Below the pieces are notes generated by a model. That model did no database searches. It saw nothing but the letters and a program-made list of their open reading frames with translations, and had not been told where the DNA came from. Made by a program: the position numbers and the translations under genes. Source: Convolutriloba macropyga (taxonomy: Eukaryota). Taken from it: a DNA stretch of 64,000 nucleotides. This document shows positions 1-64,000 of this stretch, piece by piece (positions within the stretch are counted from its first letter, which is position 1; each line of letters begins with the position of its first letter). The DNA lies in assembly GCF_964194025.1 (NCBI RefSeq), contig NC_134472.1, forward strand, positions 4,588,001-4,652,000, written 5' to 3'.

Positions 1-904
1 AACTATGTAATTATCATCAACGGAGGCTTTCGCATGTTGAAAAAAGGGAAAATTCAATTAACTTTGTAAAATTACCATCGGAATATGAACAGATTAAAAT
101 TGGTTAGTTAGACATTTTCATATCCTCGACATTTTTTGGTCTAATTTAGAAAAACTACATTTATATACTCAGGTGCTGTTGATACTATAATGTAAACTCA
201 GTTTGAAAGTTTTAATTGGATACCTACCCTCCAGAGATATTTAATTCGCATTTTGAGTGGTTTCCCCGTCATTCTACCATTTTCTTCGTGGGTAGGCTGA
301 AGAGGTGCAAGGGCCCTTCGGGTCTCAGTAGGAGAGGCTGTCCAAGAAGTTTTCATAATCGGTTAATCAAAGGTGGAAAACGCAATAAGCAAAAAAGGAG
401 AAAAGCAAAAACGAACTAAGGTGTTAGATAGAAAAAAATGATTAAATTGTAATCAATTGCAAAGAATGAGCAAATGAAGTGCTAATGATATAAACCCAAA
501 CTGAACTCAAATTTAACGCTACTTGCAATCTCGTACCAGAATTGTCTAGACTAGTTCATACTCATCCGGTTGTATTAGCCGACAGTGTGATATGTCCATC
601 TGTAATTCTTTAATCACACCTACTCGGGATTTTCAGACGTTTAAAATTGTTGAAAGCTTATTTATCATAATTTAAGCATATTTATCATAATCCGTCTGGA
701 TATTATAATATACAGACCCTCGGATTCACCATTTGTCTGAAGTCAGCGAAAAGCTTAATAATTAATGAGAAAGCGTGTCATAACATTTTTTGTTTGTATA
801 CAAACGAAACAATTAAATTCAAGTTTCTACTACTCGTATCTATTTAGTTCTCGTAAATAACTACGCTGGAATATATACAAATGAAATTTAAAAGATTTTA
901 CACT

Positions 905-1092
905 TTTGGTCCAATGGTACACGATGGACTTCCCACGCACTAGATCCGGGTTCGAATCCCACTGGGGCGAAAATCCTTCTGCAAGTGTCCCCCCCCTGTA
1001 TGTTCACCTAGTCGCTTACCTATACTACGTGACTTACCTCACTCAATTAAATGACTTTTGCACTTCAAAACTTAATTTTAATTTGAATTTGT
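905..1092 (+). mobile_element. tRNA-derived SINE-like element (Gly-like head)
   Basis: Pol III A box TGGTCCAATGG (907-917) and B box GGTTCGAATCC (949-959), with a cttCCCac loop. No acceptor stem is evident. The 3' body (gtgacttacctcactc...aaatgac...cactt) recurs at 2678-2742. Confidence 0.6.
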
Positions 1093-2077
1093 TTAAGGTC
1101 AAAGGAACTCATTTGTGCAGTAAAGGTCCCTAATAAGAGGCTTCTGCGGAATGAGTTTTAACAAGCTGTATTAATTTATCGCTGAATGGTTTTTACCTTT
1201 TTTTTTGAGCGGCGTCGATTTTTTTTTCAATTTGGATCTGTATCTGTTTCTATCTCTATTATATGGCACGCAGGTCTATTCTTTCGCAGCTATGCCGGCA
1301 ATCTGCCGGCTATGTTTTACTTTAACAGATTTAATAATTTGATTTGCAAAAATAGCTGGGCATTACGCTGCAAAACGTACAATTGGCCCTTTTTGGCCGA
1401 TTCAACGAAATCGTAGACAAATGAGACAATATCTTGTTACATATTCCCACCATTTAGTTGCATTCAATTAGCCTGGAGATAGAGTTCTGTATTTTTTTAA
1501 CAATGATCTAAGGTATACTTCAGAAAACAAATTTTGCTAATTATTATATGATTACGTTCAATCCACCGATTTCTCTCTTTAATACGCAATTTGTAAAATG
1601 AAGGACTTTTTTCTAATTAGAAATCAATTAAGTTTTTAAATTTCTGTGTAGTTTGCCCTTTGTTTGCAGTTTTTGTTCGGTGATAGTTCAAAAACAATTT
1701 GTGGACAAATATGACGGGTATTTCCAAAGTTTCTCATATTTGAACTAAATTCACCTAACTGTCACCGTTTTCCACGCTCGATTGGAGCTCACATGCAGGT
1801 GAGTTGCATTAAAGATAAATTTATCTGCAAAGTCTAGGTAAGTTGACGTGCAATTTATAATCAATTACCTGCAAATTTTTTAGAGTGAACTCTAATCTTA
1901 ATAAATAGGCCGTGAAAGACGCCGGCAAAATCGAGCAAATTGAGATAATGAATGAACGTGAAATACCATGGTTACTTTGCAAACGTACTGTTGGGTTTTC
2001 AAAACAGTGATTCATATGGCTTTTTGTGGTAGATTGTGGTTACAGTTTACTATTTAGCATCACCTGTAAAGATTATA

Positions 2078-2156
2078 TTGTTTATGCGAAGTATTATGAC
2101 TTGTAAAAAGTATTATGACTTGTTTTATGCGAAGTATTATGGCTTGTATTATGACT
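2078..2156. repeat. short imperfect tandem repeat of gtattatgacttg / ttatgcgaa
   Basis: Four copies of gtattatg(a/g)ct and two of tttatgcgaagtattatg are visible directly. Confidence 0.7.
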
Positions 2157-2677
2157 AGATATAAAGTTTGTATTTATAATTTCATTCGATTTTGTCTTGT
2201 AAATAACTCAAAAGTGCAGTACGATGCGACAATATCATCCAGATGAAATAATTGCATTGGCTGTTACTAAATCTAATCAGGCGCGGGTTATCTTTAATTC
2301 TATCAAACTCGCGGTGTTTGGATATTTGTTCAGTTTAAGATTGATCAATTAACAATGTGTTACCAAATTGATTTCATATCGTGTTGTTTCTCTGTCTGAA
2401 TTAGGTTTAGCTGTTTTTTTCATAATAGTAGTCAAAAGCTCTACAAATTGTTTATTTTTTTGCTTGAAAAAAGTGGATTATCATGACGTGATCTGTGAAT
2501 TAGCATGTCTCTTCTGAGATTGATCGATTTTATTTTTGTAGCGTATTTCATTGGGTGATCAATTTTGAAGCCGATTGTTAATCATATCGAGGCTGCCTAT
2601 TCAGTCACGTGTTTAAATTCATTCGCGTGATCCGGGTAAATTCGGGTTCATTCGCGTGGTTAAGTTATTGGCAACAT

Positions 2678-2742
2678 GTGACTTACCTCACTCTCAAAAA
2701 TGACGTGCTCACTTTGAAATTAACTTTTCTTTACTTTAATTA
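2678..2742 (+). repeat. second copy of the SINE-like 3' segment seen at 1029-1090
   Basis: gtgacttacctcactc..aaatgac..cactt.aaa.ttaa.ttt is shared with 1029-1090. Confidence 0.55.
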
Positions 2743-5689
2743 AACAAAATAAGGTTGAGTGAGTGCGTGTCATTCTAATTTAAGGGTTTTTGAGGGCAGC
2801 TTATAGAAGCAGCAATAAGTTTAACTGATTCTTCATCAAATTATAACATCATAGCATTTTTAATCCAGAAGTTTCTTTTTGGTATGTTTAGAACTGCAGA
2901 CGCTATGTTTTGTTTTTTTTTGCTCGTATAGTTTTTCATTATTTTTGTGAGTTAAATTTTTTGCACAGACACGTTGTTCTTTTTTGCTTGTTATTCAGCA
3001 CTTGAAGCAAGCGAAGATTAGTTTTAATCATAAACACTTTTATTGAATAAATGGTCATGTGATTGCTGGCTTTTATAAAAAGTTTTCTTCAAAAGATACA
3101 TTTTCATAGCAATATTTTTTAACTAGAAATATTCATGTGTTTTCAGTGCGAGGATTTTTTAGAAACGGTTCTTTAATGGTCTAAAATTTTTTCCTCCAGT
3201 TTGACTAGTTGTTTTTGAGCTCTCGTATTTTTTTCGTTGCACTTTTTTTTCCGATTTATTCAGTTCTTAGTTCAAGAGCGTACTATACTCTATTAGTTTC
3301 TAGTATATGCGCTTCATTTTGTGTACAAAACATTGTTCTGACCCGCATCTACATTCTTGACTGAATTTGTTTTAACAAGAAATCAAGCTATTAAATTTTC
3401 TCAAGCAGAAAATATCAAGTCAAGTAATGTTGGCCAAACAAGGAAATAATGAGGCTCTGAATGCAATTTATATCTAATTGCAACCACAAAAATGAATTCG
3501 CCAATGACTTGAATACCATAATATTCACGGTAACAGCAGCCTTTGATTGTCAACAAAGCCATTAACCATACATGCGCAAAAGTAATCAAAGAAAGCAAAA
3601 AAATAGAAAAGAAGAACCCATTTTCCTTCCAAAACTAATGATGCGCATTTTTTGGAAACCAATCAAAAAATGTTGTTGAGATGCAAAAACAAAACGAGAA
3701 AAAGTCAAAACGATAAATTGTAAACGACAAATTGGAATACTGCAAAACAAATTTTTCTTTGAAAAGCACTGGTGTGAAAGATAAAATAACCAATAAGCAT
3801 ATATCAAAATCATCAGCTACTTCGGACCATTCCTTGTTATAAATCTGTTAAAATCACTTCATAATTCCAATAGTCGACAAAACAAGGCGGCTCGGTAATG
3901 TGCAATGGCACATAAGGTTCCGACCCCGCCCATCCACAATTTTGGCATAATTGTCTACCAAATGAGGAACAGATAGAAAAACCCAAAAATTATTTTTTGC
4001 GAATCCCAAAAAAGCCCAAGTCTTTTTCAAAAAATTCTGTATGAACGATAAGATAACCTCCAAAACAAATAACTCAGTGGAGTAAAAATGGATGCATTAG
4101 ATTGCTGTAATATGTCAATATTAAGAAAGCGAGTCGAAACGAACAGCAAAATCAAACAACAACAACAACAAACATTAATTATATCAAAAAATTTATGTCC
4201 CTCTTAAAAACTAAATTTAATAGAAAGTCAACATACCGTCAGATAAAATTAAAACTAAACAAAAATTACATATAAATCACCAGAAAACATATGCGACCAG
4301 TCCATAAAAAGGTTTGGTAACAATTATACAAAAAAGAACAAAAACAGAAAAGTAAAAACAAATTAACTTATTTTTTTGAAACAATTAACTTCAAAGTAAT
4401 AAATACCATTAGGAATAAATTAATATTACCACAAATTTGCGATTACCACTGCTTCTATAGAAGGGCATTAGGACCTGACCTTATTCATTTTTTAGAGCGG
4501 CTAAAAAGAACAACAAAGAACAAACAAAATTTCAATTGAAACTTGCCAGAAAACGCTGTCAAAACCGTCAAGCCAAATTTTGGCACTCAAAATATATTTG
4601 ATTGCGCCTTCCTCAAACAGCTATAATGTAGTAAGTGGCCATTCATTAGTAAGACTAGGTAACAAGTAGACAAAAAAGCGAAGTGCTAAAGTATGTAATA
4701 CTTTTAATTTTTTTTTCGAAACAAAATACATTCAATGTCATGAAAGGCATTAATTAAAGAGCTATTTAAATATCGTCGTTTTTTTATGAAAAGGAAACCC
4801 TCGAGACCTGTAATTATTCAGAATTTTTCTTGCATCTACAAAAAGAACGTCAAATATGACAAAAATCAAATTAATTTAATTTTTTTTTGTGAAAAAGCGG
4901 TGTCGAAGCCAGTAAGGTCATAACAAAATCTTTAAAAAAAAGATTTTGGGACACCAATCCCTTTTATTCCCTTGACACCCATAATGTCATATTTGACCTG
5001 TAATCAACTAACGAGATTAGGTAACAAAAAAACATTAAAAGAACAAAATTGCGAAGTTAAAAAAGTTTTTTTTTTAATTTTGGAAAACGATGGGTTTGAA
5101 AGTCATAAAAGCCATCAGCTATCTGCTAATATCAGAATATCGGTTTTTCTATTCTTCCATGAAGAGCCAATGAAAGCTATCACTATACAGGAAATTTCAT
5201 ACGACCGAAACGACAAAGTATAAATGACAGTTAAGACAAAATTAAAAAATTCAATTGATTTCTTCAAGAAAGAGGCGTCGAGGCCATTAAAACGATGATT
5301 TATATCTTTCAGGATTTTAATAGGTTCAATTGTGCTTTAATTTGAATGCTAATAAGGTGACATGAGAACTGTCATTAATGTGATAATGTGACAAAATTAG
5401 AAAACGTGAAAAACAAACAAATATCAAAACAAACAAAAATCTAAAATCTTGTAGTATCAAAGCCAGAAAACAATAATTTCAGGCTTAAAACTGCAACCGA
5501 GAATAAATGTTAACTCAGTAGAAAGAAGAGGCAGTCTTTTTTTGCTGACACTAAGCGAATTGGTTGGACCTATCACTCCTGAGCTTTGATTTGATATGTT
5601 CTGTTCTTTATTATTAAAAAAGTCTTTTTTTTTAAAAAAAAAAAGACCGACTGATTACAACCCGATTTTTTTTGGATTGTAACAGTCCA

Positions 5690-6405
5690 AGAATGGCCCA
5701 AAACTACCCCTGTTAATACTTATTGTCCGTTAAGAACAATTGATTTTTCGAATGTTGTAGATATAGATAATTTCTGAGTTGAAACTCAAAATAAATTTAG
5801 CATTTTTGATAATCAACGAGTAAAGTTAGCAAAAAACGGCAAAGTTTTAACTACAAGGCACTCTCTGCGGACTCTGAAGTAGAAATAGCCCCCTTCTGAT
5901 TCTACAAAGATTGTATGAGTGTTGTTTGGGGGTGTACTGTAGGCAAATTTAATCAAAGTGGACTAAAGTAGCTTATTTCGTGCTGTTGTTGATGAAAAAG
6001 GCTAAATTTTGAAATGTTTATCCAGATTTTTTGACCAAAAAATTAAATCAAAACAATCAAAAATGCTTGTTCGTCTTCAAAAATAAAATCAACGACACTA
6101 TTCTTAAAAATTATAACAAATTTTAGCAAAATTGACGAAAATTTAGGCAAAAATTCCGGAAAATGTGAATAAAAACAACGTGAATTCACTCTTCTTTTCT
6201 CAGAAGTTTAAGCCTCGATAACTCCCTGTAGAAAACGAAAATTAAAAAAATCTTTTTAATTCCATATTCTACGCTGGACGAGCTTTCTAATGATACCAGT
6301 CTCAACTCTCTACGATGAATATATCGAGCGGCGAAAATTCACGGAACAAAAAAAAAACCCAGTTGAGTATATAGTTCCTCCCCTCTCAAGAGGGTCGGAA
6401 CAATA
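5690..6405 (+). repeat. dispersed non-autonomous repeat, copy 1 (inverted relative to 18527-19240)
   Basis: The 3' end tatagttcctccc...gggtcggaacaataa is the reverse complement of ttattgttccgaccc...gggaggaactatag at 18528-18564. Internal blocks are collinear (catattctacgctgga, ctctacgat, ccctgta, aaattttagcaaaattg). The left boundary is approximate. Confidence 0.65.
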
Positions 6406-8010
6406 AAAATCTTCGTGGCATAATTGGAAATCATTAAATAGATTCAATTGTGTTTCACTGGAAAGCAGATAAAACCTGTAATCGGTGATAACATATTACA
6501 ATTCGACAAAAATGTACATTCTAAATTTAGTTTTGAAACGGGCTGCAGGAGTAATCCTAGCGAGTGAGCTAATGCTTATTCATGCATACTCAGAAAACAA
6601 CACATAATTTACCAGAAATCGCAATACAGAAAATAGTTACAACTGACCTCTAGCAGTTGTTAACTTAGCTGCGATGGTAGAAGTCACTCAAACAACTGGT
6701 TGTTTTTTACCGCTTGACCAGTTGATTGTAAGATAACATGAGTGAGACGAAGTATTAACAAAACAATATGAAACAGCGGGTCTTTCTTGCTCATCATAGC
6801 CCCCCTCCCACGAAATTATAGCCCCCATTATGGTATAATTACCATGATGGGGATATAGGTTATCTGACCACTAAGCTGGGGGAGGGGGTGTGGGGTCCTA
6901 TAATGGGAAAGGCCCAAAACAGCTTGACAGATTAGCAATCCAGCTTAGTAGTCCTACATTAGAACACAAAAATTTGTAAGTGGAAATTACTTGACTGTCA
7001 ACATTTTAACGGAAGCAACAGTTTCCCCATTGTCACAAAACATTTGAGCCTACATGCGAAAATCACAGAAAAGAATAAAAGTTTTTTTAAAAAAAAATGT
7101 TTTTCTAGAATTATCAAAACCAATCGCATCCTGTGGACGAATTTCACGAAAAGGGTCACGACGAAACTTACACAGCAGCTTTGTTGAGAGAAATATTGAG
7201 AAACAAGGTACCAAACACAACCCAAAACGGATTTTGCCAGTGCTCGAAATGTTTCTAAAATTTGGGTGGCGTCCTATTTCAGAATAGTCAGTTTTATCGT
7301 ATCGTTTGTGTTAGAAATGAGCTATCCTTTTCTCCTAATTAAACAATGGAATAAAGTCTATTGAATAACAAAAATTGAAGGCAAGACTATGAAAATTACT
7401 AATGATGTTTTCAAATAAATGCTCTCTGTAAATAAAATAAGTAGCATTAACACTAAAGAGATTCCGGATTCGTTTTATTGAACGGACCTGTCCTTGATGA
7501 GAATTTTTACAAGTTTACGAAAAAAACGACAATAAGGTAAAACTAGAAAATACATTTTAAGTGAAATGGTTCTTCTTTAGATAACCAATGAGACATATCG
7601 GAAATGAGAGTCAAGTGTAAGACTACAAAAAAAAAGAAATACAGATATAGTCACTTTTTTCAAATTTTAATGCACATTGTGAAAGCATATTTACCCATAA
7701 AGGGCCCTGTTAATTATGAAACTAAATAATAGGCCTGCTATTTCAGAAATATCCGGGCGAAACGTAAATATTCAAGTGTTTAATAAAACATTGTCATAGT
7801 CAGAAAAATCAGTATGGGGCCCATTGATTGGTTGATTCCAACAGTAGCGTGTGTCCACAATAGCTTGCATGTATTATCTTAATCTTATTTGCGAGCAAAT
7901 CAGAAGAAAAAGAGCAACGCAGAAGTTAATGTGAGGCACGTAAAAAATTCATCTATAAACTTAGGTTCGTTCAAACACCGTATCTCGTTTCATTTACAGG
8001 GTTACTTTTT

Positions 8011-8523
8011 AATAGCCGCCGTCAGCCTCTCAAACGGCTATTATTTAGGCGCTCTTCTTTTTTTTAATTCGCGTTACCATTTGATCGTTTTTCGTTCTAC
8101 ATAAGTCACGATTTTCACGTTTGACTACTGACTTCCTTCATCCACTGTTTCAACTGATTGGATTTTAAATTCTTTGAAGCTTGAATTACGTATTTTAGTG
8201 AATACGGTCAAAATCAAAAGAACAAAATCAAAAGAAACGGGTTGAACTGATAAAGCCCGGTCATTAGCCCTTGAGATTTAATTAGGCCATCAAAGTTCCT
8301 TAGAGTTTTTGCTAGCTCATATCGGTATCAAGTTTATTAGCTTTCAGTCTAGAAGCTGATTTAAATATAGTTTTAGAATCTAACTAAAACTGCATGCCAA
8401 ATTAGATCATTAAAAAACAGTAAAAATTCAGTCAATTTGTCTCTTTTTTTCTTTTTCTGTTTCTATCCCAATGTGCATCAAGCGCTTCAACGGCGGCTAT
8501 TTTCGGGCAGTCTGACGGCTATA
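8011..8523. mobile_element. possible MITE bounded by inverted repeats
   Basis: aatagccgccgt (8011-8022) is the reverse complement of acggcggctatt (8490-8501). A further ctgacggcta at 8512-8521 mirrors tagccgccgtcag. Non-coding interior. Confidence 0.35.
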
Positions 8524-9326
8524 TTTACACTTTATAGCTAAGTTTTTTCGTCGCTCCATCGTGATTAAAACTGTTCCAGCATGATGAAAATCGCAGCTCA
8601 AATATAATTTTTGTACATGAAAAATGGAAAGAGTGTGAACTGATCTTGAAAAAGACAGCATCCAATTTGGTGCAAACCATAATTATTTAAATGCGACAAA
8701 AATTAACAAAAAATTTAAAATAGATCAAAAATGACTCTGATTGTGAGTTAAATAGACCTAAATCAAGAAAAATCTTGAGAACTGCTGTTCCAAGTAGTTT
8801 TGCTACATAATATTGGTTCAACCAGCCATCATTTTAGTTTATGAAAATCGCCTGCGTCCTGAGAATTATATGAAGTTTCAGCTAAAAAATAACCTAATTT
8901 TTGCTAGTTCTATGAAAAAAAAAAGAATATATCAGAAAAATCGTTGCCAAAACAGTGAACTAATTGATTCAACAACCCTGTCTCGTTGAAAGCGTTATTT
9001 ATTGAGCACATCGTCTGTTATTTTAGCAAACATTTCAAAAAGTGACCATAATGGTAACTTCAGCGATAAATTCTCGAAAATGATGTGATTGTTTGGCATG
9101 TGAGGTATTAGAATATGTATTTGATGTTGACAGTTGTACCTTTCTCTCCTTGTCATATGCTTGTCCATAGCATACCAACTGTCCGTTATGTTAAACTGCA
9201 AACTCATTTAGAATAGTGCGTTTAGTATCGACACGACACAATGTTTGGGTATTAACTAGGCGTTTGTTCTTCGCAAAGAGTAATTGTTGTTTTCTTCCAT
9301 TGCTGTGTTTATCTAGCCTCTCTAAA

Positions 9327-11279
9327 ATGGCGAGTTTAGACGAAATTTCGCTCTCGTCGCACAATCAAATAGAGCGAACTAAAGAGTGTTTCGTTTGTAA
9401 GATTGAATTGAATATTGACGCTGGAGAAGTCCCATATTGCTGCCAAAATTGCTCGAAAAGTTCTGAAATCCCTGGACCCAAAATCTGGAATTGCATTGCG
9501 TGTATTGGTTCTTGTGCGCGGCAAAGGCACATAATTTTGGACGTAAATGGATACGAAGTTTCAGTTTGTGGGAACCACGGCACTATAAACGAGTATTTCT
9601 GTGAAAACGATGAGTGTTTGTGTGTTGTCTGCAGCCGTTGTTGCTTGCGTGAACACAAAAATCACGCCTTTGTTCCTTTAAGTGAGCGAAGTACAAAAAT
9701 TCGGACGCAGGTTTTTGAGTATATGAGTGAATTTGACTTGCTGTCGAAAGATCTGAAACATCATCAACAACTGGTTCTTGACTGTCGTGAATTCATGAAA
9801 GAAGCTGCGGAGTTCTGCAGTCCTGACAAATTTGGGAAAGTTCTTCTTGGGTATGCTGGCGATTTAGTTACAAAGATACTCGAGTGCGGCGATGCTGAGG
9901 GAAAACGGAAAGAGCTCATGACTAGTTTCAAAGCTGCTAACGAGATGATCATAAATGGAGGTGATGTAGGAGGAATTGAACAGCTTGCGAACAGTTCGGA
10001 AGCACTCAGTGTAAGTTTGCGTCAAGTTCTCTCGAAGTCAGATTCTGTAATGATAGAAAATTTTAACAAGATGATTTCCAGACTGAATGGGTCTTTAGAG
10101 CAGCAGAAACTGGCTTTGAGTTTTCACCTTTATGCTCGACCGCTCTATATTCGAGATGAAAACGTGAAAACTCAGCTTACCAAAGCTGTTCATGCTTTTC
10201 TTGCTTCACTGGTATGGCCAGCTCTAGGGACGTTAAATTACCATCAATTAACTGCTACTCAGCACAATTATACCGGTTTTCCAGAAGATTTTGTGTTAAA
10301 ACACACAATTGCGTTTCCAACCTACAATAATGTTTTTCTAGGCACTGACAATAATGGAAAATGGGTGGTTTTTATTCGTAATCGAGGCAGGTTTAACAGT
10401 TACTACAGAAGATGCAGTTTATGTGGAGACGGTAAATTGTGGCGCCACTATTTTTTCTGTAACGGTTGTTTACGTAACCCATCTGGTCAATATTACAGAA
10501 CAAAATTGAACGCGATACAAACTTTTTCAGCTTCTGTTATCAATGACGATATTTTGTCTGTTAGTACAATTTACGGCCATGTACATTATTTTAAAGAGAG
10601 TGGAGGTGTTTTTATTCTGGAGACGAAAAACGGATTCCATATCGCAAATCCGCTTCAGAACCCTAAGAGCAACGAAATTCCTCTAAAGCAAGTTTTCCCT
10701 GAGCTGGTTTCCAGAGATATTGTGGCGTTCTACTACACTGCATCCAATGAGCTAAACTGTTTAGTGTATGATGATAAGTCGCGTGTCATTAAACCTTTTC
10801 TTCTTGATCACAAAGTGAAGGCTTTCAATTGCTCTTCGAAGCCCCGACTTTTCTGTCTCAATTATAATGTTACTCTCTTTGCCATGATAAGTGGTCAAAA
10901 CAATGACATTCTAGTTGTATCATCCGAAGGTCCAGAAACGATTCCCTCCGTTGAGCATGGGTTTCGTTCAATAGACGATTTGCAATTCATGCTTGACAAA
11001 AATGTGGGCGCCCACGTGCTGGTTTTCTGGAATTTTGATCGGCAGATTTTTGGTGTAGCCAGGCAAAACAGATGTGATTCAAAATGGATTCTCGCTGCTG
11101 TGTTTACGGTTAAATTTCCCGCCGTAGATCTGGCTGTAAATCAAATTGCGTACGTCTATCAAGACCTGAAAAGCGAATCTTCGATTGCGTGGGATTCATT
11201 GTATGTAACTTTGAAAGGCGTTGTGAACCCATTCACCATTGAATTTCAATCTATATCTAACCTAGTACCGAAGTTGTAA
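9327..11279 (+). CDS. RING-less TRIM-like protein (B-box1, B-box2, coiled coil, unknown C-terminal domain), paralog 1, 650 aa, intact, single coding exon
   Basis: ATG in aaaATGG context (the ORF track start at 9216 is a GTG). B-box motifs CFVC..CQNC..CIAC and CGNH..CEND..CSRC..H..H. Family motifs VFEYMSEFDLLSKDLK, WPA, LNCLVYD, CSSKP, HGFRSID. Ends VPKL. Confidence 0.85.
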   Translation: MASLDEISLSSHNQIERTKECFVCKIELNIDAGEVPYCCQNCSKSSEIPGPKIWNCIACIGSCARQRHIILDVNGYEVSVCGNHGTINEYFCENDECLCVVCSRCCLREHKNHAFVPLSERSTKIRTQVFEYMSEFDLLSKDLKHHQQLVLDCREFMKEAAEFCSPDKFGKVLLGYAGDLVTKILECGDAEGKRKELMTSFKAANEMIINGGDVGGIEQLANSSEALSVSLRQVLSKSDSVMIENFNKMISRLNGSLEQQKLALSFHLYARPLYIRDENVKTQLTKAVHAFLASLVWPALGTLNYHQLTATQHNYTGFPEDFVLKHTIAFPTYNNVFLGTDNNGKWVVFIRNRGRFNSYYRRCSLCGDGKLWRHYFFCNGCLRNPSGQYYRTKLNAIQTFSASVINDDILSVSTIYGHVHYFKESGGVFILETKNGFHIANPLQNPKSNEIPLKQVFPELVSRDIVAFYYTASNELNCLVYDDKSRVIKPFLLDHKVKAFNCSSKPRLFCLNYNVTLFAMISGQNNDILVVSSEGPETIPSVEHGFRSIDDLQFMLDKNVGAHVLVFWNFDRQIFGVARQNRCDSKWILAAVFTVKFPAVDLAVNQIAYVYQDLKSESSIAWDSLYVTLKGVVNPFTIEFQSISNLVPKL

Positions 11280-11786
11280 ATTAAATGCAATAATTGCAAG
11301 TTCCGAGTCACCATATGGTCTATTTTCAAATTAGTTTTCTTGGTTCTATCCCCCCGCCCTATAAGAGGACTTATAACTTTTCCACCTACCAGGCGACCGT
11401 GCTTTTTTGTACATGGTAACGTGCTATATCACATTATATAAATTGTAGTTGGAGAAGGGGGCATAAAAACACTTGGGGTGGGTGGGGGACGGAATGATCA
11501 GTTTTCTTATAACGTCAAGAACTAATCAGTCTTCGAAAAATAGCTGAGAAAAGTTTCGTTACAAACAAATTGAAGATCTGCCTGGAAGAAAGATTTTTTA
11601 AATGAGGTTTTATAGAAAGCATAGTATTACGCAGCTCATTTTTGATAGATAGTCTCATAAACGTGTATCTTCATTATTTGGGGCCTTTTTAAATAGATGA
11701 GGCAAGAATCATTTTGCACCAAAATGCATTGAATTCGTTGAAGTCGCTTTGATTTTGATTTAACGAGTGCTTCGATTTTCAGATGA

Positions 11787-12760
11787 ATGTTGCATACTAA
11801 TGGGCGAAGTGGTGGAAAATGTTGCTCTGTTTGTGATCACGAATTCTCGATATAATCCGAAAACTATGAGGAACTGCCTTTGAATTGTGGAACTTGTGAA
11901 GACGCCGAAACACCTTCTGAGAGACAGTTTTTCTGCAACTGTTGCATTAGCTCCCATATGCGTAGGTTGCACCGTGCTCTGGACTGCAAAGGCTATGAGA
12001 TGTCAATTTGCCCTAAACACAAATCAATCAATGAATTGTTCTGTCGTAATTGCGACCGTGTTATCTGCCAACTCTGTGTGACGTCACACAAAGATCATAC
12101 AATCATTCCGATCCACGAGAAATGTGTCGAGACTCGCAAAGCAGTGTTCAAATACATCAACGATTTCGATTCTCTGACCAAGGACATCAAGTTTCAACAA
12201 CAGGTTCACCACGACTGCTTGGGAGACTTAGGCAAGGAGCATGCATTCTATAGGCCTGAAACTGTTCTGGATGGTTTAGTGAATGTTTTAAGTGAAAAGG
12301 TCAGAGAAGTTGCGAAAAGTGACGAAAATAAAGGAATTTTTAACATTCTATGCTTTAAATTTTGTGCGAATCGGGAGACGGTTCTAACAAAAACGAAATT
12401 GAATCAATTCGACCAGCTCGTATCTGAAGCTGACACAATGGGAAGAAAGTTACGCGAAATTTTGCAGAATTCTGACGGCGTACTTGTAAAAAAATCGAAG
12501 ATCTGACCGTCTCTATGTACGATAGCTTGAAGCGACAGAAAATTCATCTCAAAGAGGTTGCATGCTATTGCCCGTTCTATATTCGAGATAAAGAATTTCA
12601 GAATTTGGCTCAAAAATGTGTTTCCTCTTTTCTGGAATCCATGATATGGACAGCTGCAAATGCGCACACTTGTCGGGGTTCAGCTGACGTTGGTTTGCAG
12701 TGAACTTCATAACTGCAAGGTAATATTTTTCAAAGATGGTTCTTCCATTGTAGTTCAATC
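11787..12760 (+). pseudogene. TRIM-like paralog 2, pseudogene
   Basis: ATG at 11787 reads MLHTNGRSGGKCCSVCDHEFSI*SENYEELPLNCGTC, with an in-frame TAA at 11853-11855 at a position that is Glu in the 37679 paralog. A -1 frameshift falls in the A-run near 12490. Homology continues (PFYIRDKEF..MIWTAA) and then decays just before the copia LTR. Confidence 0.85.
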
Positions 12761-12872
12761 CGAAAGCGAGGATTAACGTATGAACTAAAAATTTTCCTGA
12801 AAATACCTCGCAATATGACAGTTCATCGTTTCTCCAATGAAACCTCTTTTCCCATCATCAAACCGCTCAATC

Positions 12873-13119
12873 GTGGTATCATAATTATTCAATACATGCT
12901 GGTAAGATTTTACATCAGATGATAATCTCACTCTAATATAAGTTATCTAGATTCACCAATTTCAACCGAATATTGATTCTAAGCACCATTTCTTGACGAT
13001 TAATTTATATAAATTCTGTGATTATAATCAATTTGCTCTTGTCTTTGTAATCTGGTCAGTCAAACTTTCTTTCTAATTCTCACTAAGTTTAAGACTATAG
13101 TTTGATCGATATTCTAACA
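12873..13119 (-). repeat. copia 3' LTR, truncated (about 247 of 619 bp)
   Basis: Aligns to 17760-18000 at roughly 90% by eye. Similarity stops at 12873 and no TSD is recoverable. Confidence 0.85.
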
Positions 13120-13128
13120 CCCCCACTC
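13120..13128 (-). promoter_or_regulatory. polypurine tract
   Basis: Minus strand GAGTGGGGG immediately precedes TGTTAG (3' LTR start) and overlaps the pol stop codon. Confidence 0.8.
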
Positions 13129-16100
13129 AGACTTGAGCTGATTGCGTAGAGTCTGTTCCCATCAAAACTGCTCTGAATGTTTCCACTTTCGAAACGGGTA
13201 AGGTCTTTGTGAAGATGTCTGCTGCCATTTTGTCTGTAGGGACATAATGAATTGAAATAGTCCCATCCTCCGTCTTGTCCCGGATGAAGTGAAACTTTGT
13301 TTCGATGTGTTTGCTCCTTTTGGGCATCGATGGGTTTTGGCACAATTTTATGCAACTCTGGTTGTCCTCTCCAATTGCTATGGGATGTTTCTGTTGGATG
13401 CCGGAATCCCCCAGAAGTTGTTTCAGATACAATGCTTCTAGAACTGCTGCTGCCATGCCCTGATATTCTGCTTCTAATGAAGAAAGGGCAACTGTGGCCT
13501 GCTTCGTGACACCCCAGCTGAGTGCTGCGCCACGTCCGTTGAGCTTGAAGTAGTAGCCAGTCGTTGATTTTCTGTCGTTCACGTCGCCAGATCAGTCTGC
13601 ATCACTTTACCCCACTAAATTATAACGAGCGTCTTTTGTGTAAGTAAGTTGTTTATTGGTTCCAGTGTTTATTGGTAGGTGCATTCATGTGTCTGGACAT
13701 AATGTTGACTGTGAACATGATTTCTGGCCTCGTCTGTTTGGCCAGATACATAAGTGATCCAGCCAAGCTTCTGTAGATCCTCTGGTCCACTTTTTCGTCT
13801 CCGTTCTGTGCTGTCTGAAGTTACAAACTCAAATCAGCTGGAGCTCTTGAGGATTTGCATTGATCCATTTGAAACCGCTGAAGCATTGTTTCTACGTAGC
13901 GTTCTTGGTCGACTGTGACTTTGCCCTCTTCTCGTCTGATTCTTAGACCCCGAAACCAGTGTAATCTCCCTCTGTCTTCCATGTGAAATGTTGCCTCGAG
14001 TGCCTTTTTGACATCGGAAATCACTGTTATGCTTCTTGATGCTACTATGATGTCGTCAACCTAGACCAAGATGAAGGTATGACCCTCTGTCTCCGATCTC
14101 GTGATCAAGCAATGGTCAGTCCTGCTTCTGGTGAACACCTGTCTCAGAAGGAAGTTTGTCAGTTCCTTATACCAGTTGTTAGCTGCCTGTTTCAAACCAT
14201 AAATTGATTTTTTCAGTCGACATGATAACTTCTCTCCATCTGATCCTTGTTTTACAAATTCTTGTGGCTGTTCCAGATACACATGTTCCTCTATTGGTGA
14301 GTGCAGGAAGGCCGTCTTGACATCAAACTGATGCATCACACGGCCTTGCTTCGGTAATAATTGAAGCAGAGTCCTGAATGTCTCTGGCTTTCATGTAGGC
14401 GCAAAAGTTTCAAATTAGTCCAGTCCTGCCATTTGTTTGAAGCCTTTTGCTACATAGCGCGTTTTGTGCTTGTTGACTTGACAACTGGGACTCAACTTCA
14501 CATTGTAGACCCATTTGCCCGGTTTGACGTCCCTGTCTGTGGGTGGTCTCACTATGTTCCAACTCTCGTTGTCTTGGAGAGCCCTGACCTCGTCCTTCAT
14601 TGCCCAGTGCCACTGGCCCCAATCGTCACCTTGTTTGGCTTCGTAGACTGTTTTGGGTTCAACATAGTCACCCTCAGTCACAGCAAGATGGGCCCTGACT
14701 TGTCCAAAAAAGTGCGGAACATTCCTTGCTTGTGTCCATCGTCTGGGCTCTGCCCTGTCCGCTTGCTCCAGTGCCTCTTTAAAGAAGCCAACTGTCTCTG
14801 AGTGTGAGAAGTCCTCTATGTCACTGTCTTCCAGCGACTCCGAGTCTCGGAGATTCCCTCTTGCTGCAGTAGTTTCTCCATCTAGTGCTGCTTCCTCAAC
14901 ATCCGAAGCATCTCGTCTCAGTGTCGTTTCTTGAGTGTTCACGCTCTCTGCGTCATGTCACTCCTCCTTTAATGCAGTAGATGCGCCCTGCTCCTCTTTG
15001 TTGCCATAGTCTTGATGACCATCATCTGGGTGCCAAATCCCCAGTTGCTGTGACCCCTCTTCTAGTAGGTCGGGCGTCTCTGTGTTGACTGGAATTGAAA
15101 CCACTTCGGACTCCTTGTTGATCACATCTCGAACTGCCACAACCTCGCGTGTGTTGGGTACGTACACCAGGTATCCGTTGCTCCTTCAGTGTAACCCACA
15201 AACTTTCCTTCCAGTGCCTTGGGTTCAAGTTTGCTGACATCTCTGTCCCTCTTCCTCATGAAGACTGTGCAACCAAAAATAGATAATTTATTAGGTTTTA
15301 TACCTCGCATCAACTCTGCTGACTATTTTTCTTCTCGTCTCAACCAAGATCCGGATCCTTGTTGCGTGGAGAATTGATTCTACCCACATCATCTCGGGAA
15401 GACCCGAGTCAATGAGCAAGCATCTTGCCATCTCCAGCAGTGTCCTGTTGAACCTCTCAGCTTACCCATTCTGTTGTGGCATCTCTGATCTGGTCGTCTC
15501 CTGTACAATGTCTGCATATAAACAGTACATCTTGAACTGCTCTGAGAGAAACTCGTGCTCATTGTCTTGTCTCAGCTTCTTCGGCGTCCCCACACAGAAC
15601 AAACTTCTTCAGACTGGCCAGTGCTTTACTCTTTGCCTTAAGCGAATCCACAAACAAACTTCGTGTACTGGTCTGCAAACACTATGCAGAACCGGAACCC
15701 TGACAGTGACTGTACTCTGAAAGGCACCATCTCGTCTATGAGCGCCCTCTCCAGCTTCTCTTCTGCTTGGGTATGTGCCACTCTTGGTACTGGAGTCTGT
15801 GTGATCTTTGCCAATGCGCACACATTGCATTCATCATCGAGTTCCCCCACTATTTCTGGTGCATTCCTGACAACATCCGCTTGATTCAAATGACCCAATA
15901 GTCTGTGCCACTTCCTTTCACTGTCAGGTATCACTCTGTTGGAACTCATCTTGAATTCTAGAACGCTGCAGGGTAAGTAAAACAAATTATTTTCTTGTGT
16001 TAGTTTTACTCGAGCTCCCCTCTGGAGTTTCATGCAGCTATTTCCTTTCTCGAAAGTGAAGCTATGTCCCCACTCCGTGCATCTTGAGTCTGATAAGCAT

Positions 16101-16330
16101 CTAGAATAGTTAGGCACACAAAAAACATTTTTAAGTTCGCATTGGAATTCCCCTTTGTTTGAGGGTATGCTGATCCTCACACAGCCTCTGCCCACCTCTC
16201 TGGAAGCCTCTCCATTGGGATTTCTGACCACTGATTGAATGGGCACAAAGTCCAGGAACGCGTCGATGTTCGTCACTATGTGATCTGTACAACCACTGTC
16301 CACTAGCATGCCTGCTGTCTTCCACTGGGT
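13127..16330 (-). pseudogene. pol: copia pol (protease, integrase, RT, RNase H), disrupted
   Basis: Protease LVDSGCTDH; WHRLLGH..CNVC (integrase Zn region); FGCTVF..KLEPKA..GKFVGY; RT HQFDVKTAFLH, LKKSIYGLKQA and V*VDD near 14055; RNase H ATVALSSLEAEY, EDNQ, KHIETKFHFIR, ADIFTK. Confidence 0.92.
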
Positions 16331-16388
16331 AAGAGCTGCTCAGTATTCCTCGTCTGTTGAAGCCAATGTTAGACCCATTGCCACTGAC

Positions 16389-17328
16389 TCATGCATGTTT
16401 GCCTCCATCTCTTTGTTTCTTGCATGCCATGTCTAGATGACCTTTCTCACCACACTTGCTGCATTGTGCTGTCTCCTTCCTCCTGCAGTCCTCGGCAAAG
16501 TGTTTAGGGATCCCACATACAAAGCAGTTTCCTTTCTTGGGTTCCTTCTTGAAGTCACGCTTCACTGCCAGTGCCACTGAAGCACTTTGTCCCTTGTGTC
16601 TTTGTGTAGTGCTCTCATGAAAGTTCTGCAGCCTTTTCCTCAACTCTGTGAAGTTCGTTGCCGGGTTAAAACTTTCCTGTATAACAAAACTTACATATCT
16701 CATTGGCAGGCCATTGAGGACCAAGGCGTTGAAGAGGGTCTCTAAGACTGCTTCCCCTGCTTCTTGTAGATTTGTGAGCAACTCCTGTCCTCTGATGAAG
16801 AAGCTCTCCAAATCCTTAGCATCCTCTAGCTGCAGTCGAGCAAGCTGTGCCACCAAAAACACCACTGTCGGCGTCTACACATTCTGAAATCTCTTGCAAA
16901 AGCTTCCAAGCCTTTGTTCCATCTCCGATGACATCATCTCACTCACAGTCATGTCGCATCAGCATGAGGGTTGTTGCATCTAGATTCAGTGCCAGATGGC
17001 ACCACACATTGTTCCGTTTCTCCTTGATGTCTGCAACTTCCTTTTCATATGCATCCTTCAGCACCTTGTGGTTCTTCTCTTCATTGCTCCCTACATTGGC
17101 TTGTGGTGCAGGCTCATTGGGTTGCTTTTCTGTCCCAAGTAGTGATTTGTAAAGTCCTTTCGTCTGCATCATTGCCACAAATCTTGTGCTCCAGATTAGA
17201 AAGTCCTGTGCCTTTCCTGTGTAGGTCAGCAGCTTCACTGTCTGTTGATCAATCGTACTTTGAGCAGGCAAAACAGTAGTGAAAAGAAAAGGTACTAATA
17301 AGAAAAGGATTTTGACTGTCAAAAACAA
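16389..17328 (-). pseudogene. gag: copia gag with two CCHC zinc knuckles, disrupted
   Basis: YTGKAQDFLIWSTRF, VLNGLPMRY, CFVCGIPKHFAEDC and CSKCGEKGHLDMAC, split over 2-3 ORF pieces. Confidence 0.88.
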
Positions 17329-17365
17329 ATAATTTTTGTTTTAGAAATTATTTGACTTAGAAAAT

Positions 17366-17381
17366 TGCTGGGCCCATAACC
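17366..17381 (-). promoter_or_regulatory. primer binding site for the 5' half-molecule of initiator tRNA-Met
   Basis: Minus strand GGTTATGGGCCCAGCA directly follows the LTR end ...AACA. It is complementary to the anticodon-arm region of tRNAi-Met, as in Drosophila copia. Confidence 0.9.
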
Positions 17382-18000
17382 TGTTGGGTTATGGGTTCTC
17401 GCAAGCGGAAGAAAAAGCGTTTTCAACTAAATTGAAAAATTAATTTCTCAAAATGATAGAATAACAAGAATGATATTTTACAGTAGAATTTAGAGATTTA
17501 GAGGAGAGATCTGATTATTAGATCAAGATGGTGATTTGATTTTGGGGATGAAAAAAGTCTCAAAAATGAGCTGTATATATACCCATTATCAGTGCGCGAA
17601 ATTCAAGATACAAATCTAAACTTAGCATCATGATTTACAGTGGGGGTCGCAAGGGTTACCCAATATAGTTTGCTTCTGCAAATTTTCCAAAAATCAGTCG
17701 CAGGGGGTACCATAGATGGCTTGCACTAAAACTTTTCTAAGAATTCGTTCACATTTCCGGTGGTATCATATTCATTCAATACATGCTGGGAAGATTTTAC
17801 ATCAAATAATCTCACTCTAATAATAGTTATCTAGATTCACCAATTTGAACCGAATATTGATTCTAGGCACCATTTCTTGACGATTGATTTTCATAATTTC
17901 TGTGATCAAAATCAACTGTTCTTGTCTTTGTAATCTGGTAAGTTAAACTTCCTTTCTAATTCTCACTAAGTTCAAGACTAGTTTGATCGATATTCTAACA
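17382..18000 (-). repeat. copia 5' LTR, 619 bp
   Basis: TGTT...AACA termini, abuts the PBS, and its right part matches 12873-13119. Confidence 0.9.
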
Positions 18001-18526
18001 CTGGTCAAAGAAGTGACCATCAGTTAGAAACATTTATCGGACGTGTATGAACCAATCGAATTCCACATTATCATAGTTACTGAAAAATTCTAATAATGTA
18101 TTTTTTTCCAAACGCTCAGGAGCTCAATGGCATTGGAAACAAGGATTTAATTGTCAACGCGAAGATAATTTAATGTCACGTTTTTTCAGTTGAAGTTAAG
18201 GTTATTATGTTGGTGAAGAAGGAAAACCAATACTCGTCTGCTACTTACATTTTTTTGCTATATTTAATTATACTGTCGTCAGCATGATTTTTCACCTTTT
18301 CTGGTTGGATTACCGCGGTCAAATAGTATGAATTATGCTCATTTTTTTTACAAGATACGGTTTCTCTCCTTAATTTCTAAAAACCGGTCTATGTTTGAGC
18401 ATAATGTTTCTAATGTTAATAATTGTGTTTCGAAGTAAAGTGTCCGAGGGATTAAAATTTATTTTAAATTTTTATTGTAATTAAGTTTTTAGTGTTGCAT
18501 TTGTGTACCATACAGCTCTATTTTAT

Positions 18527-19240
18527 CTTATTGTTCCGACCCATTTGTAGCGGGAGGAACTATAGCTCAAATGGTTTGTTTTGTTCAGTCAAATTTCGCC
18601 GATCGATTTATTTATATATTAATCGTAGAGAAAAGTAAGTTGTTTCGTTTGAAAACCCTTCCAGCGTAGAATATGTAATTAAAATGATGTTGATTTTGGT
18701 TTTTTACAGGGAATTATTGAGGTTTAAAAACTTGAGAATTGTGAATGGAAGTCCGTTGTTTTTATTCAGTGTTCCGTGTTTTTTTATACCGAATTTTCAC
18801 CAATTTTGCTAAAATTTGATAAAATTTTTAAAAACACTATTTTGTTTTACTTTTAGGGATAGAGGCGTGCTGATTGGTTTTACCCGAGTCTTTGGTTAAT
18901 ATTGTTTCTGAATTTTTTTTGAATTTCACACTTTTTATATTAAAAATGGCTCAAAAACCCTTTATTTAATCCCATTTTGTTTAAATATGCCGTGAATCGA
19001 GACCTAAACTCTGCTGCCCTATTTTTTGAAAACTCCAAAAAAGCTAGTTGTACTTTTGCTTACTATATGAGTCTTCTGTAATTAAAGTTTTGCTGGTTTT
19101 TTGAAAAATTACTTCAACAGTGATATAAAATGCATCGTTTATTTTTTTTGAACGTTTTTACTTAATAGTTGATATTAATTGCAAACATATAGAATAATTA
19201 ATTTGTTCTTGTTGGAGGCGCAGCAAATCAGGGCTAGGTT
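18527..19240 (-). repeat. dispersed non-autonomous repeat, copy 2
   Basis: Diverged inverted homolog of 5690-6405. The right boundary is approximate. Confidence 0.6.
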
Positions 19241-22075
19241 TGGACTCGTTTTTCTTTATGTTGACTACTGAGAAGAATGATTTCATATCGGGCTCAATTA
19301 ATTACAGGTCCTGTTTACAGCAGATTAAGGCCAAATGAATATAAAATATGGCTCTAGAAAAAAGCTCATAGTTCCTATGGCTTTGACATTGTGTTTTCGT
19401 AAACGTTAATTTTTTATTTAGCCTTTAGTTGTCATTTTTTGCAGCTCCATGACTTCGTCTGGTTTATCACGCATCCATTTGGGCTCCTCAGGAATGATAG
19501 GTGAGCCAAGTTGATGTTTCGAGTTGTTATCTAATGCCTCTAATGACTTTGAATTTTTTTTTTGAGAAAATGGCAGTGAAGTTTTGAACTTTGTCAACTT
19601 TTTTAATATTATTTCTGTAGGCATGTAGTTTAATCGCAAACTATACGAGGCACAATTTGTTCGGAGAGTGAATTAATGAACACTCTTTATAAGTCTTTTG
19701 TTTTTAACTAATGGTAGCGGGGCTTTCTTACTGCGAAATTTCGTTAAAGGTTTGTCATTTTTGCGTAATTGACTATATTTGAGGTTATTGTTTGTTCTCT
19801 TTTCAAGTTTTCACATTACAGAAAGCTTGACTTTGCATCGGAGCAACGCTCAAAAACATTTGATTGAAGAACTCACTGAACAGCTTAGTTTTCGCGGCTG
19901 CGACATTTCTCTCGCAATTTTTGTAAGGAATTTCCTGTTTTGCCGCTAATTGCCGTTCTTTTTGTGGTCGTGTGGCTTATTTTTGACAATTAAGTCTTCA
20001 ATTGTTTCTCAAGGTGTTGAATCTATTCACTGATTTCAGTTGATATATAACGATTTTATTGACATCCAGTTATTTTTTTTGAAGAAAATTCCTGTTCTTC
20101 CCAGTTTTTGTTCTCATTGTCGTGAACAGGTAACTTAGCCTCATTATTGACAGAAATTATTATTTTTTGTTGATTCGTCTAAATCTTTTGCTGTTTGCTG
20201 TGATTTGATTGATGTATTTAGAGCTTAAAAGTGTGGTTTCATAAGATTTTAGTGAGTTTTCGTTACTTTTCAATATTTATGATTCTTTTTGTTGTCTTTA
20301 TCACAAAAACCCTTTACAAAGAAGATCCATTTTAACTCAAAGGAGATCCAAGGGAGTTGGTCTAATCGTTTTTGTCAATTCAATGTTTTTAATTGTTTTC
20401 AATATTTTTTTTGGTTTTAATGTCTTTTACACTCTGGTTTAAATAATTCGTCTGAAACTTTGAGTTCTGACAGTATTCATTGCTTTTTTCGTCTTGTGAT
20501 TCCTCTCACTATTAATAAGCGCTCTTGGCTCCATGAAGAGTTGCCAGTTAATCTTTTTTTGTGTTAAGATTAAAGCATACGGCTTGTTTGCATTTTTGAA
20601 AATATTGGTTTTAAAACAATCAGTGTTTTTCAGCTTTTCACATTTATCTTTTTTCCGTCAGTTTTGTAGCTTGGTCTTTGTAGTGACAGGTCGCATGCTC
20701 TTTCAAGTGAACCATGATCCAGTCTTTATAATGGTTTTTTATTGATTTGTTAGCTTTGGTACCACGCTTTTTCTTTAAATGATTTTGGGTGTTTGCCCAT
20801 TTCTGAGTTTGTTTCCTTGCCACTTTATCAAACTAATGGTTTGACCCAAATGGCACTGAAAAAATGCGCAGTTGGCGATATTTAATGTTCTCCATGAATA
20901 GCTTACGGTTTCAACGGTTGCGACAATGCTAGTTCATTTTAATGTGTTTTTTTTCGAGCCGTTCTTTGTGTAGTCGTCTGACATGTTATGGATAACGACA
21001 GGTCTCATTTGCTTCCTATGATTTATAAGTTAACCTTCTTAATGGGTTGATTTGATGCCTATTGATTTTGTAATTTAAATCGGTTGCTTTCAATATAGAA
21101 ATGTCTTTTCGAGCATCGCATGTTTGCTCTTCTTTGTCGACCTGTTACCAAGACTATTTTTTTAAATACAGTTTTGGTCGTAATAAGTGTTTATTTGATT
21201 TTTTTGTTTGTCTTGTCAAGTACTCCCATTAATAGCAATCTGATCGGCCCTCTAATCCGGCATCTCTTTTCCGTTAGTTGTTTGCTGATCGATTTAGGAA
21301 TTTTCGGAAGTTTTCTATCTCTTCCTCATTTGTTAGACAATTAAGCAAAACATTGTGCGAACGCACATTACGGAGCAAATTTGTTGGACTTCTATCATAC
21401 AATCAAAGTTTGGTGGTATGTTTTGATAGTCGTTAGTTCTGTTACTGTAGTTCCTGTTAATCCATAATAGCCTTATTTTTTGTTCAGGTCAATTTAGCCT
21501 TTAGACTGTAATTAATTTTACCCTAAATTGGATGAGATTTTACCCTTAACTGGATGAATTTGGATGAAAATGCGCTTTTATTTATGTTATGGGACATAGT
21601 TTAGCAGACCCTTTTTTCTCATTGTGTGTTTTGCATGAGCTGTTTCTTGAGAAAATGGACTTTGCTTCTGCTATCCATTAATTTCCACATTATCTGTTGC
21701 GGTGAGCGGAGCGAGTATATTTTTTCAGAAGTTTTTCACGACTCAACAGAAGTTGAAGCTTATACAATAGGACCAAATAAAATTCGTGCTTAGTCAAATG
21801 TGTGTTCAGCTTTGCGCCTTGTTCCAAATCATATGTCCCTGTGAAATCATATCCTTAGATATTTTACATATATTTACATAATTCTGTATATAATTTTACA
21901 TATTTCAAGAGGTGCTATTTTTAAAACGAGCACCAGAAAAATAACCATATGTTTTCTTCGTTTTTTCGGAATTTGATTAATGGTGTGGCAGATGTGTTGA
22001 GAATCTACCAGCATAAAACCCTGCCATAATAACTTCATAAAATTTGTTCGCGAAAATGGCATCTATCAATTTATT

Positions 22076-22209
22076 AATTGCTCTCAAACGAAGTAGCGCC
22101 CAGTGGGCATTAAGTGCTCTTAGAGCCTTTCAGCTCTGTTTCAGCTCAAACTGTTTTGGAGACTTATATTTATACTTATGGTGTGAAGGGCGGTTCTAAG
22201 AGGTTGAGG
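22076..22209 (+). mobile_element. truncated copy of the MITE at 52378-53235
   Basis: aattgctctcaaacgaa is followed directly by gtagcgcccag.gggcattaagtgctcttag...aaactgttttggagactta...ggtgtgaagggcg, matching 52378-52396 plus 53011-53136. Confidence 0.8.
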
Positions 22210-23200
22210 TAATATTTCTGGTTATAGTTGTCACAGCAAAATCGGATTCCTAAGAAAACTATAGAAATTAGTCACTGAGAAGAACATCAAACAAATTTGA
22301 AATATGTTGTTAAAATATATATTTTGGTTTTTCCATATTTTTGACTACTTGATCAAACGGATTCTTCCAACTTGTTTCTTGTAACTTCTTTGAATTTATA
22401 AAGAGAAAGATTTAAAAAAATTTTAAGAAAAGCAATTTAATTTTGCATTTTTTGTGGGCATCTACGCTAAACCCCAAAAGCTACATCTAGATCCTTATAA
22501 GTGTAAGTTTCATTAAATTGACCGAATGTGAGATAACTGAGATATACTACAGAAAACAAAATTTCTTGATAGGAAGAAATTTTTTGTGTTTTCTCTGTTC
22601 TGTTGATTGTTTCTGAAGCTTGAAATGCCTTTCAAGTTGAAAAGTTCTTCATTGCCTTCCGGTCGATTAGCTTCACTTTGCAACCATGCCTCATAGTGTT
22701 AGCTTATTAGTTCTTAGTTTGAAAGCAAAAAATAAAAAATTGATTTTCTAAAAAGGGGGCATTTTACAACAACATAGCAACTTAAGGAAAGACGTTTTAG
22801 CTTCTTTTTGAGTTCTTAAGCTAATTTATATCATGTCCAGTCATTTTTTGCTTGGTATTTCTGGCCTGTGAATTGATTGCAGCAATCTATTTGTTGCAAA
22901 TTGCTATCTGTGGTTTTCTAGTTTAATGTTTTTTTTAAACTACTTGCTCTCGTTTGTTTTAATTTTCTGTTAAAAGATGCTTTATTTTGCCATACGTCAT
23001 TGACAATACATGTGGTTTTACTTGTAAATTAATATCAAAATGAGGAATTTGAATTTGTTATTTTTTGTAATCAAGAAACTCTTACTCAGTACTCGTACTC
23101 TGAAGTAGTTTTGGTTTAGATGATATTTTTTGTAGCTTTTGCGAGGCGGAATTCAGATTAAAGTGCCTATTTCAAGTGACAGCTCTTCATTTTCAATGGC

Positions 23201-25794
23201 TCAATTATTCTGTCTTTTGAATAATTTTTCCGTCTTTTCTTTGTAGATGCTTCAGCTACTGTCACTTGCCCGCAAACATTGTTTGTTGCAATTATATGTG
23301 TCCGATTGGCTGGTTGTCTTTTGCTTGATCCGTATGTTTTGTCTAACCAGTCTGCCGTTTCGTTCTCAAAAAAAGTTGAAACTTGAGGGCATTAAGGTCA
23401 TCTGCATTTCTCTTACATTTTGTTTGTCAATTGTCCTTATATTTATTTCTTCTGAAAATGTTTTGCGAGTTCTTGAATGTGGCACGCATGTGTTTGTTTT
23501 TTGAAGACTAATATGACTAATCTGATTGAATAGGTCAAAGATGTTTAAAAAATTAGTGTTTTATCAAGTAATTTACAGTTCTTAGGATCAATTATTCTGT
23601 CTTTTGAATAATTTTTTGTTATTTCTTTATGGAGATGCTTCAGCTACTGTTATTTGCCCTCAAACATTGTTAGTAGAAATTATATGTGTCCAATTGGCGG
23701 TTAGTTTTTTGCTTGATCCGTATGTTTTGTCTAGCCGGTCTGGTCTGCTGTTTCATTCTCAAAAACAAGTTGAATCTTGAGGCATTAAGGTCCTCTGCAT
23801 TTCTCTTACATTTTGTGTGTCAATTGTCCTTATATTTATTTCTTCTGAAAATGTTTTGCGAGTTCTTGAATGTGGCACGCATGTGTTTGTTTTTTGAAGA
23901 CTAATATGACTAATCTGATTGAATAGGTCAAAGATTTTTTAAAAAAATTAGTGTTTTATCCAGTAATTTACAGTTCTTAGGATCAATTATTCTGTCTTGT
24001 GAATAATTTTTTGTTATTTCTTTATGTAGATGCTTCAGCTACTGTTATTTGCCCTCAAACATTGTTTGTAGAAATTATATGTGTCCGATTGGCGGTTAGT
24101 TTTTTGCTTGATCCGTATGTTTTGACTAGCCGGTCTGGTCTGCTGTTTCATTCTCAAAAACAAGTTGAATCTTGAGTGCATTAAGGTCCTCTGCATTTCT
24201 CTTACATTTTGTGTGTCAATTGTCTTTATATTTATTTCTTCTGAAAATGTTTTGCGAGTTCTTGAATGTGGCACGCATGTGTTTGTTTTTTGAAGACTAA
24301 TATGACTAATCTGATTGAATAGGTCAAAGGTTTTTTTAAAAAAATTAGTGTTTTATCCAGTAATTTACAGTTCTTAGGATCAATTATTCTGTCTTGTGAA
24401 TAATTTTTTGTTATTTTTTTATGTAGATGCTTCAGCTACTGTTATTTGCCCTCAAACATTGTTAGTAGAAATTATATGTGTCCGATTGGCGGTTAGTTTT
24501 TTGCTTGATCCGTATGTTTTGTCTAGCCGGTCTGGTCTGCTGTTTCATTCTCAAAAACAAGTTGAATCTTGAGGGCATTAAGGTCCTCTGCATTTCTCTC
24601 ACATTTTGTGTGTCAATTGTCCTTTTATTTATTTCTTCTGAAAATGTTTTGCGAGTTCTTGAATGTGGCACGCATGTGTTTGTTTTTTGAAGACTAATAT
24701 GACTAATCTGATTGAATAGGTCAAAGATTTTTTTTAAAAATTATTGTTTTATCCAGTAATTTACAGTTCTTAGGATCAATTATTCTGTCTTGTGAATAAT
24801 TTTTTGTTATTTCTTTATGTAGATGCTTCAGCTACTGTTATTTGCCCTCAAACATTGTTTGTAGAAATTATATGTGTCCGATTGGCGGTTAGTTTTTTGC
24901 TTGATCCGTATGTTTTGTCTAGCCGGTCTGGTCTGCTGTTTCATTCTCAAAAACAAGTTGAATCTTGAGGGCATTGAGGTCCTCTGCATTTTTCTTACAT
25001 TTTGTGTGTCAATTGTCCTTATATTTATTTCTTCTGAAAATGTTTTGCGAGTTCTTGAATGTGGCACGCATGTGTTTGTTTTTGAAGACTAATATGACTA
25101 ATTTGATTGAATAGGTCAAAGATTTTTTAAAAAAATTAGTGTTTTATCCAGTAATTTACAGTTCTTAGGATCAATTATTCTGTCTTGTGAATAATTTTTT
25201 GTTATTTTTTTATGTAGATGCTTCAGCTACTGTTATTTGCCCTCAAAAATTGTTTGTAGAAATTATATGTGTCCGATTGGCGGTTAGTTTTTTGCTTGAT
25301 CCGTATGTTTTGTCTAGCCGGTCTGGTCTGCTGTTTCTTTCTCAAAAACAAGTTGAATCTTGAGGGTGTTAAGATCTTCTGCATTTCTCTTACATTTTGT
25401 GTGTCAATTGTCTTTATATTTATTTCTTCTGAAAATGTTTTGCGAGTTCTTGAATGTGGCACGCATGTGTTTGTTTTTTGAAGACTAATATGACTAATCT
25501 GATTGAATAGGTCAAAGATTTTTTTAAAAAAATTAGTGTTTTACCCAGTAATTTACAGTTCTTAGGATCAATTATTCTGTCTTTTGAATAATTTTTTGTT
25601 ATTTCTTTATGTAGATGCTTCAGCTACTTTTATTTGCCCTCAAACATTGTTTGTAGAAATTATATGTGTCCGATTGGCTGTTATTTTTTTGCTTGATCCG
25701 TATGTTTTGTCTAGCCGGTCTGCTGTTTCGTTCTCAAAAACAAGTTGAATCTTGAGGGCATTAAGGTCCTCTGCATTTCTCATACATTTTTGTG
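23201..25794. repeat. tandem array of a ~396-bp unit, 6 full copies plus a partial seventh
   Basis: Unit starts (tcaattattctgtctt) at 23201, 23588, 23983, 24380, 24776, 25171 and 25568. The core copies are near-identical. Confidence 0.97.
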
Positions 25795-26773
25795 GGCTGC
25801 AAGTGTTTGGTTAACCGAAGCTGTCGAAGAGGCCAAATTTTACGATGTGAGGGGCTATTTAGGGAAGCTAGGATATGTCACCATATACACACAATTTTTG
25901 CTGTGAGTGACGATTTATTGAGGTTTGGACATACCACCACCCATTTATACACAGTTTTACACCCTCACGCTCACTTATCTCTGCTACCCTCGGTTTAGCC
26001 GCTCACTCAGGCGGTGAGTCTATCTTCTCTAGGTTAAGCTAGCTATTGTCAATTCCACACCATTTTCATTAGTCCGATGTTAGTCGGCTATGTTTCGAAC
26101 AGTTTACGACCAGTAGTTCAAATAGCTTTACTATTTTTCTCCTTCGTAGTTCAAATTATTTTCCTTTCCTCCTACTCTCAATTTTTCATGCACTGAACTG
26201 AAATTGTGCATGGGCAAAAACTGAATGCTTTCATCAAGACCCGAAAAGATAAAAAATTGTTTTAAAAGCTTGTTGGAAATATAGCTAGATAGAGAAAATA
26301 GGAAAATAATGATAGAATTTGGCAGTTGATATTGCGTTAAAAGTCTCAGAGTTGCTTTGAGGCTTTGTCCCTGAAATATTGTTTGCAAGTTGTCTGTTGC
26401 TTTTTATAGATCTAAGTAGGTACGGAGGCTTATGCGGCTGGCAATAGTTTTCAAATGCGAAAGTTATAACGCATTATTCTTACATATCGTGCTGCTCTCC
26501 TATACGAATTTTGTAAGATCTCGCAAGTAAATCTGAAAAAATGGTAATTGAACAATTTTTTCTGCTTCTCATTAAAAAAGTGGATTTTATCACTATTTTG
26601 ATGTCACTTTTTTAATGTTATTTTTAGCTCATAAGTTGGATTTTATTGGGTTAGTTTTTGTAAGATATTCTTATCTCTTCTGTAGAGAAGTTTCATTTTG
26701 AATCCCATTAATTAAAACCTATGACGAATCTCTGATTCGCCGAATCCTAATTCTCCTTTGATGCTTATAAAAT

Positions 26774-28805
26774 TCATAATTGATATGTATTTAAATTGAT
26801 ATAAAGTAGTATATTTTTTAACCAATCAGAATGCAGAATAATTATTTCTAAAAGTGCTGGAAAGAGAATAAATAATATGGGAGAGAGACTAAAAACTGGA
26901 TAATAATATAGTTGCATTCCAAGATTCTGTTTTTCCTAGTCGATTAGATTTGGGGATTTGTAGGCTGGAACCCGTATCCGCTGGCTGAAACAAGAAACTC
27001 GGTCTACCGACATTATATGGTGACAAGGGTGGGATTTTTGCCAGGTTCAGCTGAAACTCTTCTATCAAAGTTTCCTGGGCCTGACCCAAGTCATTACTGT
27101 TTGGGAGCTCTGGCAACGGCGGCAATTGCTGAAATAACTTGCCCAATGGTGGTGATAGCTCGATATTGAGCCTTACTGCACCTGTCGTTTTACAGGAGGC
27201 GAAATCCGATTTGATGAAAATGTTATTTCCTTCGAGTTCATTTCCACATTTTAATGTTATTACGCACGCACTGCATCCCTGGTGATGTTTAACATCAGCC
27301 TAGCCTGTTGAGTTGGAAGGCCTCTCCGTCATCAGGAAATCTGGATTTGCACTTGTGATTAGCCAGCGCCCATATCCAAGATTTTCGGCCTTCTCCTTTC
27401 GAGGCAATTGGATGCTTTTCACCCTACAGTTTTCCAAGGCTTCGTACTCGTCTTGAAAGAGAAGGGTAGCAATGCATGAATCCTTATTTTTTTGCAAAGA
27501 GAAACCATTTTGGCAGACGCTGTAGCTAACTGATCCAATACAGTTCTCAAGATCTCTCGGAGTCAGTATCGCAGCGAAGTGACGGTTCTCAGTAACTGCA
27601 ATATATTCGCTCTCAATTTCCCAGCGTATGGCGTGGCTGCCATTTGTGGGAATTGGAATCGTTTTCGCATTGTAAACATTCAGCACTGTAGATTTCGTCG
27701 CCATAGGTATCGCTAACGTAAAAATGATCCCGATTTCATTACTCAATACGCTTTTAAGCAGCGGAATTTCGTAAAATGATAAAACTTTAGAAATCGGTAT
27801 AGCCAACGAGAGCATATCCGTGGAGTGCAATTGTTGTCTTCCGATGGCTTCAAGAACTTCGGTAAGCTGTTCTTTTGGGAAGAGTGCCATTGGGAGAAAT
27901 CCGTTCGCCATATGACCCAAGTTCTGGAACAGGTTTGACTGAAATGTGTACAATGCTACGCGAAAACTCTTCGCAATAGTGTGTAGTGTGCTCTGAATGC
28001 CTTGTAGAGATATTAAGTTGTGGTTCAGCGACGTTCTCGTATAGAAGTACTGATGGCAGTTTCTATATTTGTGGATATTTGCATTGAAAGTTTTCATTTG
28101 CTCTTCTATTTGCTTGTTTTTATCGTTCTGAATATTCGTAATCTCGTCTTGTCGTCGCAGATGTGTCAGCGTCGAAGCTAACACGAATAGTCTTTGATTG
28201 TTTCTATCTTGGACTTGCGACCAACGCTTCTGCATTTTATTCACGTGGTCGACCGTTTGTAGAAGGGCTTGTTTGTTCAGATTACTGTCTCCTGCAGAGC
28301 ATGAACCCAGGATTGATGTCAGCGCACATGACAAGGTTGAGCCACTACTAAGTCCGAGGCCGAACAGACCTGCCCCTGCAGCGAAAGTAATTGGCGCTAC
28401 TCGTGTTGCCCTGTCAAATGAAGTACGTTTTGTATCTGCTGGGGTTAAAAGTGTTTGCGCGGACTTGATGAGCTCTCTTTGCCAGTCCCTCTTCGCCAGT
28501 TGCAGCTCGTATCGGGTTTGTTTGAGTATCCACTCAATTGTCAGGTTGCTTTTGCTCATTCTTGTGAAATTGAGTTGACATAAATTTGTATCAACTTTCC
28601 ACAGGTCGTCAAGTGTGGCGGCGACTTTATCCAGGTAGTTTTGCAACGAAGCATTAAGAGAAGGAAAGGGCAGAACAAACTCCGCGTTGATATAACGCTC
28701 CCCTAGGAGAATTTTCCTGTCAAAGTTGAATAGGATTCCTCGTTGGGAGTCTCTAAGTGCAGCGAAGCTGGTCATCAGGTGCGTAAAGGCAATGAGTTTC
28801 ATCAT
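26774..28805 (-). pseudogene. class I viral fusion glycoprotein (baculovirus F / errantivirus env-like), ~670 aa, one stop and a frameshift
   Basis: N-terminal hydrophobic leader; furin-type RATR followed by fusion peptide VAPITFAAGAGLFGLGL; heptad-rich helices; GFLPMALF, FTLAIP, VYNAKTIPIP, EYIAV..LTPRDLENC..YSVC..SCIATLL. The frame continues past TAG 27300-27302 (ADVKHHQGCSACVITLKCGNELEG..SDFASC) into the 26889-27146 ORF. A frameshifted TM segment (SLSPILFILFPALLEIIILH) follows. Confidence 0.8.
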
Positions 28806-28866
28806 TTTGGTTTTTTTTCCAATTCGCAGAGGTCGGAAAGTGGAGGACTGTGTGGGGTTATAGTAT

Positions 28867-29345
28867 TTATAATCGCTCCATCAATATGTGATTTCTGTTG
28901 AAATTACTGGCTGGATTGTTGAAAGTAACATTCAGAGTTTTTGTACTATTGTTAAACCTCCGGAATGTTGGGTAGAGTTCATCCGTTATATGTACAAAAT
29001 ATCCTCTCGAGCGGTCACCAAAATTAACTATTATGGCTGCACCAGATGGGACCAGTTGGACTCGTGACAATGCTCCAACTCGATCATTTATTTCTAGGCG
29101 CATGTTTCTTTTAATGGAGGTGCATGTAGGGAGGCATAGACATCGAGTCAATTTGTAACGTTTCCCTAGAACGGTCTAGTAAATCTTTGATGTAATTGAA
29201 GCTGTATTTGTGTGTCCAGAAAATAAGTATGCTGGGCTCGAAATCCTTCTCGAGGTTAATCAAAATGAAATTCTTTGAATCCGGGTAGAAAAAATGTTTA
29301 ATCTCATAAATCTCGCTTTCATTTAAGTTTAAGTTGAAAAAGTTC
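28867..29345 (-). pseudogene. orphan ORF upstream of env, probably frameshifted
   Basis: The open frame NLNESEIYEIKHFFYPDSKNFILINLEKDFEPSILIFWTHKYSFNYIKDLLDRSRETLQ overlaps near 29150 with the 94-aa ORF 28867-29151 in another frame. No recognisable family. Confidence 0.4.
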
Positions 29346-30092
29346 TGCGTTTTGCATCGTTAATCGGGTTGCTGAGAATGGACGGAAAATAAGGAATGCT
29401 TCAAGCTAATAATAATCAATTTCGCTTTTTCTTTGTGCTTTTGCGTGTGAAAGAATTTTGAAATCAAAGTTCTGATGAAAAATAACAAATAAGCAATCGT
29501 TTATTTACTCGAATTTATTTTTGTCTGTTTAGTAGAGTACTCAAACTTCTCAATCGAATTTTTGTGTAGGAATAAGCGTGCTGTTGCGTATTCAGGGGAT
29601 TCAATCGGGGCACAAACTTCAGATTGTTTATATTGTTTTTTCTTAATCCGCTTAAGCGGAAAGTATGGCAGGTGTTCGTAATTACCAGCGCTAGGTAAAA
29701 TTTCCAAGTTTTGCAATGGTTGTTCTTGTGTTGTCGCAACGGTATCGCGGTTCGCTTTGTTTACGGTTGCTGACGTAGATGCAGGTGTAACAACGTAAAC
29801 AAAAGAATTTTGTTTTATTTGGTAGCACCTGCCTATGTACTTAAGCTGATTATTGGAATTCTCGACCTCACAAACGTTCCGCTTTAGTTATTAAAAAAGG
29901 ATTAAATTGCAGCAGGTGGTGCCGTATTTTGTTGGTTGCTGGGACAAACAATGACGTGGAAGAAATCACGCGGTTTAAAAATGGGTTGTTTTGACAACAG
30001 ATGATATCATATTAGAAAGTACGTCACGGAGCATGAAAAATGAAGTATTTAGGGGAAATTAATTTGAAAACCAGCTATTAAAGAATAAAAGG

Positions 30093-30416
30093 TCACATTA
30101 TTCTTTGATATGGTATTTCCAGCAAATCAAGATGAATGTGTTTGCCAAATTTGATACTGGACTTTAGAATTAAAATTTGGTCAGGACAGTCAAGGGAAAG
30201 TAACAGTATGAATCGTTCCTCAAAGTCGGGTGTAACTATTAAGATGTAAAATAAAAGATCCTCGGAATAGAAAGATGTTAAGATTTGAAGTGAATTCTGT
30301 TCAGTAAAGGCCAAAACAAATTTATTCGCATGAAATTGTGTAAAAAAGGGTAATTCTGAGCAAAGAGATATCATAAAGTCCACGTACTGATCGTTCATAA
30401 TGATGTCTCTAAACAC
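30093..30416 (-). CDS. orphan ORF (107 aa) preceded by a Lys/Glu-rich low-complexity tract
   Basis: ORF track; same strand as env. The upstream 30420-30600 is purine-rich on the minus strand (K/E/R codons). No recognisable family. Confidence 0.35.
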   Translation of the reverse strand: MFRDIIMNDQYVDFMISLCSELPFFTQFHANKFVLAFTEQNSLQILTSFYSEDLLFYILIVTPDFEERFILLLSLDCPDQILILKSSIKFGKHIHLDLLEIPYQRIM

Positions 30417-30731
30417 AGAAGTAGTTTTTTTTTGTTTTCTTTTAAATGTTTCCTTCCGTTTTTGTTCCCCTGCCTTTTTCTCTTGTTTTCAGTTTTTTTT
30501 TGCTTTCTGTTTTTTCTTTTTTTCTTTTTTTTCTGGCCGGTGTTGCCCCCGTTGCATCGCAACGGTGTTGTTGTTGAGGATTGTGTGGTGCAAGTTAGGA
30601 TCGTACCGGACGCCTAGCCGGTTTGCTTTCTAAGTATAAGCAATATGGGTTAATTTATGCCCAAATTTTTTTGAGGTCAAAAAACTTAGCAATTTCCAAG
30701 TGGACTAACCGAGTGCATTTACAGATTGAAG

Positions 30732-31022
30732 ATGGAAAACTGTAATGAAATTGTGAAAGATGATGGTATTCAAATGTTTTGTTGCAAAGATGCTACTTAT
30801 TTCATGGAAAAGGGGGTCTTTTTATCGCAAGTTCCTGGACGTGCAACTGAGTGTCCAGTTCTAGAAGTAGAAAATTTAGTTTTGAAAGGCAGCAGCCAGC
30901 AGTGTGATCTGTGGTTCGGGCTATTCATTGGGCTTGCTGTTTGTAATGTCTGTGTGTTGACTATTGTTTTGTACAAGAAGGCGAAGAAGTGTTGGAATCA
31001 ATTGAAAGCTCCAAAGGAATAA
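30732..31022 (+). CDS. small single-pass membrane protein
   Basis: MENCNEIVK..., a Cys-containing N-region, TM LWFGLFIGLAVCNVCVLTIVLY and basic stop-transfer KKAKK. Preceded by acceptor-like tttacag (30719-30725). Confidence 0.55.
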   Translation: MENCNEIVKDDGIQMFCCKDATYFMEKGVFLSQVPGRATECPVLEVENLVLKGSSQQCDLWFGLFIGLAVCNVCVLTIVLYKKAKKCWNQLKAPKE

Positions 31023-31294
31023 GCTTAGAAATGCTTAGAATACTGTTTTGTTGCCTTTTAGCAAAGCAACTTTGGTTACTGTGACTGACTCTTTGTGACT
31101 TGTTTTGTATTTAGAGTGGCTTAAATTTTACACTTTACTTGTACTCTACTTGAATTTTCTCTTTGTTTTAGTACAACTTGTCAATTGAATTCGGGCTTTC
31201 CTTTTTTTTTGAGTGAATATGAGTTAACTAATTAAACTTTGCGCTTTTGTTATATATCTTCAAACGAACTGAAGACAATTTTGAATTATTTCAG

Positions 31295-32105
31295 ATTGTA
31301 TGGTTTACACAATAAGGTAGCGCATGGTCTTGTGGTAACAGGCGGACAATCAACAGAAAGTGTAGCAATTTCTACAAGAGCAGGTGAGTAAAGAAAAAAT
31401 AAAATACGTTTTTATCAAAGACAAATGCTATGTTCAATTTGGGAAGGGACTCTGTTTTATGTCGGGAGTTCAATTGGATTTAAATGTTGTATTGTAGTTA
31501 AGGTGTTCATTGGCGATTACAAAAATAACAATTACTTCAGTTTTCGGGCAAAAAGAAATGATTTAAATCAAATTCGGGTGTTGACTTTATTATTATAATA
31601 AATTTTTTTTTAAATTAAATTACAATTTGTTTGCAAAAAATCAGTTTTATGTATTGTATATTTAGTAATGGAATTCAATCTCTACATGAATATAATGAGC
31701 CAGCTAGAGGACAGAAATCTGAAGAACCGCGAAGCGCTTGATTCAAGCGCATTGCGTAAAATTTTCTTAGGACGTCTCAGAAAGTTTAAATTAATAAACG
31801 GTGCACTACATTACGAAAACGCTCTGGTTCCTCTGAATTCAGAGTTTGAGTGTGCAATTGAAGAGTTGCACGAGCCGGGTGATGGAAGTCATTGTACTTC
31901 CATGAAAACGCTTATGAATGCGCTCCGGAGAAGCGGCATCAGGCTGCCCAGAGCTTGGGGTGGTCTTGTAATTGCGGTTGAAAGGTAAAACACACGTAGA
32001 AGTAATCTCGTTTTAGATTTTCTGAAATTAATTTTCTTTTGTAGCTATATACATCACTGTGTACCCTGTTTTACCACCGATCAAAACCCGAATGTATTGA
32101 GTTGA
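31295..32105 (+). CDS. predicted spliced stand-alone integrase-type H2C2 zinc-finger protein (exons 31295-31383, 31666-31984, 32045-32105)
   Basis: FKLINGALHY..LVP..IEELHEPGDGSH is in exon 31666-31984. Removing the 60-nt GT-AG intron 31985-32044 adds SYIHHCVPC and completes HHCC. The upstream exon (tttcag|...CAG|gtgagt) joins in frame to ATG 31668. Confidence 0.65.
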
Positions 32106-32347
32106 GACCAACTAGTCTGTGAGTGAGGTTAACGATGCTTTGAAAGAAGGCTTTAAGTCGGTGTCCCTTTTGCCCTCCTATTGTGCTTTTTTCATTTCGA
32201 TCAATAATTTTTCAGCAAATTTAGCCCCATTTCTTTTTCCTTTATAATTTTGTTTTTCAAATGGTGTTACCAGCAGCCGGTTATTTTTCCTAGAAATTGT
32301 CCGTGCTTTCGAAAAATTGACAATCACAAACTAACGCTGCTGAGCAT

Positions 32348-32510
32348 AATCGTCTTTATTTTTATTGTTTTTGAAAATGTTTTGTGAGTTCTTGAATGTG
32401 GCCTGCGTGTGTGTTTTTTGAAGACTAATTCGACCAATCTGGTTGAATAGGCCAATCAAAGATTTTTTAAAAAAAACAGTATGTCTCATCCAGTAATTTA
32501 CAGTTCTAAG
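32348..32510. repeat. resumed, more diverged remainder of the 396-bp unit
   Basis: tgaaaatgttttgtgagttcttgaatgtggc...gaagactaat...ttgaatagg...ccagtaatttacagttct matches the second half of the unit. Confidence 0.9.
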
Positions 32511-33158
32511 TAGAATGATAATTCAGAGAGCTCAAGTTTGAGTTTGTAGTTTTGATTGATCTTGACGCTTTTTTTAAAGAAAATGTACGTTTCTAAATAT
32601 TGAATATGAATTAAGTTTTTCTCTAAAATTTAGATTGAGCTGTTACTAATTTTGATTTCATGCTATAATGAAATGTTTCAGATAAAAGGTTATTATTTCC
32701 GTTCTAAAGGTTCTAAAGGCGTTCTGAAGTTGTTAACTGATTGTCCTGTTTTCCTTTTGCGATTGTGATCAGCAGTTTTAGGTTGATGACTTTGATTACC
32801 CTAATTCCAGAAGTGTTTGTGGATTTTTGTGCTTTGCCCCTTTGTTGCTGCTAGTTCATTTTGTTATTGCAGGCATTTTTAATTGAGAGTTTAATTTTTT
32901 TCTGATGATGCGCAGTTTCCACTGCTTGAGTGTATTAAAGCGTAGGTACTGAATTTAAGGGCTCTTACTACACTGGTTTTTGAAAAAAACATATTGCTTT
33001 TGCTCTCCCTATTTGCTATCTGCTTGCCCCATCATTTTTTGTTAGTATTAAAAATTAGTGTGTTTGTAGGTCAGAACTAGCTGTGCTCATTTAGTTTTTT
33101 TTTCTGTCAACGATCTTTACATTTGAATTAATTTTGAGGTTGGAATGATTTGATTTCG

Positions 33159-34865
33159 ATGGAACCACAAGAAGAAAACTGTTCAGCCAATGAGAATTCT
33201 TGTGCAGAATGTCAATTTGAGTTTGATGTCAGTTCTGAAGACTCAGAAGAGCTCAGTTACACCTGTTCAACTTGTAACGAGACCAAAGATGGAGCACTTA
33301 AGCTGCAATTTTGTAATTATTGTATTGTCTCACATGTTCGCAAGCAGCATCGTGTTTTGGACTCGAAAGGTTACGATATTTCAGTTTGTGATCAACATAA
33401 ATCAATTCACGAGTTGTTCTGTAGTTACTGCAATTTTGCCTTGTGTCGACAATGTATAACAGGACACAGGGGACATGAAATCATTCCAATTCGCGAGAAA
33501 TGCGCCGAGACGCGCAAGGAAGTTTTCAAATACATGAACGATTTCGATTTACTCACAAAGGATGTGAAATTCCAACAACATGTTCAGAAGGAGTGTTTGG
33601 AAAGTTTGGACGATGCTGTAGCATTTTGTAGACCGGAAACTGTTGTTGATGTATTGATTAGTCTAATTGCGGAAATGGTCAAAGATGTCGCGAGCGATGA
33701 AGATGTTAAAAGTTTGATTTCTGAACTGAGCGCCAAATTCGATCAAGATAGTAAGTTGACTCTCACTAAAGCGAAGTCAACTGAGTTTGATAGAGTGGTT
33801 ACAGAAGCGGACGATATTGGATTGAAGTTGAGAGAAGTGTTGCAGAATTCGGACGGAATGCTCGTTAACAAATTCAAAGCGATGGTAGACCAGATGGACA
33901 CCTCATTGAAACTACAGAAAGACCAGGTCGCAAATGTCAACTTCATGCAGCCATTTTATGTTAATAATCCTCAGTTTAGAAGCGATCTTAAGGTTGTTGT
34001 AAGAAAGTTTTTTAAGGATGTGGCATGGCCCACTGCTAAAACTGTGAAGCCGGTGATAGTGGGTTCGGAACGTGGACCCCCCATTACCGGTAATCAGAGA
34101 ATCGTATTATTTCCATTCGATGTCTATTGCCTGGTAGAGATGAACCATGAAGTCAACGAGAGGTTGGTTCGGATCATCAAGTGTGGTAATAAAACAGCGC
34201 TGATACCTCCTCGAAACTGTTTCGAATGCGGCAGACTTCTGGGTCAATTATCGACCATCATGTATGTATGTTGTCAAAGGTCTCTGGCCAAGGGCACAGA
34301 TCCCTACAATTTGGTTTCTTTTGTCAAGTTAAATAAAAAATCTCGTAAAATTGACTACAAACAGTCTCCTAAGACTCTTGAAAAGACAGTTGAAATAGTC
34401 TACCCCATAGGCATGGAACTCAAAAGGAGCTTGGGTGAATTCGTTGCCATATACGGAGATATTTTCCATATTGTCAATCCGTTCTGTGACGACACGGAAA
34501 CGCATATTCACCCTAAGCCACTATTTGACGGCGAGATAGTTCGAAACAACTTTTTTGTATACTACAGTTTGTGTATATCAGCATTAAATTGCCTTATTTA
34601 TGACAATGAATCGAAGAAATTGAGACCATATCTGACCGATAAAACGTTTCAGTCATATTCATGCCCCGAAAAACCGTCAGCTGTTACAGTGAGCAACGAT
34701 TTCAAGACTCTTTTCGCTGTGTTAGAATCAACTGGTGAAATTTTTGTGTTTTCCAGTGGTAGAGTCTGTAGATTTGTATTTCGAGTCCAAAAAGCTTTTG
34801 CTGCTCATCTGTTTGTTGAATTGTTAGAATTATGGCTACGTGGCAAAGTTGGCCTGACTGTTTAG
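33159..34865 (+). pseudogene. TRIM-like paralog 3, 3'-truncated (homology ends ~34760)
   Basis: Open from MEPQEENC with both B-boxes, EKCAETRKEVFKYMNDFD, WPTA, LNCLIYD and CPEKPSAVTVS. After EIFVFSSG the sequence is unrelated, lacking HGLR and the last ~115 aa of the 37679 paralog. Confidence 0.8.
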
Positions 34866-35689
34866 GTCAAGTCTTCCCCAGAAGAGAGACCAATTCCTGT
34901 TGCTTGTGATCGATGCTGTAAGATTAGTTGCTAATTGATCTCGAAGTTTGAGGCAATTATTGTAAACATGTGTGTCTTTTTTATGCGCAATTTTTGCTTG
35001 ACCGTTTTCGCGCTTTTGTGCTAGAACATTTTTTATGCTTGACTTCTTAAATTTTGAGTGATGTCAATTGTTCTCATTCGGAAAAAAAGTGTATTGCTGA
35101 AAAGGTGCTCGGACGGCCGAACAGATTATTCTCAAATTTCAATTTTTTCATATTTTTAGTATTCTCAATTATATTGCACCGCCTTCCGGCTTAGGAATCA
35201 TCATGCTGGCGTTTATTATTTTACTATTTTCTATCTGTTACTTAGCTGCAATGTTAACTTTATCATACATTAAAAAGAAGAATAACGAATTCCATGTGAA
35301 GCACTTTCCATTTTTTCTTTAAAAAAATGTTTTTTGTTGATCTCAGTTATATTGCACCAGCTGTATTGCAGCATCGGAATCACATAAATTCAACTAATTC
35401 AATCGTCACGTTTTCAAAATGTCTTTATTTCTAATTGTATTATGATCATGGCGTTTAGTTTTCGTAATTGTAAATTGTCTTGATGATAAAAGGTCTCATT
35501 CCAAATTTAGGTTGATAACTACACGTTTCTTCGGGTGCTTTTTGAACCAAAGTATTTGCAATGTTAAACTAGAGCCACTGATAACCAGCTGTAAGATTTT
35601 ATACTCCAAATCTCTTTCTGAATTGTTTTTTAATGAAATTGTATTTTAAAGTCATGGATGAATGTCCCATGAAAAATTCGCGGCGAGTG

Positions 35690-35906
35690 TTATTTTTCCG
35701 GAAAAATTTAGAGAATGCCTCATTTTAGTGACTTGATATCTTCTGCGAAAAGGCTTTCAAATGATACCACCCATGTCTTCCTCAGATCAATTAGGTAGTC
35801 CAAAATAACAGAACAAAAAACGACGCCATGGTCGCCTATAGTTTTCTCCTTTATTACTAGAAGTTGGACAGACAAACTGTTAGATTAGCCCCGCTCTTCG
35901 CTCAAC
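35690..35906 (+). repeat. fragment of a dispersed repeat related to the 5690-6405 type
   Basis: gctttcaaatgatacca resembles gctttctaatgatacca at 6282-6298, followed by similar spacing to aacaaaaaa...tatagtt. Confidence 0.35.
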
Positions 35907-37678
35907 ATTTTTAATTGACAATAAACATTTTTTGGTCGCAACATCTAATTTAGGGTTTTATTTGTTACTTACCAGAAACTTTGATTTACGCAATTAATTA
36001 TCATTGGTGACCAAAAATCACGCTGCTGAAAAATGCTTGTGACTGAATTATTTTATTTTGCTTTTCGATTTGGATCATAATGGATTTTCAAATAAATTTA
36101 ATCTGTGTTTTTTTGGTATAATTTTCCCCGTTTCGTTTTGGATTAATGGTATTAGTTGCTCTTTCAATTTTCTTTGATTTTCTTCCAATTGCTCGTGAAG
36201 TGAGTTCAGAGTCTAAAAACCAGTCCGGCTCCTTTTTGATCAGATTTCGGCGTTTCTCATATTTCACTAAGAGAACAAGAGGTGGTGATAACAAAACAAC
36301 ACCCGTGATATGCATTAGTTATAGATTTTGAATCGTTGCAGTCCACGGGCTAAAAATTTTCATTTTTATCTTTCCTTATTTTCCTCAATTCATGTAGGAA
36401 GATAAAATTTAAAAAAAATTGTAAATACTTGTAATTTGTAGCTTAAAAATATTTGTAAAAAAATAGAGCGAATTCTGCGGGAATCTCATTTTCCTCTCTG
36501 TCAGTTCAGGGACATCGTAAAGAATGAAGGCACTGGAAATTAATTCTGTTTAATTCTTTTTATGTTCAATAATTTAAAATAGTTTTTCAATTGGTGATTT
36601 GAAATGGTATCTTACAGGTCATTAAGATGCAGATTTTTACCCCAATTTCTGCTTTGGTTCCTTAATATATCAGATTTTCTTATATGGCTGAAATTATTTT
36701 TTTCCTTGAATTTTTTTGCGATTGCTGGGAAATGGAAATTCGGATACAACACTGCTCGTAGATTTTAGAAATACTACTGATTTACTACCGAAATGACACG
36801 AGAAACAGTCTTGAATGTCCTGAGAAGTTGCAACTTGCTTTGAACCAATGGGAACTGGATATGATACATACAGCTCATTTTAGCTAAAATGTGGGCACAG
36901 AACTTCACGAAATACTTTATACATCTTTAGCTACGATTGGTGGTCATTTTCATCAGATTTCTTTGCGACTGTTGTAGCTTATCATTTCAAAAAAAATTCT
37001 ACTGAAAATTTGAGACTTCTCTGGGAAATAGTTCGTCCGCTTAATATTCAGCAGCAGGTTGTTAATGCCAAAAGTGTTTCTTCTCCAGAAACATGGGAAA
37101 AATTGAATCAAAATGTGCTATAAAAATTTCTGTTCGATGTTAAATTTTAAACGAGAAAAGCATTTTCGAAAGCATTTTTTCAGATTGTGTTGTGCATTGT
37201 TAGGGGTCGGTTTTTTCAGTTTTTGAAAATTTGGGCGTTCAATTAAATAATTTGAGTCAACTGACTTTGATCAGAGGTACTTTCATTCCGTCAATTGATT
37301 GTTAACATCAATTAAATTTCTTTGATTTTCTTGTCGGGATGGTGTGATTTTTTTATACTCTCCCAACATTAACAAAAGTTGTGTCTCGATGCGAGTTTTA
37401 TATTTGGCTATTTTACCCTATAATTTGATGTTGATCGAAATCCGTATTCTTAAAAGCGAATGTCATTTTGCAGCTTTAGTTCAATAATTTCAGTGGACAA
37501 TAATTACAGTGAGCCTCATATCTGCAGTTTTCCGTTTTTCTGCAATTGTGAAACGCTTCTCATCTGAACTATCTGAAAGTAGCTTTCATAGGGGGGGGGG
37601 GGAGGGGGCAAACAAGCATGTCTTTCAGTCATTTTTTATCTTTGGTCTTGGATATCTTCGGTATTTCAGTTCAAAATT

Positions 37679-39595
37679 ATGGAAAAGGTCTGCTCGATCT
37701 GCGAAAGCGATTTTTCGATGGAATCGGATAATAGCGAGGAACTGCCCTTCAGTTGTGAAACATGTGAAGAGAAGAGAGCATCGGCTGAGAAGCAACTGTT
37801 TTGCAACTTATGCGTTGGTCAGCACGTGCGCAGATTGCACCGTGTTCTAGACTCGAAAGGATATGAAGTTTCAGTTTGTAAACAACACAAATCTATGGAC
37901 GAATTGTTCTGCACGGATTGCGATCATTCTTTTTGTCGGTTGTGCCTTATGCTGCACAAAGAGCATGATTTTGCGCCAATTCATGAAAAATGCGCAGAGA
38001 CACGTAAAGAAGTTTTTAAGTACATTAATCAATTTGACTCTCTTACGAAGGATGTTAATTTTCAGCAGCAGGTTCGAAAGGATTGTTTGGAAGCTTTAGA
38101 CAAAGCTAATGAGTTGTGTAATCCGGACACGGTTTTGGATGTACTGATCAAGATAATGAGTGATATGGTCCGAGAAACAGCAAAAAATGAGGATATTCAA
38201 ACGCTGCTGACAAGTTTGCAAGAACAGTTCCGCCAAGATTCCAACAAAACGACTCTAACAAAAGCAACGTCAGCTGAATTTGACCAGCTGGTGGCTAAAT
38301 CTGTTGAGCTGGGTGAGAACTTACGCCAAGTGTTGCAGAACTCAGATGCTGTCCTCGTTGACAAATTCCAAGGCTTGTTATCTGAAATGGAAAATTGCTT
38401 GAAGAAGCAGAGAGGGCAAGTTGGATGTGTCAGCTATATGCACCCGTTTTATATAAATAACGTGTCATTTCAAGGAAAACTGTCAAGCCTTATTAGTGTT
38501 TTCTTCACATCGATGGTGTGGCCCACCGCCTTTACTAAAGAGCCCCTTCAGATGCAGTTGAAACCTGGAGTATTGTTACGTGACAATTTCAAAATTGTTC
38601 TTCATCCCTTCGATGTATATACTTCTGTTGAGATGGACGACAGAGACCAAATCACTTTTGTGTCAACTGAAAAATGTGGCAACCGTACGCCTGCTCTTCC
38701 AACTAATTGTCTAAATTGTGGCTATCCTTTGTGGGGAATTTCAAGATGCAGTCAAGCTTCATATATGCGCTGTCCTGAGAACCCTCTTATAGATCCCTAT
38801 ACTTCAATTACGTCTTGTAACACTGTGCAACCTCGCCGTGAAGTTTCAGTCACCGACCAGAAGACGGTCGTTAGACTTTTGGAAATTGAGTTTCCATTGG
38901 AGGTGGAATTGACAGTAAGATTGGGTGATTTTGTTGCTATGTTTGAGGATGGACTTTACATATTCAACTCATTTGACAATTCTGAGAACAGCGCTTCTTT
39001 CAGGCTACTTTTTGATAAGCAGAACATTGAGCAATTTTTGCTCGTTTATTCTAGCTTGAATTTGGCGCGATTGAATTGCTTGATATATGACGAAAAGTTA
39101 AAAGAGATACGTTCAATTTTGGAGGATAAATCTTTTGAACGATATCAGTGTCCTGAGAAACCGTCGGCTGTGACTGTTAGCAGAGATTTCATGACACTAT
39201 TTGTGGCTCTGAAATCCACTGGCGAAATTCTAGTGTTATCTGGAGGAAAGACAGAAATTATTCCGCCTGTACATCATGGCTTGCGGACAATTGACGCTCT
39301 TCATTTTGTTATCAATGAATCGTACACTCCGTTTTTGCTTGCGTGGAATTACACGAAGAGGATCTGTGTCATTCTTCGTCAGTACACCTCTAAATACATT
39401 CCGATCGGCGTTGTCTCTCCAACGGTGCCTGATGACGGCTCTGCAGATTTGACACTTACAGAAGTCAAGGTCGTCAAACAACATCAAAAACTTGAGTTTC
39501 CAGATATGCTCTATTTGTTCTACACCGATGCTAAAAATAAGACTCCGAGCAGCTTCAAAATTACAGTTAAAGAGTTGCTGGCTTACTTTAAATAA
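37679..39595 (+). CDS. RING-less TRIM-like protein, paralog 4, 638 aa, intact
   Basis: CSIC..CETC..CNLCVGQHVRRLH (B-box1), CKQH..CTDC..CRLC..HKEH (B-box2), coiled coil, WPTA, LNCLIYD, CPEKP, HGLRTID. Confidence 0.9.
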   Translation: MEKVCSICESDFSMESDNSEELPFSCETCEEKRASAEKQLFCNLCVGQHVRRLHRVLDSKGYEVSVCKQHKSMDELFCTDCDHSFCRLCLMLHKEHDFAPIHEKCAETRKEVFKYINQFDSLTKDVNFQQQVRKDCLEALDKANELCNPDTVLDVLIKIMSDMVRETAKNEDIQTLLTSLQEQFRQDSNKTTLTKATSAEFDQLVAKSVELGENLRQVLQNSDAVLVDKFQGLLSEMENCLKKQRGQVGCVSYMHPFYINNVSFQGKLSSLISVFFTSMVWPTAFTKEPLQMQLKPGVLLRDNFKIVLHPFDVYTSVEMDDRDQITFVSTEKCGNRTPALPTNCLNCGYPLWGISRCSQASYMRCPENPLIDPYTSITSCNTVQPRREVSVTDQKTVVRLLEIEFPLEVELTVRLGDFVAMFEDGLYIFNSFDNSENSASFRLLFDKQNIEQFLLVYSSLNLARLNCLIYDEKLKEIRSILEDKSFERYQCPEKPSAVTVSRDFMTLFVALKSTGEILVLSGGKTEIIPPVHHGLRTIDALHFVINESYTPFLLAWNYTKRICVILRQYTSKYIPIGVVSPTVPDDGSADLTLTEVKVVKQHQKLEFPDMLYLFYTDAKNKTPSSFKITVKELLAYFK

Positions 39596-41619
39596 TTAGC
39601 AAAAATTTCAGTTTGTTCGACGAAGTGTGCCAAAAACTCCCGAGGCCTGAGTAACTGTTTCATATGCAGAATTAATTGCACAAGGGTTTTTCAAATGTCT
39701 CGTAAGTTCTTAATTTAACTCTAAATACTCGTTGATCTCTTTCATTGAATACGAATATGATCTGTGGGATCTTTTCCGTTTTGTGCAACCCCCACCCCCC
39801 CAGCTTAGTGTGCGCATATTATTTGCACCCCCCAGACGCACGTGCCATATTTTTACATAACGATTCACTGTGTAATGACACCTGCGCTGTAACAGTGGAC
39901 AGTGGGGTGCATATCGCTCTGGGGTCGCAAACTGAAACGATCCTTCTTTCTCTGTATATCAATTTTTTTTGTTCAACCCGATGTCTTCCGAGAAAGAATT
40001 TGTTGATTTTGAGCTAACTAATTCAAATTTAAATTAGTTAAATTAGTTAAAATTATTAGAAGACAGTTTTTTATCGTGCCCAACAAAAAGGGGGCTTCAA
40101 AGTTAACAGGAATTTATTGGTAATTCATTTCTCACACACCGGTATGATTTGGTTTTTTTCGTCTTTGAAGGTCGAGAAGCGGTGCATTTTTATCATTAAA
40201 TTTTTCTAACAGTTTTTATAAACGAAGTAATTCTGAGAATTTTTTCGATACTTTACGGCCTAAGATTATTTGAAAAACGCTAAATGTTAACTTTTCCAAA
40301 AACAAATGGTTTTTGAAGATATAATTTGTCGCGCGTAAAACTCATGGTCATCGTGCTGGAGAATCTGTGGTCAATTGTAATTTTTTCCAACCTTTGACTC
40401 TATTCGTTGTTACAAGTGGTCTTCTTAAATAAAAATGCTGCTGACTACAATTTAAACTCATTTGATGATATCTTTTGTAAGTCCATTTTATTTTCATATT
40501 GCTAAGAAACAGATTGAAACTGCTCCCAAATTTTCATTTGAATGTGCTTTTTCATGCAAAAATTATGCTTGACCGTTTTGAGTTTTATCTTGTTTTTTAT
40601 GCGTTTTTCATGGTCTAAATTTCTCTACTCATTTGCAATTTTAAACAGCTGAACGTAATTGGCGGCAGTTTACTACTTAAAGTCAAGTGAAAGGCGCGCA
40701 AAAATGGGTGTCCTTTTTAACTTTATGTGGTACTTTAGAGATTCTAATGACTCATTTGAAGACCCTCCTTGTGAATTTTTTGCCCCCTCCCCAAAAGTCT
40801 TAATTCCCACCCCCTCCCTCTAGAGAAATTCAATTAACGTTAGTTTTTTTGGTTTGTATAGTCATGTGAGATAATATGGTTACTTCATTATTTTCAAATC
40901 AGGGCAGCTCAATTCTTCGGAAAGCAAATTTCTTTGTAAAAGCAATAAGAAAACTTTTATTTTTAAAATCAATGTTCCAATGTACATTGATTTCCAATAA
41001 ACATTTTGATTTGTTTTGTTTCATTTTTTTTTGACACAGGCGTTTTCATGTTCGTTTAATTGAATGATTCTGAAATTAACATAATTGTGACCTGTAAAGG
41101 GTGTCATTTTAATACAAAAATCTTGGTGAGATTCTATTTTTTTGCTAATTAGCTCTAGTGATTTAAGAGGCAACGCGCCGCAATTTAAAAATGTTCAAAC
41201 TCGGTGTGTTTCTTGTGACAGAAAACCATTCGTGCTAAATTTTGTTTTACCTCCTTATAAACATTCTTCGCCAAAAATTTCATTTCGTTTTCATGCAATG
41301 TTTACTTTGAAAGTTTATTGCATTTGTGTTAGGAAGTCTGGGCCAATACTGTAAAAAATGGTGCATTACTAGATTAGAAGCAGCATCTCTTAATTGCAAG
41401 TCTAGTGTGCTAGCCATTTATAAAACCTAGGCTAAGAATTCAGCATCTCTTAAACCCGTTTTGTTATTCTTTCTTGATCCTTAAGGCTACATTGAGAATT
41501 CCAGTATACGTTGAACTTGTAGAGCCTCTTGTGACCCGCTTTGTGATTAAGCTCATGGACTGGGTTCGGGGCACAAACTGTTTTTTGGGGTCTAAGCAGT
41601 CGCTTTTACTGTGAAAGCG

Positions 41620-41690
41620 GACCAGTACATGATTCGAACCAGCATCTCTTACTTGCTAGCTTACTGAGCTAACCATTGCACCAACTTGTC
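41620..41690 (-). mobile_element. tRNA-derived SINE head or tRNA pseudogene
   Basis: A box TGGTGCAATGG and B box GGTTCGAATC, with a 6/7 acceptor stem GACAAGT/ACTGGTC. The anticodon and T stems do not pair. Confidence 0.65.
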
Positions 41691-43698
41691 TTCAGCTCTC
41701 CAACTTGGGCATATCTTATAACCCGTTCTCTCGTTCTTTCTTCTTCCTCAAGGCTTCATTTATCAAGCGTGGTATACATCGAACAATTATAGCTTCTTGT
41801 CAAGCCTATCTTGTGCACAATTTACGTACGCTTGTTCTCTCTCAACCTTTTAACATTTGTTTAGCATTTTACAAAATCTTCTTTTATGTTCGTTGTTGAG
41901 CTATTTGAGTTTTTTGCCAATTTTTGTTTCAAATTTAATAATATTTTTTTTCATTTTGTTCACTTAAACTATTTTCTAGCTTCGAACTTAAATTATAAGT
42001 TTGTAGTTTTTTCTATGTCAAGCAAAACCTTTTTTATATCAGATTTTTCAAAGAAAATTAAACGACCCAGTGAGGAGCTCTGAAATGTTTTAAAACTTTT
42101 TGAAAAATACAGCGGTTTTGCTGCTTCATAATAGGTTTTAAAAATAATTGTGTTGTAGATGAGCTAGCAGAAAATTAGATTGTTTTGTTGATAAATCTTT
42201 CATAAGTCGTGTTTTTGGAAGAAAAATGTTCATCCCTCCGCGTATAACCTCCTTCTGAGTCCTAATAACAGATCGCTCTCTACAGATCGCTTAAGGAGTA
42301 GGTATGTACAGATTTTTTATGTTAATTTTTTGTCTGTGTTGTATTTTTGAACAAATTGATCAGAACAGCTCTTGAAAGGGTCTGCTATTCCTCAGGTAAT
42401 GTTCAATAGTTTTTTGGCCGCACGCGTTTGCAGTTTAAATTTATAAATAACTATCGCTCGAAACTTTTTGTATGGATATATAAATAAAGAATGAATATAT
42501 AAATTTAGACAAGAAATTTCTTTATTCAGAGGGGAGTTACAGCAGAAATGAGAAAAGGTTTGTAATTTATACTGAATTGCTCATTTAAGAATTGAGCAAA
42601 ACTTTAACGTTTAATGACTTCGAATTCTTTATTTATGCAAAAATTTTGCTTGACCGTTTTGAGTTTTATCTTGTTTTTTATGCGTTTTTCATGGTCTAAA
42701 TTTCTCTACTCATATGCAATTTTAAACAGCTGAACGTAATTGGCGGCAGTTTACTACTTAAAGTCAAGTGAAAGGCGCGCAAAAATGGGTGTCCTTTTTA
42801 ACTTTATGTGGTACTTTAGAGATTCTAATGACTCATTTGAAGACCCTCCTTGTGAATTTTTTGCCCCCTCCCCAAAAGTCTTAATTCCCACCCCCTCCCT
42901 CTAGAGAAATTCAATTAACGTTAGTTTTTTTGGTTTGTATAGTCATGTGAGATAATATGGTTACTTCATTATTTTCAAATCAGGGCAGCTCAATTCTTCG
43001 GAAAGCAAATTTCTTTGTAAAAGCAATAAGAAAACTTTTATTTTTAAAATCAATGTTCCAATGTACATTGATTTCCAATAAACATTTTAATTTGTTTTGT
43101 TTCATATTTTTATGACACAGGCGTTTTCATGTTCGTTTAATTGAATGATTCTGAAATTAACATAATTGTGACCTGTAAAGGGTGTCATTTTAATACAAAA
43201 ATCTTGGTGAGATTCTATTTTTTTGCTTATTAGCTCTTGTGATTTAAGAGGCAACGCGCCGCAATTTAAAAATGTTCAAACTCGGTGTGTTTATTGTGAC
43301 AGAAAACCATTCGTGCTAAATTTTGCTTTACCTCCTTATAAACATTCTTCGCCAAAAATTTCATTTCGTTTTCATGCAATGTTTACTTTGAAAGTTTATT
43401 GCATTTGTGTTAGGAGGTCTGGGCCAATACTGTAAAAAATGGTGCATTACTAGATTAGAAGCAGCATCTCTTAATTGCAAGTCTAGTGTGCTAGCCATTT
43501 ATAAGACCTAGGCTAAGCATTCAGCATCTCTTAAACCCGTTTTGTTATTTTCTTGATCCTTAAGGCTTCATTGAGAATTCCAGTATACGTTGAACTTGTA
43601 GAGCCTCTTGTGACCCGCTTTGTGATTAAGCTCATGAACTGGGTTCGGGGCACAAACTGTTTTGTGGGGTCTAAGCAGTCGCTTTTACTGTGAAAGCG

Positions 43699-43769
43699 GA
43701 CCAGTACATGATTCGAACCAGCATCTCTTACTTGCTAGCTTACTGTGCTAACCATTGCACCAACTTGTC
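43699..43769 (-). mobile_element. tRNA-derived SINE head, duplicate copy
   Basis: Same as 41620-41690, with a perfect D-stem GTGC/GCAC in this copy. Confidence 0.65.
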
Positions 43770-45016
43770 TTGAGCTCTCCAACTTGGGCATATCTTATAA
43801 CCCGTTCTCTCGTTCTTTCTTCTTCTTCAAGGCTTCATTTATCAAGCGTGGTATACATCGAACAATTATAGCTTCTTGTCAAGCCTATCTTGTGCACAAT
43901 TTACGTACGCTTGTTCTCTCTCAACCTTTTAACATTTGTTTAGCATTTTACAAAATGTTCTTTTATGTTCGTTGTTGAGCTATTTGAGTTTTTTTTGCCA
44001 ATTTTTGTTTCAAATTTAATAATATATATTTTTTTCATTTTGTTCACTTAAACTATTTTCTAGCTTCGAACTTAAATTATAAGTTTGTAGTTTTTTTCTA
44101 TGTCAAGCAAAACCTTTTTTTATATCAGATTTTTCATAGAAAATTAAACGACCCAGTGAGGAGCTCTGAAATATTTTAAAACTTTTTGAAAAATACAGCG
44201 GTTTTGCTGCTTCATAATAGGTTTTAAAAATAATTGTGTTGTAGATGGGCTAGCAGAAAATTAGATTGTTTTGTTGATAAATCTTTCATAATTCGTGTTT
44301 TTGGAAGAAAAATGTTCATCGCTCAGCGTACAACCTCCTTCTGAGTCCTAGTAACAGATCGCTCTCTACAGAGCGCTTAAGGAGTAGGTATGTACAGGTT
44401 TTTTATGTTAATTTTTTGTCTGTGTTGTATTTTTGAACAAATTGATCAGACCAGCTCTTGAAAGGGTCTGCTATTCCTCAGGTAATGTTCAATAGTTTTT
44501 TTGGCCGCACGTGTTTGCAGTTTAACTTCATAAATGACTATCGCTCGAAACTTTTTGTATGGATATATAAATATAGAATGAATATGTAAATTTAGACAAG
44601 AAATTTCTTTATTCAGAGGGGAGTTACAGCAGAAATGAGAAAAGGTTTGTAATTTATACTGAATTGCTCATTTAAGAATTGAGCAAAACTTTAACGTTTA
44701 ATGACTTCGAATTCGTTATTTATGAAAATTTGAGCCAATACTGAAAGTCAGCTTCTCTTTTTATTGTTACTGTTACAGTTTCTAATGGTTCTAATCACAG
44801 GACTTTTTGACTGCGTTAAGGATTTATTTTATGCGAATAATTATTAAACTATTGTAATTAGTATCATGTAAACTCCTCTTGTTGATTGCTTTGCTGGCAT
44901 CCAGTTGGAAGTAGCTGTTTTGACTGGTGACTGGCTAACGAAATGGTGATACCTGGGTAACATTGTGTCTATCCGTGAAGAGCATTAAAAAAAGCTTTCA
45001 GAACTTAAGATGAAAT

Positions 45017-46453
45017 GGAATTATTAATGAATTTAATATCAAAAAGTGTTCTTTGCTCTATTTGTGTCGTTCATGGATGATTACTCCATTTATGGATGAT
45101 ACTAATTGATCTGCGGGTGTATCGATATTCCACAGATTCCAGAATAATCAGTTTAGCTGGTCTAAGGTCTGGTCTAATTATTAATGAATTTAATATCAAA
45201 AAATGTTCTTTGCTCTGTTTGTGTCGTTTATGGATGATTGCTCCATTTATGGATGATACTAATTGATCTGCGGTTGTATCGATATTCACAGATTCCAGAA
45301 TCATCAGTTTAGCTGGTCTAAGGTCTGGTAGCCAAAAACTGGGGGTGGACAAATTAATGGGGGTGGAATTGTGGGTGGAATTATTGAATTTAATATCAAA
45401 AAGTGTTCTTTGCTCTATTTGTGTCGTTTATGTGTGACTGCTCCATTTATGGATGATGCTAATTGATCTGCGGGTGTATCGATATTCCACAGATTCCAGA
45501 ATAATCAGTTTAGCTTGTCTAAGGTCTGGTAGCCAAAAACTGGGGGTGGACAAATTAATGGGGGTGGAATTGTGGGTGGAATTATTGAATTTAATATCAA
45601 AGTGTATTTTGCTCTATTTCAGTCGTTTATGTATGATTGCTCCATTTATGGATGATGCTAATTGATCTGCGGGTGTATCGATATTCCACAGATTCCAGAC
45701 TAATCAGTTTAGCTGGTCTAAGGTCTGGTCTAATTATTAATGAGTTTAATATCAAAAAGTTTTCTCTGCTCTATTTTTGTCGTTTATGGATGATTGCTCC
45801 ATTTATGGATGATACTAATTGATCTGCGGGTGTTGGAATTATTAATGAATATGATATTTAAAAGTGTTCTTTGCTCTATTTGTGTCGTTCATGGATGATT
45901 GCTCCATTTATAGATGATACCAATTGATCTGCGGGTGTATCGATATTGCACAGATTCCAGAATAATCAGTTTAGCTTGTCTAAGGTCTGGTAGCCAAAAA
46001 CTGGGGTGGACAAATTAATGGGGGTGGAATTGTGGGTGGAATTATTGAATTTAATATCAAAAATTGTTTTTTGCTCTATTTGTGTCGTTTATGTATGATT
46101 GCTCCATTTATGGATGATGCTAATTGATCTGGTGGTGTATCGATATTCCACAGATTCCAAAATAATCAGTTTAGCTGGTCTATGGTCTGGTCTAATTATT
46201 AATGAGTTTAATATCAAAAAGTGTTCTCTGCTCTATCTTTGTCGTTTATGGATGATTGCTCCATTTATGGATGATACTAATTGATCTGCAGGTGTTGGAA
46301 TTATTAATGAATATGATATTTAAAAGTGTTCTTTGCTCTATTTGTGTCGTTCATGGATGATTGCTCCATTTATGGATGATACCAATTGATCTGCGGGTGT
46401 ATCGATATTGCACAGATTCTAGAATAATCGGTTTAGCTAGTCTAAGGTCTGGT
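45017..46453. repeat. complex satellite: ~157-bp monomer with long (~200 bp, G-rich insert) and short (~105 bp) variants, and a 462-bp higher-order unit
   Basis: Nine monomers starting near 45029, 45186, 45386, 45586, 45741, 45846, 46046, 46203 and 46308. ORF offset 45637 to 46099 is 462. Confidence 0.92.
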
Positions 46454-46489
46454 AGTCAAACATTGGGGATGGACCAATGCCGATACCAA

Positions 46490-49400
46490 CTTTAGTAGTC
46501 GTGTTTTAAGTTCGTTTTTTAGCTTTCTGGTGATTTATTCTGTTGTTCGATGACGGAACTAACACTGATTCTACTATAGTTATTTTAGTTTCAAGTTTTG
46601 AGCTTGAGTTGAATTATTGAGCTGTTCTGTGGCTGGTTTTTTCCCTACCATATCTTACGGTCTCTTTGTTAGCCTAATTGATGTGATAAACATATTAAAT
46701 AGAGAATGAACATGGATTTTGATGATCTTGAGGATTGCTTTGAAGTTGACGTTGACTCTATTGCGGACGAAGTTGAAAAACTAGATGATGGTGATGTGGG
46801 TTCGACGATGAAAGATCTTATGCAAAAAAATGATGCCATTGATAATAAAGCAGGACGGTGAACTGAGGAGGTTTAAACAGAGTCAAGGACACATGAAAGA
46901 TATGATGAACATCAACACCAATGCAATACACAAACTAGATGAGCGAATTGTTGAACTTGAAAAGTGCTCGAGAAAACTGTGCCTAATTTTCTAAAATTTC
47001 GAATGCAAAAGCGACGCACTATCAAGAATATTGCTTCTCTTCAAACAAATTTTGCGGCGAAATTTCAACCCCAAGCCTAGCAGCGTGTCATCCATTAAAC
47101 CAAAGCCCGAACGCTCCTATAATTGTGAAGTTTATGTATAACCGGGACCGTGATTTAATAGGGCCAGAAGAACCCGGCTCATGGGCATAAGCAATTCATT
47201 AGGACGACCCGTACAAGTTGATGAATGTCTAGCTCCGACAGACGGGAAGTAAGAACTGAAGCAAAACAAATGGGACTTCCATTTTTTTCTAGGAAACAAG
47301 ATGTCTATGCCTACAACCAGAATCTTCCCAATGCCGATGCTGCTCAAGTTAAATCAAATAAATTTTGTGATTTGAATGCCCCTGGCCTTTCTAAGCAGTC
47401 TACTCTACTTAAACTGGTATTTAAAATTGGTAAATTTAACAAAACGCCCATGCAAACGCCTAATTTGACCCGAAAAACCCGAGCACCGTTACTCAAAGTG
47501 TGATGCGAAAAAGAATGCAGCTATCTCTAGCAATGGAGAGTAAAGGAACGCCTGATGACAATCCCAACTTGGTGAATGTTATTGTGAAAAACCTTGTTCC
47601 TCGCTAATGCTGGCTTTGAAGGAAGTCACTAATGAAACAGTTACTGATAATGTTGATACTGATCTCAAAAATTTTTCTCAGATAACCGATGAATTCTCGC
47701 CCTGCAGAACTTTCAAAAATGAATCAAACAAAAATCCAAAACGGGCGTCCAATGAGATTAAAAAATCTAAAAATGCATAAAAACCAGGCGCATCGTAAAT
47801 GGAAAAGCACAAGAAACATCAGTCATTTAAATAACTTCAAGAGATAACGTGCCAAGTTTGAAAATTCAGACAAAGTTGCCAAAAAGATTTTTACGCAAAT
47901 CGTTCCGAATCTTGCATAGTAGACTCAAGGCAAACATATAAATTACTGATCAATCTTTCCGGTAAAAATCACGTGAGTAAAAATATACCATTTCTCAACT
48001 CTAGTACTGGTTTGAACGTGACAATTGATGAGATTGCTAACTCTTTTAATGACTATTTTGCAGATATTGGTAAGAATATCGCTTCGAAAATACCAGATGC
48101 CGATGCACCATTGAAAACAATCAACTTTAATAATAAATCCATGTTCTTATATAAAACCATCGATGAGGAAATCTTAAGCATCATGAATGAACTTGATAAT
48201 AAATCATCATCTGGTCTAGATAATTTGAGTAATATCTTAAAAACTTGATAAAGATCAGTTCGAATACTACCGCTCCATTTCTCTGTGATTTAATTAACAT
48301 GTCATTTAGGGAGGTGTGTTTCCAAAGATTCTCGCTGAAGCTTAAGTTATTGCACTTCATAAAGAGGGTGATAAAATTGATGAAAATAATTATCGATCTA
48401 TAATTTTGATAAGTATCAGGAGCAAAATTTTTGAGCTAATTATGTACAACAGAGTATACCTTTTCTTTGAAAAGAATTTACTATTCTCATGCAAACAATT
48501 TGGCTTTCCTCTTGAGCATAGTACAATTGATGCTCCTGTAGAATTTCATGTTGCTTCCTTGACCTCAAAAAGGCATTCGATACAGTAGATCATCAAATTT
48601 TGCTCTGGAAATTAGAAAGATATGGTATTCGTCTCAATTGTTTAAAGTGATTCCAATTATACCTTGCAAACAGATACCAAAAGGATGAAATAAACGGTCA
48701 TTTATCGAATTGGAGAAAAGTGAATTGTGGAGTTCCACAGGGATCAATACTTGGACCTTTGTTGTTCGTAATATATATTAACGACTTACCTGAGTGTTGC
48801 AAACATACTGATATAGTTGTTTCTGCCGATGACACAACTATTTTTCTCAGTAGTTTGTAATAGGAATCAGATTGAATCAGATCTGAAAGAGATGAGTTGT
48901 TGGCTTGTAGCAAACAAGTTATCTCTTAACTTAGAAAAAACTCTACAAATGAATATAAACACAAGTGCTTCCATTCTATCATTTACTATGAATAATTGTC
49001 CAGTTTCTTCACAAGTCTGTAAGTATCTTTGTTTAAGATTAGATTCAAAACCATTTTTTGTTGCTCATATTGATTATGTGAAAAAGAGACTAGGAAAACA
49101 GTGTGGGATTACTTCGAAGCTTAGACATTATGTACCGCCGAATTTTTATAAGATATTATAAAAGTAACATAAATCCAATAGTTCAATATGGCGTATTAGT
49201 TTACGGTTGCTCAAACTAGTCAAGTTTGAGACAAATTAACTACTTCAGAAAAAAGTATTAAAGTTTTTTTTATTTTCGTAGGCGCTCTGACCATTCTGAG
49301 GATATAGTTGTCAAGCATAAGATTCTAATCGTGTATGAACTGCACATTTGTGAGCTGCTCAAGTTTGTTCTTCGTTCTTTCATGGCCTACATTTATAAAA

Positions 49401-49670
49401 TTTCTTAAATTATATGTTTTGTTTTAATAATAAATTCACTAGAAATACTCCCTGAATCTGCTTCATGAACCGATTTGTAAGAAAAAAAAATTGAAAGACT
49501 ATCAGTAAAGTACCGTGCTAAAAAGTTGTTCAACTGCCTCACCAAACAAAACCTATTAGAAAATGTTGAAAATTAAATTCAAAAGAGTTGAGTAGTTTTT
49601 GTCCTAAATTGAAAGATTTCTATATTCTCAATAATGACGAATTGGTCAAACATATTCGTTCGTTATAGGA
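46490..49670 (+). mobile_element. decayed non-LTR retrotransposon (CR1/L2 group): ORF1 remnant and RT
   Basis: ORF1-like LDERIVELEKCSRK and PIIVKFMYNRDRD from ~46712. RT motifs NYRSI, SKIFE, QFGF, DLKKAFDTVDH, GVPQGSILGPLLFVIYINDLP, ADDT and LSLNLEKT in broken frames. Ends are approximate. Confidence 0.88.
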
Positions 49671-50216
49671 ACCCAAAAAATCCATAACCCTTGCCTGCAT
49701 GCTACAGGAGTACCCAAAAATAGTTGGCTTTCTGTTGGAAAAGAATGACCCCTCTAAGACCAATTTTTGTCCATTTTTTTTTTTAAAAATTTTTGCGATT
49801 CTGGTGCAACTTGACAAATTCTGAACTTGTAAAAATTTGCAAAAAAATTCCTTGTAACTTCAATTTAGGCTCGTCTACAACCATAAGCAGTTAATAGTCG
49901 TCCATGGTTAAGCACTTGGTTAATGTTCCAATGAATGACCAGAAAAGTCATGAAAAAACTTCGAAAAAAAATTAATTTTTCATTTTTTGATTTCTCTTTG
50001 ACTATTGAGCAACCATTACACAAGTAAGTTCAACTACTAAGGGCAGAATTATGAAGACACATAGTCCCGTTGCCTGTCCCCTCCGAGTCTCTTTATAAAT
50101 AAATTATATTTAATTGATTTATATTTTGCAGAAATAAATTCTTTCTTTCTCTCTTTCCGTCCATTAATTTTTGTTGTTTTATCGTTTCAGTGATTAAATG
50201 TTGTTTAAGATAGACG

Positions 50217-52142
50217 ATGGATGGAACCGATTCTAAGGATTTATTGAGTGTTGCTGAGGGCAACCCTGAGGACACGCACAATGCATGCGACGAGTGCAAG
50301 GAGTTGCTTGAAGGAGAATCAAATCTTCTATATTGCTGTTTTCCTTGTAGCGAAGGTGAAGAGAAAACCTGCAACCGAAGTTTCATGTGCAGTAGTTGTA
50401 TCACACCACATGCTAAGAAAAATCACCTGATTATGGACATGTATGGTCATGAGGTTTCACTGTGTGAAAAACACAAATCTGTAAATGAGCTCTATTGTGT
50501 TACATGTGTAAACGTTATATGCATTCGTTGTGCGTTGGCTCATAAAAATCACGAAGTTTTGCCTATTGACCAAAAATCAAGTGATGTCAAAAAAGAGGTT
50601 TTTAAGTACATCAATGATTTCGATTCCTTGACAAAAGATGTGAAATATCATCAACATCGACAGAAAGTTTCTCTTGATGCGCTCAAATTAGAATCTGAAA
50701 TTTATCGACCAGATACAATTGATGGCACATTGCATCAATATGTCTCCGAAGTTTTCACAACAGCCTCAAAGAGTCACAAAATGTCCGATTTGAAGAAAAA
50801 GATGATCGAGAAATTTCGAAAAGATGGACGCGAACTACTAACGGAATCGAAGTCGACAAAATTTGATCGGATTGTAGACTCTGCGGACAATTTTGTGATT
50901 AAGTTGCGAGGTGTTTTGAATTCGTCAGATGATGTTTTAGTCTCGAGTTTCAACGAAATGATTTCTGCAATGGATAAATCCTTGAACGAGCAGAGAACTC
51001 ATTTGAATTTTCATGTGATTTTTCAGCCTTTTCATTTCCGAGATGAGAAGTTCCAGGAACTGTTGGTAGAAACGATAAGCTCCTTTTTCCAGTCAATGAT
51101 TTGGCCGACAGCCAAATTGTGTCCTATAAACAAAATCGAGATGACGAAAAGGATGCTGTCGCGAGAGTCTTTATCGAAGTCTTGCTTTCGCGTTTATGGA
51201 GCACCCGATATATGCTGTTTGTTCTTCCGCGATGGAAGCGGTGCTCTGAAATTGTCACTGAATCGTATTGGCATTCCAGGTGTTTCGTACTGCAGTTACT
51301 GCAACCCCTATCATTACATTAGAGAGAACTCAAGCAATGGGTTATTCTGCTGGAAATGTAAAATTTCATCTGACCGCAGAACTAGTTTCAAATTGAATCG
51401 ACACTTCGACGAAAATTTTCACGCGTCAGAGTTAACAGATATCAAGCTTGTCTCAAATCCATTCGATATATCATCTGCGAAAATTATGAAAAATTTTGTC
51501 ACCCTTATAGCCACGAAGACATCGTTTTTCAGTTGTAACATGTTGTCCAATGAATCTAGTGTCAACGTACAAAAAGTTTTTGATGGTCTTGATCAAACTG
51601 ATGTCTTGATATATTACCAGCAACGTGATAAAGTAAATTGTCTCATATACGATAATGATCAGAAACAAGTGCGGCCTTTTGAGCCGGATGAAAAACTAGA
51701 GGTCATTGCTTGTCGTGAAAAGCCGTTGCTGGTATCGTTCAACATTACCTTAAATTTCATGGCCGCAAAATTTAAAGATGACGATGCGAACAGTGTTCAT
51801 GTTTTATCTTCTGAAGGGAACTTCGAAATAACAGTGCACTGCCACGGCTTGCGGTCAGTTGATTCAATTTTGTTTTTATCCTCAACTTTGACTCTGTGGG
51901 ACTTCGAGAGATCTCTATGTGTCGTCTTACGTCAAAGTTGTAATGGTGAAATGTCAAAATGGATTTGTGTTGGTGTTGTTCATGCCACTTTTGAAGACGC
52001 TCCAACTGATACGAAGATACTCCGTGTTCAGTTTGTTACTGGTTCGACAGCCATCGTTGTGGTCGAGTTGCAAACCCCTGATAACCTCCTTGCTTATTGG
52101 ATTGACGAACTGGACTTTCTAAACAAAATTCCGAAACTGTGA
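50217..52142 (+). CDS. RING-less TRIM-like protein, paralog 5, 641 aa, intact
   Basis: CDEC..CFPC..CSSCITPHAKKNH, CEKH..CVTC..CIRC..HKNH, VFKYINDFDSLTKDVK, WPTA, VNCLIYD, CREKP, HGLRSVD. Ends IPKL. Confidence 0.9.
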   Translation: MDGTDSKDLLSVAEGNPEDTHNACDECKELLEGESNLLYCCFPCSEGEEKTCNRSFMCSSCITPHAKKNHLIMDMYGHEVSLCEKHKSVNELYCVTCVNVICIRCALAHKNHEVLPIDQKSSDVKKEVFKYINDFDSLTKDVKYHQHRQKVSLDALKLESEIYRPDTIDGTLHQYVSEVFTTASKSHKMSDLKKKMIEKFRKDGRELLTESKSTKFDRIVDSADNFVIKLRGVLNSSDDVLVSSFNEMISAMDKSLNEQRTHLNFHVIFQPFHFRDEKFQELLVETISSFFQSMIWPTAKLCPINKIEMTKRMLSRESLSKSCFRVYGAPDICCLFFRDGSGALKLSLNRIGIPGVSYCSYCNPYHYIRENSSNGLFCWKCKISSDRRTSFKLNRHFDENFHASELTDIKLVSNPFDISSAKIMKNFVTLIATKTSFFSCNMLSNESSVNVQKVFDGLDQTDVLIYYQQRDKVNCLIYDNDQKQVRPFEPDEKLEVIACREKPLLVSFNITLNFMAAKFKDDDANSVHVLSSEGNFEITVHCHGLRSVDSILFLSSTLTLWDFERSLCVVLRQSCNGEMSKWICVGVVHATFEDAPTDTKILRVQFVTGSTAIVVVELQTPDNLLAYWIDELDFLNKIPKL

Positions 52143-52429
52143 AGCTTGTTTTTGACTTTTACTACTTTTCATCTGAAGTTTTCCTCAACGTTATTAATTT
52201 GATTTTATTGATTTGTTTAGACTCTCTGAAGTTGAATGAACTGTTTCAAAGTACACGAAAAAAGGTGTGAAATCATATAGCTAAGTGATAGTCTCGTTTT
52301 ACTATAAAGAGACAGTAGCATCTGATGAGACTTGTACTATCTTTTATCTTTCCTTTATTTTAATTTTACTTTAATTTAATTGCTCTCAAACGAACTTTGT
52401 AGCAATTCCCTAGTCATTGACCATTGCAA

Positions 52430-52840
52430 ATCTTATAAGATCTTATAAGATTCTTATCTGGCCTTACAAGTTAATGCATTAATCTTGTAAGATTGTATAA
52501 GAGACTTACAAGATTTACTCAGAACTTATAAGATCTTATAAGAGTTGTGAAAATTCGTAAGATCTTATAAGATTTTTATAAGATATGTTTTAATCTTATA
52601 AGAGTTCCTAAGAATAGTAACAACTGGAAAGATCTTATAAGGATCTTATAAGACACACATTATTCTTACAAGATTAAAACATATCTTGCAAGTCCTTAAA
52701 AGAATCTTATAAGACACACATTATTCTGCTAAGATTGAAGCAGATCTTGTATGATCAAAATGGAATCTTATAAGAGACACAATATTCTTATAAGATAAAA
52801 TCATATCTTGTAAGATCTTACAGAAATCTTATAAGACACA
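52430..52840. repeat. minisatellite built from the palindromic motif tcttataaga
   Basis: More than 20 exact or variant copies of tcttataaga / cttacaag / cttgtaag. Confidence 0.85.
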
Positions 52841-52859
52841 GATTATTCCCGTTTTTAGA

Positions 52860-53008
52860 GTTTATCCCGTTTTTGAGGACGAGAAAAAAAGCAAAAAAAA
52901 ATCGCATTGATAAAGACCGACAGGACTAATATAATTATATTAGTCCTGTCGGTCTTTTTCAATGCGATTTTTTTTTGCTTTTTTCTCGTCCTCAAAAACG
53001 GGATAAAC
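52860..53008. repeat. 149-bp near-perfect loopless palindrome
   Basis: Centre at 52934/52935 (caggactaatataa|ttatattagtcctg). Arms of 75 and 74 bp differ by one substitution and one homopolymer indel. Confidence 0.95.
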
Positions 53009-56000
53009 AGGTAGCGCCCAGCGGGCATTAAGTGCTCTTAGTGCCTTTCAACTCACTAGTCCTCCAGTATGCGGTCCACAGAAACTGTTTTGGAGACTTA
53101 TACTTATGGTGTGAAGGGCGATTCTTGAGGTTGAAGAACCCCTCCCCCCGCCGCTGTTGCCAACGCCACCTGCACCGTTCCCCTGTGTCTAGCTGCTGAC
53201 GAAGCCAACCGCTTGCCGATCGTTTGAGAGCAATTCGCCCGACGTTAGTCTGTTATGTTTGATTTGTTCAAACTCTCTGAAGTTGAATAAACAGTTTGAA
53301 AGTAACCAAAAAAGTTGTGATTTGATTTTCTAAGTTATTGTCTCTTCTTTACGATAAAGATACAGCAGCATTTGTAGAGATAGACGAGTGTAGAGCAGTA
53401 TTCTCATGATCCTTGAAGGTGCTCTTTATTATATTGCTGAATTTTGTGTACTACTCGTCCTTATATTGCTGTTTATTATATTTGTTTTACAATTTGAGTT
53501 ATGACAGCTGGTTTCTTAATTACTCTGAAACGAAATCTATAGCACTTTTCCTCTTATCGTTTTGTTGTCTGACCGACAAATTCATGAGTTTGTTTTTAGA
53601 ATTGGTATAATTGGGAAAGCCAGAGGGCATTAAGTTGACGAGCGTTTCTCTGAGTGCCTAATTAGACTCTAAATATGTGATTCGCCGAAGCTGCTGAATC
53701 AACAAATTTATGATGTTAAGGGCCATTCTTTGAGTTTTAGACCCAACATTTAGTCATCATAAAATAAACGAAATAACAATTGTAATTTTTTTGGCACTTG
53801 AATGTTGCGACAAGCTCAGTTTCAGACAATCGTGTTTTTTTAAGACTGCACCACGTTGTAGCAGTTCTTTTTGATATACTTTTTAGTTTCTTTTTTACTA
53901 TATGCTGCAGTTTTAGTTTTTAGTTTTACGAAATTACTTTATCGTTGTCGCTGCTTTTCTTTTTCATTCGATTTCGAAAGATAGAATTCATAGTTGTCTT
54001 TTAGCATACAACCAATAGCCAATAAAATGTGCTAGTGCAAATACATTGAAAACTATGAGACAAAGTTTTCAGTGGGTCGTTTTACGAAAAAACACGGATT
54101 TTCAAAACTAAATTCAAATTTCCTTTAAATGCAGGTTCGAGGGTTTTTTTCAAATTTTTTCTTTAGATAAACATTCTTATTCTGATAATGTAACAGGAGT
54201 TGTTTTAGCTGCATACTGTTTTGTCCTGCAGGCAGGCCGGGAGAAGTGTTGCCCTTTATGCTTAGGTAACAAAACATTTTCATACGTGCGTTCGGGTTTC
54301 CCAAGTGTTATCGTAATTTTAAAATTGGCTCTCGACATTGATGACATTCAGTTGTTTTTTCTTTTGTCATTTGGATGTTCAATTTTTCGGAATAAATTGA
54401 TGTTTGATGAATTACTTGGGAATTCGGTTCTTGTCATCTAGCAGACATAAAAAATTTTTGTTTGGGAAAGGTTGAAGATTTTCTTACTGTATTTTGAAAT
54501 GGTTTTAATTGGCTTTTCTCTCGATTTGAGTTCAGTAGTTGTTGAGTTCGCCTTTCTCAAACAAGCAATCGGCGCTTTAAAATTCATGGCGTTGTTCCGA
54601 TTTCATATAATGAGAGAAGTACCTCTGGGTTAGGCGTACCTTTTTTGTTCTCTTTTGTGAGCCGCAAAATTTTGCTTAGTAATATATATTTTTTTGCTAA
54701 GTAATCGTTTTTATGAAAGCCCTTGTCGAGTTATAAATTGTTTTTGTTTGCCAGATATAATTTTTGTGAAAAAATTTTTGTGTTTAAGTTTTCTCTCAAA
54801 GCTTTTTGTGAAAAAAACAGTGAAAAATATCTAAACATTAGTCCATTGAAAATTCATTTTAAGTATTGAAAATTATGAAAAAGAGGTTTGCAAAAACTCT
54901 TGTAACTGTTTATTGGTTAAAATTATTGTTGGATACATAAGCAGTTGATGGAAGTTTAATACTTTTCAATTCGTGCATAATAAAAAATTCCAACAGTCCA
55001 AAAATTTGTATGACAGAATAAAAAATAGGAAAATGATAGAGCTGTCAAGTAAATACAAGTTTTTTCCTCTCTTTATGAAATATAATTTTTGAAGACCGTT
55101 CTAAAATTTTGCTTGACGATTGCTTGAAGCTGCTTTTGGGCGGAAAAGTGCAAGACGAAACTAAATGGTGGTTTAATGTTTTATCGTGCTTCAGAAGCTG
55201 AGAGATAGTCAATTACAGGGAAAACTATAGTTCTGGTACCCAATCTTTCTACATGCTTTTAATCAGGAGTAGGTTTTGTGAAAAAAACATTTTCAGAAAA
55301 TGTGTCATTCCGTTTTTCTGAAAATATTCTGATGAAAAAGTTGCAAATATGCAATCAAAAACAAGTTATCGTGTTATAAAGGATAACTTATTTGATAGAC
55401 GATTGACAATTAAAGTTGCTTTACTGTTTCACAATCAAAATTTCGTTGTCGTTTTGAGAATACATGTTTGTAGCGGTTTTAAGGTTTGCTCATGTCTGAG
55501 AACCAATTGCAGACAAACATTTAGATGTTTGAAACCCTTGCGTTACATATGTGGTGCTCTTCACTATGTTTTTATAGATGATGTCTTAATAGGTTTGGCT
55601 CTACATAAGTGGCCCTATACAGGTATTGATAAAAAAGCGTTTTCTTTTTTTTTAAAAAAAAATAATGAATCTGAAAAATCAATTTTTTAATAGCTGATTG
55701 GAGTTCTGATTGGTCTTTATTTTTTCAGGCAGCTTTTTTGTAATATATATGGTTTGGGATGACAATTAAATGCTCATATATTAAGAGAATCTGCTGTAAT
55801 TTAACAGTTCTGATTGGTCATGAAGCTGATTCAAAAATACTTGATTTTCTAATTAGTTCATTATTTTCGTACATAATTTTTTTAATAGAATGTTCATTTT
55901 CCTATAAATATTTGGTTTATTTCTCAACACCACGGAGAAACTCATACGAAAAATGTCTATTTTTAGTTTAATGTTATTGAAACTTTTTGAAATTTTTTTT

Positions 56001-58332
56001 AGAGAAATATGAAGATATTTATATCAAACCTGAAAACTATGAAACGTTGTATGTTTTTATGGTTTTATTGATAGCATGCAATCGCTGCGCATTCACAATT
56101 GAATGAGCAGCGACCAATGATGACTGATTTGACAATTAGTGCTTTTGGTCTACAATGAGATTTGAAAAAGAAATCACCCAAATTTTGTCTTATCATTTTC
56201 TTTTTAACTTCGATCACATTTTATTCAAAATTTGCAGGTTTTTTCCTACCTCTGTCACTTACTAAAACATTGTTTTTCATCAGTTGTCAAAAAGAGCTTC
56301 ATGTACTCAACCAGCTATTACGGAGGTCCGATTTCGTAAAATTTGTAATTTGTTGCAGTCTTTTTTTCAACAATTCTTATGATGATTTTGACATCAATTG
56401 AAAATCAAATGAGCTATGTATTTTTAATCACACTGGGGCAGAACAGGTGTTACAAAACAATTAACAATAGGGCGTGAACGACTATTTCTTTAATAAGAGA
56501 GAAAGAAGATTTCATGAGTTTTGCTGACGTGCGATGCTTTGACTGTTATCCCCTTTGCAATATCAGAATTTCACGCGATTGTGATAAAAAACGTAATAAA
56601 ATGGAGCTCATTGGAGTTTAGCACTAATTTTGTGGATCACTTTTCGTGCTCTGATATTTTTCTTTGAAAATAAACGTTTTTGATAAAATTTTGGATATTT
56701 TTTTAGTTCTGGTTCTCCTATTAATAGTTCTTTTTGGTGATTTTCAGTGGTTTTATTTACATTCACAGATTTTGCCGGCTTAAAAACAGTTGTCTTTCAA
56801 AGAAGATATTTCAACTTTTTCAAATTTGGCATGGTATTTTTCTCCCTGTTTGGTTTTTTCTGTCTCTTACTTTTAACAGCTCCTTTGTGTTTTTAATGAT
56901 AGCCTTTTAGCCGTAATCCTTTTAAATGATTAATGCCTCAGTTGTTCCATCTGTTCATTTGTTTTTACTAATAGTTGAACCGTTTCTTCAGGAACTAACT
57001 ATAGTTTTTTAGTAAGATTTAAAAAAAAATATATATTTGTTTTTCAATCAGTGTGGCGCCAACTGTTTTCCAAAGCCAAATCGAATTCCTTTTTTTGCAC
57101 ATTTTTCAGGTCCGCATATTTTTTGTTGTAATAGCACGTGGCGTGTGTGTCATTAATATGTTCTGTTCAATCTGTGTTCTGACTTGTGTGTAAATTGGTT
57201 TGATGCCACATGAAGTTTGAAATAGTATTTTCATTAAACATTTTTTCAATTGTGTAAATCTTTTGCTAAATCAATACCAAAGCTCGTCGGTAGTAATGAA
57301 ATCAACCAGCTAGTCGGTTTTCATCTTTCTTTTTTCTCGAATAGTATTCTAGGACTTTTCGTGTGGTGTTTCTTAATTTCTCCAACAGATTGTTTCATTT
57401 TAGCTGCTGATTGTGTTAGCCGCTTTTTTTATATATTTAACTTGATTTATTTGCCTACCTTATGCACTTTTATTCCTTCTTTGAGCAAATATGCATTTTA
57501 AATGAAACACACTTAACGTGATTTTACTAGGTGAAAATATTGTCTTGATGAATGATAATGTAAGCCACTTAATCCAATCAAATATGACAAGTAATGCGAA
57601 AACAATTGTTTCAGTTTCCAGTTTTGTTCATTTGGCAATAATACAGAATCTCATGGCTACGAATTGGTAGAAATGATGAAGATTTCATTGGACAAACGCG
57701 ACATGAATCTGCTGCTTCCTTTTATTTTGTGTTTTTTTTCGATGTGCTAGATCGAAAAAATTTTAATTATTGTATTCTTATCTAAATCATTGTAACTTTT
57801 ACAGCCCCATTTGCCATGTATTTGAGCAAAATAATGTGCATACTGAAAAAAATGAGTATTAAAAATAGTTAACCTTGAATTGGAAGCCATCAATTTGATT
57901 TTAGAATAGTTAAAAATTCTCGATGAGTTATAGAGAAAGACTGATAAAGCAAAATATAAACTGTCAACAATGCAACAAAAATGAAACTTAAGTTGGGTTT
58001 TTGTGGTAATGCAGTGTTTGAAGAAAACTTTTGTTAATTTTTATCAATATTTTAAGTGCTAAGTTTTCTTTTGTAATTGAAGATTACTCAAGCTTTTTGG
58101 TTGTTCTGAAAAAAAAACAATTTTTCCTGGCTGTCGTTTTCAAAATTCAGCAAAATAACATTAACTTGTCGTAGCAGCTCGATAAAAACAATGCTTGTTG
58201 CTGACAAACCTTTTTGTTATATAAATTGAGATTTAATATGATATGCTTTTCAATGCTAATATGCGAACATTCTGTGCCACGCACAGAATAAGCGAGCCTT
58301 CTTGTTTTAGTTTGTGATTGCTTTGGTTCACG

Positions 58333-60235
58333 ATGGAGATGTTTGACTCTGATTCATCGCTTTCTGAAACACGAGATATGGAGAAAGAAGGAAGAAACTG
58401 CAATGAATGTGGAAAAAGCTTGTCAAGTGAATTAGACATTCTTTTCTTCTGCTCTTCTTGTGCTGAAAGCGAAGAATCGGATCAAAGATCTTTTATTTGC
58501 AGTAATTGTATCTCTCCACATGCAAGCAAAAATCATTCAGTTATGGACGTGAACGGATATGAAGTTGCAATTTGTGAAAACCACAGATGTATAGTTGAGA
58601 TATATTGTGTTACTTGTTCTGTTGTTATTTGCTATCGTTGTACACTAAGTCATAGCAATCATGCATTTGTTCCAATTGGGCAGAAATCAGCCGAAGTTCG
58701 GAAAATGGTTTTCAAGTACATCAATGAATTTGATTTGTTGACGAAGGATGTAAAACACTATCAAAATCATCAGAAATTATCATTAAAAAGCTTATTTGAT
58801 GACTTGGAATATTACAGACTTGATACGGTGGATGATATTTTGTTTCAAATATTTTCAGAACAGTTTCGAACCATAACAAGCAGCATAAAATGGGATGACT
58901 ACAAACAGCAATTGTCTGAGCATGTCCAGACAGAACAGACCAGGGTGCTGAATGAAGCCAAGGCTTCTAAATTTGATGAAGTTGTTATTTCTGCCGATGA
59001 GTTTGTAAACAAGTTACGAGGTGTTCTTAGATTATCAGATGGTTTTTTGATCAAAATCTTTGAAGAGATGATTCCTTTACTGGATGGTTCCTTGGCAGAC
59101 CAGAAAACTCATCTAAAGTCACATGTAGTGTATCAACCATTCCATTTGCAGGGTCAAACATTTCACAAAGCGTTAATTACAGCCGCTCATACGTTTTTGG
59201 AATCAATTGTTTGGCCCACAGCTAAATTGTGCCCGGTTACTGAGGTTCACATGGAAAAAATTGGAGTAGCAGAAGACTTGGGCTCTAATTTCATCTTTCG
59301 CTCTTATATAGAGTCGGGTATACGTGTTTTGTTGAATATGAAGTTGACCCGATTTTCTGTTTCTAAAATAGTGCCTTTTCCAGCGTATTGTCGCGGATGC
59401 ATGACTAATAATGGGCTTTTTTCTCAGGACTGTGAGCATTGTTCTGACTCTGCCATCAAGGGTATTTGCTTCAGTTGAATAGGAAATTTGCAGCTTTGAA
59501 CTTGAAAGATTTCATATCAGTCAAACACGTGAAGGATCCCTTTAACGTTGCGTGGTCTGGTGAAATACCAATTGTTACTATTATGTTGAACATCGGTCAC
59601 TCGTGGTCAAGATGCAATATATTTTCGCATCACATTTATGCCGAAAGGTACGAAAATGGTAGTGGCCTTGATCCTGGTGATGCTTTGCTATATTATCACG
59701 AAAAGTATGATCAAGTTAATTGTTTAGTATTTGACTATGAAGCCCAAAAAATGGTCTCTCTAGAAACAGATAAGAATTTCAAATTCCATGCACTGAAAGA
59801 CCAGAACTATTTTCTTTCAGCTCTACTGTTCAATTCATGGCTGCTAAATTTGACAGAGATTGTCAAAATAGTATCCATGTGTTATCGGCAGAAGGTGGAT
59901 TTGAAATAACGGAAGAATGTCATGGTTTGAGGTCAGTTGATGCAGTGATGTTTCTGTCTTCAGCGCTGACTCTGTGGGATTTTAAGAGGTTCATGTGCGT
60001 TGTGGCGCGTGAGAGTTTTGTGGGTCCTGTGTCAAAGTGGATTTGCGTGGGTGCTATTCACGTGATATTTCACGGAGCAGACGATAAAAATGCAAAGATA
60101 TTGAGTGTTGAGTTTGTCCACAATCGCTTCGAAAATGTTCCTGGAAGTATTGTTATCGAAGTGGAAACTTTTAAAGGACAGCAAGGATTTTGGACTGCTC
60201 AAAATTCTTTTCTGGCATCAATTCCAAAATTGTGA
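58333..60235 (+). pseudogene. TRIM-like paralog 6, full length but with two -1 frameshifts (~59471, ~59782); recent pseudogene or assembly error
   Basis: Three ORF pieces (58318, 59466, 59837) tile the 50217 paralog. Restoring 1 nt at each site gives FQLNRKF and IPCTERPELFSFSSTVQFMAAKF. Ends IPKL. Confidence 0.85.
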
Positions 60236-61664
60236 TAGAAGTAATGTTCCTCCAACCCTTGTTTATGTGAATTTTCATTTTGATAAACAATTTGGTATTT
60301 TTTATATACAGAAAATTTGGAAAACAGACGGGCAACAATTTTTTTAGCATCTGCTTATAAAGATTATATTTTTATTCAAGCAAAATGCTTTGGAGATACG
60401 TTTTTGGAGACCCACTTGTCTCATAAAAACGACAAGTTTTTGCTATCTAAGCCCCAAAACGTTAAAACACATCCCTGTTTAATTAATGCCCTAAAAATGT
60501 TAGCATTTGCATAAATGATATCTCGCAATCCAGGATCACAATTTTTTTTGATTGAGCGATAGATAAATAAACAATATGTGGCCGCAATGGATCAATGTTT
60601 ACCGCAATTTCTCAATTTTTTCCCAGTTCGTCTATTTAATAAAATTCAATTTTAGTCAGATATTGCAAAAGTAATGACCGGGACAGTTTTTTTTCTCAAA
60701 ATTTTTTTTCAAGAGCAAACTCGGGGCAAAAGTGGTAAACGTATTGATATAGAAGTTACGAAAAATTCTTTCAGTATTTTCTCCAGGTGGTTGATATCTT
60801 CTTTAAAATACTACTTTATTTCTCAATATTATTCCAGCAGGCCAAGAGAATTTAGATCTTTAAATATAATTTTTAAGCTGTAGACTTTCAAATTTAAAAA
60901 CTATTCTTTTACAGACCATATACAAGAGGCTTGATAATATGCGTTCGGGAATAGTTTTCCAACCCCACTCATCCAAATTGTTGACTGAATTGCTTACCAA
61001 ATGAGGAAGAGAAATATAACCTAACAATACGCATGCTGAAAATATTTCGAAGTGAGTAAAAAAAGTCAAATGGCATCAGATAAAACTTTTGGCTGTCTGT
61101 AAACTGGCTGACAAAAGTCCACAATTAAACCAAGACTAGCCTGGATATTGCTGCTCGTCCATTATACTAACAATATTTCCAAATGTTAGCGAAATAGATC
61201 ATTTTAAAATAATATCAGAAACAATTGGTTAATTTTGGATAATTGTGTTAAATTATGGAAAAATGGATGAAATTCTAATTCCAGAGGACTCTTATAGGAA
61301 ACCGATTTAAAATTAGCCCTCTTTAGAGTTTGAAAAGGCTATTTCGTCAGGTTTTTTGGTTTGTACTTCTGGAAATTATAAACAGAGTTTGCTAAAGAAT
61401 TATTTTTGGTGCCTTTTTTGATCAAAAATACGCTGAATTCTGAAAAATTTAGGCAGCAGCACTCCTCCGTCTTTATAGGTAAAATTCTTATAGGTAAAAT
61501 TCTCACTGTCGCCAAGTAGAGCAAAAGAGTATTATATTCACTATTTTTCTGCTGAACAAAAATAAAAGTCTCTCTTAGTTGTATTGACTCGAAGTGGACT
61601 TTGCGTTTTTCAGATAACAGGTGCAGTAAAATGTGATGCTCAGTGTCACACTTTTTTTGCAAAA

Positions 61665-64000
61665 ATGTCGAGCAAGACCATCAAGAGTCTCAAATTGCCC
61701 AAAGCAGTTGCTGATATTTACGAAACCCAATGTGGCATCACGACAGTGTTCGATTGGCAACACGAATGCCTGACCACTACTGGAGTTCTGAATGGCAGAA
61801 ATCTGGTATTTAGCGCGCCCACATCTGCTGGAAAAACTCTGGTCGCCGAACTTGTGATGATCAAGCGGATTTTGGACAATAACAAGAAATGTATCTTTAT
61901 TTTGCCCTTTGTCTCTGTGGTGAGAGAGAAAGTTTATTACATGAAGAAGCTTTTTAAAAAGTTGGGTATAAGAGTCGAGGGTTTTATGGGCGGTGAACAA
62001 CCGAACGGTGGGTTGACAGTTTGTGATATTGCGATTTGTACAATTGAAAAAGCCAATTCTTTGGTCAACAGACTGATTGCAGATGGCGCTTTGGGAGCTC
62101 TCGGAATGGTAATTGTGGACGAGTTGCACATGGTCGGAGATCCGAATCGAGGGTATCTCTTGGAACTCCTGCTTACTAAGTTAATTTTCATAATGCGACA
62201 GAAAAATGACAAAGAGTTGTGTCATACTCAGATCTTAGGTATGAGTGCAACGTTGCCAAATCTGGACGTCATTGCGAAATGGCTGGACGCCTCATTGTAC
62301 AATACAGATTTCCGCCCTGTTCCACTTCAAGAGTGTTTGAAAATGGACAATAGAATTTTAACCAAAGATAACCCAGAAAACACGAGAATAATTCACAGTT
62401 TAAACTTAAAGCAAATCGTAGATGAGGACCATTTGATTTCACTATGTTACGAAACGGTTTCAGATGGTCACTCGGTTTTGATTTTTTGCCCTACGAAAAT
62501 TCGATGCGAAAAATTGACAATCACAATTGCGAAAGGGTTCCATTTTGTTCTTGAAGAACCAGTAAAAAGTTTGTCAGATGAGCAGAGAAAAGAGCAGCGT
62601 GAAAGATTTCACAAAATTCTAACTGCATCTCGTGAACAATATGAACATTTCACGAAGCAACTCAAAAATTGCCCGGTTGGCTTAGACAAACTGTTAAATG
62701 ATACGTTATACTATGGGGTTGCGTACCATCATGCTGGGTTAACGTTTGATGAGCGTGATGTAATTGAAGCTGGTTTTCGATCCGGTGCAATTCGGGTTCT
62801 TATCGCGACTTCAACTTTGTCATCGGGGGTGAATCTCCCCGCTCGACGGGTAATTATCCGGACCCCGGTTTTCAACGGTTCGTTACTGGATACTCTAAGT
62901 TACAAACAGATGTGTGGTCGCGCTGGTCGGAAGGGTGTTGACAATTTTGGTGAAAGCATTCTGATTTGTAAACAAAACGAAAAGTTGAAAGGCGAATCGC
63001 TAATGAACTCTCAACTCAAAAGGGTCGAGAGTTGTCTGGATTTTAGTTCCGGAGTGACTAATGCGCTTAAACGTGCACTTTTGGAGATAATTGCTGCCGG
63101 AATTGCAAAGACTGAAAAAGATTTGGAGGTTTATTTTGAAAGTACGTTACTTCACGCCGCCTCGACGCTAAAAGTTTCAGATAGTAGTCAGTTTATTCTG
63201 TCAGGGTTCCAGAGTTTGAAAAGTCAGAACTTGACGTCAGAAGAAGGGACTTCAAATGAAATGATGCACCCTGTCAGTGTTTGTGTAAGTTATCTAGAGA
63301 ACTTTGAGTTTATAAGGTTTCACGAACAGATCGATCAAGAAAACGCGGAAGATGTTGAAAATGGCCAGGGTGAAAATTTCACTGGCCAGGGTGAAAATGT
63401 AGCCGATCAAAATAGATTACTTTACCCAACACAGCTAGGAGTTGCGGCTTTGAGTTCCTCATTTCCGCCTCATCAAAGTCTGATGGTTTTTGCGGAGCTT
63501 CAAAGGGCTAGGAGAAATTTTTGCCTTGACGATGACCTGCATTTGGTGTATCTGGTGACCCCGCTTTACTGTCATGAAGTATCCGCTAACATGGAATGGA
63601 TGACTTTTATGAGTATGTTAGAAGCGCTGCCTCCGAGCTCGAAACGAATCGCGAGATTAGTCGGTATCGAAGAGGGATTTATAGCTAAAGCCGTCAGGGG
63701 AACCATAAACATGAACTCGGGCTCTGATAGGACAAAAATTGACGTGCATAAACGCTTCTACTCAGCTTTAGTCTTATTGGATCTGATAAACGAGGTTCCT
63801 TTAAACGAAGTTTCAGCAAAGTTTACAGTCAGCAGAGGTCAACTGCAGACTCTTCAACAAAGTGCTGCAACCTTTTCAGGTATGGTGACCATATTTTGCC
63901 ACAGGTTAGGGTGGAAAAATCTGGCAATGCTTCTGGGAAGTTTCCAGAGTCGCCTGAATTTTGGCGTTCACCAAGAATTGGTAGAACTTGTCCGGATTTC
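61665..64000 (+). CDS. POLQ: DNA polymerase theta, N-terminal superfamily-2 helicase domain (partial, runs off the window)
   Basis: Manual translation from ATG 61665: LPKAV..FDWQHECL..NLVFSAPTSAGKTLVAEL, ILPFVS, CTIEKANSLVNRL, VDELHMVGD..RGYLLELLLTK, GMSATLPN, DFRPVPL, GVAYHHAGL, ATSTLSSGVNLPARRV, YKQMCGRAGRKG, FQSRLNFGV. APTSAGKT and LSSGVNLP favour POLQ over HELQ. 778 codons in one frame. Confidence 0.9.
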   Translation, partial: MSSKTIKSLKLPKAVADIYETQCGITTVFDWQHECLTTTGVLNGRNLVFSAPTSAGKTLVAELVMIKRILDNNKKCIFILPFVSVVREKVYYMKKLFKKLGIRVEGFMGGEQPNGGLTVCDIAICTIEKANSLVNRLIADGALGALGMVIVDELHMVGDPNRGYLLELLLTKLIFIMRQKNDKELCHTQILGMSATLPNLDVIAKWLDASLYNTDFRPVPLQECLKMDNRILTKDNPENTRIIHSLNLKQIVDEDHLISLCYETVSDGHSVLIFCPTKIRCEKLTITIAKGFHFVLEEPVKSLSDEQRKEQRERFHKILTASREQYEHFTKQLKNCPVGLDKLLNDTLYYGVAYHHAGLTFDERDVIEAGFRSGAIRVLIATSTLSSGVNLPARRVIIRTPVFNGSLLDTLSYKQMCGRAGRKGVDNFGESILICKQNEKLKGESLMNSQLKRVESCLDFSSGVTNALKRALLEIIAAGIAKTEKDLEVYFESTLLHAASTLKVSDSSQFILSGFQSLKSQNLTSEEGTSNEMMHPVSVCVSYLENFEFIRFHEQIDQENAEDVENGQGENFTGQGENVADQNRLLYPTQLGVAALSSSFPPHQSLMVFAELQRARRNFCLDDDLHLVYLVTPLYCHEVSANMEWMTFMSMLEALPPSSKRIARLVGIEEGFIAKAVRGTINMNSGSDRTKIDVHKRFYSALVLLDLINEVPLNEVSAKFTVSRGQLQTLQQSAATFSGMVTIFCHRLGWKNLAMLLGSFQSRLNFGVHQELVELVRI

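What the first reader, a model, noticed from the sequence alone, without database searches (positions are those of the whole stretch)
9327..60235. Expanded cluster of six intronless RING-less TRIM-like genes with an unrecognised C-terminal domain
Seen: six co-oriented single-coding-exon paralogs share two B-boxes, a coiled coil (VFKYINxFDxLTKDVK), a WPTA hinge and a ~300-aa beta-strand-rich C-terminal region (LNCLIYD, CxEKP, HGLRSID, WxF, KWI). This region does not read as PRY-SPRY, filamin, FN3 or canonical NHL repeats. Half the copies are damaged, each differently. Two subfamilies sort by position (11787/33159/37679 vs 50217/58333), with 9327 as an outlier. Known: lineage-specific TRIM expansions such as fish finTRIMs are often antiviral and evolve by birth and death. 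Inference: an undescribed invertebrate immune or anti-transposon sensor family, perhaps with a degenerate beta-propeller, which would need a partner for E3 activity.
Basis: partly seen in the sequence, partly recalled or inferred. Interest (0 to 1): 0.8.

Follow-up and report, generated by a model that had tools for sequence, protein, structure and literature searches.

The report
Acoel RING-less TRIM-like propeller gene cluster
The window, from the acoel worm Convolutriloba macropyga, holds a tandem cluster of six genes (three intact, three broken) from a large undescribed family that joins the B-box and coiled-coil module of TRIM proteins, without the RING finger, to a very divergent beta-propeller; what the family does is still untested.

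Summary
Six co-oriented paralogs lie at 9327-60235. Three are intact (650, 638 and 641 aa). Three are damaged, each in a different way. They group as c2/c3/c4, c5/c6 and the outlier c1.

The N-terminal half is a genuine TRIM-type B-box1 / B-box2 / coiled-coil module; a family profile hits TRIM28, TRIM5, TRIM2, TRIM25 and TRIM72 structures. I found no RING. No RING motif occurs in any frame of the window, in-frame stops precede the ATGs, and a RefSeq model of a paralog starts at the same Met.

The C-terminal ~340 aa match no Pfam family. They fold as a beta-propeller (AlphaFold pLDDT 78, pTM 0.79). All top 50 Foldseek hits are propellers, and the sequence-profile hits at E <= 0.02 are all WD40 propellers.

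The source is Convolutriloba macropyga. The family has about 300 representatives at 50% identity. All 30 clusters I sampled come from unannotated holobiont or metagenome assemblies, plus one RefSeq "uncharacterized protein". At least one other acoel carries the family.

Two copies with diverged duplicates show purifying selection (omega about 0.4 overall, 0.1-0.3 in the B-boxes and coiled coil). A segment from the linker into the first propeller blades evolves near neutrally.

Verdict: a new variant of a known kind, a Brat-like RING-less TRIM with a non-NHL propeller.

The parts
9327..11279 (+). c1: intact paralog, 650 aa. It is the outlier subfamily. A 96%-identical protein (P0002) exists elsewhere in the database.
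11787..12700 (+). c2: pseudogene holding only the B-box and coiled-coil half. It has an in-frame stop at 11853-11855 and a frameshift near 12491-12506, and similarity ends about 12660-12700. No propeller remnant lies downstream.
12873..18001 (-). Degenerate Ty1/copia LTR retrotransposon lying directly after c2. Its LTRs (12873-13120 and 17760-18001) are 89.5% identical.
33159..34865 (+). c3: an open 568-aa frame that is C-terminally defective. Family similarity ends near 34763, the last ~33 codons are unrelated, and the HGL..D blade and the following blades are lost.
37679..39595 (+). c4: intact paralog, 638 aa. Omega is 0.41 against its 86%-identical counterpart on another contig of the same sample.
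50217..52142 (+). c5: intact paralog, 641 aa. This copy was modelled by AlphaFold2.
50286..50438 (+). c5 B-box1-like zinc module. Ligands are C24, C27, C41, C44, C58, C61, H65 and H70 (D74 is also conserved). The loop between the 4th and 5th ligands is expanded. The module aligns to TRIM28 B-box1.
50463..50552 (+). c5 B-box2, with ligands C83, H86, C94, C97, C102, C105, H109 and H112. This is the only Pfam hit in the protein (zf-B_box, 26.8 bits against a cutoff of 24.1).
50565..51095 (+). c5 coiled-coil region: helices 117-162, 165-184, 187-204, 210-224, 249-262 and 277-293. Up to about profile position 250 it aligns to the coiled coils of TRIM28, TRIM5, TRIM25 and TRIM72. It is followed by the WPTA motif (51102-51113).
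51114..52139 (+). c5 C-terminal beta-propeller with about 24 strands, which suggests six blades and possibly seven. Family-wide conserved residues are P503, H543-G-L and D549. The HGL..D...W(D/N) stretch resembles a WD repeat.
51291..51359 (+). c5 CxxC-x(n)-CxxC insert, possibly a zinc ribbon, in the poorly modelled first part of the propeller. Only 7 of 53 family members have it.
58333..60235 (+). c6: pseudogene in three frames (58333-59478, about 59472-59819, 59783-60235). It belongs to the c5 subfamily.

Best explanation
These are members of a lineage-restricted gene family of acoel worms. The family has about 300 representatives at 50% identity. It encodes RING-less TRIM-like proteins with the order B-box1, B-box2, coiled coil, then a highly divergent WD40-like beta-propeller.

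Shown here:
- the domain order;
- conservation of all 16 zinc ligands;
- the TRIM-type coiled coil;
- the propeller fold;
- the absence of a RING;
- the tandem arrangement with old duplications and independent inactivations;
- purifying selection on the intact copies.

Inferred by analogy with solved TRIMs:
- The coiled coil makes an antiparallel dimer.
- The B-boxes drive higher-order assembly.
- The dimer presents two propellers as the target-binding surfaces.
- With no RING, the proteins act as recognition or scaffolding adaptors. They would sequester or mark a target, or recruit an E3 in trans.

The large, fast-diverging repertoire that turns over by birth and death fits recognition of variable targets best. 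Candidates are parasites, viruses, transposons and symbionts. That last step is the least supported.
For: - Six paralogs were mapped, with their lesions.
- B-box2 is found by Pfam and by PDB sequence search.
- A family profile of the N-terminal half hits only TRIM structures: TRIM28 at E 5e-7 over B-box1, B-box2 and coiled coil, then TRIM5, TRIM2, TRIM25, TRIM72 and TRIM3.
- The zinc ligands are invariant or nearly so across 33-44 members.
- The C-terminal model has pLDDT 78.3 and pTM 0.79.
- Foldseek's top 50 hits are all beta-propellers, E 6e-7 to 2e-4. The full-length model gives the same result.
- The C-terminal profile hits at E <= 0.02 are all WD40 propellers: Prp19 at 2e-4, then Tex1 and Swd3.
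- Sub-threshold Pfam hits to recognisable folds are propeller families.
- No RING motif occurs in six frames. In-frame stops lie between the upstream acceptors and the ATG.
- RefSeq XP_075246077.1 starts at the same Met as the plain ORF.
- Family size is 302 at E <= 1e-3 and 192 at E <= 1e-10.
- Omega is 0.41-0.42 overall and 0.09-0.3 in the B-boxes and coiled coil.
- In the c4 pair, the linker and first blades have a higher N/S ratio than the rest (Fisher p = 7e-4). The c5 pair shows the same trend without a test.
- Another contig of the same sample holds a colinear second copy of c4-c5-c6. There c5 is the broken copy.
Against: - There are no expression, binding or ubiquitination data.
- Propeller similarity is generic: TM 0.35-0.50 and about 10% identity, so no ligand class can be inferred.
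- Residues 300-415 are poorly modelled.
- The fast segment is compatible with plain relaxed constraint (omega not above 1; p = 0.48).
- The paralogs are old (26-52% amino-acid identity), so turnover is not rapid in the way it is for finTRIMs or TRIM5.
- The dimer and adaptor mechanism is transferred from vertebrate TRIM structures. It was not tested on these proteins.
- The Vibrio-challenge study in C. macropyga lists 29 differentially expressed genes and does not name TRIM or B-box proteins.
Confidence: 0.55

Rival explanations
1. Brat / TRIM-NHL-like post-transcriptional regulators. The propeller's top face would bind RNA motifs, and the proteins would repress translation in the germline, in stem cells (neoblast-like cells) or in development, with no role in defence.
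For: The architecture matches Drosophila Brat: two B-boxes, a coiled coil and a C-terminal propeller, with no RING. Brat is listed as 'TRIM-like' in subfamily C by Marin 2012 (PMC3503706). About 24 strands suggest six blades, as in NHL domains. The core is under purifying selection.
Against: - No NHL or filamin signal appears in 53 members, even at E 0.1.
- No TRIM-NHL or Brat structure appears among the profile hits or in the Foldseek top 50.
- Hundreds of divergent paralogs with frequent pseudogenes are unusual for conserved developmental regulators.
- No 1:1 orthologs outside acoels were seen among the best hits.
Confidence: 0.2
2. Substrate receptors for a cullin-type or other multi-subunit ubiquitin ligase. 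A WD40-like propeller would dock on DDB1 or a similar adaptor, as in DCAF, COP1 or TRAF7 logic, and the B-boxes and coiled coil would only oligomerise the protein.
For: The sequence-profile hits at E <= 0.02 are all WD40 propellers. They include Prp19, a coiled-coil plus WD40 ligase. The COP1-DDB1-DET1 complex appears among the Foldseek hits of the full-length model.
Against: Similarity is generic. I did not look for a DDB1-binding helix or WDxR motif, so none was shown. The WD40 Pfam models do not reach threshold.
Confidence: 0.1
3. Ordinary RING-bearing TRIM genes whose RING exon lies upstream and was missed because only ORFs were read.
For: Good 3' splice acceptors lie 10-30 nt upstream of the ATG of c2, c4, c5 and c6, so an upstream exon probably exists.
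Against: - An in-frame stop lies between that acceptor and the ATG in c2, c5 and c6.
- No C3HC4 or C3H2C3 pattern occurs in any of the six frames of the 64 kb window.
- The RefSeq model of a paralog begins at the same Met.
- SL trans-splicing is known in an acoel (PMC9911081). It gives an alternative use for those acceptors.
Confidence: 0.05
4. A decaying, functionless family: dead ORFs, or cargo of a mobile element.
For: Three of the six copies are broken. An LTR element abuts c2. The genes lack coding introns and are multi-copy.
Against: - The 638-650 codon frames are intact.
- Omega is 0.09-0.3 over the B-boxes and coiled coil and about 0.3 over the propeller core.
- The zinc ligands are invariant across the family.
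- No shared flanking repeats or terminal repeats surround the copies.
Confidence: 0.04

Closest known systems
Drosophila Brat and other RING-less members of TRIM subfamily C / class VII (TRIM-NHL)
   Same: The domain order is the same: B-box1, B-box2, coiled coil, C-terminal beta-propeller, with no RING. The strand count also suggests a six-bladed propeller.
   Different: The propeller shows no NHL-repeat signal by sequence and has no filamin domain. The family is acoel-restricted and hugely expanded, not a conserved single-copy regulator. One subfamily carries a Cys4 insert inside the propeller.
Lineage-specific TRIM expansions (fish finTRIM/btr, primate TRIM5/22 cluster)
   Same: Tandem clusters, many paralogs, pseudogenes, and a more variable target-binding C-terminal half.
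   Different: Those proteins keep the RING and use a B30.2/PRY-SPRY domain, and their positive selection is documented. Here there is no RING, the C-terminal domain is a propeller, the paralogs are old (26-52% identity), and no omega above 1 was demonstrated.
RING-less vertebrate TRIMs (TRIM16, TRIM29, TRIM44 type)
   Same: They have B-boxes and a coiled coil without a RING. TRIM16 is reported to heterodimerise with other TRIMs and to have B-box-dependent E3 activity (PMC3357404, abstract seen).
   Different: Their C-terminal domains differ (SPRY or none). They are single-copy genes.
Coiled-coil plus WD40 ubiquitin ligases (Prp19, COP1, TRAF7)
   Same: An oligomerising coiled coil is followed by a WD40-type propeller that binds substrates. 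The Prp19 WD40 domain is the best sequence-profile hit (E 2e-4).
   Different: Those proteins carry a U-box or RING and no B-boxes. Similarity is marginal and generic to WD40 propellers.

Membership tests
TRIM / RBCC family (canonical) | N-terminal RING finger | tested here: not met
   No RING Cys/His pattern occurs in any frame of the window. In-frame stops lie upstream of the ATGs. Pfam finds no RING in 13 members. A RefSeq paralog model starts at the same Met. Transcript data are still needed for certainty.
TRIM / RBCC family (canonical) | B-box2 zinc finger (C-x2-H-x7-C-x2-C-x4-C-x2-C-x3-H-x2-H) | tested here: met
   Pfam zf-B_box scores 26.8 bits for c5 against a cutoff of 24.1; c1 and c4 fall just below the cutoff. 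PDB hits go to the B-box2 of TRIM29, TRIM39, TRIM41, PML and MID1. All eight ligands are invariant or nearly invariant.
TRIM / RBCC family (canonical) | B-box1 preceding B-box2 | tested here: met
   Eight conserved ligands lie at c5 residues 24-70. The spacing is B-box1-like except for a longer 4th-5th loop. The profile aligns this region to TRIM28 B-box1. No Pfam model reaches significance on it, so the assignment rests on the profile alignment and the ligand pattern.
TRIM / RBCC family (canonical) | Coiled coil directly after B-box2 | tested here: met
   The profile alignment runs through the coiled coils of TRIM28, TRIM5, TRIM25 and TRIM72. AlphaFold predicts long helices over residues 117-293. 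Dimerisation itself was not tested.
TRIM-NHL (class VII) / Brat | C-terminal NHL repeats (six-bladed NHL propeller), often after a filamin domain | tested here: not met
   No NHL or filamin Pfam hit appears in 53 C-terminal regions at E <= 0.1. No TRIM-NHL chain appears in the PDB profile search at E <= 10 or in the Foldseek top 50. The fold class (propeller) is shared. Blade number could not be checked because no coordinates were available.
TRIM class IV / finTRIM | C-terminal PRY-SPRY (B30.2) domain | tested here: not met
   No SPRY or PRY hit appears. The model is a propeller.
WD40-repeat beta-propellers | Recognisable WD repeats (Pfam/SMART WD40 at threshold) | tested here: not met
   No WD40 hit reaches the gathering threshold. 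There are only sub-threshold hits to propeller families such as THOC3, WDR19, EML and ANAPC4_WD40 (E 0.02-0.1). One blade keeps an H-G-L...D...W-(D/N) pattern.
WD40-repeat beta-propellers | Remote sequence homology and beta-propeller fold | tested here: inconclusive
   Profile against PDB: the hits at E <= 0.02 are all WD40 propellers, but they are weak (best E 2e-4). Foldseek finds propellers of several superfamilies (WD40, BBS1, Vps11, Drp35, PON1) at TM 0.35-0.50. The fold is met; the superfamily is unresolved.

The most novel reading that the evidence does not exclude
Acoels have lost the canonical animal immune signalling pathways (PMC12849515). They may have built a replacement recognition layer from hundreds of RING-less B-box / coiled-coil / propeller proteins. 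Each such protein would form a dimeric, lattice-forming sensor, and its variable first propeller blades would bind a different viral, transposon-derived, bacterial or algal-symbiont ligand.
Probability: 0.2. Interest if true: 0.75.

Novelty: new variant of a known kind. Interest (0 to 1): 0.5.

Why it matters
TRIM classification has no class that joins the B-box and coiled-coil module to a WD40-like, non-NHL propeller. This family adds one.

The family is large and confined, as far as I sampled, to acoels. [quoted passage not shown] The family is therefore a concrete set of candidate genes for that question.

The public C. macropyga genome and RNA-seq data could test it. If the proteins turn out to be Brat-like RNA regulators or ligase adaptors instead, the interest is mainly evolutionary: domain shuffling onto the TRIM scaffold.

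Tried and rejected
- Word-indexed protein search with c5 and with a 44-sequence family alignment returned only the window's own protein. The family became visible only in the exhaustive HMM search.
- Pfam on the whole proteins and on 53 C-terminal regions gave nothing beyond B-box2.
- Single-sequence PDB search gave only B-box hits.
- I looked for the missing propeller half of c2 beyond the LTR element, using relaxed tblastn. None was found, so c2 is truncated and not merely split by the insertion.
- I looked for shared flanking repeats that would mark the genes as transposon cargo. None was found.
- Positive selection in the fast segment was tested. Its N/S ratio is significantly higher than in the rest of the gene (p = 7e-4) but is not above the neutral expectation (p = 0.48). 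I therefore do not claim diversifying selection.
- dN/dS among the window's own paralogs was not attempted. At 26-52% amino-acid identity, synonymous sites are saturated.
- The 501-aa ORF at 27300-28805 (-) matched no Pfam family or PDB chain significantly.
- Blade number could not be verified, because the tools do not expose model coordinates.
- An early working note took P0002 to be the c4 counterpart. It is in fact a 96%-identical relative of c1. The c4 counterpart is the 650-aa gene at L002:3020-4972.
Full report
**What is in the sequence**

The window is AT-rich eukaryotic DNA with no N runs. tblastn with the three long ORFs finds six homologous loci, all on the + strand.

- c1, 9327-11279: intact, 650 aa.
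- c2, 11787 to about 12700: stop at codon 23, a frameshift near 12491-12506, then similarity ends.
- c3, 33159-34865: an open 568-aa frame. Similarity ends near 34763, and the conserved HGL..D blade and everything after it are missing.
- c4, 37679-39595: intact, 638 aa.
- c5, 50217-52142: intact, 641 aa.
- c6, 58333-60235: split over three frames.

E-values between copies run from 1e-33 to 1e-151. The grouping is supported by identities and by a maximum-likelihood tree with SH-aLRT 98-100: c2/c3/c4, then c5/c6, with c1 apart.

**Source organism**

The c3 protein is on record from ENA sample ERZ25071359, on a 106-kb contig at 59x coverage. A family member on another contig of that sample (P0152) is 100% identical over 603 residues to RefSeq XP_075246077.1, 'uncharacterized protein LOC142339730' of Convolutriloba macropyga. 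C. macropyga is an acoel of the phylum Xenacoelomorpha. The window is therefore host DNA from a C. macropyga holobiont assembly. The published genome is 1.18 Gb with 3.65% heterozygosity (PMC13650328).

**N-terminal half**

- Pfam sees only B-box2.
- Across 33-44 family members the eight B-box2 ligands (c5 C83, H86, C94, C97, C102, C105, H109, H112) are invariant or nearly so. So are eight further ligands upstream (C24, C27, C41, C44, C58, C61, H65, H70).
- A profile of this half hits only TRIM structures in the PDB. The best is TRIM28/KAP1 at E 5e-7, with the alignment running from B-box1 through B-box2 into the coiled coil. TRIM5, TRIM2, TRIM25, TRIM72 and TRIM3 follow.
- AlphaFold predicts long helices over residues 117-293.

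This is a genuine TRIM-type B-box1 / B-box2 / coiled-coil module.

**RING**

- No RING-type Cys/His pattern occurs in any of the six frames of the 64 kb.
- Good 3' splice acceptors lie 10-30 nt upstream of the ATG of c2, c4, c5 and c6. In c2, c5 and c6 an in-frame stop lies between the acceptor and the ATG. Whatever is spliced there is therefore non-coding for this frame.
- SL trans-splicing affects 30% of genes in the acoel Symsagittifera roscoffensis (PMC9911081). These sites could be SL acceptors or the ends of 5'-UTR introns.
- The RefSeq paralog model starts at the same Met as the plain ORF.

RING-less is well supported. Transcript evidence is still needed to make it proven.

**C-terminal half**

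- No Pfam family matches it in the window copies or in 50 relatives.
- Iterated searching within the retrieved family shows a shared core of about 190 aa, at c5 residues about 400-600.
- A 53-sequence profile hits WD40 propellers in the PDB and, at E <= 0.02, nothing else. The hits are weak: Prp19 at 2e-4, Tex1/THOC3 at 5e-4, Swd3 at 6e-3. Weaker rows include UTP4, Atg18, LIS1 and one unrelated archaeal protein, PH1500.
- AlphaFold2 with that alignment gives pLDDT 78.3 and pTM 0.79, an all-beta model with about 24 strands.
- Foldseek against the PDB returns only beta-propellers in the top 50: BBS1, Vps11, G-beta, Groucho, Prp19, Lis1 and PON1, at E 6e-7 to 2e-4 and TM 0.35-0.47.
- The full-length model gives the same picture and adds the six-bladed Drp35 at TM 0.50.
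- Family-wide conserved residues are P503, H543-G-L and D549. With a following W-(D/N) they look like one surviving WD-type repeat.
- Residues 300-415 are poorly modelled. In 7 of 53 members, including the window's intact copies, this stretch holds a CxxC...CxxC insert.

The blade number, six or possibly seven, is inferred from strand counts only.

**Family and distribution**

An exhaustive profile search of 1.84 billion representatives finds 302 proteins at E <= 1e-3, 192 at E <= 1e-10 and 42 at E <= 1e-30. Most are single ORFs of 520-670 aa. Of the 30 clusters I looked up, 28 come only from ENA assemblies and one from JGI/IMG, all unnamed. The remaining cluster also holds the RefSeq 'uncharacterized protein'.

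Members were traced to four samples. In one of them, ERZ25074608, a neighbouring PSMD2 fragment is 81% identical to the C. macropyga one and at most 57% identical to any other animal's. That host is therefore another acoel.

The window's six copies sit in one clade with SH-aLRT 100, together with other proteins from C. macropyga or of untraced origin. C. macropyga also has members in distant clades. I found no paper that describes the family.

**Evolution**

The window's paralogs are old, at 26-52% amino-acid identity. A second contig of the same sample carries a colinear copy of the c4-c5-c6 segment at 75-92% nucleotide identity. There the c4 counterpart is intact, the c5 counterpart is broken and the c6 counterpart is cut short. 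Inactivation has therefore struck different copies in the two segments.

| Comparison | dN | dS | omega |
|---|---|---|---|
| c4 vs its counterpart, whole gene | 0.069 | 0.168 | 0.41 |
| c4 pair, B-boxes and coiled coil (sliding windows) | | | 0.09-0.3 |
| c4 pair, propeller core | | | about 0.3 |
| c4 pair, residues about 240-400 | | | 1.1-1.4 |
| c5 vs its broken counterpart, residues 193-641 | 0.053 | 0.126 | 0.42 |
| c5 pair, residues 301-400 | | | 0.72 |
| c5 pair, coiled coil (residues 193-300) | | | 0.18 |

In the c4 pair, the segment spanning the linker and first blades has a higher N/S ratio than the rest of the gene (Fisher p = 7e-4). It does not exceed neutrality (p = 0.48). The intact genes are under selection, and the segment before the propeller core is free or fast. 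Positive selection is not shown.

**Mechanism**

The parts list is shown. The way it works is inferred from solved TRIMs:
- the coiled coil forms an antiparallel dimer;
- the B-boxes drive higher-order assembly;
- the C-terminal domain binds the target.

Without a RING, these proteins would act as recognition or scaffolding adaptors, or would borrow ligase activity in trans. Heterodimerisation and B-box-dependent activity are reported for RING-less TRIM16 (PMC3357404).

The nature of the target is open. The size and divergence of the family, its turnover by birth and death, and its restriction to acoels favour variable, non-self or selfish targets. The Brat-like architecture favours RNA. Acoels are reported to lack the major immune signalling pathways, and half of the Vibrio-responsive genes in C. 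macropyga are uncharacterised or acoel-specific (PMC12849515). That paper does not name this family, so the link is only a lead.

**Verdict**

This is a real family, undescribed as far as my literature searches show. I file it as a new variant of a known kind: a RING-less TRIM-like scaffold with a divergent WD40-like propeller in place of NHL or SPRY. The functional claim remains a hypothesis.

Noticed in passing
window 12873-18001 (- strand): A degenerate Ty1/copia LTR retrotransposon. Pfam finds RVT_2, a gag-pre-integrase domain, a Pol beta-barrel, Retrotran_gag_2 and a zinc knuckle, spread over many broken frames. The LTRs at 12873-13120 and 17760-18001 are 89.5% identical, so the insertion is old. 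It lies immediately after the truncated c2.
   Followed up: partly
window 27300-28805 (- strand): An intact 501-aa ORF in a slightly GC-richer block (about 26-31 kb). It has a hydrophobic N-terminus, a Gly/Ala-rich hydrophobic stretch, heptad-like helices and a Cys-containing tail. It looks like a viral or retroelement fusion glycoprotein, but it has no significant Pfam or PDB match.
   Followed up: partly
window 23201-25794, and 32348-32510: A 395-bp satellite with 6.6 copies at 95% identity, each unit carrying a short ORF. A related 165-nt fragment lies 6.5 kb downstream, just before c3.
   Followed up: no
window 40548-44731: A 2.1-kb tandem duplication (40548-42646 and 42629-44731) at 97.6% identity, between c4 and c5. 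The paralogous segment on contig ctg37207 has only one copy, at L002 6039-8166.
   Followed up: no
window 45016-46478: A nested tandem array with periods of 105, 199 and 462 nt at 89-94% identity, between c4 and c5.
   Followed up: no
window 11770-11786, 37655-37678, 50175-50216, 58295-58332: A polypyrimidine tract and AG acceptor lie 10-30 nt upstream of the ATG of c2, c4, c5 and c6. In three of them an in-frame stop follows before the ATG. These could be 5'-UTR intron acceptors or spliced-leader trans-splice sites; SL trans-splicing is known in the acoel S. roscoffensis.
   Followed up: partly
L002 (ena:ERZ25071359:ctg37207_56x_l, 50909-71628), against window 36808-58832: A second colinear copy of the c4-c5-c6 segment in the same sample, at 75-92% nucleotide identity (genic dS 0.13-0.17) and similar read depth (56x against 59x). 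It is either a segmental duplication or an unusually divergent haplotype. The same 312-kb contig holds at least three more family genes (654, 660 and 669 aa).
   Followed up: partly
L007 (ena:ERZ25074608:ctg185728_105x_l): A family member lies next to PSMD2/RPN1 exons. Their product is 81% identical to the C. macropyga protein and at most 57% identical to that of any other animal. This identifies the unnamed sample's host as another acoel.
   Followed up: yes

Follow-up and report, generated by a model that had tools for sequence, protein, structure and literature searches.

The stretch of DNA analysed here (the window) comprises 64,000 nucleotides of contig NC_134472.1 of Convolutriloba macropyga. 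It contains a tandem array of a 395-bp unit (23201..25794, unstranded, 6.6 copies), the units of which are 95.6–98.8% identical to one another. This array belongs to the local host context and was found nowhere else in a genome search, which makes it locus-specific rather than the satellite it was called in the preliminary description. It is followed by a single-copy flank (A, 25795..26719), an element-derived part (26720..32072) and a second single-copy flank (B, 32073..32346), both flanks being unstranded and outside the element. A diverged remnant of the 395-bp unit (32347..32510, unstranded, 81–84% identity) then resumes within a few bases of the array register, as had been noted earlier. 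Neither flank has a match elsewhere by genome search, nor a paralogous region in the window or the fetched loci. The remnant is about 83% identical to the units, whereas the element part is 97–98% identical to the youngest copies of its family, and this far greater divergence of the remnant indicates that the element is nested in older DNA.

The segment 26720–32072 is a dead, truncated, inverted fragment of a Ty3/gypsy gag-pol-env element, in which the 5′ LTR and the primer site are joined to the inverted env-accessory region. The LTR (26720..27017, plus strand) has TAT...ATA termini and is 98% identical to the LTRs of full copies. The adjoining primer-binding site (27018..27036, plus strand) reads as an 18–19-nt complement of the 3′ end of tRNA-Leu(UAG). 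This region (26720–27030) had been overlooked in the preliminary description, which had correctly placed an F/env-like gene on the minus strand: residues 1–592 of a 766-aa F-type env are present at 27030..28802, interrupted by an internal stop and small indels and ending short of the membrane anchor. A fold search assigned env to the class I fusion proteins, with human parainfluenza virus 3 F as the best PDB match (E = 2.4e-7; 144 matches at E ≤ 0.001) and baculovirus F among the top viral matches; an RATR site is followed by a Gly-rich hydrophobic peptide. Env and three of its homologs gave no informative Pfam match, nor did the ORFs of the window.

Three sense-strand orphan ORFs, also anticipated earlier, lie on the minus strand: a 78-aa ORF (28867..29103; dN/dS 0.10 and 0.53 relative to the two copies that have diverged most), an 82-aa ORF (29111..29359; 0.10 and 0.37 in the same comparison), which is frameshifted close to its start in the window copy, and a 101-aa ORF (30093..30398; 0.29–0.51 against older copies), which adjoins an A/T-rich low-complexity tract. 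A 127-aa minus-strand frame (29501–29887) is not counted as a gene; no ATG-initiated ORF was seen there in other copies.

The two strands diverge around 30400–30730, and the plus strand carries the small TM protein and the H2C2 gene of the preliminary description. The former is a 96-aa Cys-rich single-TM protein (30732..31022), with an antisense TM ORF at the same place in sister families and, in the ESM Atlas, a match of 0.84 to unnamed clusters (a lead below 0.9). The latter begins with an exon encoding a domain resembling the integrase N-terminus (the HH of H2C2; 31668..31984, plus strand), followed by a predicted 60-nt GT-AG phase-2 intron (31985..32044, plus strand), conserved in position across families, and by a stub of exon 2 with a CxxC (32045..32072, plus strand); the remainder of the gene, including an OTU-like domain, is missing from the window copy.

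The parent element and the origin of the inversion

The window segments 27030–32072 and 26720–27030 match LTR-to-LTR copies in the genome at 97–98%. The parent element is approximately 16.2 kb long, multi-copy and organized as gag-pol-env, the F-type env lying downstream of pol with its cleavage site, fusion peptide and membrane anchor, although the C-terminal helix shows only moderate hydrophobicity (no 19-mer exceeds 1.5). The LTRs are about 300 bp (pair identity 86.7–98.7%), and an exact 5-bp target duplication is present at 6 of 13 insertions, with two more after a one-base shift. The pol of full copies has the gypsy-type domain order PR-RT-RH-IN, with Pfam matches to RVT_1 (E = 7.6e-21), RT_RNaseH (2.4e-16), Integrase_H2C2 (4.8e-14) and rve (6.8e-14) and a protease below the cut-off (E 0.05). 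The candidate gag is a 328-aa ORF conserved at 30–44% in sister families, its CCHC knuckle also being below the cut-off (E 0.15). Thus, while gag, RT, RNase H and the DDE core are indeed absent inside the block, the label “RT-less” does not hold for the element itself.

The family also includes LTR-bounded, internally deleted derivatives elsewhere, and these, together with the array standing in register on both sides, might be taken to mean that the 6.5-kb block itself is mobile, an RT-less env donor inserted in its entirety. We regard this as scarcely credible, since no second copy with the structure of the block was found, its flanks are single-copy, it has one LTR and no matching target duplication, its right end cuts an exon, and the array remnant and the element differ in age. 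The idea that the block had arrived as one piece is therefore abandoned, and with it the suggestion of a non-autonomous env-donor. The other suggestion made at that stage, that the block stems from the accessory part of an endogenous retrovirus-like lineage of unusual complexity, stands and was if anything understated, the region being conserved across a radiation of elements.

The junction between the LTR side and the inverted env lies at 27030–27036, seven bases common to the primer-site/tRNA complement and the antisense strand of env. In ordinary copies the primer-binding site is a 13-nt complement of tRNA-Leu(UAG); tRNA-Leu(UAG) genes were found in the host, and they carry the complement of the junction sequence. 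In a second copy, the LTR is followed by 43 nt copied from the tRNA and then by env. Since the junction restores the 3′ end of the host tRNA-Leu, the inversion likely arose during reverse transcription. In the mechanism proposed here, the plus-strand strong-stop DNA, with a copied tRNA-Leu primer at its end, would mis-anneal through the seven bases to sense-strand env and prime backward extension. The product would be LTR-PBS-[inverted env + accessory region], the right end of which would have been lost at or after insertion.

In four read runs from one study, analysed as contigs, summed depth was about 150–740 over the element body versus 30–52 over the right flank, and loose ends run on as in full elements. 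Alternatively, the inversion could be a DNA-level rearrangement after integration or an assembly error, and it has to be noted that tandem duplications and one further inversion occur among the other copies, and that none of the contig pieces listed was shown to bridge the 27030 junction. However, although the primer-binding site and env have a single base in common at the DNA level, the six bases that follow in the tRNA complement are also restored by the join (about 1/4096 by chance), and a longer stretch of copied tRNA stands at this place in an independent copy, so that this alternative is considered improbable. The window junction may then be read as a natural record of plus-strand strong-stop mis-transfer via a copied tRNA primer.

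The antisense cassette and its predicted products

Between pol and env, the parent lineage carries an antisense cassette of two genes, that for the small membrane protein and a second one predicted to have five exons. The cassette is antisense in 20 of 20 sampled loci, in families down to 45–58% RT identity (the RT tree covering elements from this genome); env is adjacent in 19 of these loci and parts of pol are in range in 17. As the loci were picked by similarity to the cassette, these counts measure context rather than prevalence. At least 150 places in the genome match exon 4. The cassette is missing from all ten loci picked by env, very high-copy families included, which implies that it is dispensable for amplification. 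Four predicted GT-AG introns, of phases 2, 1, 0 and 2, are complete in four of six families, and the first three are present in a fifth, two families with incomplete sets (approximate frames or positions) being counted as misses. Exon trees recover the RT split (97/98 and 86/97).

A passenger cassette, i.e. a fossil Ginger1-like or Helitron-derived insertion with no present function, would fit its loss from successful families and the near-neutral evolution of exons 2–4 within the family of the window, where dN/dS ranges from 0.17 to 1.71 and is near or above 1 against most older copies, on few changes. Against this, 20 of 20 exons are open, with identity of 0.28–0.35 at third versus 0.50–0.72 at second codon positions and saturated dS, so that open frames, splice sites and catalytic residues outlast synonymous saturation between families. 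This holds also for copies with 99.5–99.8% identical LTRs. A passenger would be expected to have decayed. Taken together, these observations make the passenger reading highly improbable. Sense-strand coding was rejected as the cause of exon conservation, 6 of 60 sense frames being open and none consistently.

Exon 1 likely encodes a zinc domain of the integrase N-terminal type. Both His residues are invariant (14/14), and the CxxC encoded by exon 2 is present in 16 of 21 loci. The top match among 48,161 folds was the N-terminus of Ty3 integrase (Z 5.7, rmsd 4.5, 89 residues aligned) and the second was that of foamy virus integrase (Z 5.3, rmsd 3.5, 69 aligned), all Z-scores being under 8. The ORF of exons 1–2 matched an Integrase_H2C2 cluster of the ESM Atlas at 0.84, a lead below 0.9. 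Foldseek returned nothing for exon 1 at E ≤ 0.001, and the exon 1 profile scored at shuffle level against the integrase N-terminus of the elements themselves (17.6 versus 17.15 in shuffles).

The order of features in exons 2–4 is a Cys box (19/21 loci), a helical region and a His box, HCEP (16/21). In hhalign, a profile comparison of five by seven sequences, these exons matched seven OTU domains of this genome with Prob 93.6%, E = 2e-7 and a score of 49.0, whereas the best of 100 column shuffles reached 22.0 and the five wrong exon orders 30–33; the seven-domain profile in turn matches structures of OTU1, OTUD3 and nairovirus OTU. Single exons matched neither Pfam OTU nor H2C2 (0/20) and gave no PDB sequence match. 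A six-frame genome search with PF02338 did not list the cassette, in which the OTU-like domain is split over three short exons, and the searches found no contiguous natural sequence of it. A search for a natural spliced or intron-less product yielded one unspliced relative; the 28 matches of a further search were mostly single-exon-sized pieces with similar ends, with some repeats or chance matches, and the longer cluster members showed no upstream extension. From its sequence, the five-exon gene likely encodes a ubiquitin-removing OTU enzyme. We consider it probable overall that the block represents a defunct, inverted part of a Ty3/gypsy element of 16 kb, in whose lineage an antisense TM gene and a predicted zinc-domain/OTU deubiquitinase gene are kept.

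Proposed role and relation to known systems

In the model proposed here, an internal promoter, probably bidirectional and directed away from env, would drive transcription of the cassette, the transcript would be spliced, and the introns would survive reverse transcription because they are antisense to the genomic RNA. The zinc domain may tether the protease to chromatin or to the integration complex, where removal of ubiquitin or a ubiquitin-like tag would shield element proteins or blunt host silencing. The gene would probably derive from a Ginger1-like transposase gene that was captured and whose DDE core was lost. The most far-reaching version of the model, in which a radiation of animal endogenous retrovirus-like elements has, from a time preceding the saturation of their synonymous sites, kept an intron-bearing antisense deubiquitinase (a zinc/OTU fusion from a DNA transposon), co-expressed with env, as counter-defence against ubiquitin- or SUMO-based silencing, is offered tentatively, at slightly less than even confidence.

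A different reading accepts the cassette as a real spliced antisense gene, with a protease whose target is not ubiquitin at the integration complex and a zinc domain that is structural only; examples of such activity would be processing of element proteins or env, de-SUMOylation, or blunting of a host immune signal. In its favour, the catalytic boxes are conserved, and the antisense gene next to this one, which faces env head-to-head in several families, encodes a membrane protein, pointing toward the envelope side of the life cycle. However, the closest profile to exons 2–4 is the OTU family, and OTU domains are fused to DNA-acting enzymes in Ginger1 transposases and Helitron RepHel, as described in the available text of PMC2836005 and PMC6431247, which favours action near DNA. 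This reading is therefore judged unlikely.

The cassette elements resemble the “ancient errantiviruses” of Chary and Hayashi (2026, PMC13524379), Ty3/gypsy elements that carry an F-type env and, according to the main text of that study, have in common with them the LTR-gag-pol-env order, the tRNA-Leu primer, a recent multi-copy spread and a paramyxovirus/baculovirus F-like env with a basic cleavage site and fusion peptide. The cassette elements differ in their pol-env gap of 2.5–5.6 kb with the antisense cassette inside; the main filter of the screen in that study accepted gaps of 0.5–1 kb, wider windows being applied manually to some phyla, and the main text contains no mention of “antisense”, “accessory” or “OTU”. 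As described for Ginger1 (Bao et al. 2010, PMC2836005, in its available text), an N-terminal gypsy-type H2C2 zinc finger is combined with a C-terminal OTU in a gene with 1–4 GT-AG introns, and the cassette gene likewise has predicted GT-AG introns. In contrast to Ginger1, neither a DDE core nor a GPY/F motif lies between the domains of the cassette gene (the CxxC and the Cys box are only about 55 residues apart, with no rve match), which travels inside an LTR element. The terminal inverted repeats and CCGG/CCGT duplication of Ginger1 were found neither in the window block nor in ten cassette-locus self-comparisons, which covered repeats >120 bp.

Conserved antisense ORFs downstream of pol are also known in the plant Ty3/gypsy lineages Retand, Grande and RIRE2 (PMC7264820, PMC11963269), those of Grande having their own internal promoter. 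As far as the available text of these papers goes, the plant ORFs, unlike the cassette, encode TRP28 or Smc domains and no protease, in elements that have no F env, and “intron” is not mentioned. Gypsy-like elements of animals that combine env with additional regulatory cargo are likewise known from planarians (Burro, PMC6431247) and bdelloid rotifers (ORF3 elements, PMC5408684); Burro carries domains related to ubiquitination and apoptosis, and the rotifer elements carry small TM ORFs. According to the accessible parts of these sources, this cargo belongs to the polyprotein, to accessory ORFs or to ORF3, and neither an antisense spliced gene nor an OTU is mentioned; those of PMC4402516 do not describe an antisense gene, unlike the cassette lineage, for the Oikopleura Tor3b/4b elements either. 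A virus-encoded OTU deubiquitinase is found in nairovirus L, as reflected in the PDB matches above, which is not a gene of an LTR retrotransposon. HTLV-1 HBZ, a bZIP protein driven from the 3′ LTR, is a spliced antisense regulatory gene of a retrovirus and in this respect parallels the cassette, although it too is not an LTR-retrotransposon gene.

No antisense spliced deubiquitinase gene of this kind was found for any LTR element in the literature searched, and such a gene would extend the accessory repertoire of retrovirus-like elements by a new type. In the usual description, animal Ty3/gypsy elements with env have genomes of three ORFs, and a screen confined to the sense strand and to a maximum pol-env gap would miss the cassette lineage. 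If the OTU gene is indeed conserved as proposed, it would be an assayable candidate for retrotransposon-encoded counter-defence, parallel to the deubiquitinases of viruses. Since antisense placement hides introns from splicing of the genomic RNA, an intron-containing gene could persist in a retroelement, and the cassette would, if the model is true, show how such a gene is kept indefinitely. The lineage would then represent an invertebrate “complex retrovirus” with a deubiquitinase accessory gene.

Fragment and parent element

The block at window 25791-32347 had been presented as an RT-less, virus-like insertion with a fusion glycoprotein, which arrived as one 6.5-kb piece in register within a satellite array. 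The ORFs of that preliminary description were all found in the window, and the 395-bp array does take up again in phase at 32347; however, a DNA search of the organism's own genome (1.18 Gb) divides the block into four parts. Positions 27030-32072 match many loci at 97-98% identity and older ones at 71-90%, and 26720-27030 matches twice at each of these loci, ~16 kb apart and in opposite orientation, and is therefore an LTR. For 25795-26719 and 32073-32346, no match beyond themselves was found in the own-genome search or the fetched loci. These single-copy flanks, together with an array remnant at 32347 that is 83% identical to the units (95.6-98.8% among units) against 97-98% for the element part, speak against arrival in one piece, and the simplest reading of the sequence is a young element fragment nested within older single-copy DNA.

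LTR-to-LTR copies of the parent Ty3/gypsy family are ~16.2 kb long (e.g. G000:C6:62301673-62317874 in the same genome), with ~300-bp LTRs that have TAT...ATA ends and are 86.7-98.7% identical within a copy, an exact 5-bp target duplication at 6 of 13 insertions as printed (two more after a one-base shift) and, in ordinary copies, a 13-nt PBS directly after the 5' LTR. Their order is a probable gag, PR-RT-RH-IN, 5.6 kb of accessory DNA and an env of 766 aa. No copy examined is free of breaks or rearrangements, which differ in place from copy to copy; solo LTRs and copies with internal deletions also occur. The genome search that had been advised thus recovered full-length copies with LTR termini, 5-bp duplications and linked pol with a probable gag, and since these carry PR-RT-RH-IN, the missing RT reflects truncation and the label "RT-less" has to be dropped. 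The window copy itself is dead, as it breaks off 28 nt into exon 2 of a predicted antisense gene and its env has no anchor. Tandem duplications of 1-3.3 kb are frequent within element copies at many loci (exon 1 is present in five tandem copies at C2:64162746-64168790); template switching may have produced them, or they may stem from the assembly.

The inverted layout of the fragment may be traced to its primer. Window 27018-27036 reads as an 18-19-nt stretch complementary to the 3' end of tRNA-Leu(UAG), compared with the 13-nt PBS of ordinary copies, and its final 7 bases also form the start of the inverted env segment; tRNA-Leu(UAG) genes are present in the genome (two of five pattern matches). 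In retroviruses, plus-strand strong-stop DNA has 18 nt copied from the tRNA primer at its end. We infer that such an end mis-annealed, via the copied primer, to env in the sense strand, which would yield exactly the layout found in the window, LTR-PBS followed by inverted env and accessory region. In a deleted copy at G000:C5:12319400, the LTR leads into a 43-nt reverse copy of tRNA-Leu and then into env in the sense direction; this preserved primer read-through supports this kind of priming error within the family. In a second inverted copy (G000:C8:286320-298072), the 3' UTR and LTR are duplicated in opposite orientation at 98.8% identity, which leaves a 3'-LTR end on either side.

The insertion lies amid a cluster of at least six TRIM-like (B-box/coiled-coil) paralogs without introns (window 9195-11279, 11856-12506, 33138-34865, 37592-39595, 50214-52142 and 58318-59478), the single one scanned matching zf-B_box at E=3.5e-7. 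An unrelated, decayed LTR element on the minus strand (13095-16874) retains gag-knuckle, protease/integrase, RT and RNase H pieces, presumably in copia-like order judging by motifs, and local tandem arrays lie at 45180-46478 (199/462-bp periods) and 52430-52848 (10-61-bp periods).

Env and small accessory ORFs

The F/env-like assignment is borne out by structure: the env model (mean pLDDT 72.3) matches paramyxovirus and pneumovirus F in PDB, where 144 entries reach E<=0.001 and the best has E=2.4e-7. In BFVD it matches viral glycoproteins that include baculovirus F, and in its sequence a RATR site precedes a Gly-rich hydrophobic peptide. Among 8000 candidates scored, 31 unnamed homologs share 31-95% identity. 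As far as the available text of Chary and Hayashi defines it, this env belongs to their F-type class (PMC13524379).

In the window family, three small sense ORFs of 101, 82 and 78 aa lie between the divergence point and env, confirming the orphan minus-strand ORFs noted earlier; compared with diverged copies, most of their dN/dS values are 0.1-0.5, and none has a Pfam match. On the antisense strand, a Cys-rich TM ORF precedes the predicted five-exon gene. Of 32 loci scanned with a profile of it built from four families, 10 match. The 96-aa version of the window family is a borderline match (E 0.08), but it shares the pattern C...CC...C...TM and has dN/dS of 0.34-0.54 against older copies. By arithmetic from coordinates, the ATG of this TM ORF lies ~125-200 nt from the env start, head to head, in four families, pointing to a possible bidirectional promoter inside the element. 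Oikopleura Tor elements, in the text available, have a documented internal promoter for env (PMC4402516).

A sister clade of the window family (G000:C2556:50001-70000, C2:75376001-75396000, C4:23222001-23242000; L098-L103, L131) is without the OTU gene; its integrase core and env are 7-8.4 kb apart, and it has antisense orphan ORFs of 496/420 aa and 277 aa and an 88-aa TM ORF, 30-45% identical between families; the two largest have no Pfam match. In several families (L079, L081, L083, L131) pol ends in a conserved ~90-aa segment, which resembles a macro domain and which the window family lacks.

A conserved antisense cassette

The plus-strand H2C2 ORF, with 53 genome matches, many at ~30% identity, is exon 1 of the predicted antisense gene. 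When 20 kb was fetched around ten of these matches and ten of the at least 150 exon-4 matches (200 candidates), the exons ran opposite to env or pol at all 20 loci, each picked by its cassette match, with env adjoining in 19 and pol parts within range in 17. Compared with the window family, these families are 45-58% identical in RT and 24-34% in env; in several of them the paired LTRs are 99.5-99.8% identical. The cassette is not universal among env-bearing elements, as it was not found at ten loci picked by env similarity.

Its structure and orientation are observably conserved. Predicted, frame-compatible GT-AG introns in phases 2,1,0,2 occur at homologous positions in four of six families tried; of the other two, for which seed positions were off, one has introns 1-3 and one has intron 1. 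Across the four complete sets, introns measure 60-94 nt (one exception of 210), each being AT-richer than the exon upstream. The antisense frame is open in 20/20 exons tested and sense frames in 6/60. Between families, exon identity is 0.28-0.35 at third positions versus 0.50-0.72 at second positions, with dS saturated and dN 0.43-0.98. Against conservation counts the dN/dS of 0.17-1.71 for exons 2-4 in the window family, which rests on few changes against older, decayed copies. When 28 elements are placed on an RT tree, the cassette lies on both sides of the deepest split, requiring two changes, and the exon 1 and exon 2 trees reproduce that split (support 86/97 and 97/98), which fits vertical inheritance with losses. 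A small AG...GT-bounded stretch at window 31297-31385 (+), between TM ORF and exon 1, seen by eye only, is a possible small exon or perhaps 5' leader.

A predicted zinc-OTU protein

The two His of exon 1 are invariant (14/14), and exon 2 opens with CxxC in 16/21 loci. For the exon-1 model (pLDDT 77.9), the best two of 48,161 folds are Ty3 (Z 5.7) and foamy-virus (Z 5.3) integrase N-termini, the next scoring 4.3; with Z under 8, this is only suggestive of an integrase N-terminal-like zinc domain, Foldseek gave no significant match, and the exon-1 profile scores at shuffle level against the elements' own integrases.

Single exons have no Pfam or PDB sequence match. A PF02338 search of the genome located OTU domains in ~2500-aa ORFs, the one scanned being a Helitron RepHel protein; in intact ORFs of this size (L129:601-8142 and related loci on C10, C2 and C807) the OTU domain is N-terminal. 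A profile of seven such domains, which matches OTU1, OTUD3, OTUD5 and nairovirus OTU structures, is collinear with exons 2, 3 and 4 (E 1.3e-4, 0.42 and 1.5e-3). Joined in order with X per intron, these reach a score of 49.0 over 126 columns (Prob 93.6%, E=2e-7). The five wrong exon orders score 30-33, and none of 100 column shuffles exceeds 22.0. The OTU Cys box is present in 19/21 loci and HCEP in 16/21, two of the misses being HCNP. The gene probably yields an expressed OTU-family protease.

OTU is already known in Ginger1 and Helitrons. Ginger1 transposases, in the portions of the source available, are H2C2-DDE-OTU proteins with 1-4 introns (PMC2836005), differing from the cassette gene in the DDE core between H2C2 and OTU; a Ginger1-type gene captured antisense could have given the zinc-OTU architecture by losing that core. 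Alternatively, the gene would be chimeric, joining an N-terminus from the integrase of the element itself to a Helitron OTU.

Antisense ORFs 3' of pol are described, in the available parts of the sources, for plant Retand and relatives (PMC7264820, PMC11963269), and extra cargo likewise for planarian Burro and rotifer elements (PMC6431247, PMC5408684). In the full-text literature, with few subscription papers or Repbase reports, no env-carrying LTR element was found to be reported with an OTU gene or with a spliced gene in antisense. The cassette is presumably transcribed antisense and spliced; introns antisense to the genomic RNA would escape removal before reverse transcription, so that four introns can persist in a retroelement. 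The zinc domain may tether the OTU domain to chromatin or to the integration complex, where the deubiquitinase would shield element proteins or counter silencing, a role that we favour, at slightly less than an even chance.

What the first reader, a model, noticed from the sequence alone, without database searches (positions are those of the whole stretch)
31295..32105. Antisense, intron-containing stand-alone integrase zinc finger
Seen: the ORF-track protein stops before its cysteines. A 60-nt intron (AG|gtaaaa...ttttctttttgtag|C) restores H-x6-H-x35-C-x2-C with the typical V..YI..C..C ending, followed by a stop with no catalytic core. A second intron (31384-31665, gtgagt...tttag) joins an 89-nt exon in frame. 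Known: introns survive in retroelements only when antisense to the genomic RNA, which fits its orientation opposite env. Intron-bearing Ginger-type DNA transposases also have H2C2. Inference: an accessory or dominant-negative regulator of integrase multimerisation.
Basis: partly seen in the sequence, partly recalled or inferred. Interest (0 to 1): 0.7.

Follow-up and report, generated by a model that had tools for sequence, protein, structure and literature searches.

The report
Retrotransposon's backward zinc-finger deubiquitinase gene
The stretch is a broken copy of an intron-containing gene that virus-like jumping elements carry backwards between their polymerase and envelope genes; other copies continue into a domain predicted to strip ubiquitin tags, likely a tool against host silencing, so it is not a stand-alone zinc finger.

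Summary
The 60-nt intron, the H-x6-H-x35-C-x2-C motif and the orientation opposite env are in the sequence. The 'stand-alone' reading is wrong. The window copy is a rearranged relic of an env-bearing Ty3/gypsy LTR element that breaks at 32072, and its stop lies in unrelated flank. All 8 other close copies examined run on. They show a five-exon antisense gene of about 340 aa: an integrase-like H2C2 finger joined directly to an OTU-like cysteine protease, with no DDE core. The gene has at least 144 matches in this genome. In 11 families (24-54% identical) it keeps its position between pol and env, most intron phases and its His/Cys residues. OTU support: HHalign 96.7%, hits to Pfam-OTU proteins, and 33 of 33 listed (individually weak) fold matches. 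Zinc-finger homology is only moderately supported. The cassette is swapped between backbones 95% identical, and sister elements carry an intron-containing JmjC-like gene in the same slot. Likely role: a counter-silencing accessory enzyme (inferred; splicing and activity not observed). My 8 literature searches found no description. This scan noted the same gene earlier on other DNA of this genome (e1-8585436).

The parts
26720..27017 (+). LTR copy (298 bp) of the family-A element, 5'-type (followed by the start of the primer-binding region, 27018-27029), opposite in orientation to the internal segment it is joined to
   Evidence: 88-98% identical to the LTRs of 7 other family-A loci
27030..28880 (-). 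env gene, partial: 526-aa frame 27300-28880 with a basic R-x-x-R site followed by a hydrophobic peptide; its 3' end is cut at the 27030 junction
   Evidence: env frames of about 750-820 aa in sister elements
30690..31022 (+). small antisense ORF (Cys-Cys ectodomain plus hydrophobic segment); probably the family-A version of a small membrane-protein gene seen upstream of the cargo gene in families C, E, F, G, L, N
   Evidence: likeness to the other families judged by eye (one search did not list this place); no Pfam hit
31295..31383 (+). candidate upstream exon (89 nt, no ATG), probably 5' untranslated
   Evidence: mixed acceptor-to-ATG phases in 10 families
31384..31665 (+). candidate 5' intron; acceptor position conserved across families, donor seen only in family A
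31666..31984 (+). exon A: ATG 31668, integrase-like N-terminal domain with the two His ligands
   Evidence: (M1, H68, H75 invariant in 11 of 11)
31985..32044 (+). 60-nt phase-2 GT-AG intron that splits the H2C2 motif
32045..32072 (+). first 28 nt of exon B (C-x2-C); the rest of exon B and exons C-E (OTU-like domain and tail) are absent from this copy
32073..32105 (+). non-element flank read in frame to a chance stop; not part of the gene

Best explanation
The stretch is the truncated 5' part of a conserved, intron-containing antisense gene of env-bearing Ty3/gypsy elements, whose other copies encode an integrase-like zinc finger fused to a predicted OTU deubiquitinase that likely helps the element counter host silencing. 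Shown: position between pol and env on the opposite strand, conserved exon structure, conserved His/Cys residues, no DDE core, exchange of the cassette between near-identical backbones, and a JmjC-like gene in the same slot of sister elements. Inferred: the gene is transcribed from its own antisense promoter and spliced. Its introns persist because the packaged genomic RNA is the other strand. The Cys-His(-Glu/Asn) site cuts ubiquitin or a ubiquitin-like tag. The finger and the short basic tail bring the enzyme to nuclear targets at the element's own DNA or integrase. I commit to chromatin-directed counter-silencing because the alternative cargo is also a predicted tag-erasing enzyme. The window's own copy is most likely dead.
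For: Truncation: 8 of 8 copies continue; a contig in each of 4 of 4 DNA runs runs on past 32072 as in the other copies. Family size: 144 matches of 150 scored and 150 of 150 scored. Context: env upstream on the opposite strand in 19 of 20 sampled loci, integrase downstream in 17 of 20; RT-RNaseH-H2C2-rve order. Expected intron phases in 8-11 of 11 families per boundary. Selection: pS 0.74-0.91 against pN 0.33-0.45 in the 13 of 55 family pairs above 37% identity. OTU: HHalign 96.7%, E 3.4e-10, score 66 against a maximum of 21.8 in 40 shuffles; 13 of 16 host OTU domains outrank all decoys. The exon-B profile finds three Pfam-OTU proteins at E 1-3e-5 among 1.84 billion. The AlphaFold model (pLDDT 73, no known OTU in its alignment) gives 33 of 33 listed PDB matches that are OTU-family structures. 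Swap: families D and H are 95.2% and 94.3% identical in env and pol but 26-46% in the antisense exons; 10 and 10 of 20 loci with that backbone carry each type. JmjC-like cargo in 13 of 20 loci picked for lacking an OTU hit; one of them is 89% identical in pol to OTU family N.
Against: No exon or read-through scores on Pfam OTU, Integrase_H2C2 or zf-H2C2, and the genome search with PF02338 did not list these loci. No fold match reached E 0.001 (best 0.038); a single-sequence model failed (pLDDT 38). The Asp of the usual D-G-x-C loop and the G-G of the W-G-G loop are absent, and one family lacks the acidic or amide residue after the His. Zinc-finger homology is weak to moderate: E 0.027 and not above shuffles; E 7e-4, probability 26%, above 60 of 60 shuffles; the reverse HMM test did not separate it from decoys. 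The JmjC hits are below Pfam's curated cut-offs. The substrate (chromatin or element proteins) rests only on the identity of the swap partner.
Confidence: 0.6

Rival explanations
1. Same gene, active deubiquitinase, but the target is the element's own proteins: the finger docks on integrase or the pre-integration complex and the enzyme protects it from proteasomal destruction.
For: The N-terminal domain aligns end to end with Ty3/gypsy integrase N-termini, with the four ligand positions in register. [quoted passage not shown]
Against: A JmjC-like gene without this finger fills the same slot in 13 of 20 sampled sister loci, so the slot's job does not need the finger.
Confidence: 0.22
2. The OTU-like fold is a non-catalytic or atypical module (ubiquitin binder, decoy, or protease for another tag); the protein is a selected accessory factor but not a deubiquitinase.
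For: Divergent Cys-loop and W-G-G loop; no Pfam OTU score; weak fold E-values.
Against: The catalytic-position Cys and His are invariant in 11 of 11 families at 24-54% identity.
Confidence: 0.12
3. A passively carried remnant of a Ginger- or Helitron-type transposase gene that once inserted into the element and has no function now.
For: Domain content resembles Ginger1 (H2C2, OTU, introns; PMC2836005 passages), and the OTU module matches OTU proteins that include a Pif1-helicase one.
Against: Saturated synonymous against low non-synonymous divergence, and distances that track env (Mantel rho 0.70, p 0.002) and integrase (0.60, p 0.010); conserved splice phases. This may describe the origin but not the present state.
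Confidence: 0.03
4. One reading: a stand-alone integrase zinc finger acting as a dominant-negative regulator, with the window's short form being the functional product.
For: The short frame is open and ends in a stop. The rearrangement places an LTR upstream on the same strand, so a transcript is conceivable.
Against: The short form is in 1 of 9 family-A places compared; its last 10 codons come from flank; it carries private amino-acid changes against the contigs laid from the four runs (31851, 31908).
Confidence: 0.03

Closest known systems
Antisense additional ORFs of LTR retrotransposons (maize Grande gene23, rice RIRE2, Silene Retand, Botrytis Boty; PMC7264820, parts 1-2 of 3 of the text read)
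   Same: Conserved ORF downstream of pol, antisense to gag-pol, proposed accessory role; own promoter shown for Grande
   Different: The reviewed ORFs have unknown function and no clear homologues, and the review calls for a search for spliced forms. Here the gene has five exons, a recognisable enzyme domain, lies between pol and env, and is exchangeable.
Ginger1 DNA transposases (PMC2836005, passages seen)
   Same: H2C2 finger, C-terminal OTU domain in some, GT-AG introns
   Different: No DDE core between finger and OTU; carried inside LTR elements, not between terminal inverted repeats
Helitron-borne OTU and VTD deubiquitinases (PMC9741609, passages seen)
   Same: Transposon-encoded deubiquitinase-type domain; the Cys-x-x-Leu-Gly segment before the OTU is shared with such proteins
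   Different: There it is a domain of the RepHel protein of a DNA transposon. The paper says transposon OTU domains were untested for activity. Here it is a separate antisense gene of a retroelement.
env-carrying Ty3/gypsy 'errantiviruses' of invertebrates (PMC13524379; abstract, outline and passages seen)
   Same: LTR-gag-pol-env layout; env with a basic cleavage site followed by a hydrophobic peptide
   Different: 'antisense', 'OTU', 'accessory' and 'ubiquitin' do not occur in its main text; the 500-1000 nt pol-env gap limits it states would exclude elements with this roughly 4-5 kb insert
Bdelloid LTR elements with swapped ORF3 enzymes (PMC5408684, passages seen) and orchid Ty3/gypsy with an m6A demethylase domain (PMC9289625, search listing only)
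   Same: LTR elements that capture enzyme genes, different ones in sister families
   Different: 'intron' and 'OTU' do not occur in the bdelloid paper; there the ORF3 enzymes take the place of env, while here the cargo accompanies it
Spliced antisense genes of complex retroviruses such as HTLV-1 HBZ (recalled, no call)
   Same: Spliced antisense accessory gene in the 3' part of a provirus
   Different: Non-enzymatic; unrelated sequence

Membership tests
OTU cysteine protease (PF02338 clan) | Catalytic Cys in a G-x-C loop followed by a helix | tested here: met
   G70 and C72 invariant in 11 of 11; in register with host OTU domains
OTU cysteine protease (PF02338 clan) | Catalytic His with an acidic or amide residue two positions on | tested here: met
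   His invariant in 11 of 11; Glu in 9, Asn in 1, Leu in 1
OTU cysteine protease (PF02338 clan) | Asp before the G-x-C loop and a W-G-G variable loop, as in the host OTU domains | tested here: not met
   No Asp; a Trp ends exon C in the rows where that exon was recovered, but G-G is absent
OTU cysteine protease (PF02338 clan) | Score above Pfam cut-off | tested here: inconclusive
   No hit on single exons or intron read-throughs; the domain is split over three exons, and the spliced form was not scanned
OTU cysteine protease (PF02338 clan) | OTU fold | tested here: inconclusive
   33 of 33 listed Foldseek PDB rows are OTU-family, but the best E is 0.038 and TM by target is at most 0.52; the model includes two intron-derived inserts
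OTU cysteine protease (PF02338 clan) | Cleaves ubiquitin or a ubiquitin-like tag | not testable with these tools
   needs an assay
Integrase H2C2 zinc finger (PF17921/PF09337) | H-H-C-C ligands conserved | tested here: met
   both His 11 of 11; second Cys 11 of 11, first Cys 10 of 11
Integrase H2C2 zinc finger (PF17921/PF09337) | Profile homology to integrase N-terminal domains | tested here: inconclusive
   No Pfam hit; HHalign E 0.027 and E 7e-4 over 107 columns, above 60 of 60 shuffles; reverse HMM test negative
Ginger1 transposase | DDE core after the finger | tested here: not met
   exon B runs from C-x2-C to the OTU Cys in about 65 residues in 11 families
Ginger1 transposase | Element bounded by terminal inverted repeats | tested here: not met
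   the gene lies inside elements bounded by LTRs of about 300 or 610 bp
Ginger1 transposase | YPYY motif upstream of the finger | not tested
   no Ginger1 sequence was in hand
env-bearing Ty3/gypsy (host element) | LTRs and RT-RNaseH-integrase order | tested here: met
env-bearing Ty3/gypsy (host element) | env homologous to a viral fusogen (F or gB type) | tested here: inconclusive
   ORF of about 750-820 aa with a basic site and hydrophobic peptide; no fusogen hit in Pfam or PDB sequences
Antisense additional ORF of LTR elements | Conserved antisense ORF downstream of pol in most copies of a family | tested here: met
Antisense additional ORF of LTR elements | Antisense transcript | not testable with these tools
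   see Tried and rejected

The most novel reading that the evidence does not exclude
These elements are complex, retrovirus-like genomes with a spliced antisense transcription unit (short non-coding leader exon, small membrane-protein gene, enzyme gene). The enzyme position is an exchangeable slot, filled either by a zinc-finger deubiquitinase or by a JmjC-type demethylase and swapped by recombination between backbones in an arms race with host chromatin silencing.
Probability: 0.4. Interest if true: 0.85.

Novelty: new variant of a known kind. Interest (0 to 1): 0.66.

Why it matters
The antisense extra ORFs reviewed for LTR retrotransposons have no assigned function. Here one has a testable enzyme activity, 11 natural variants, and a natural control in sister elements that carry a different predicted tag-erasing enzyme in the same slot. 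If the activity holds, it shows retrotransposons encoding their own counter-silencing enzymes and keeping multi-intron genes through reverse transcription. It also warns that errantivirus surveys with short pol-env gap filters miss such elements. The window's own copy is only a relic.

Tried and rejected
Expression: no RNA holder listed. The four runs offered are contigs of unrecorded kind that cover the introns and look like DNA; they show no joint at any predicted junction. This is no evidence on splicing either way. No listed contig bridges the 32072 junction (in one run a contig starts at 32078), so whether the window's break is fixed, polymorphic or an assembly feature is open. Pfam scans of exons and read-throughs gave no relevant hit. 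PDB sequence searches with exon profiles gave no hit below E 1. Word-indexed protein searches gave one hit, close to a subfamily of this genome, and none for longer proteins. A metagenome scan with one exon found no relative among 584 pattern matches. The 56 hits carry no genomic context and some are repeats (P0028, P0055, P0059), so spread to other species is not established. The protein atlas look-up was not obtained. The single-sequence structure was unusable. The VIA-align searches did not run. The viral fold library gave only weak rows, several of them OTU-type. An AlkB-type demethylase as the alternative cargo was searched with PF13532 (6 places) and not followed up, because the cargo proved JmjC-like. 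Rows dropped: exon C was not recovered with the expected phases in the copies used for families D, F, J, L; family C was left out of the zinc-finger profile (long insert) and of the acceptor-distance count; locus L148 was left out of the host OTU set. Literature: 8 searches found no LTR element with an antisense spliced OTU or JmjC gene. Subscription papers and Repbase entries were not searchable, and no supplements were read; those of PMC13524379 might list such elements.

Full report
OBSERVATION. There is an exon 31666-31984 with ATG at 31668, a 60-nt GT-AG intron 31985-32044, and a frame giving H68-x6-H75-x35-C111-x2-C114 that ends at TGA 32103-32105. An env-like ORF lies on the other strand at 27300-28880. 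Pfam names neither.

THE STOP IS AN ARTEFACT OF THIS COPY. A search of the own genome with exon A gave 23 matches. Window 27030-32072 matches seven other loci in whole or in part at 85-98%, and every match ends at 32072. At that place 8 of 8 copies examined continue in frame, and a contig from each of the 4 runs does the same. The other loci are LTR elements of about 14-16 kb with gag, pol (RT, RNase H, H2C2, rve) and env. The window keeps one LTR with the start of its primer-binding region (26720-27029), joined to an inverted internal piece; gag-pol is gone. No listed contig bridges the break, so I cannot say whether it is fixed.

THE REAL GENE. Two families read by hand show five coding exons. 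A holds the two His. B holds C-x2-C, a Cys-x-x-Leu-Gly segment and G-x-C. C ends in Trp. D holds His-Cys-x-Pro. E is a short, often basic tail. The total is about 340 aa. Exon B and exon D queries gave 144 and 150 matches among 150 scored candidates each (lower bounds). Of 20 loci sampled across the score range, 19 have env upstream and 17 have integrase downstream within 10 kb, both on the opposite strand. With phases left free, the best exon candidates in 11 families had the expected phases at 11 (A 3'), 10 and 10 (B), 8 and 10 (C), and 11 and 10 (D) of 11; two families were the scoring references. Families are 24-54% identical (median 32%). Synonymous sites are saturated (pS 0.74-0.91) while pN is 0.33-0.45 in the 13 closest of 55 pairs. 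Distances track env (rho 0.70, p 0.002) and integrase (rho 0.60, p 0.010). Some families were recently mobile: two family-B copies are 99.1% identical over 14.4 kb, and 8 family-E places are 100% identical in the membrane ORF.

DOMAINS. There is no room for a DDE core: about 65 residues separate C-x2-C from the OTU-position Cys. The C-terminal part aligns to 16 Pfam-detected host OTU domains with HHalign probability 96.7% and E 3.4e-10 (score 66; 40 shuffles at most 21.8). Thirteen of those 16 outrank all decoys. The exon-B profile finds three Pfam-OTU proteins among 56 hits in 1.84 billion, one of them with a Pif1 helicase domain. An AlphaFold model built without any known OTU sequence (pLDDT 73, pTM 0.71) returns OTU-family structures in 33 of 33 listed PDB rows, though none reaches E 0.001. 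Cys and His are invariant in 11 of 11 families. Against this, the Asp before the Cys loop and the G-G after Trp are missing, and Pfam does not score single exons. The finger's ligands are conserved. Its profile similarity to integrase N-termini is weak in one test, moderate in a second (E 7e-4, 107 columns, above 60 of 60 shuffles) and absent in the reverse HMM test.

AN EXCHANGEABLE SLOT. Families D and H share env and pol at 95.2% and 94.3% nucleotide identity, but their antisense cassettes do not align as DNA and are 26-46% identical per exon. Of 20 loci with that backbone, 10 carry each cassette. I had the OTU reading before consulting earlier notes; the D/H swap I found afterwards, from my own distance matrix. 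Note e1-8585436 reported the same gene on other DNA of this genome, called it swappable, and gave the lead that sisters carry a demethylase-like gene. I tested it on 20 loci that have the small membrane gene but were not in my OTU lists. Thirteen carry a JmjC/cupin-like gene, with an intron in the 4 inspected; 6 carry OTU-type exons (2 weakly); 1 carries neither. Pfam gives Cupin_8 E 6.6e-6 and JmjC E 0.002-0.009 in 3 of 3 tested, all below the curated cut-offs. One JmjC element is 89% identical in pol to OTU family N. Note e1-8577441 gave me the errantivirus paper. Note e1-8580557 reports another OTU cassette, inside LTRs, which I did not check.

MECHANISM. Shown: architecture, conservation, selection, swapping. 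Inferred from established retroelement biology: introns persist only opposite the packaged RNA, so the gene needs its own antisense transcript. Inferred from sequence and model: an OTU-type Cys-His protease with a targeting finger. Inferred from the swap partner: a nuclear role in erasing silencing marks (0.6 overall). Rivals are protection of the element's own proteins (0.22), a non-catalytic module (0.12), a passive remnant (0.03), and a functional stand-alone finger (0.03). The origin is plausibly a captured Ginger1-like or Helitron-like piece; this was not tested against Ginger sequences.

KNOWN SYSTEMS. Antisense extra ORFs are known in plant and fungal LTR elements, with unknown function (PMC7264820, two of three parts read). 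OTU domains are known in Ginger1 and Helitron proteins (PMC2836005 and PMC9741609, passages). Env-carrying Ty3/gypsy elements are widespread (PMC13524379, abstract and passages). Enzyme capture is known in bdelloid LTR elements (PMC5408684, passages). The gene works like a viral accessory deubiquitinase (that class is recalled, and seen as rows). It is not a Ginger1 transposase: DDE core and inverted repeats are not met. Eight searches found no spliced antisense OTU or JmjC gene in an LTR element; coverage is limited to open papers and no supplements were read.

VERDICT. Observation partly confirmed; interpretation partly supported; new variant of a known kind; interest 0.66. The window copy is a relic. 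The gene family it belongs to is the finding, and this scan had already noted it once on other DNA.

Noticed in passing
L128 ~4040-4150, L130, L132, L140, L142, L137 (gene strand, just upstream of the antisense genes): A similar exon-like segment of about 40-60 nt (acceptor to GT donor, no ATG) precedes the membrane-protein gene, and in family J (L137) precedes the enzyme gene: a candidate shared leader exon (read by eye).
   Followed up: partly
L128, L130, L132, L142, L208, L211, L212, L217, a few tens of nt before the cargo gene's acceptor: A short conserved motif precedes both OTU-type and JmjC-type cargo genes (by eye); candidate promoter or processing element.
   Followed up: no
13 of the 20 loci L208-L227: Intron-containing JmjC/cupin-like antisense gene in the same slot of sister elements.
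   Followed up: partly
window 30690-31022; L124, L128, L130, L132, L140, L142: Second antisense gene: small signal-peptide, Cys-Cys, transmembrane protein; 76 matches of 100 scored with the family-E version; no Pfam family.
   Followed up: partly
window 26720-27030; L024/L025: The window relic joins a 5' LTR to an inverted internal segment; the copy on C8 also has an inverted LTR-env end. This resembles auto-integration or inversion products.
   Followed up: partly
family-A LTRs: LTR ends are TA...TA rather than TG...CA, with 5-bp target duplications visible at two loci.
   Followed up: no
L003/L004, L009/L010, L021-L023, L141: Tandem duplications of the antisense-gene region inside several decayed copies.
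   Followed up: no
window 9195-11279, 11856-12506, 33138-34865, 37592-39595, 50214-52142, 58318-60235: Tandem array of six long single-frame B-box and coiled-coil host genes, some broken.
   Followed up: no
window about 12877-18000: Decayed Ty1/copia element on the - strand.
   Followed up: no
window 23201-25794 and 32348-32510: 395-bp tandem repeat (6.6 copies) with a partial copy just beyond the element's break.
   Followed up: no
window 52860-53008; 40548-44728: Near-perfect palindrome of about 150 bp; 2.08-kb tandem duplication.
   Followed up: no
L144-L150, L156: Open frames of mostly about 2500 aa with an OTU domain, several clustered on C10 and C4; not identified.
   Followed up: no
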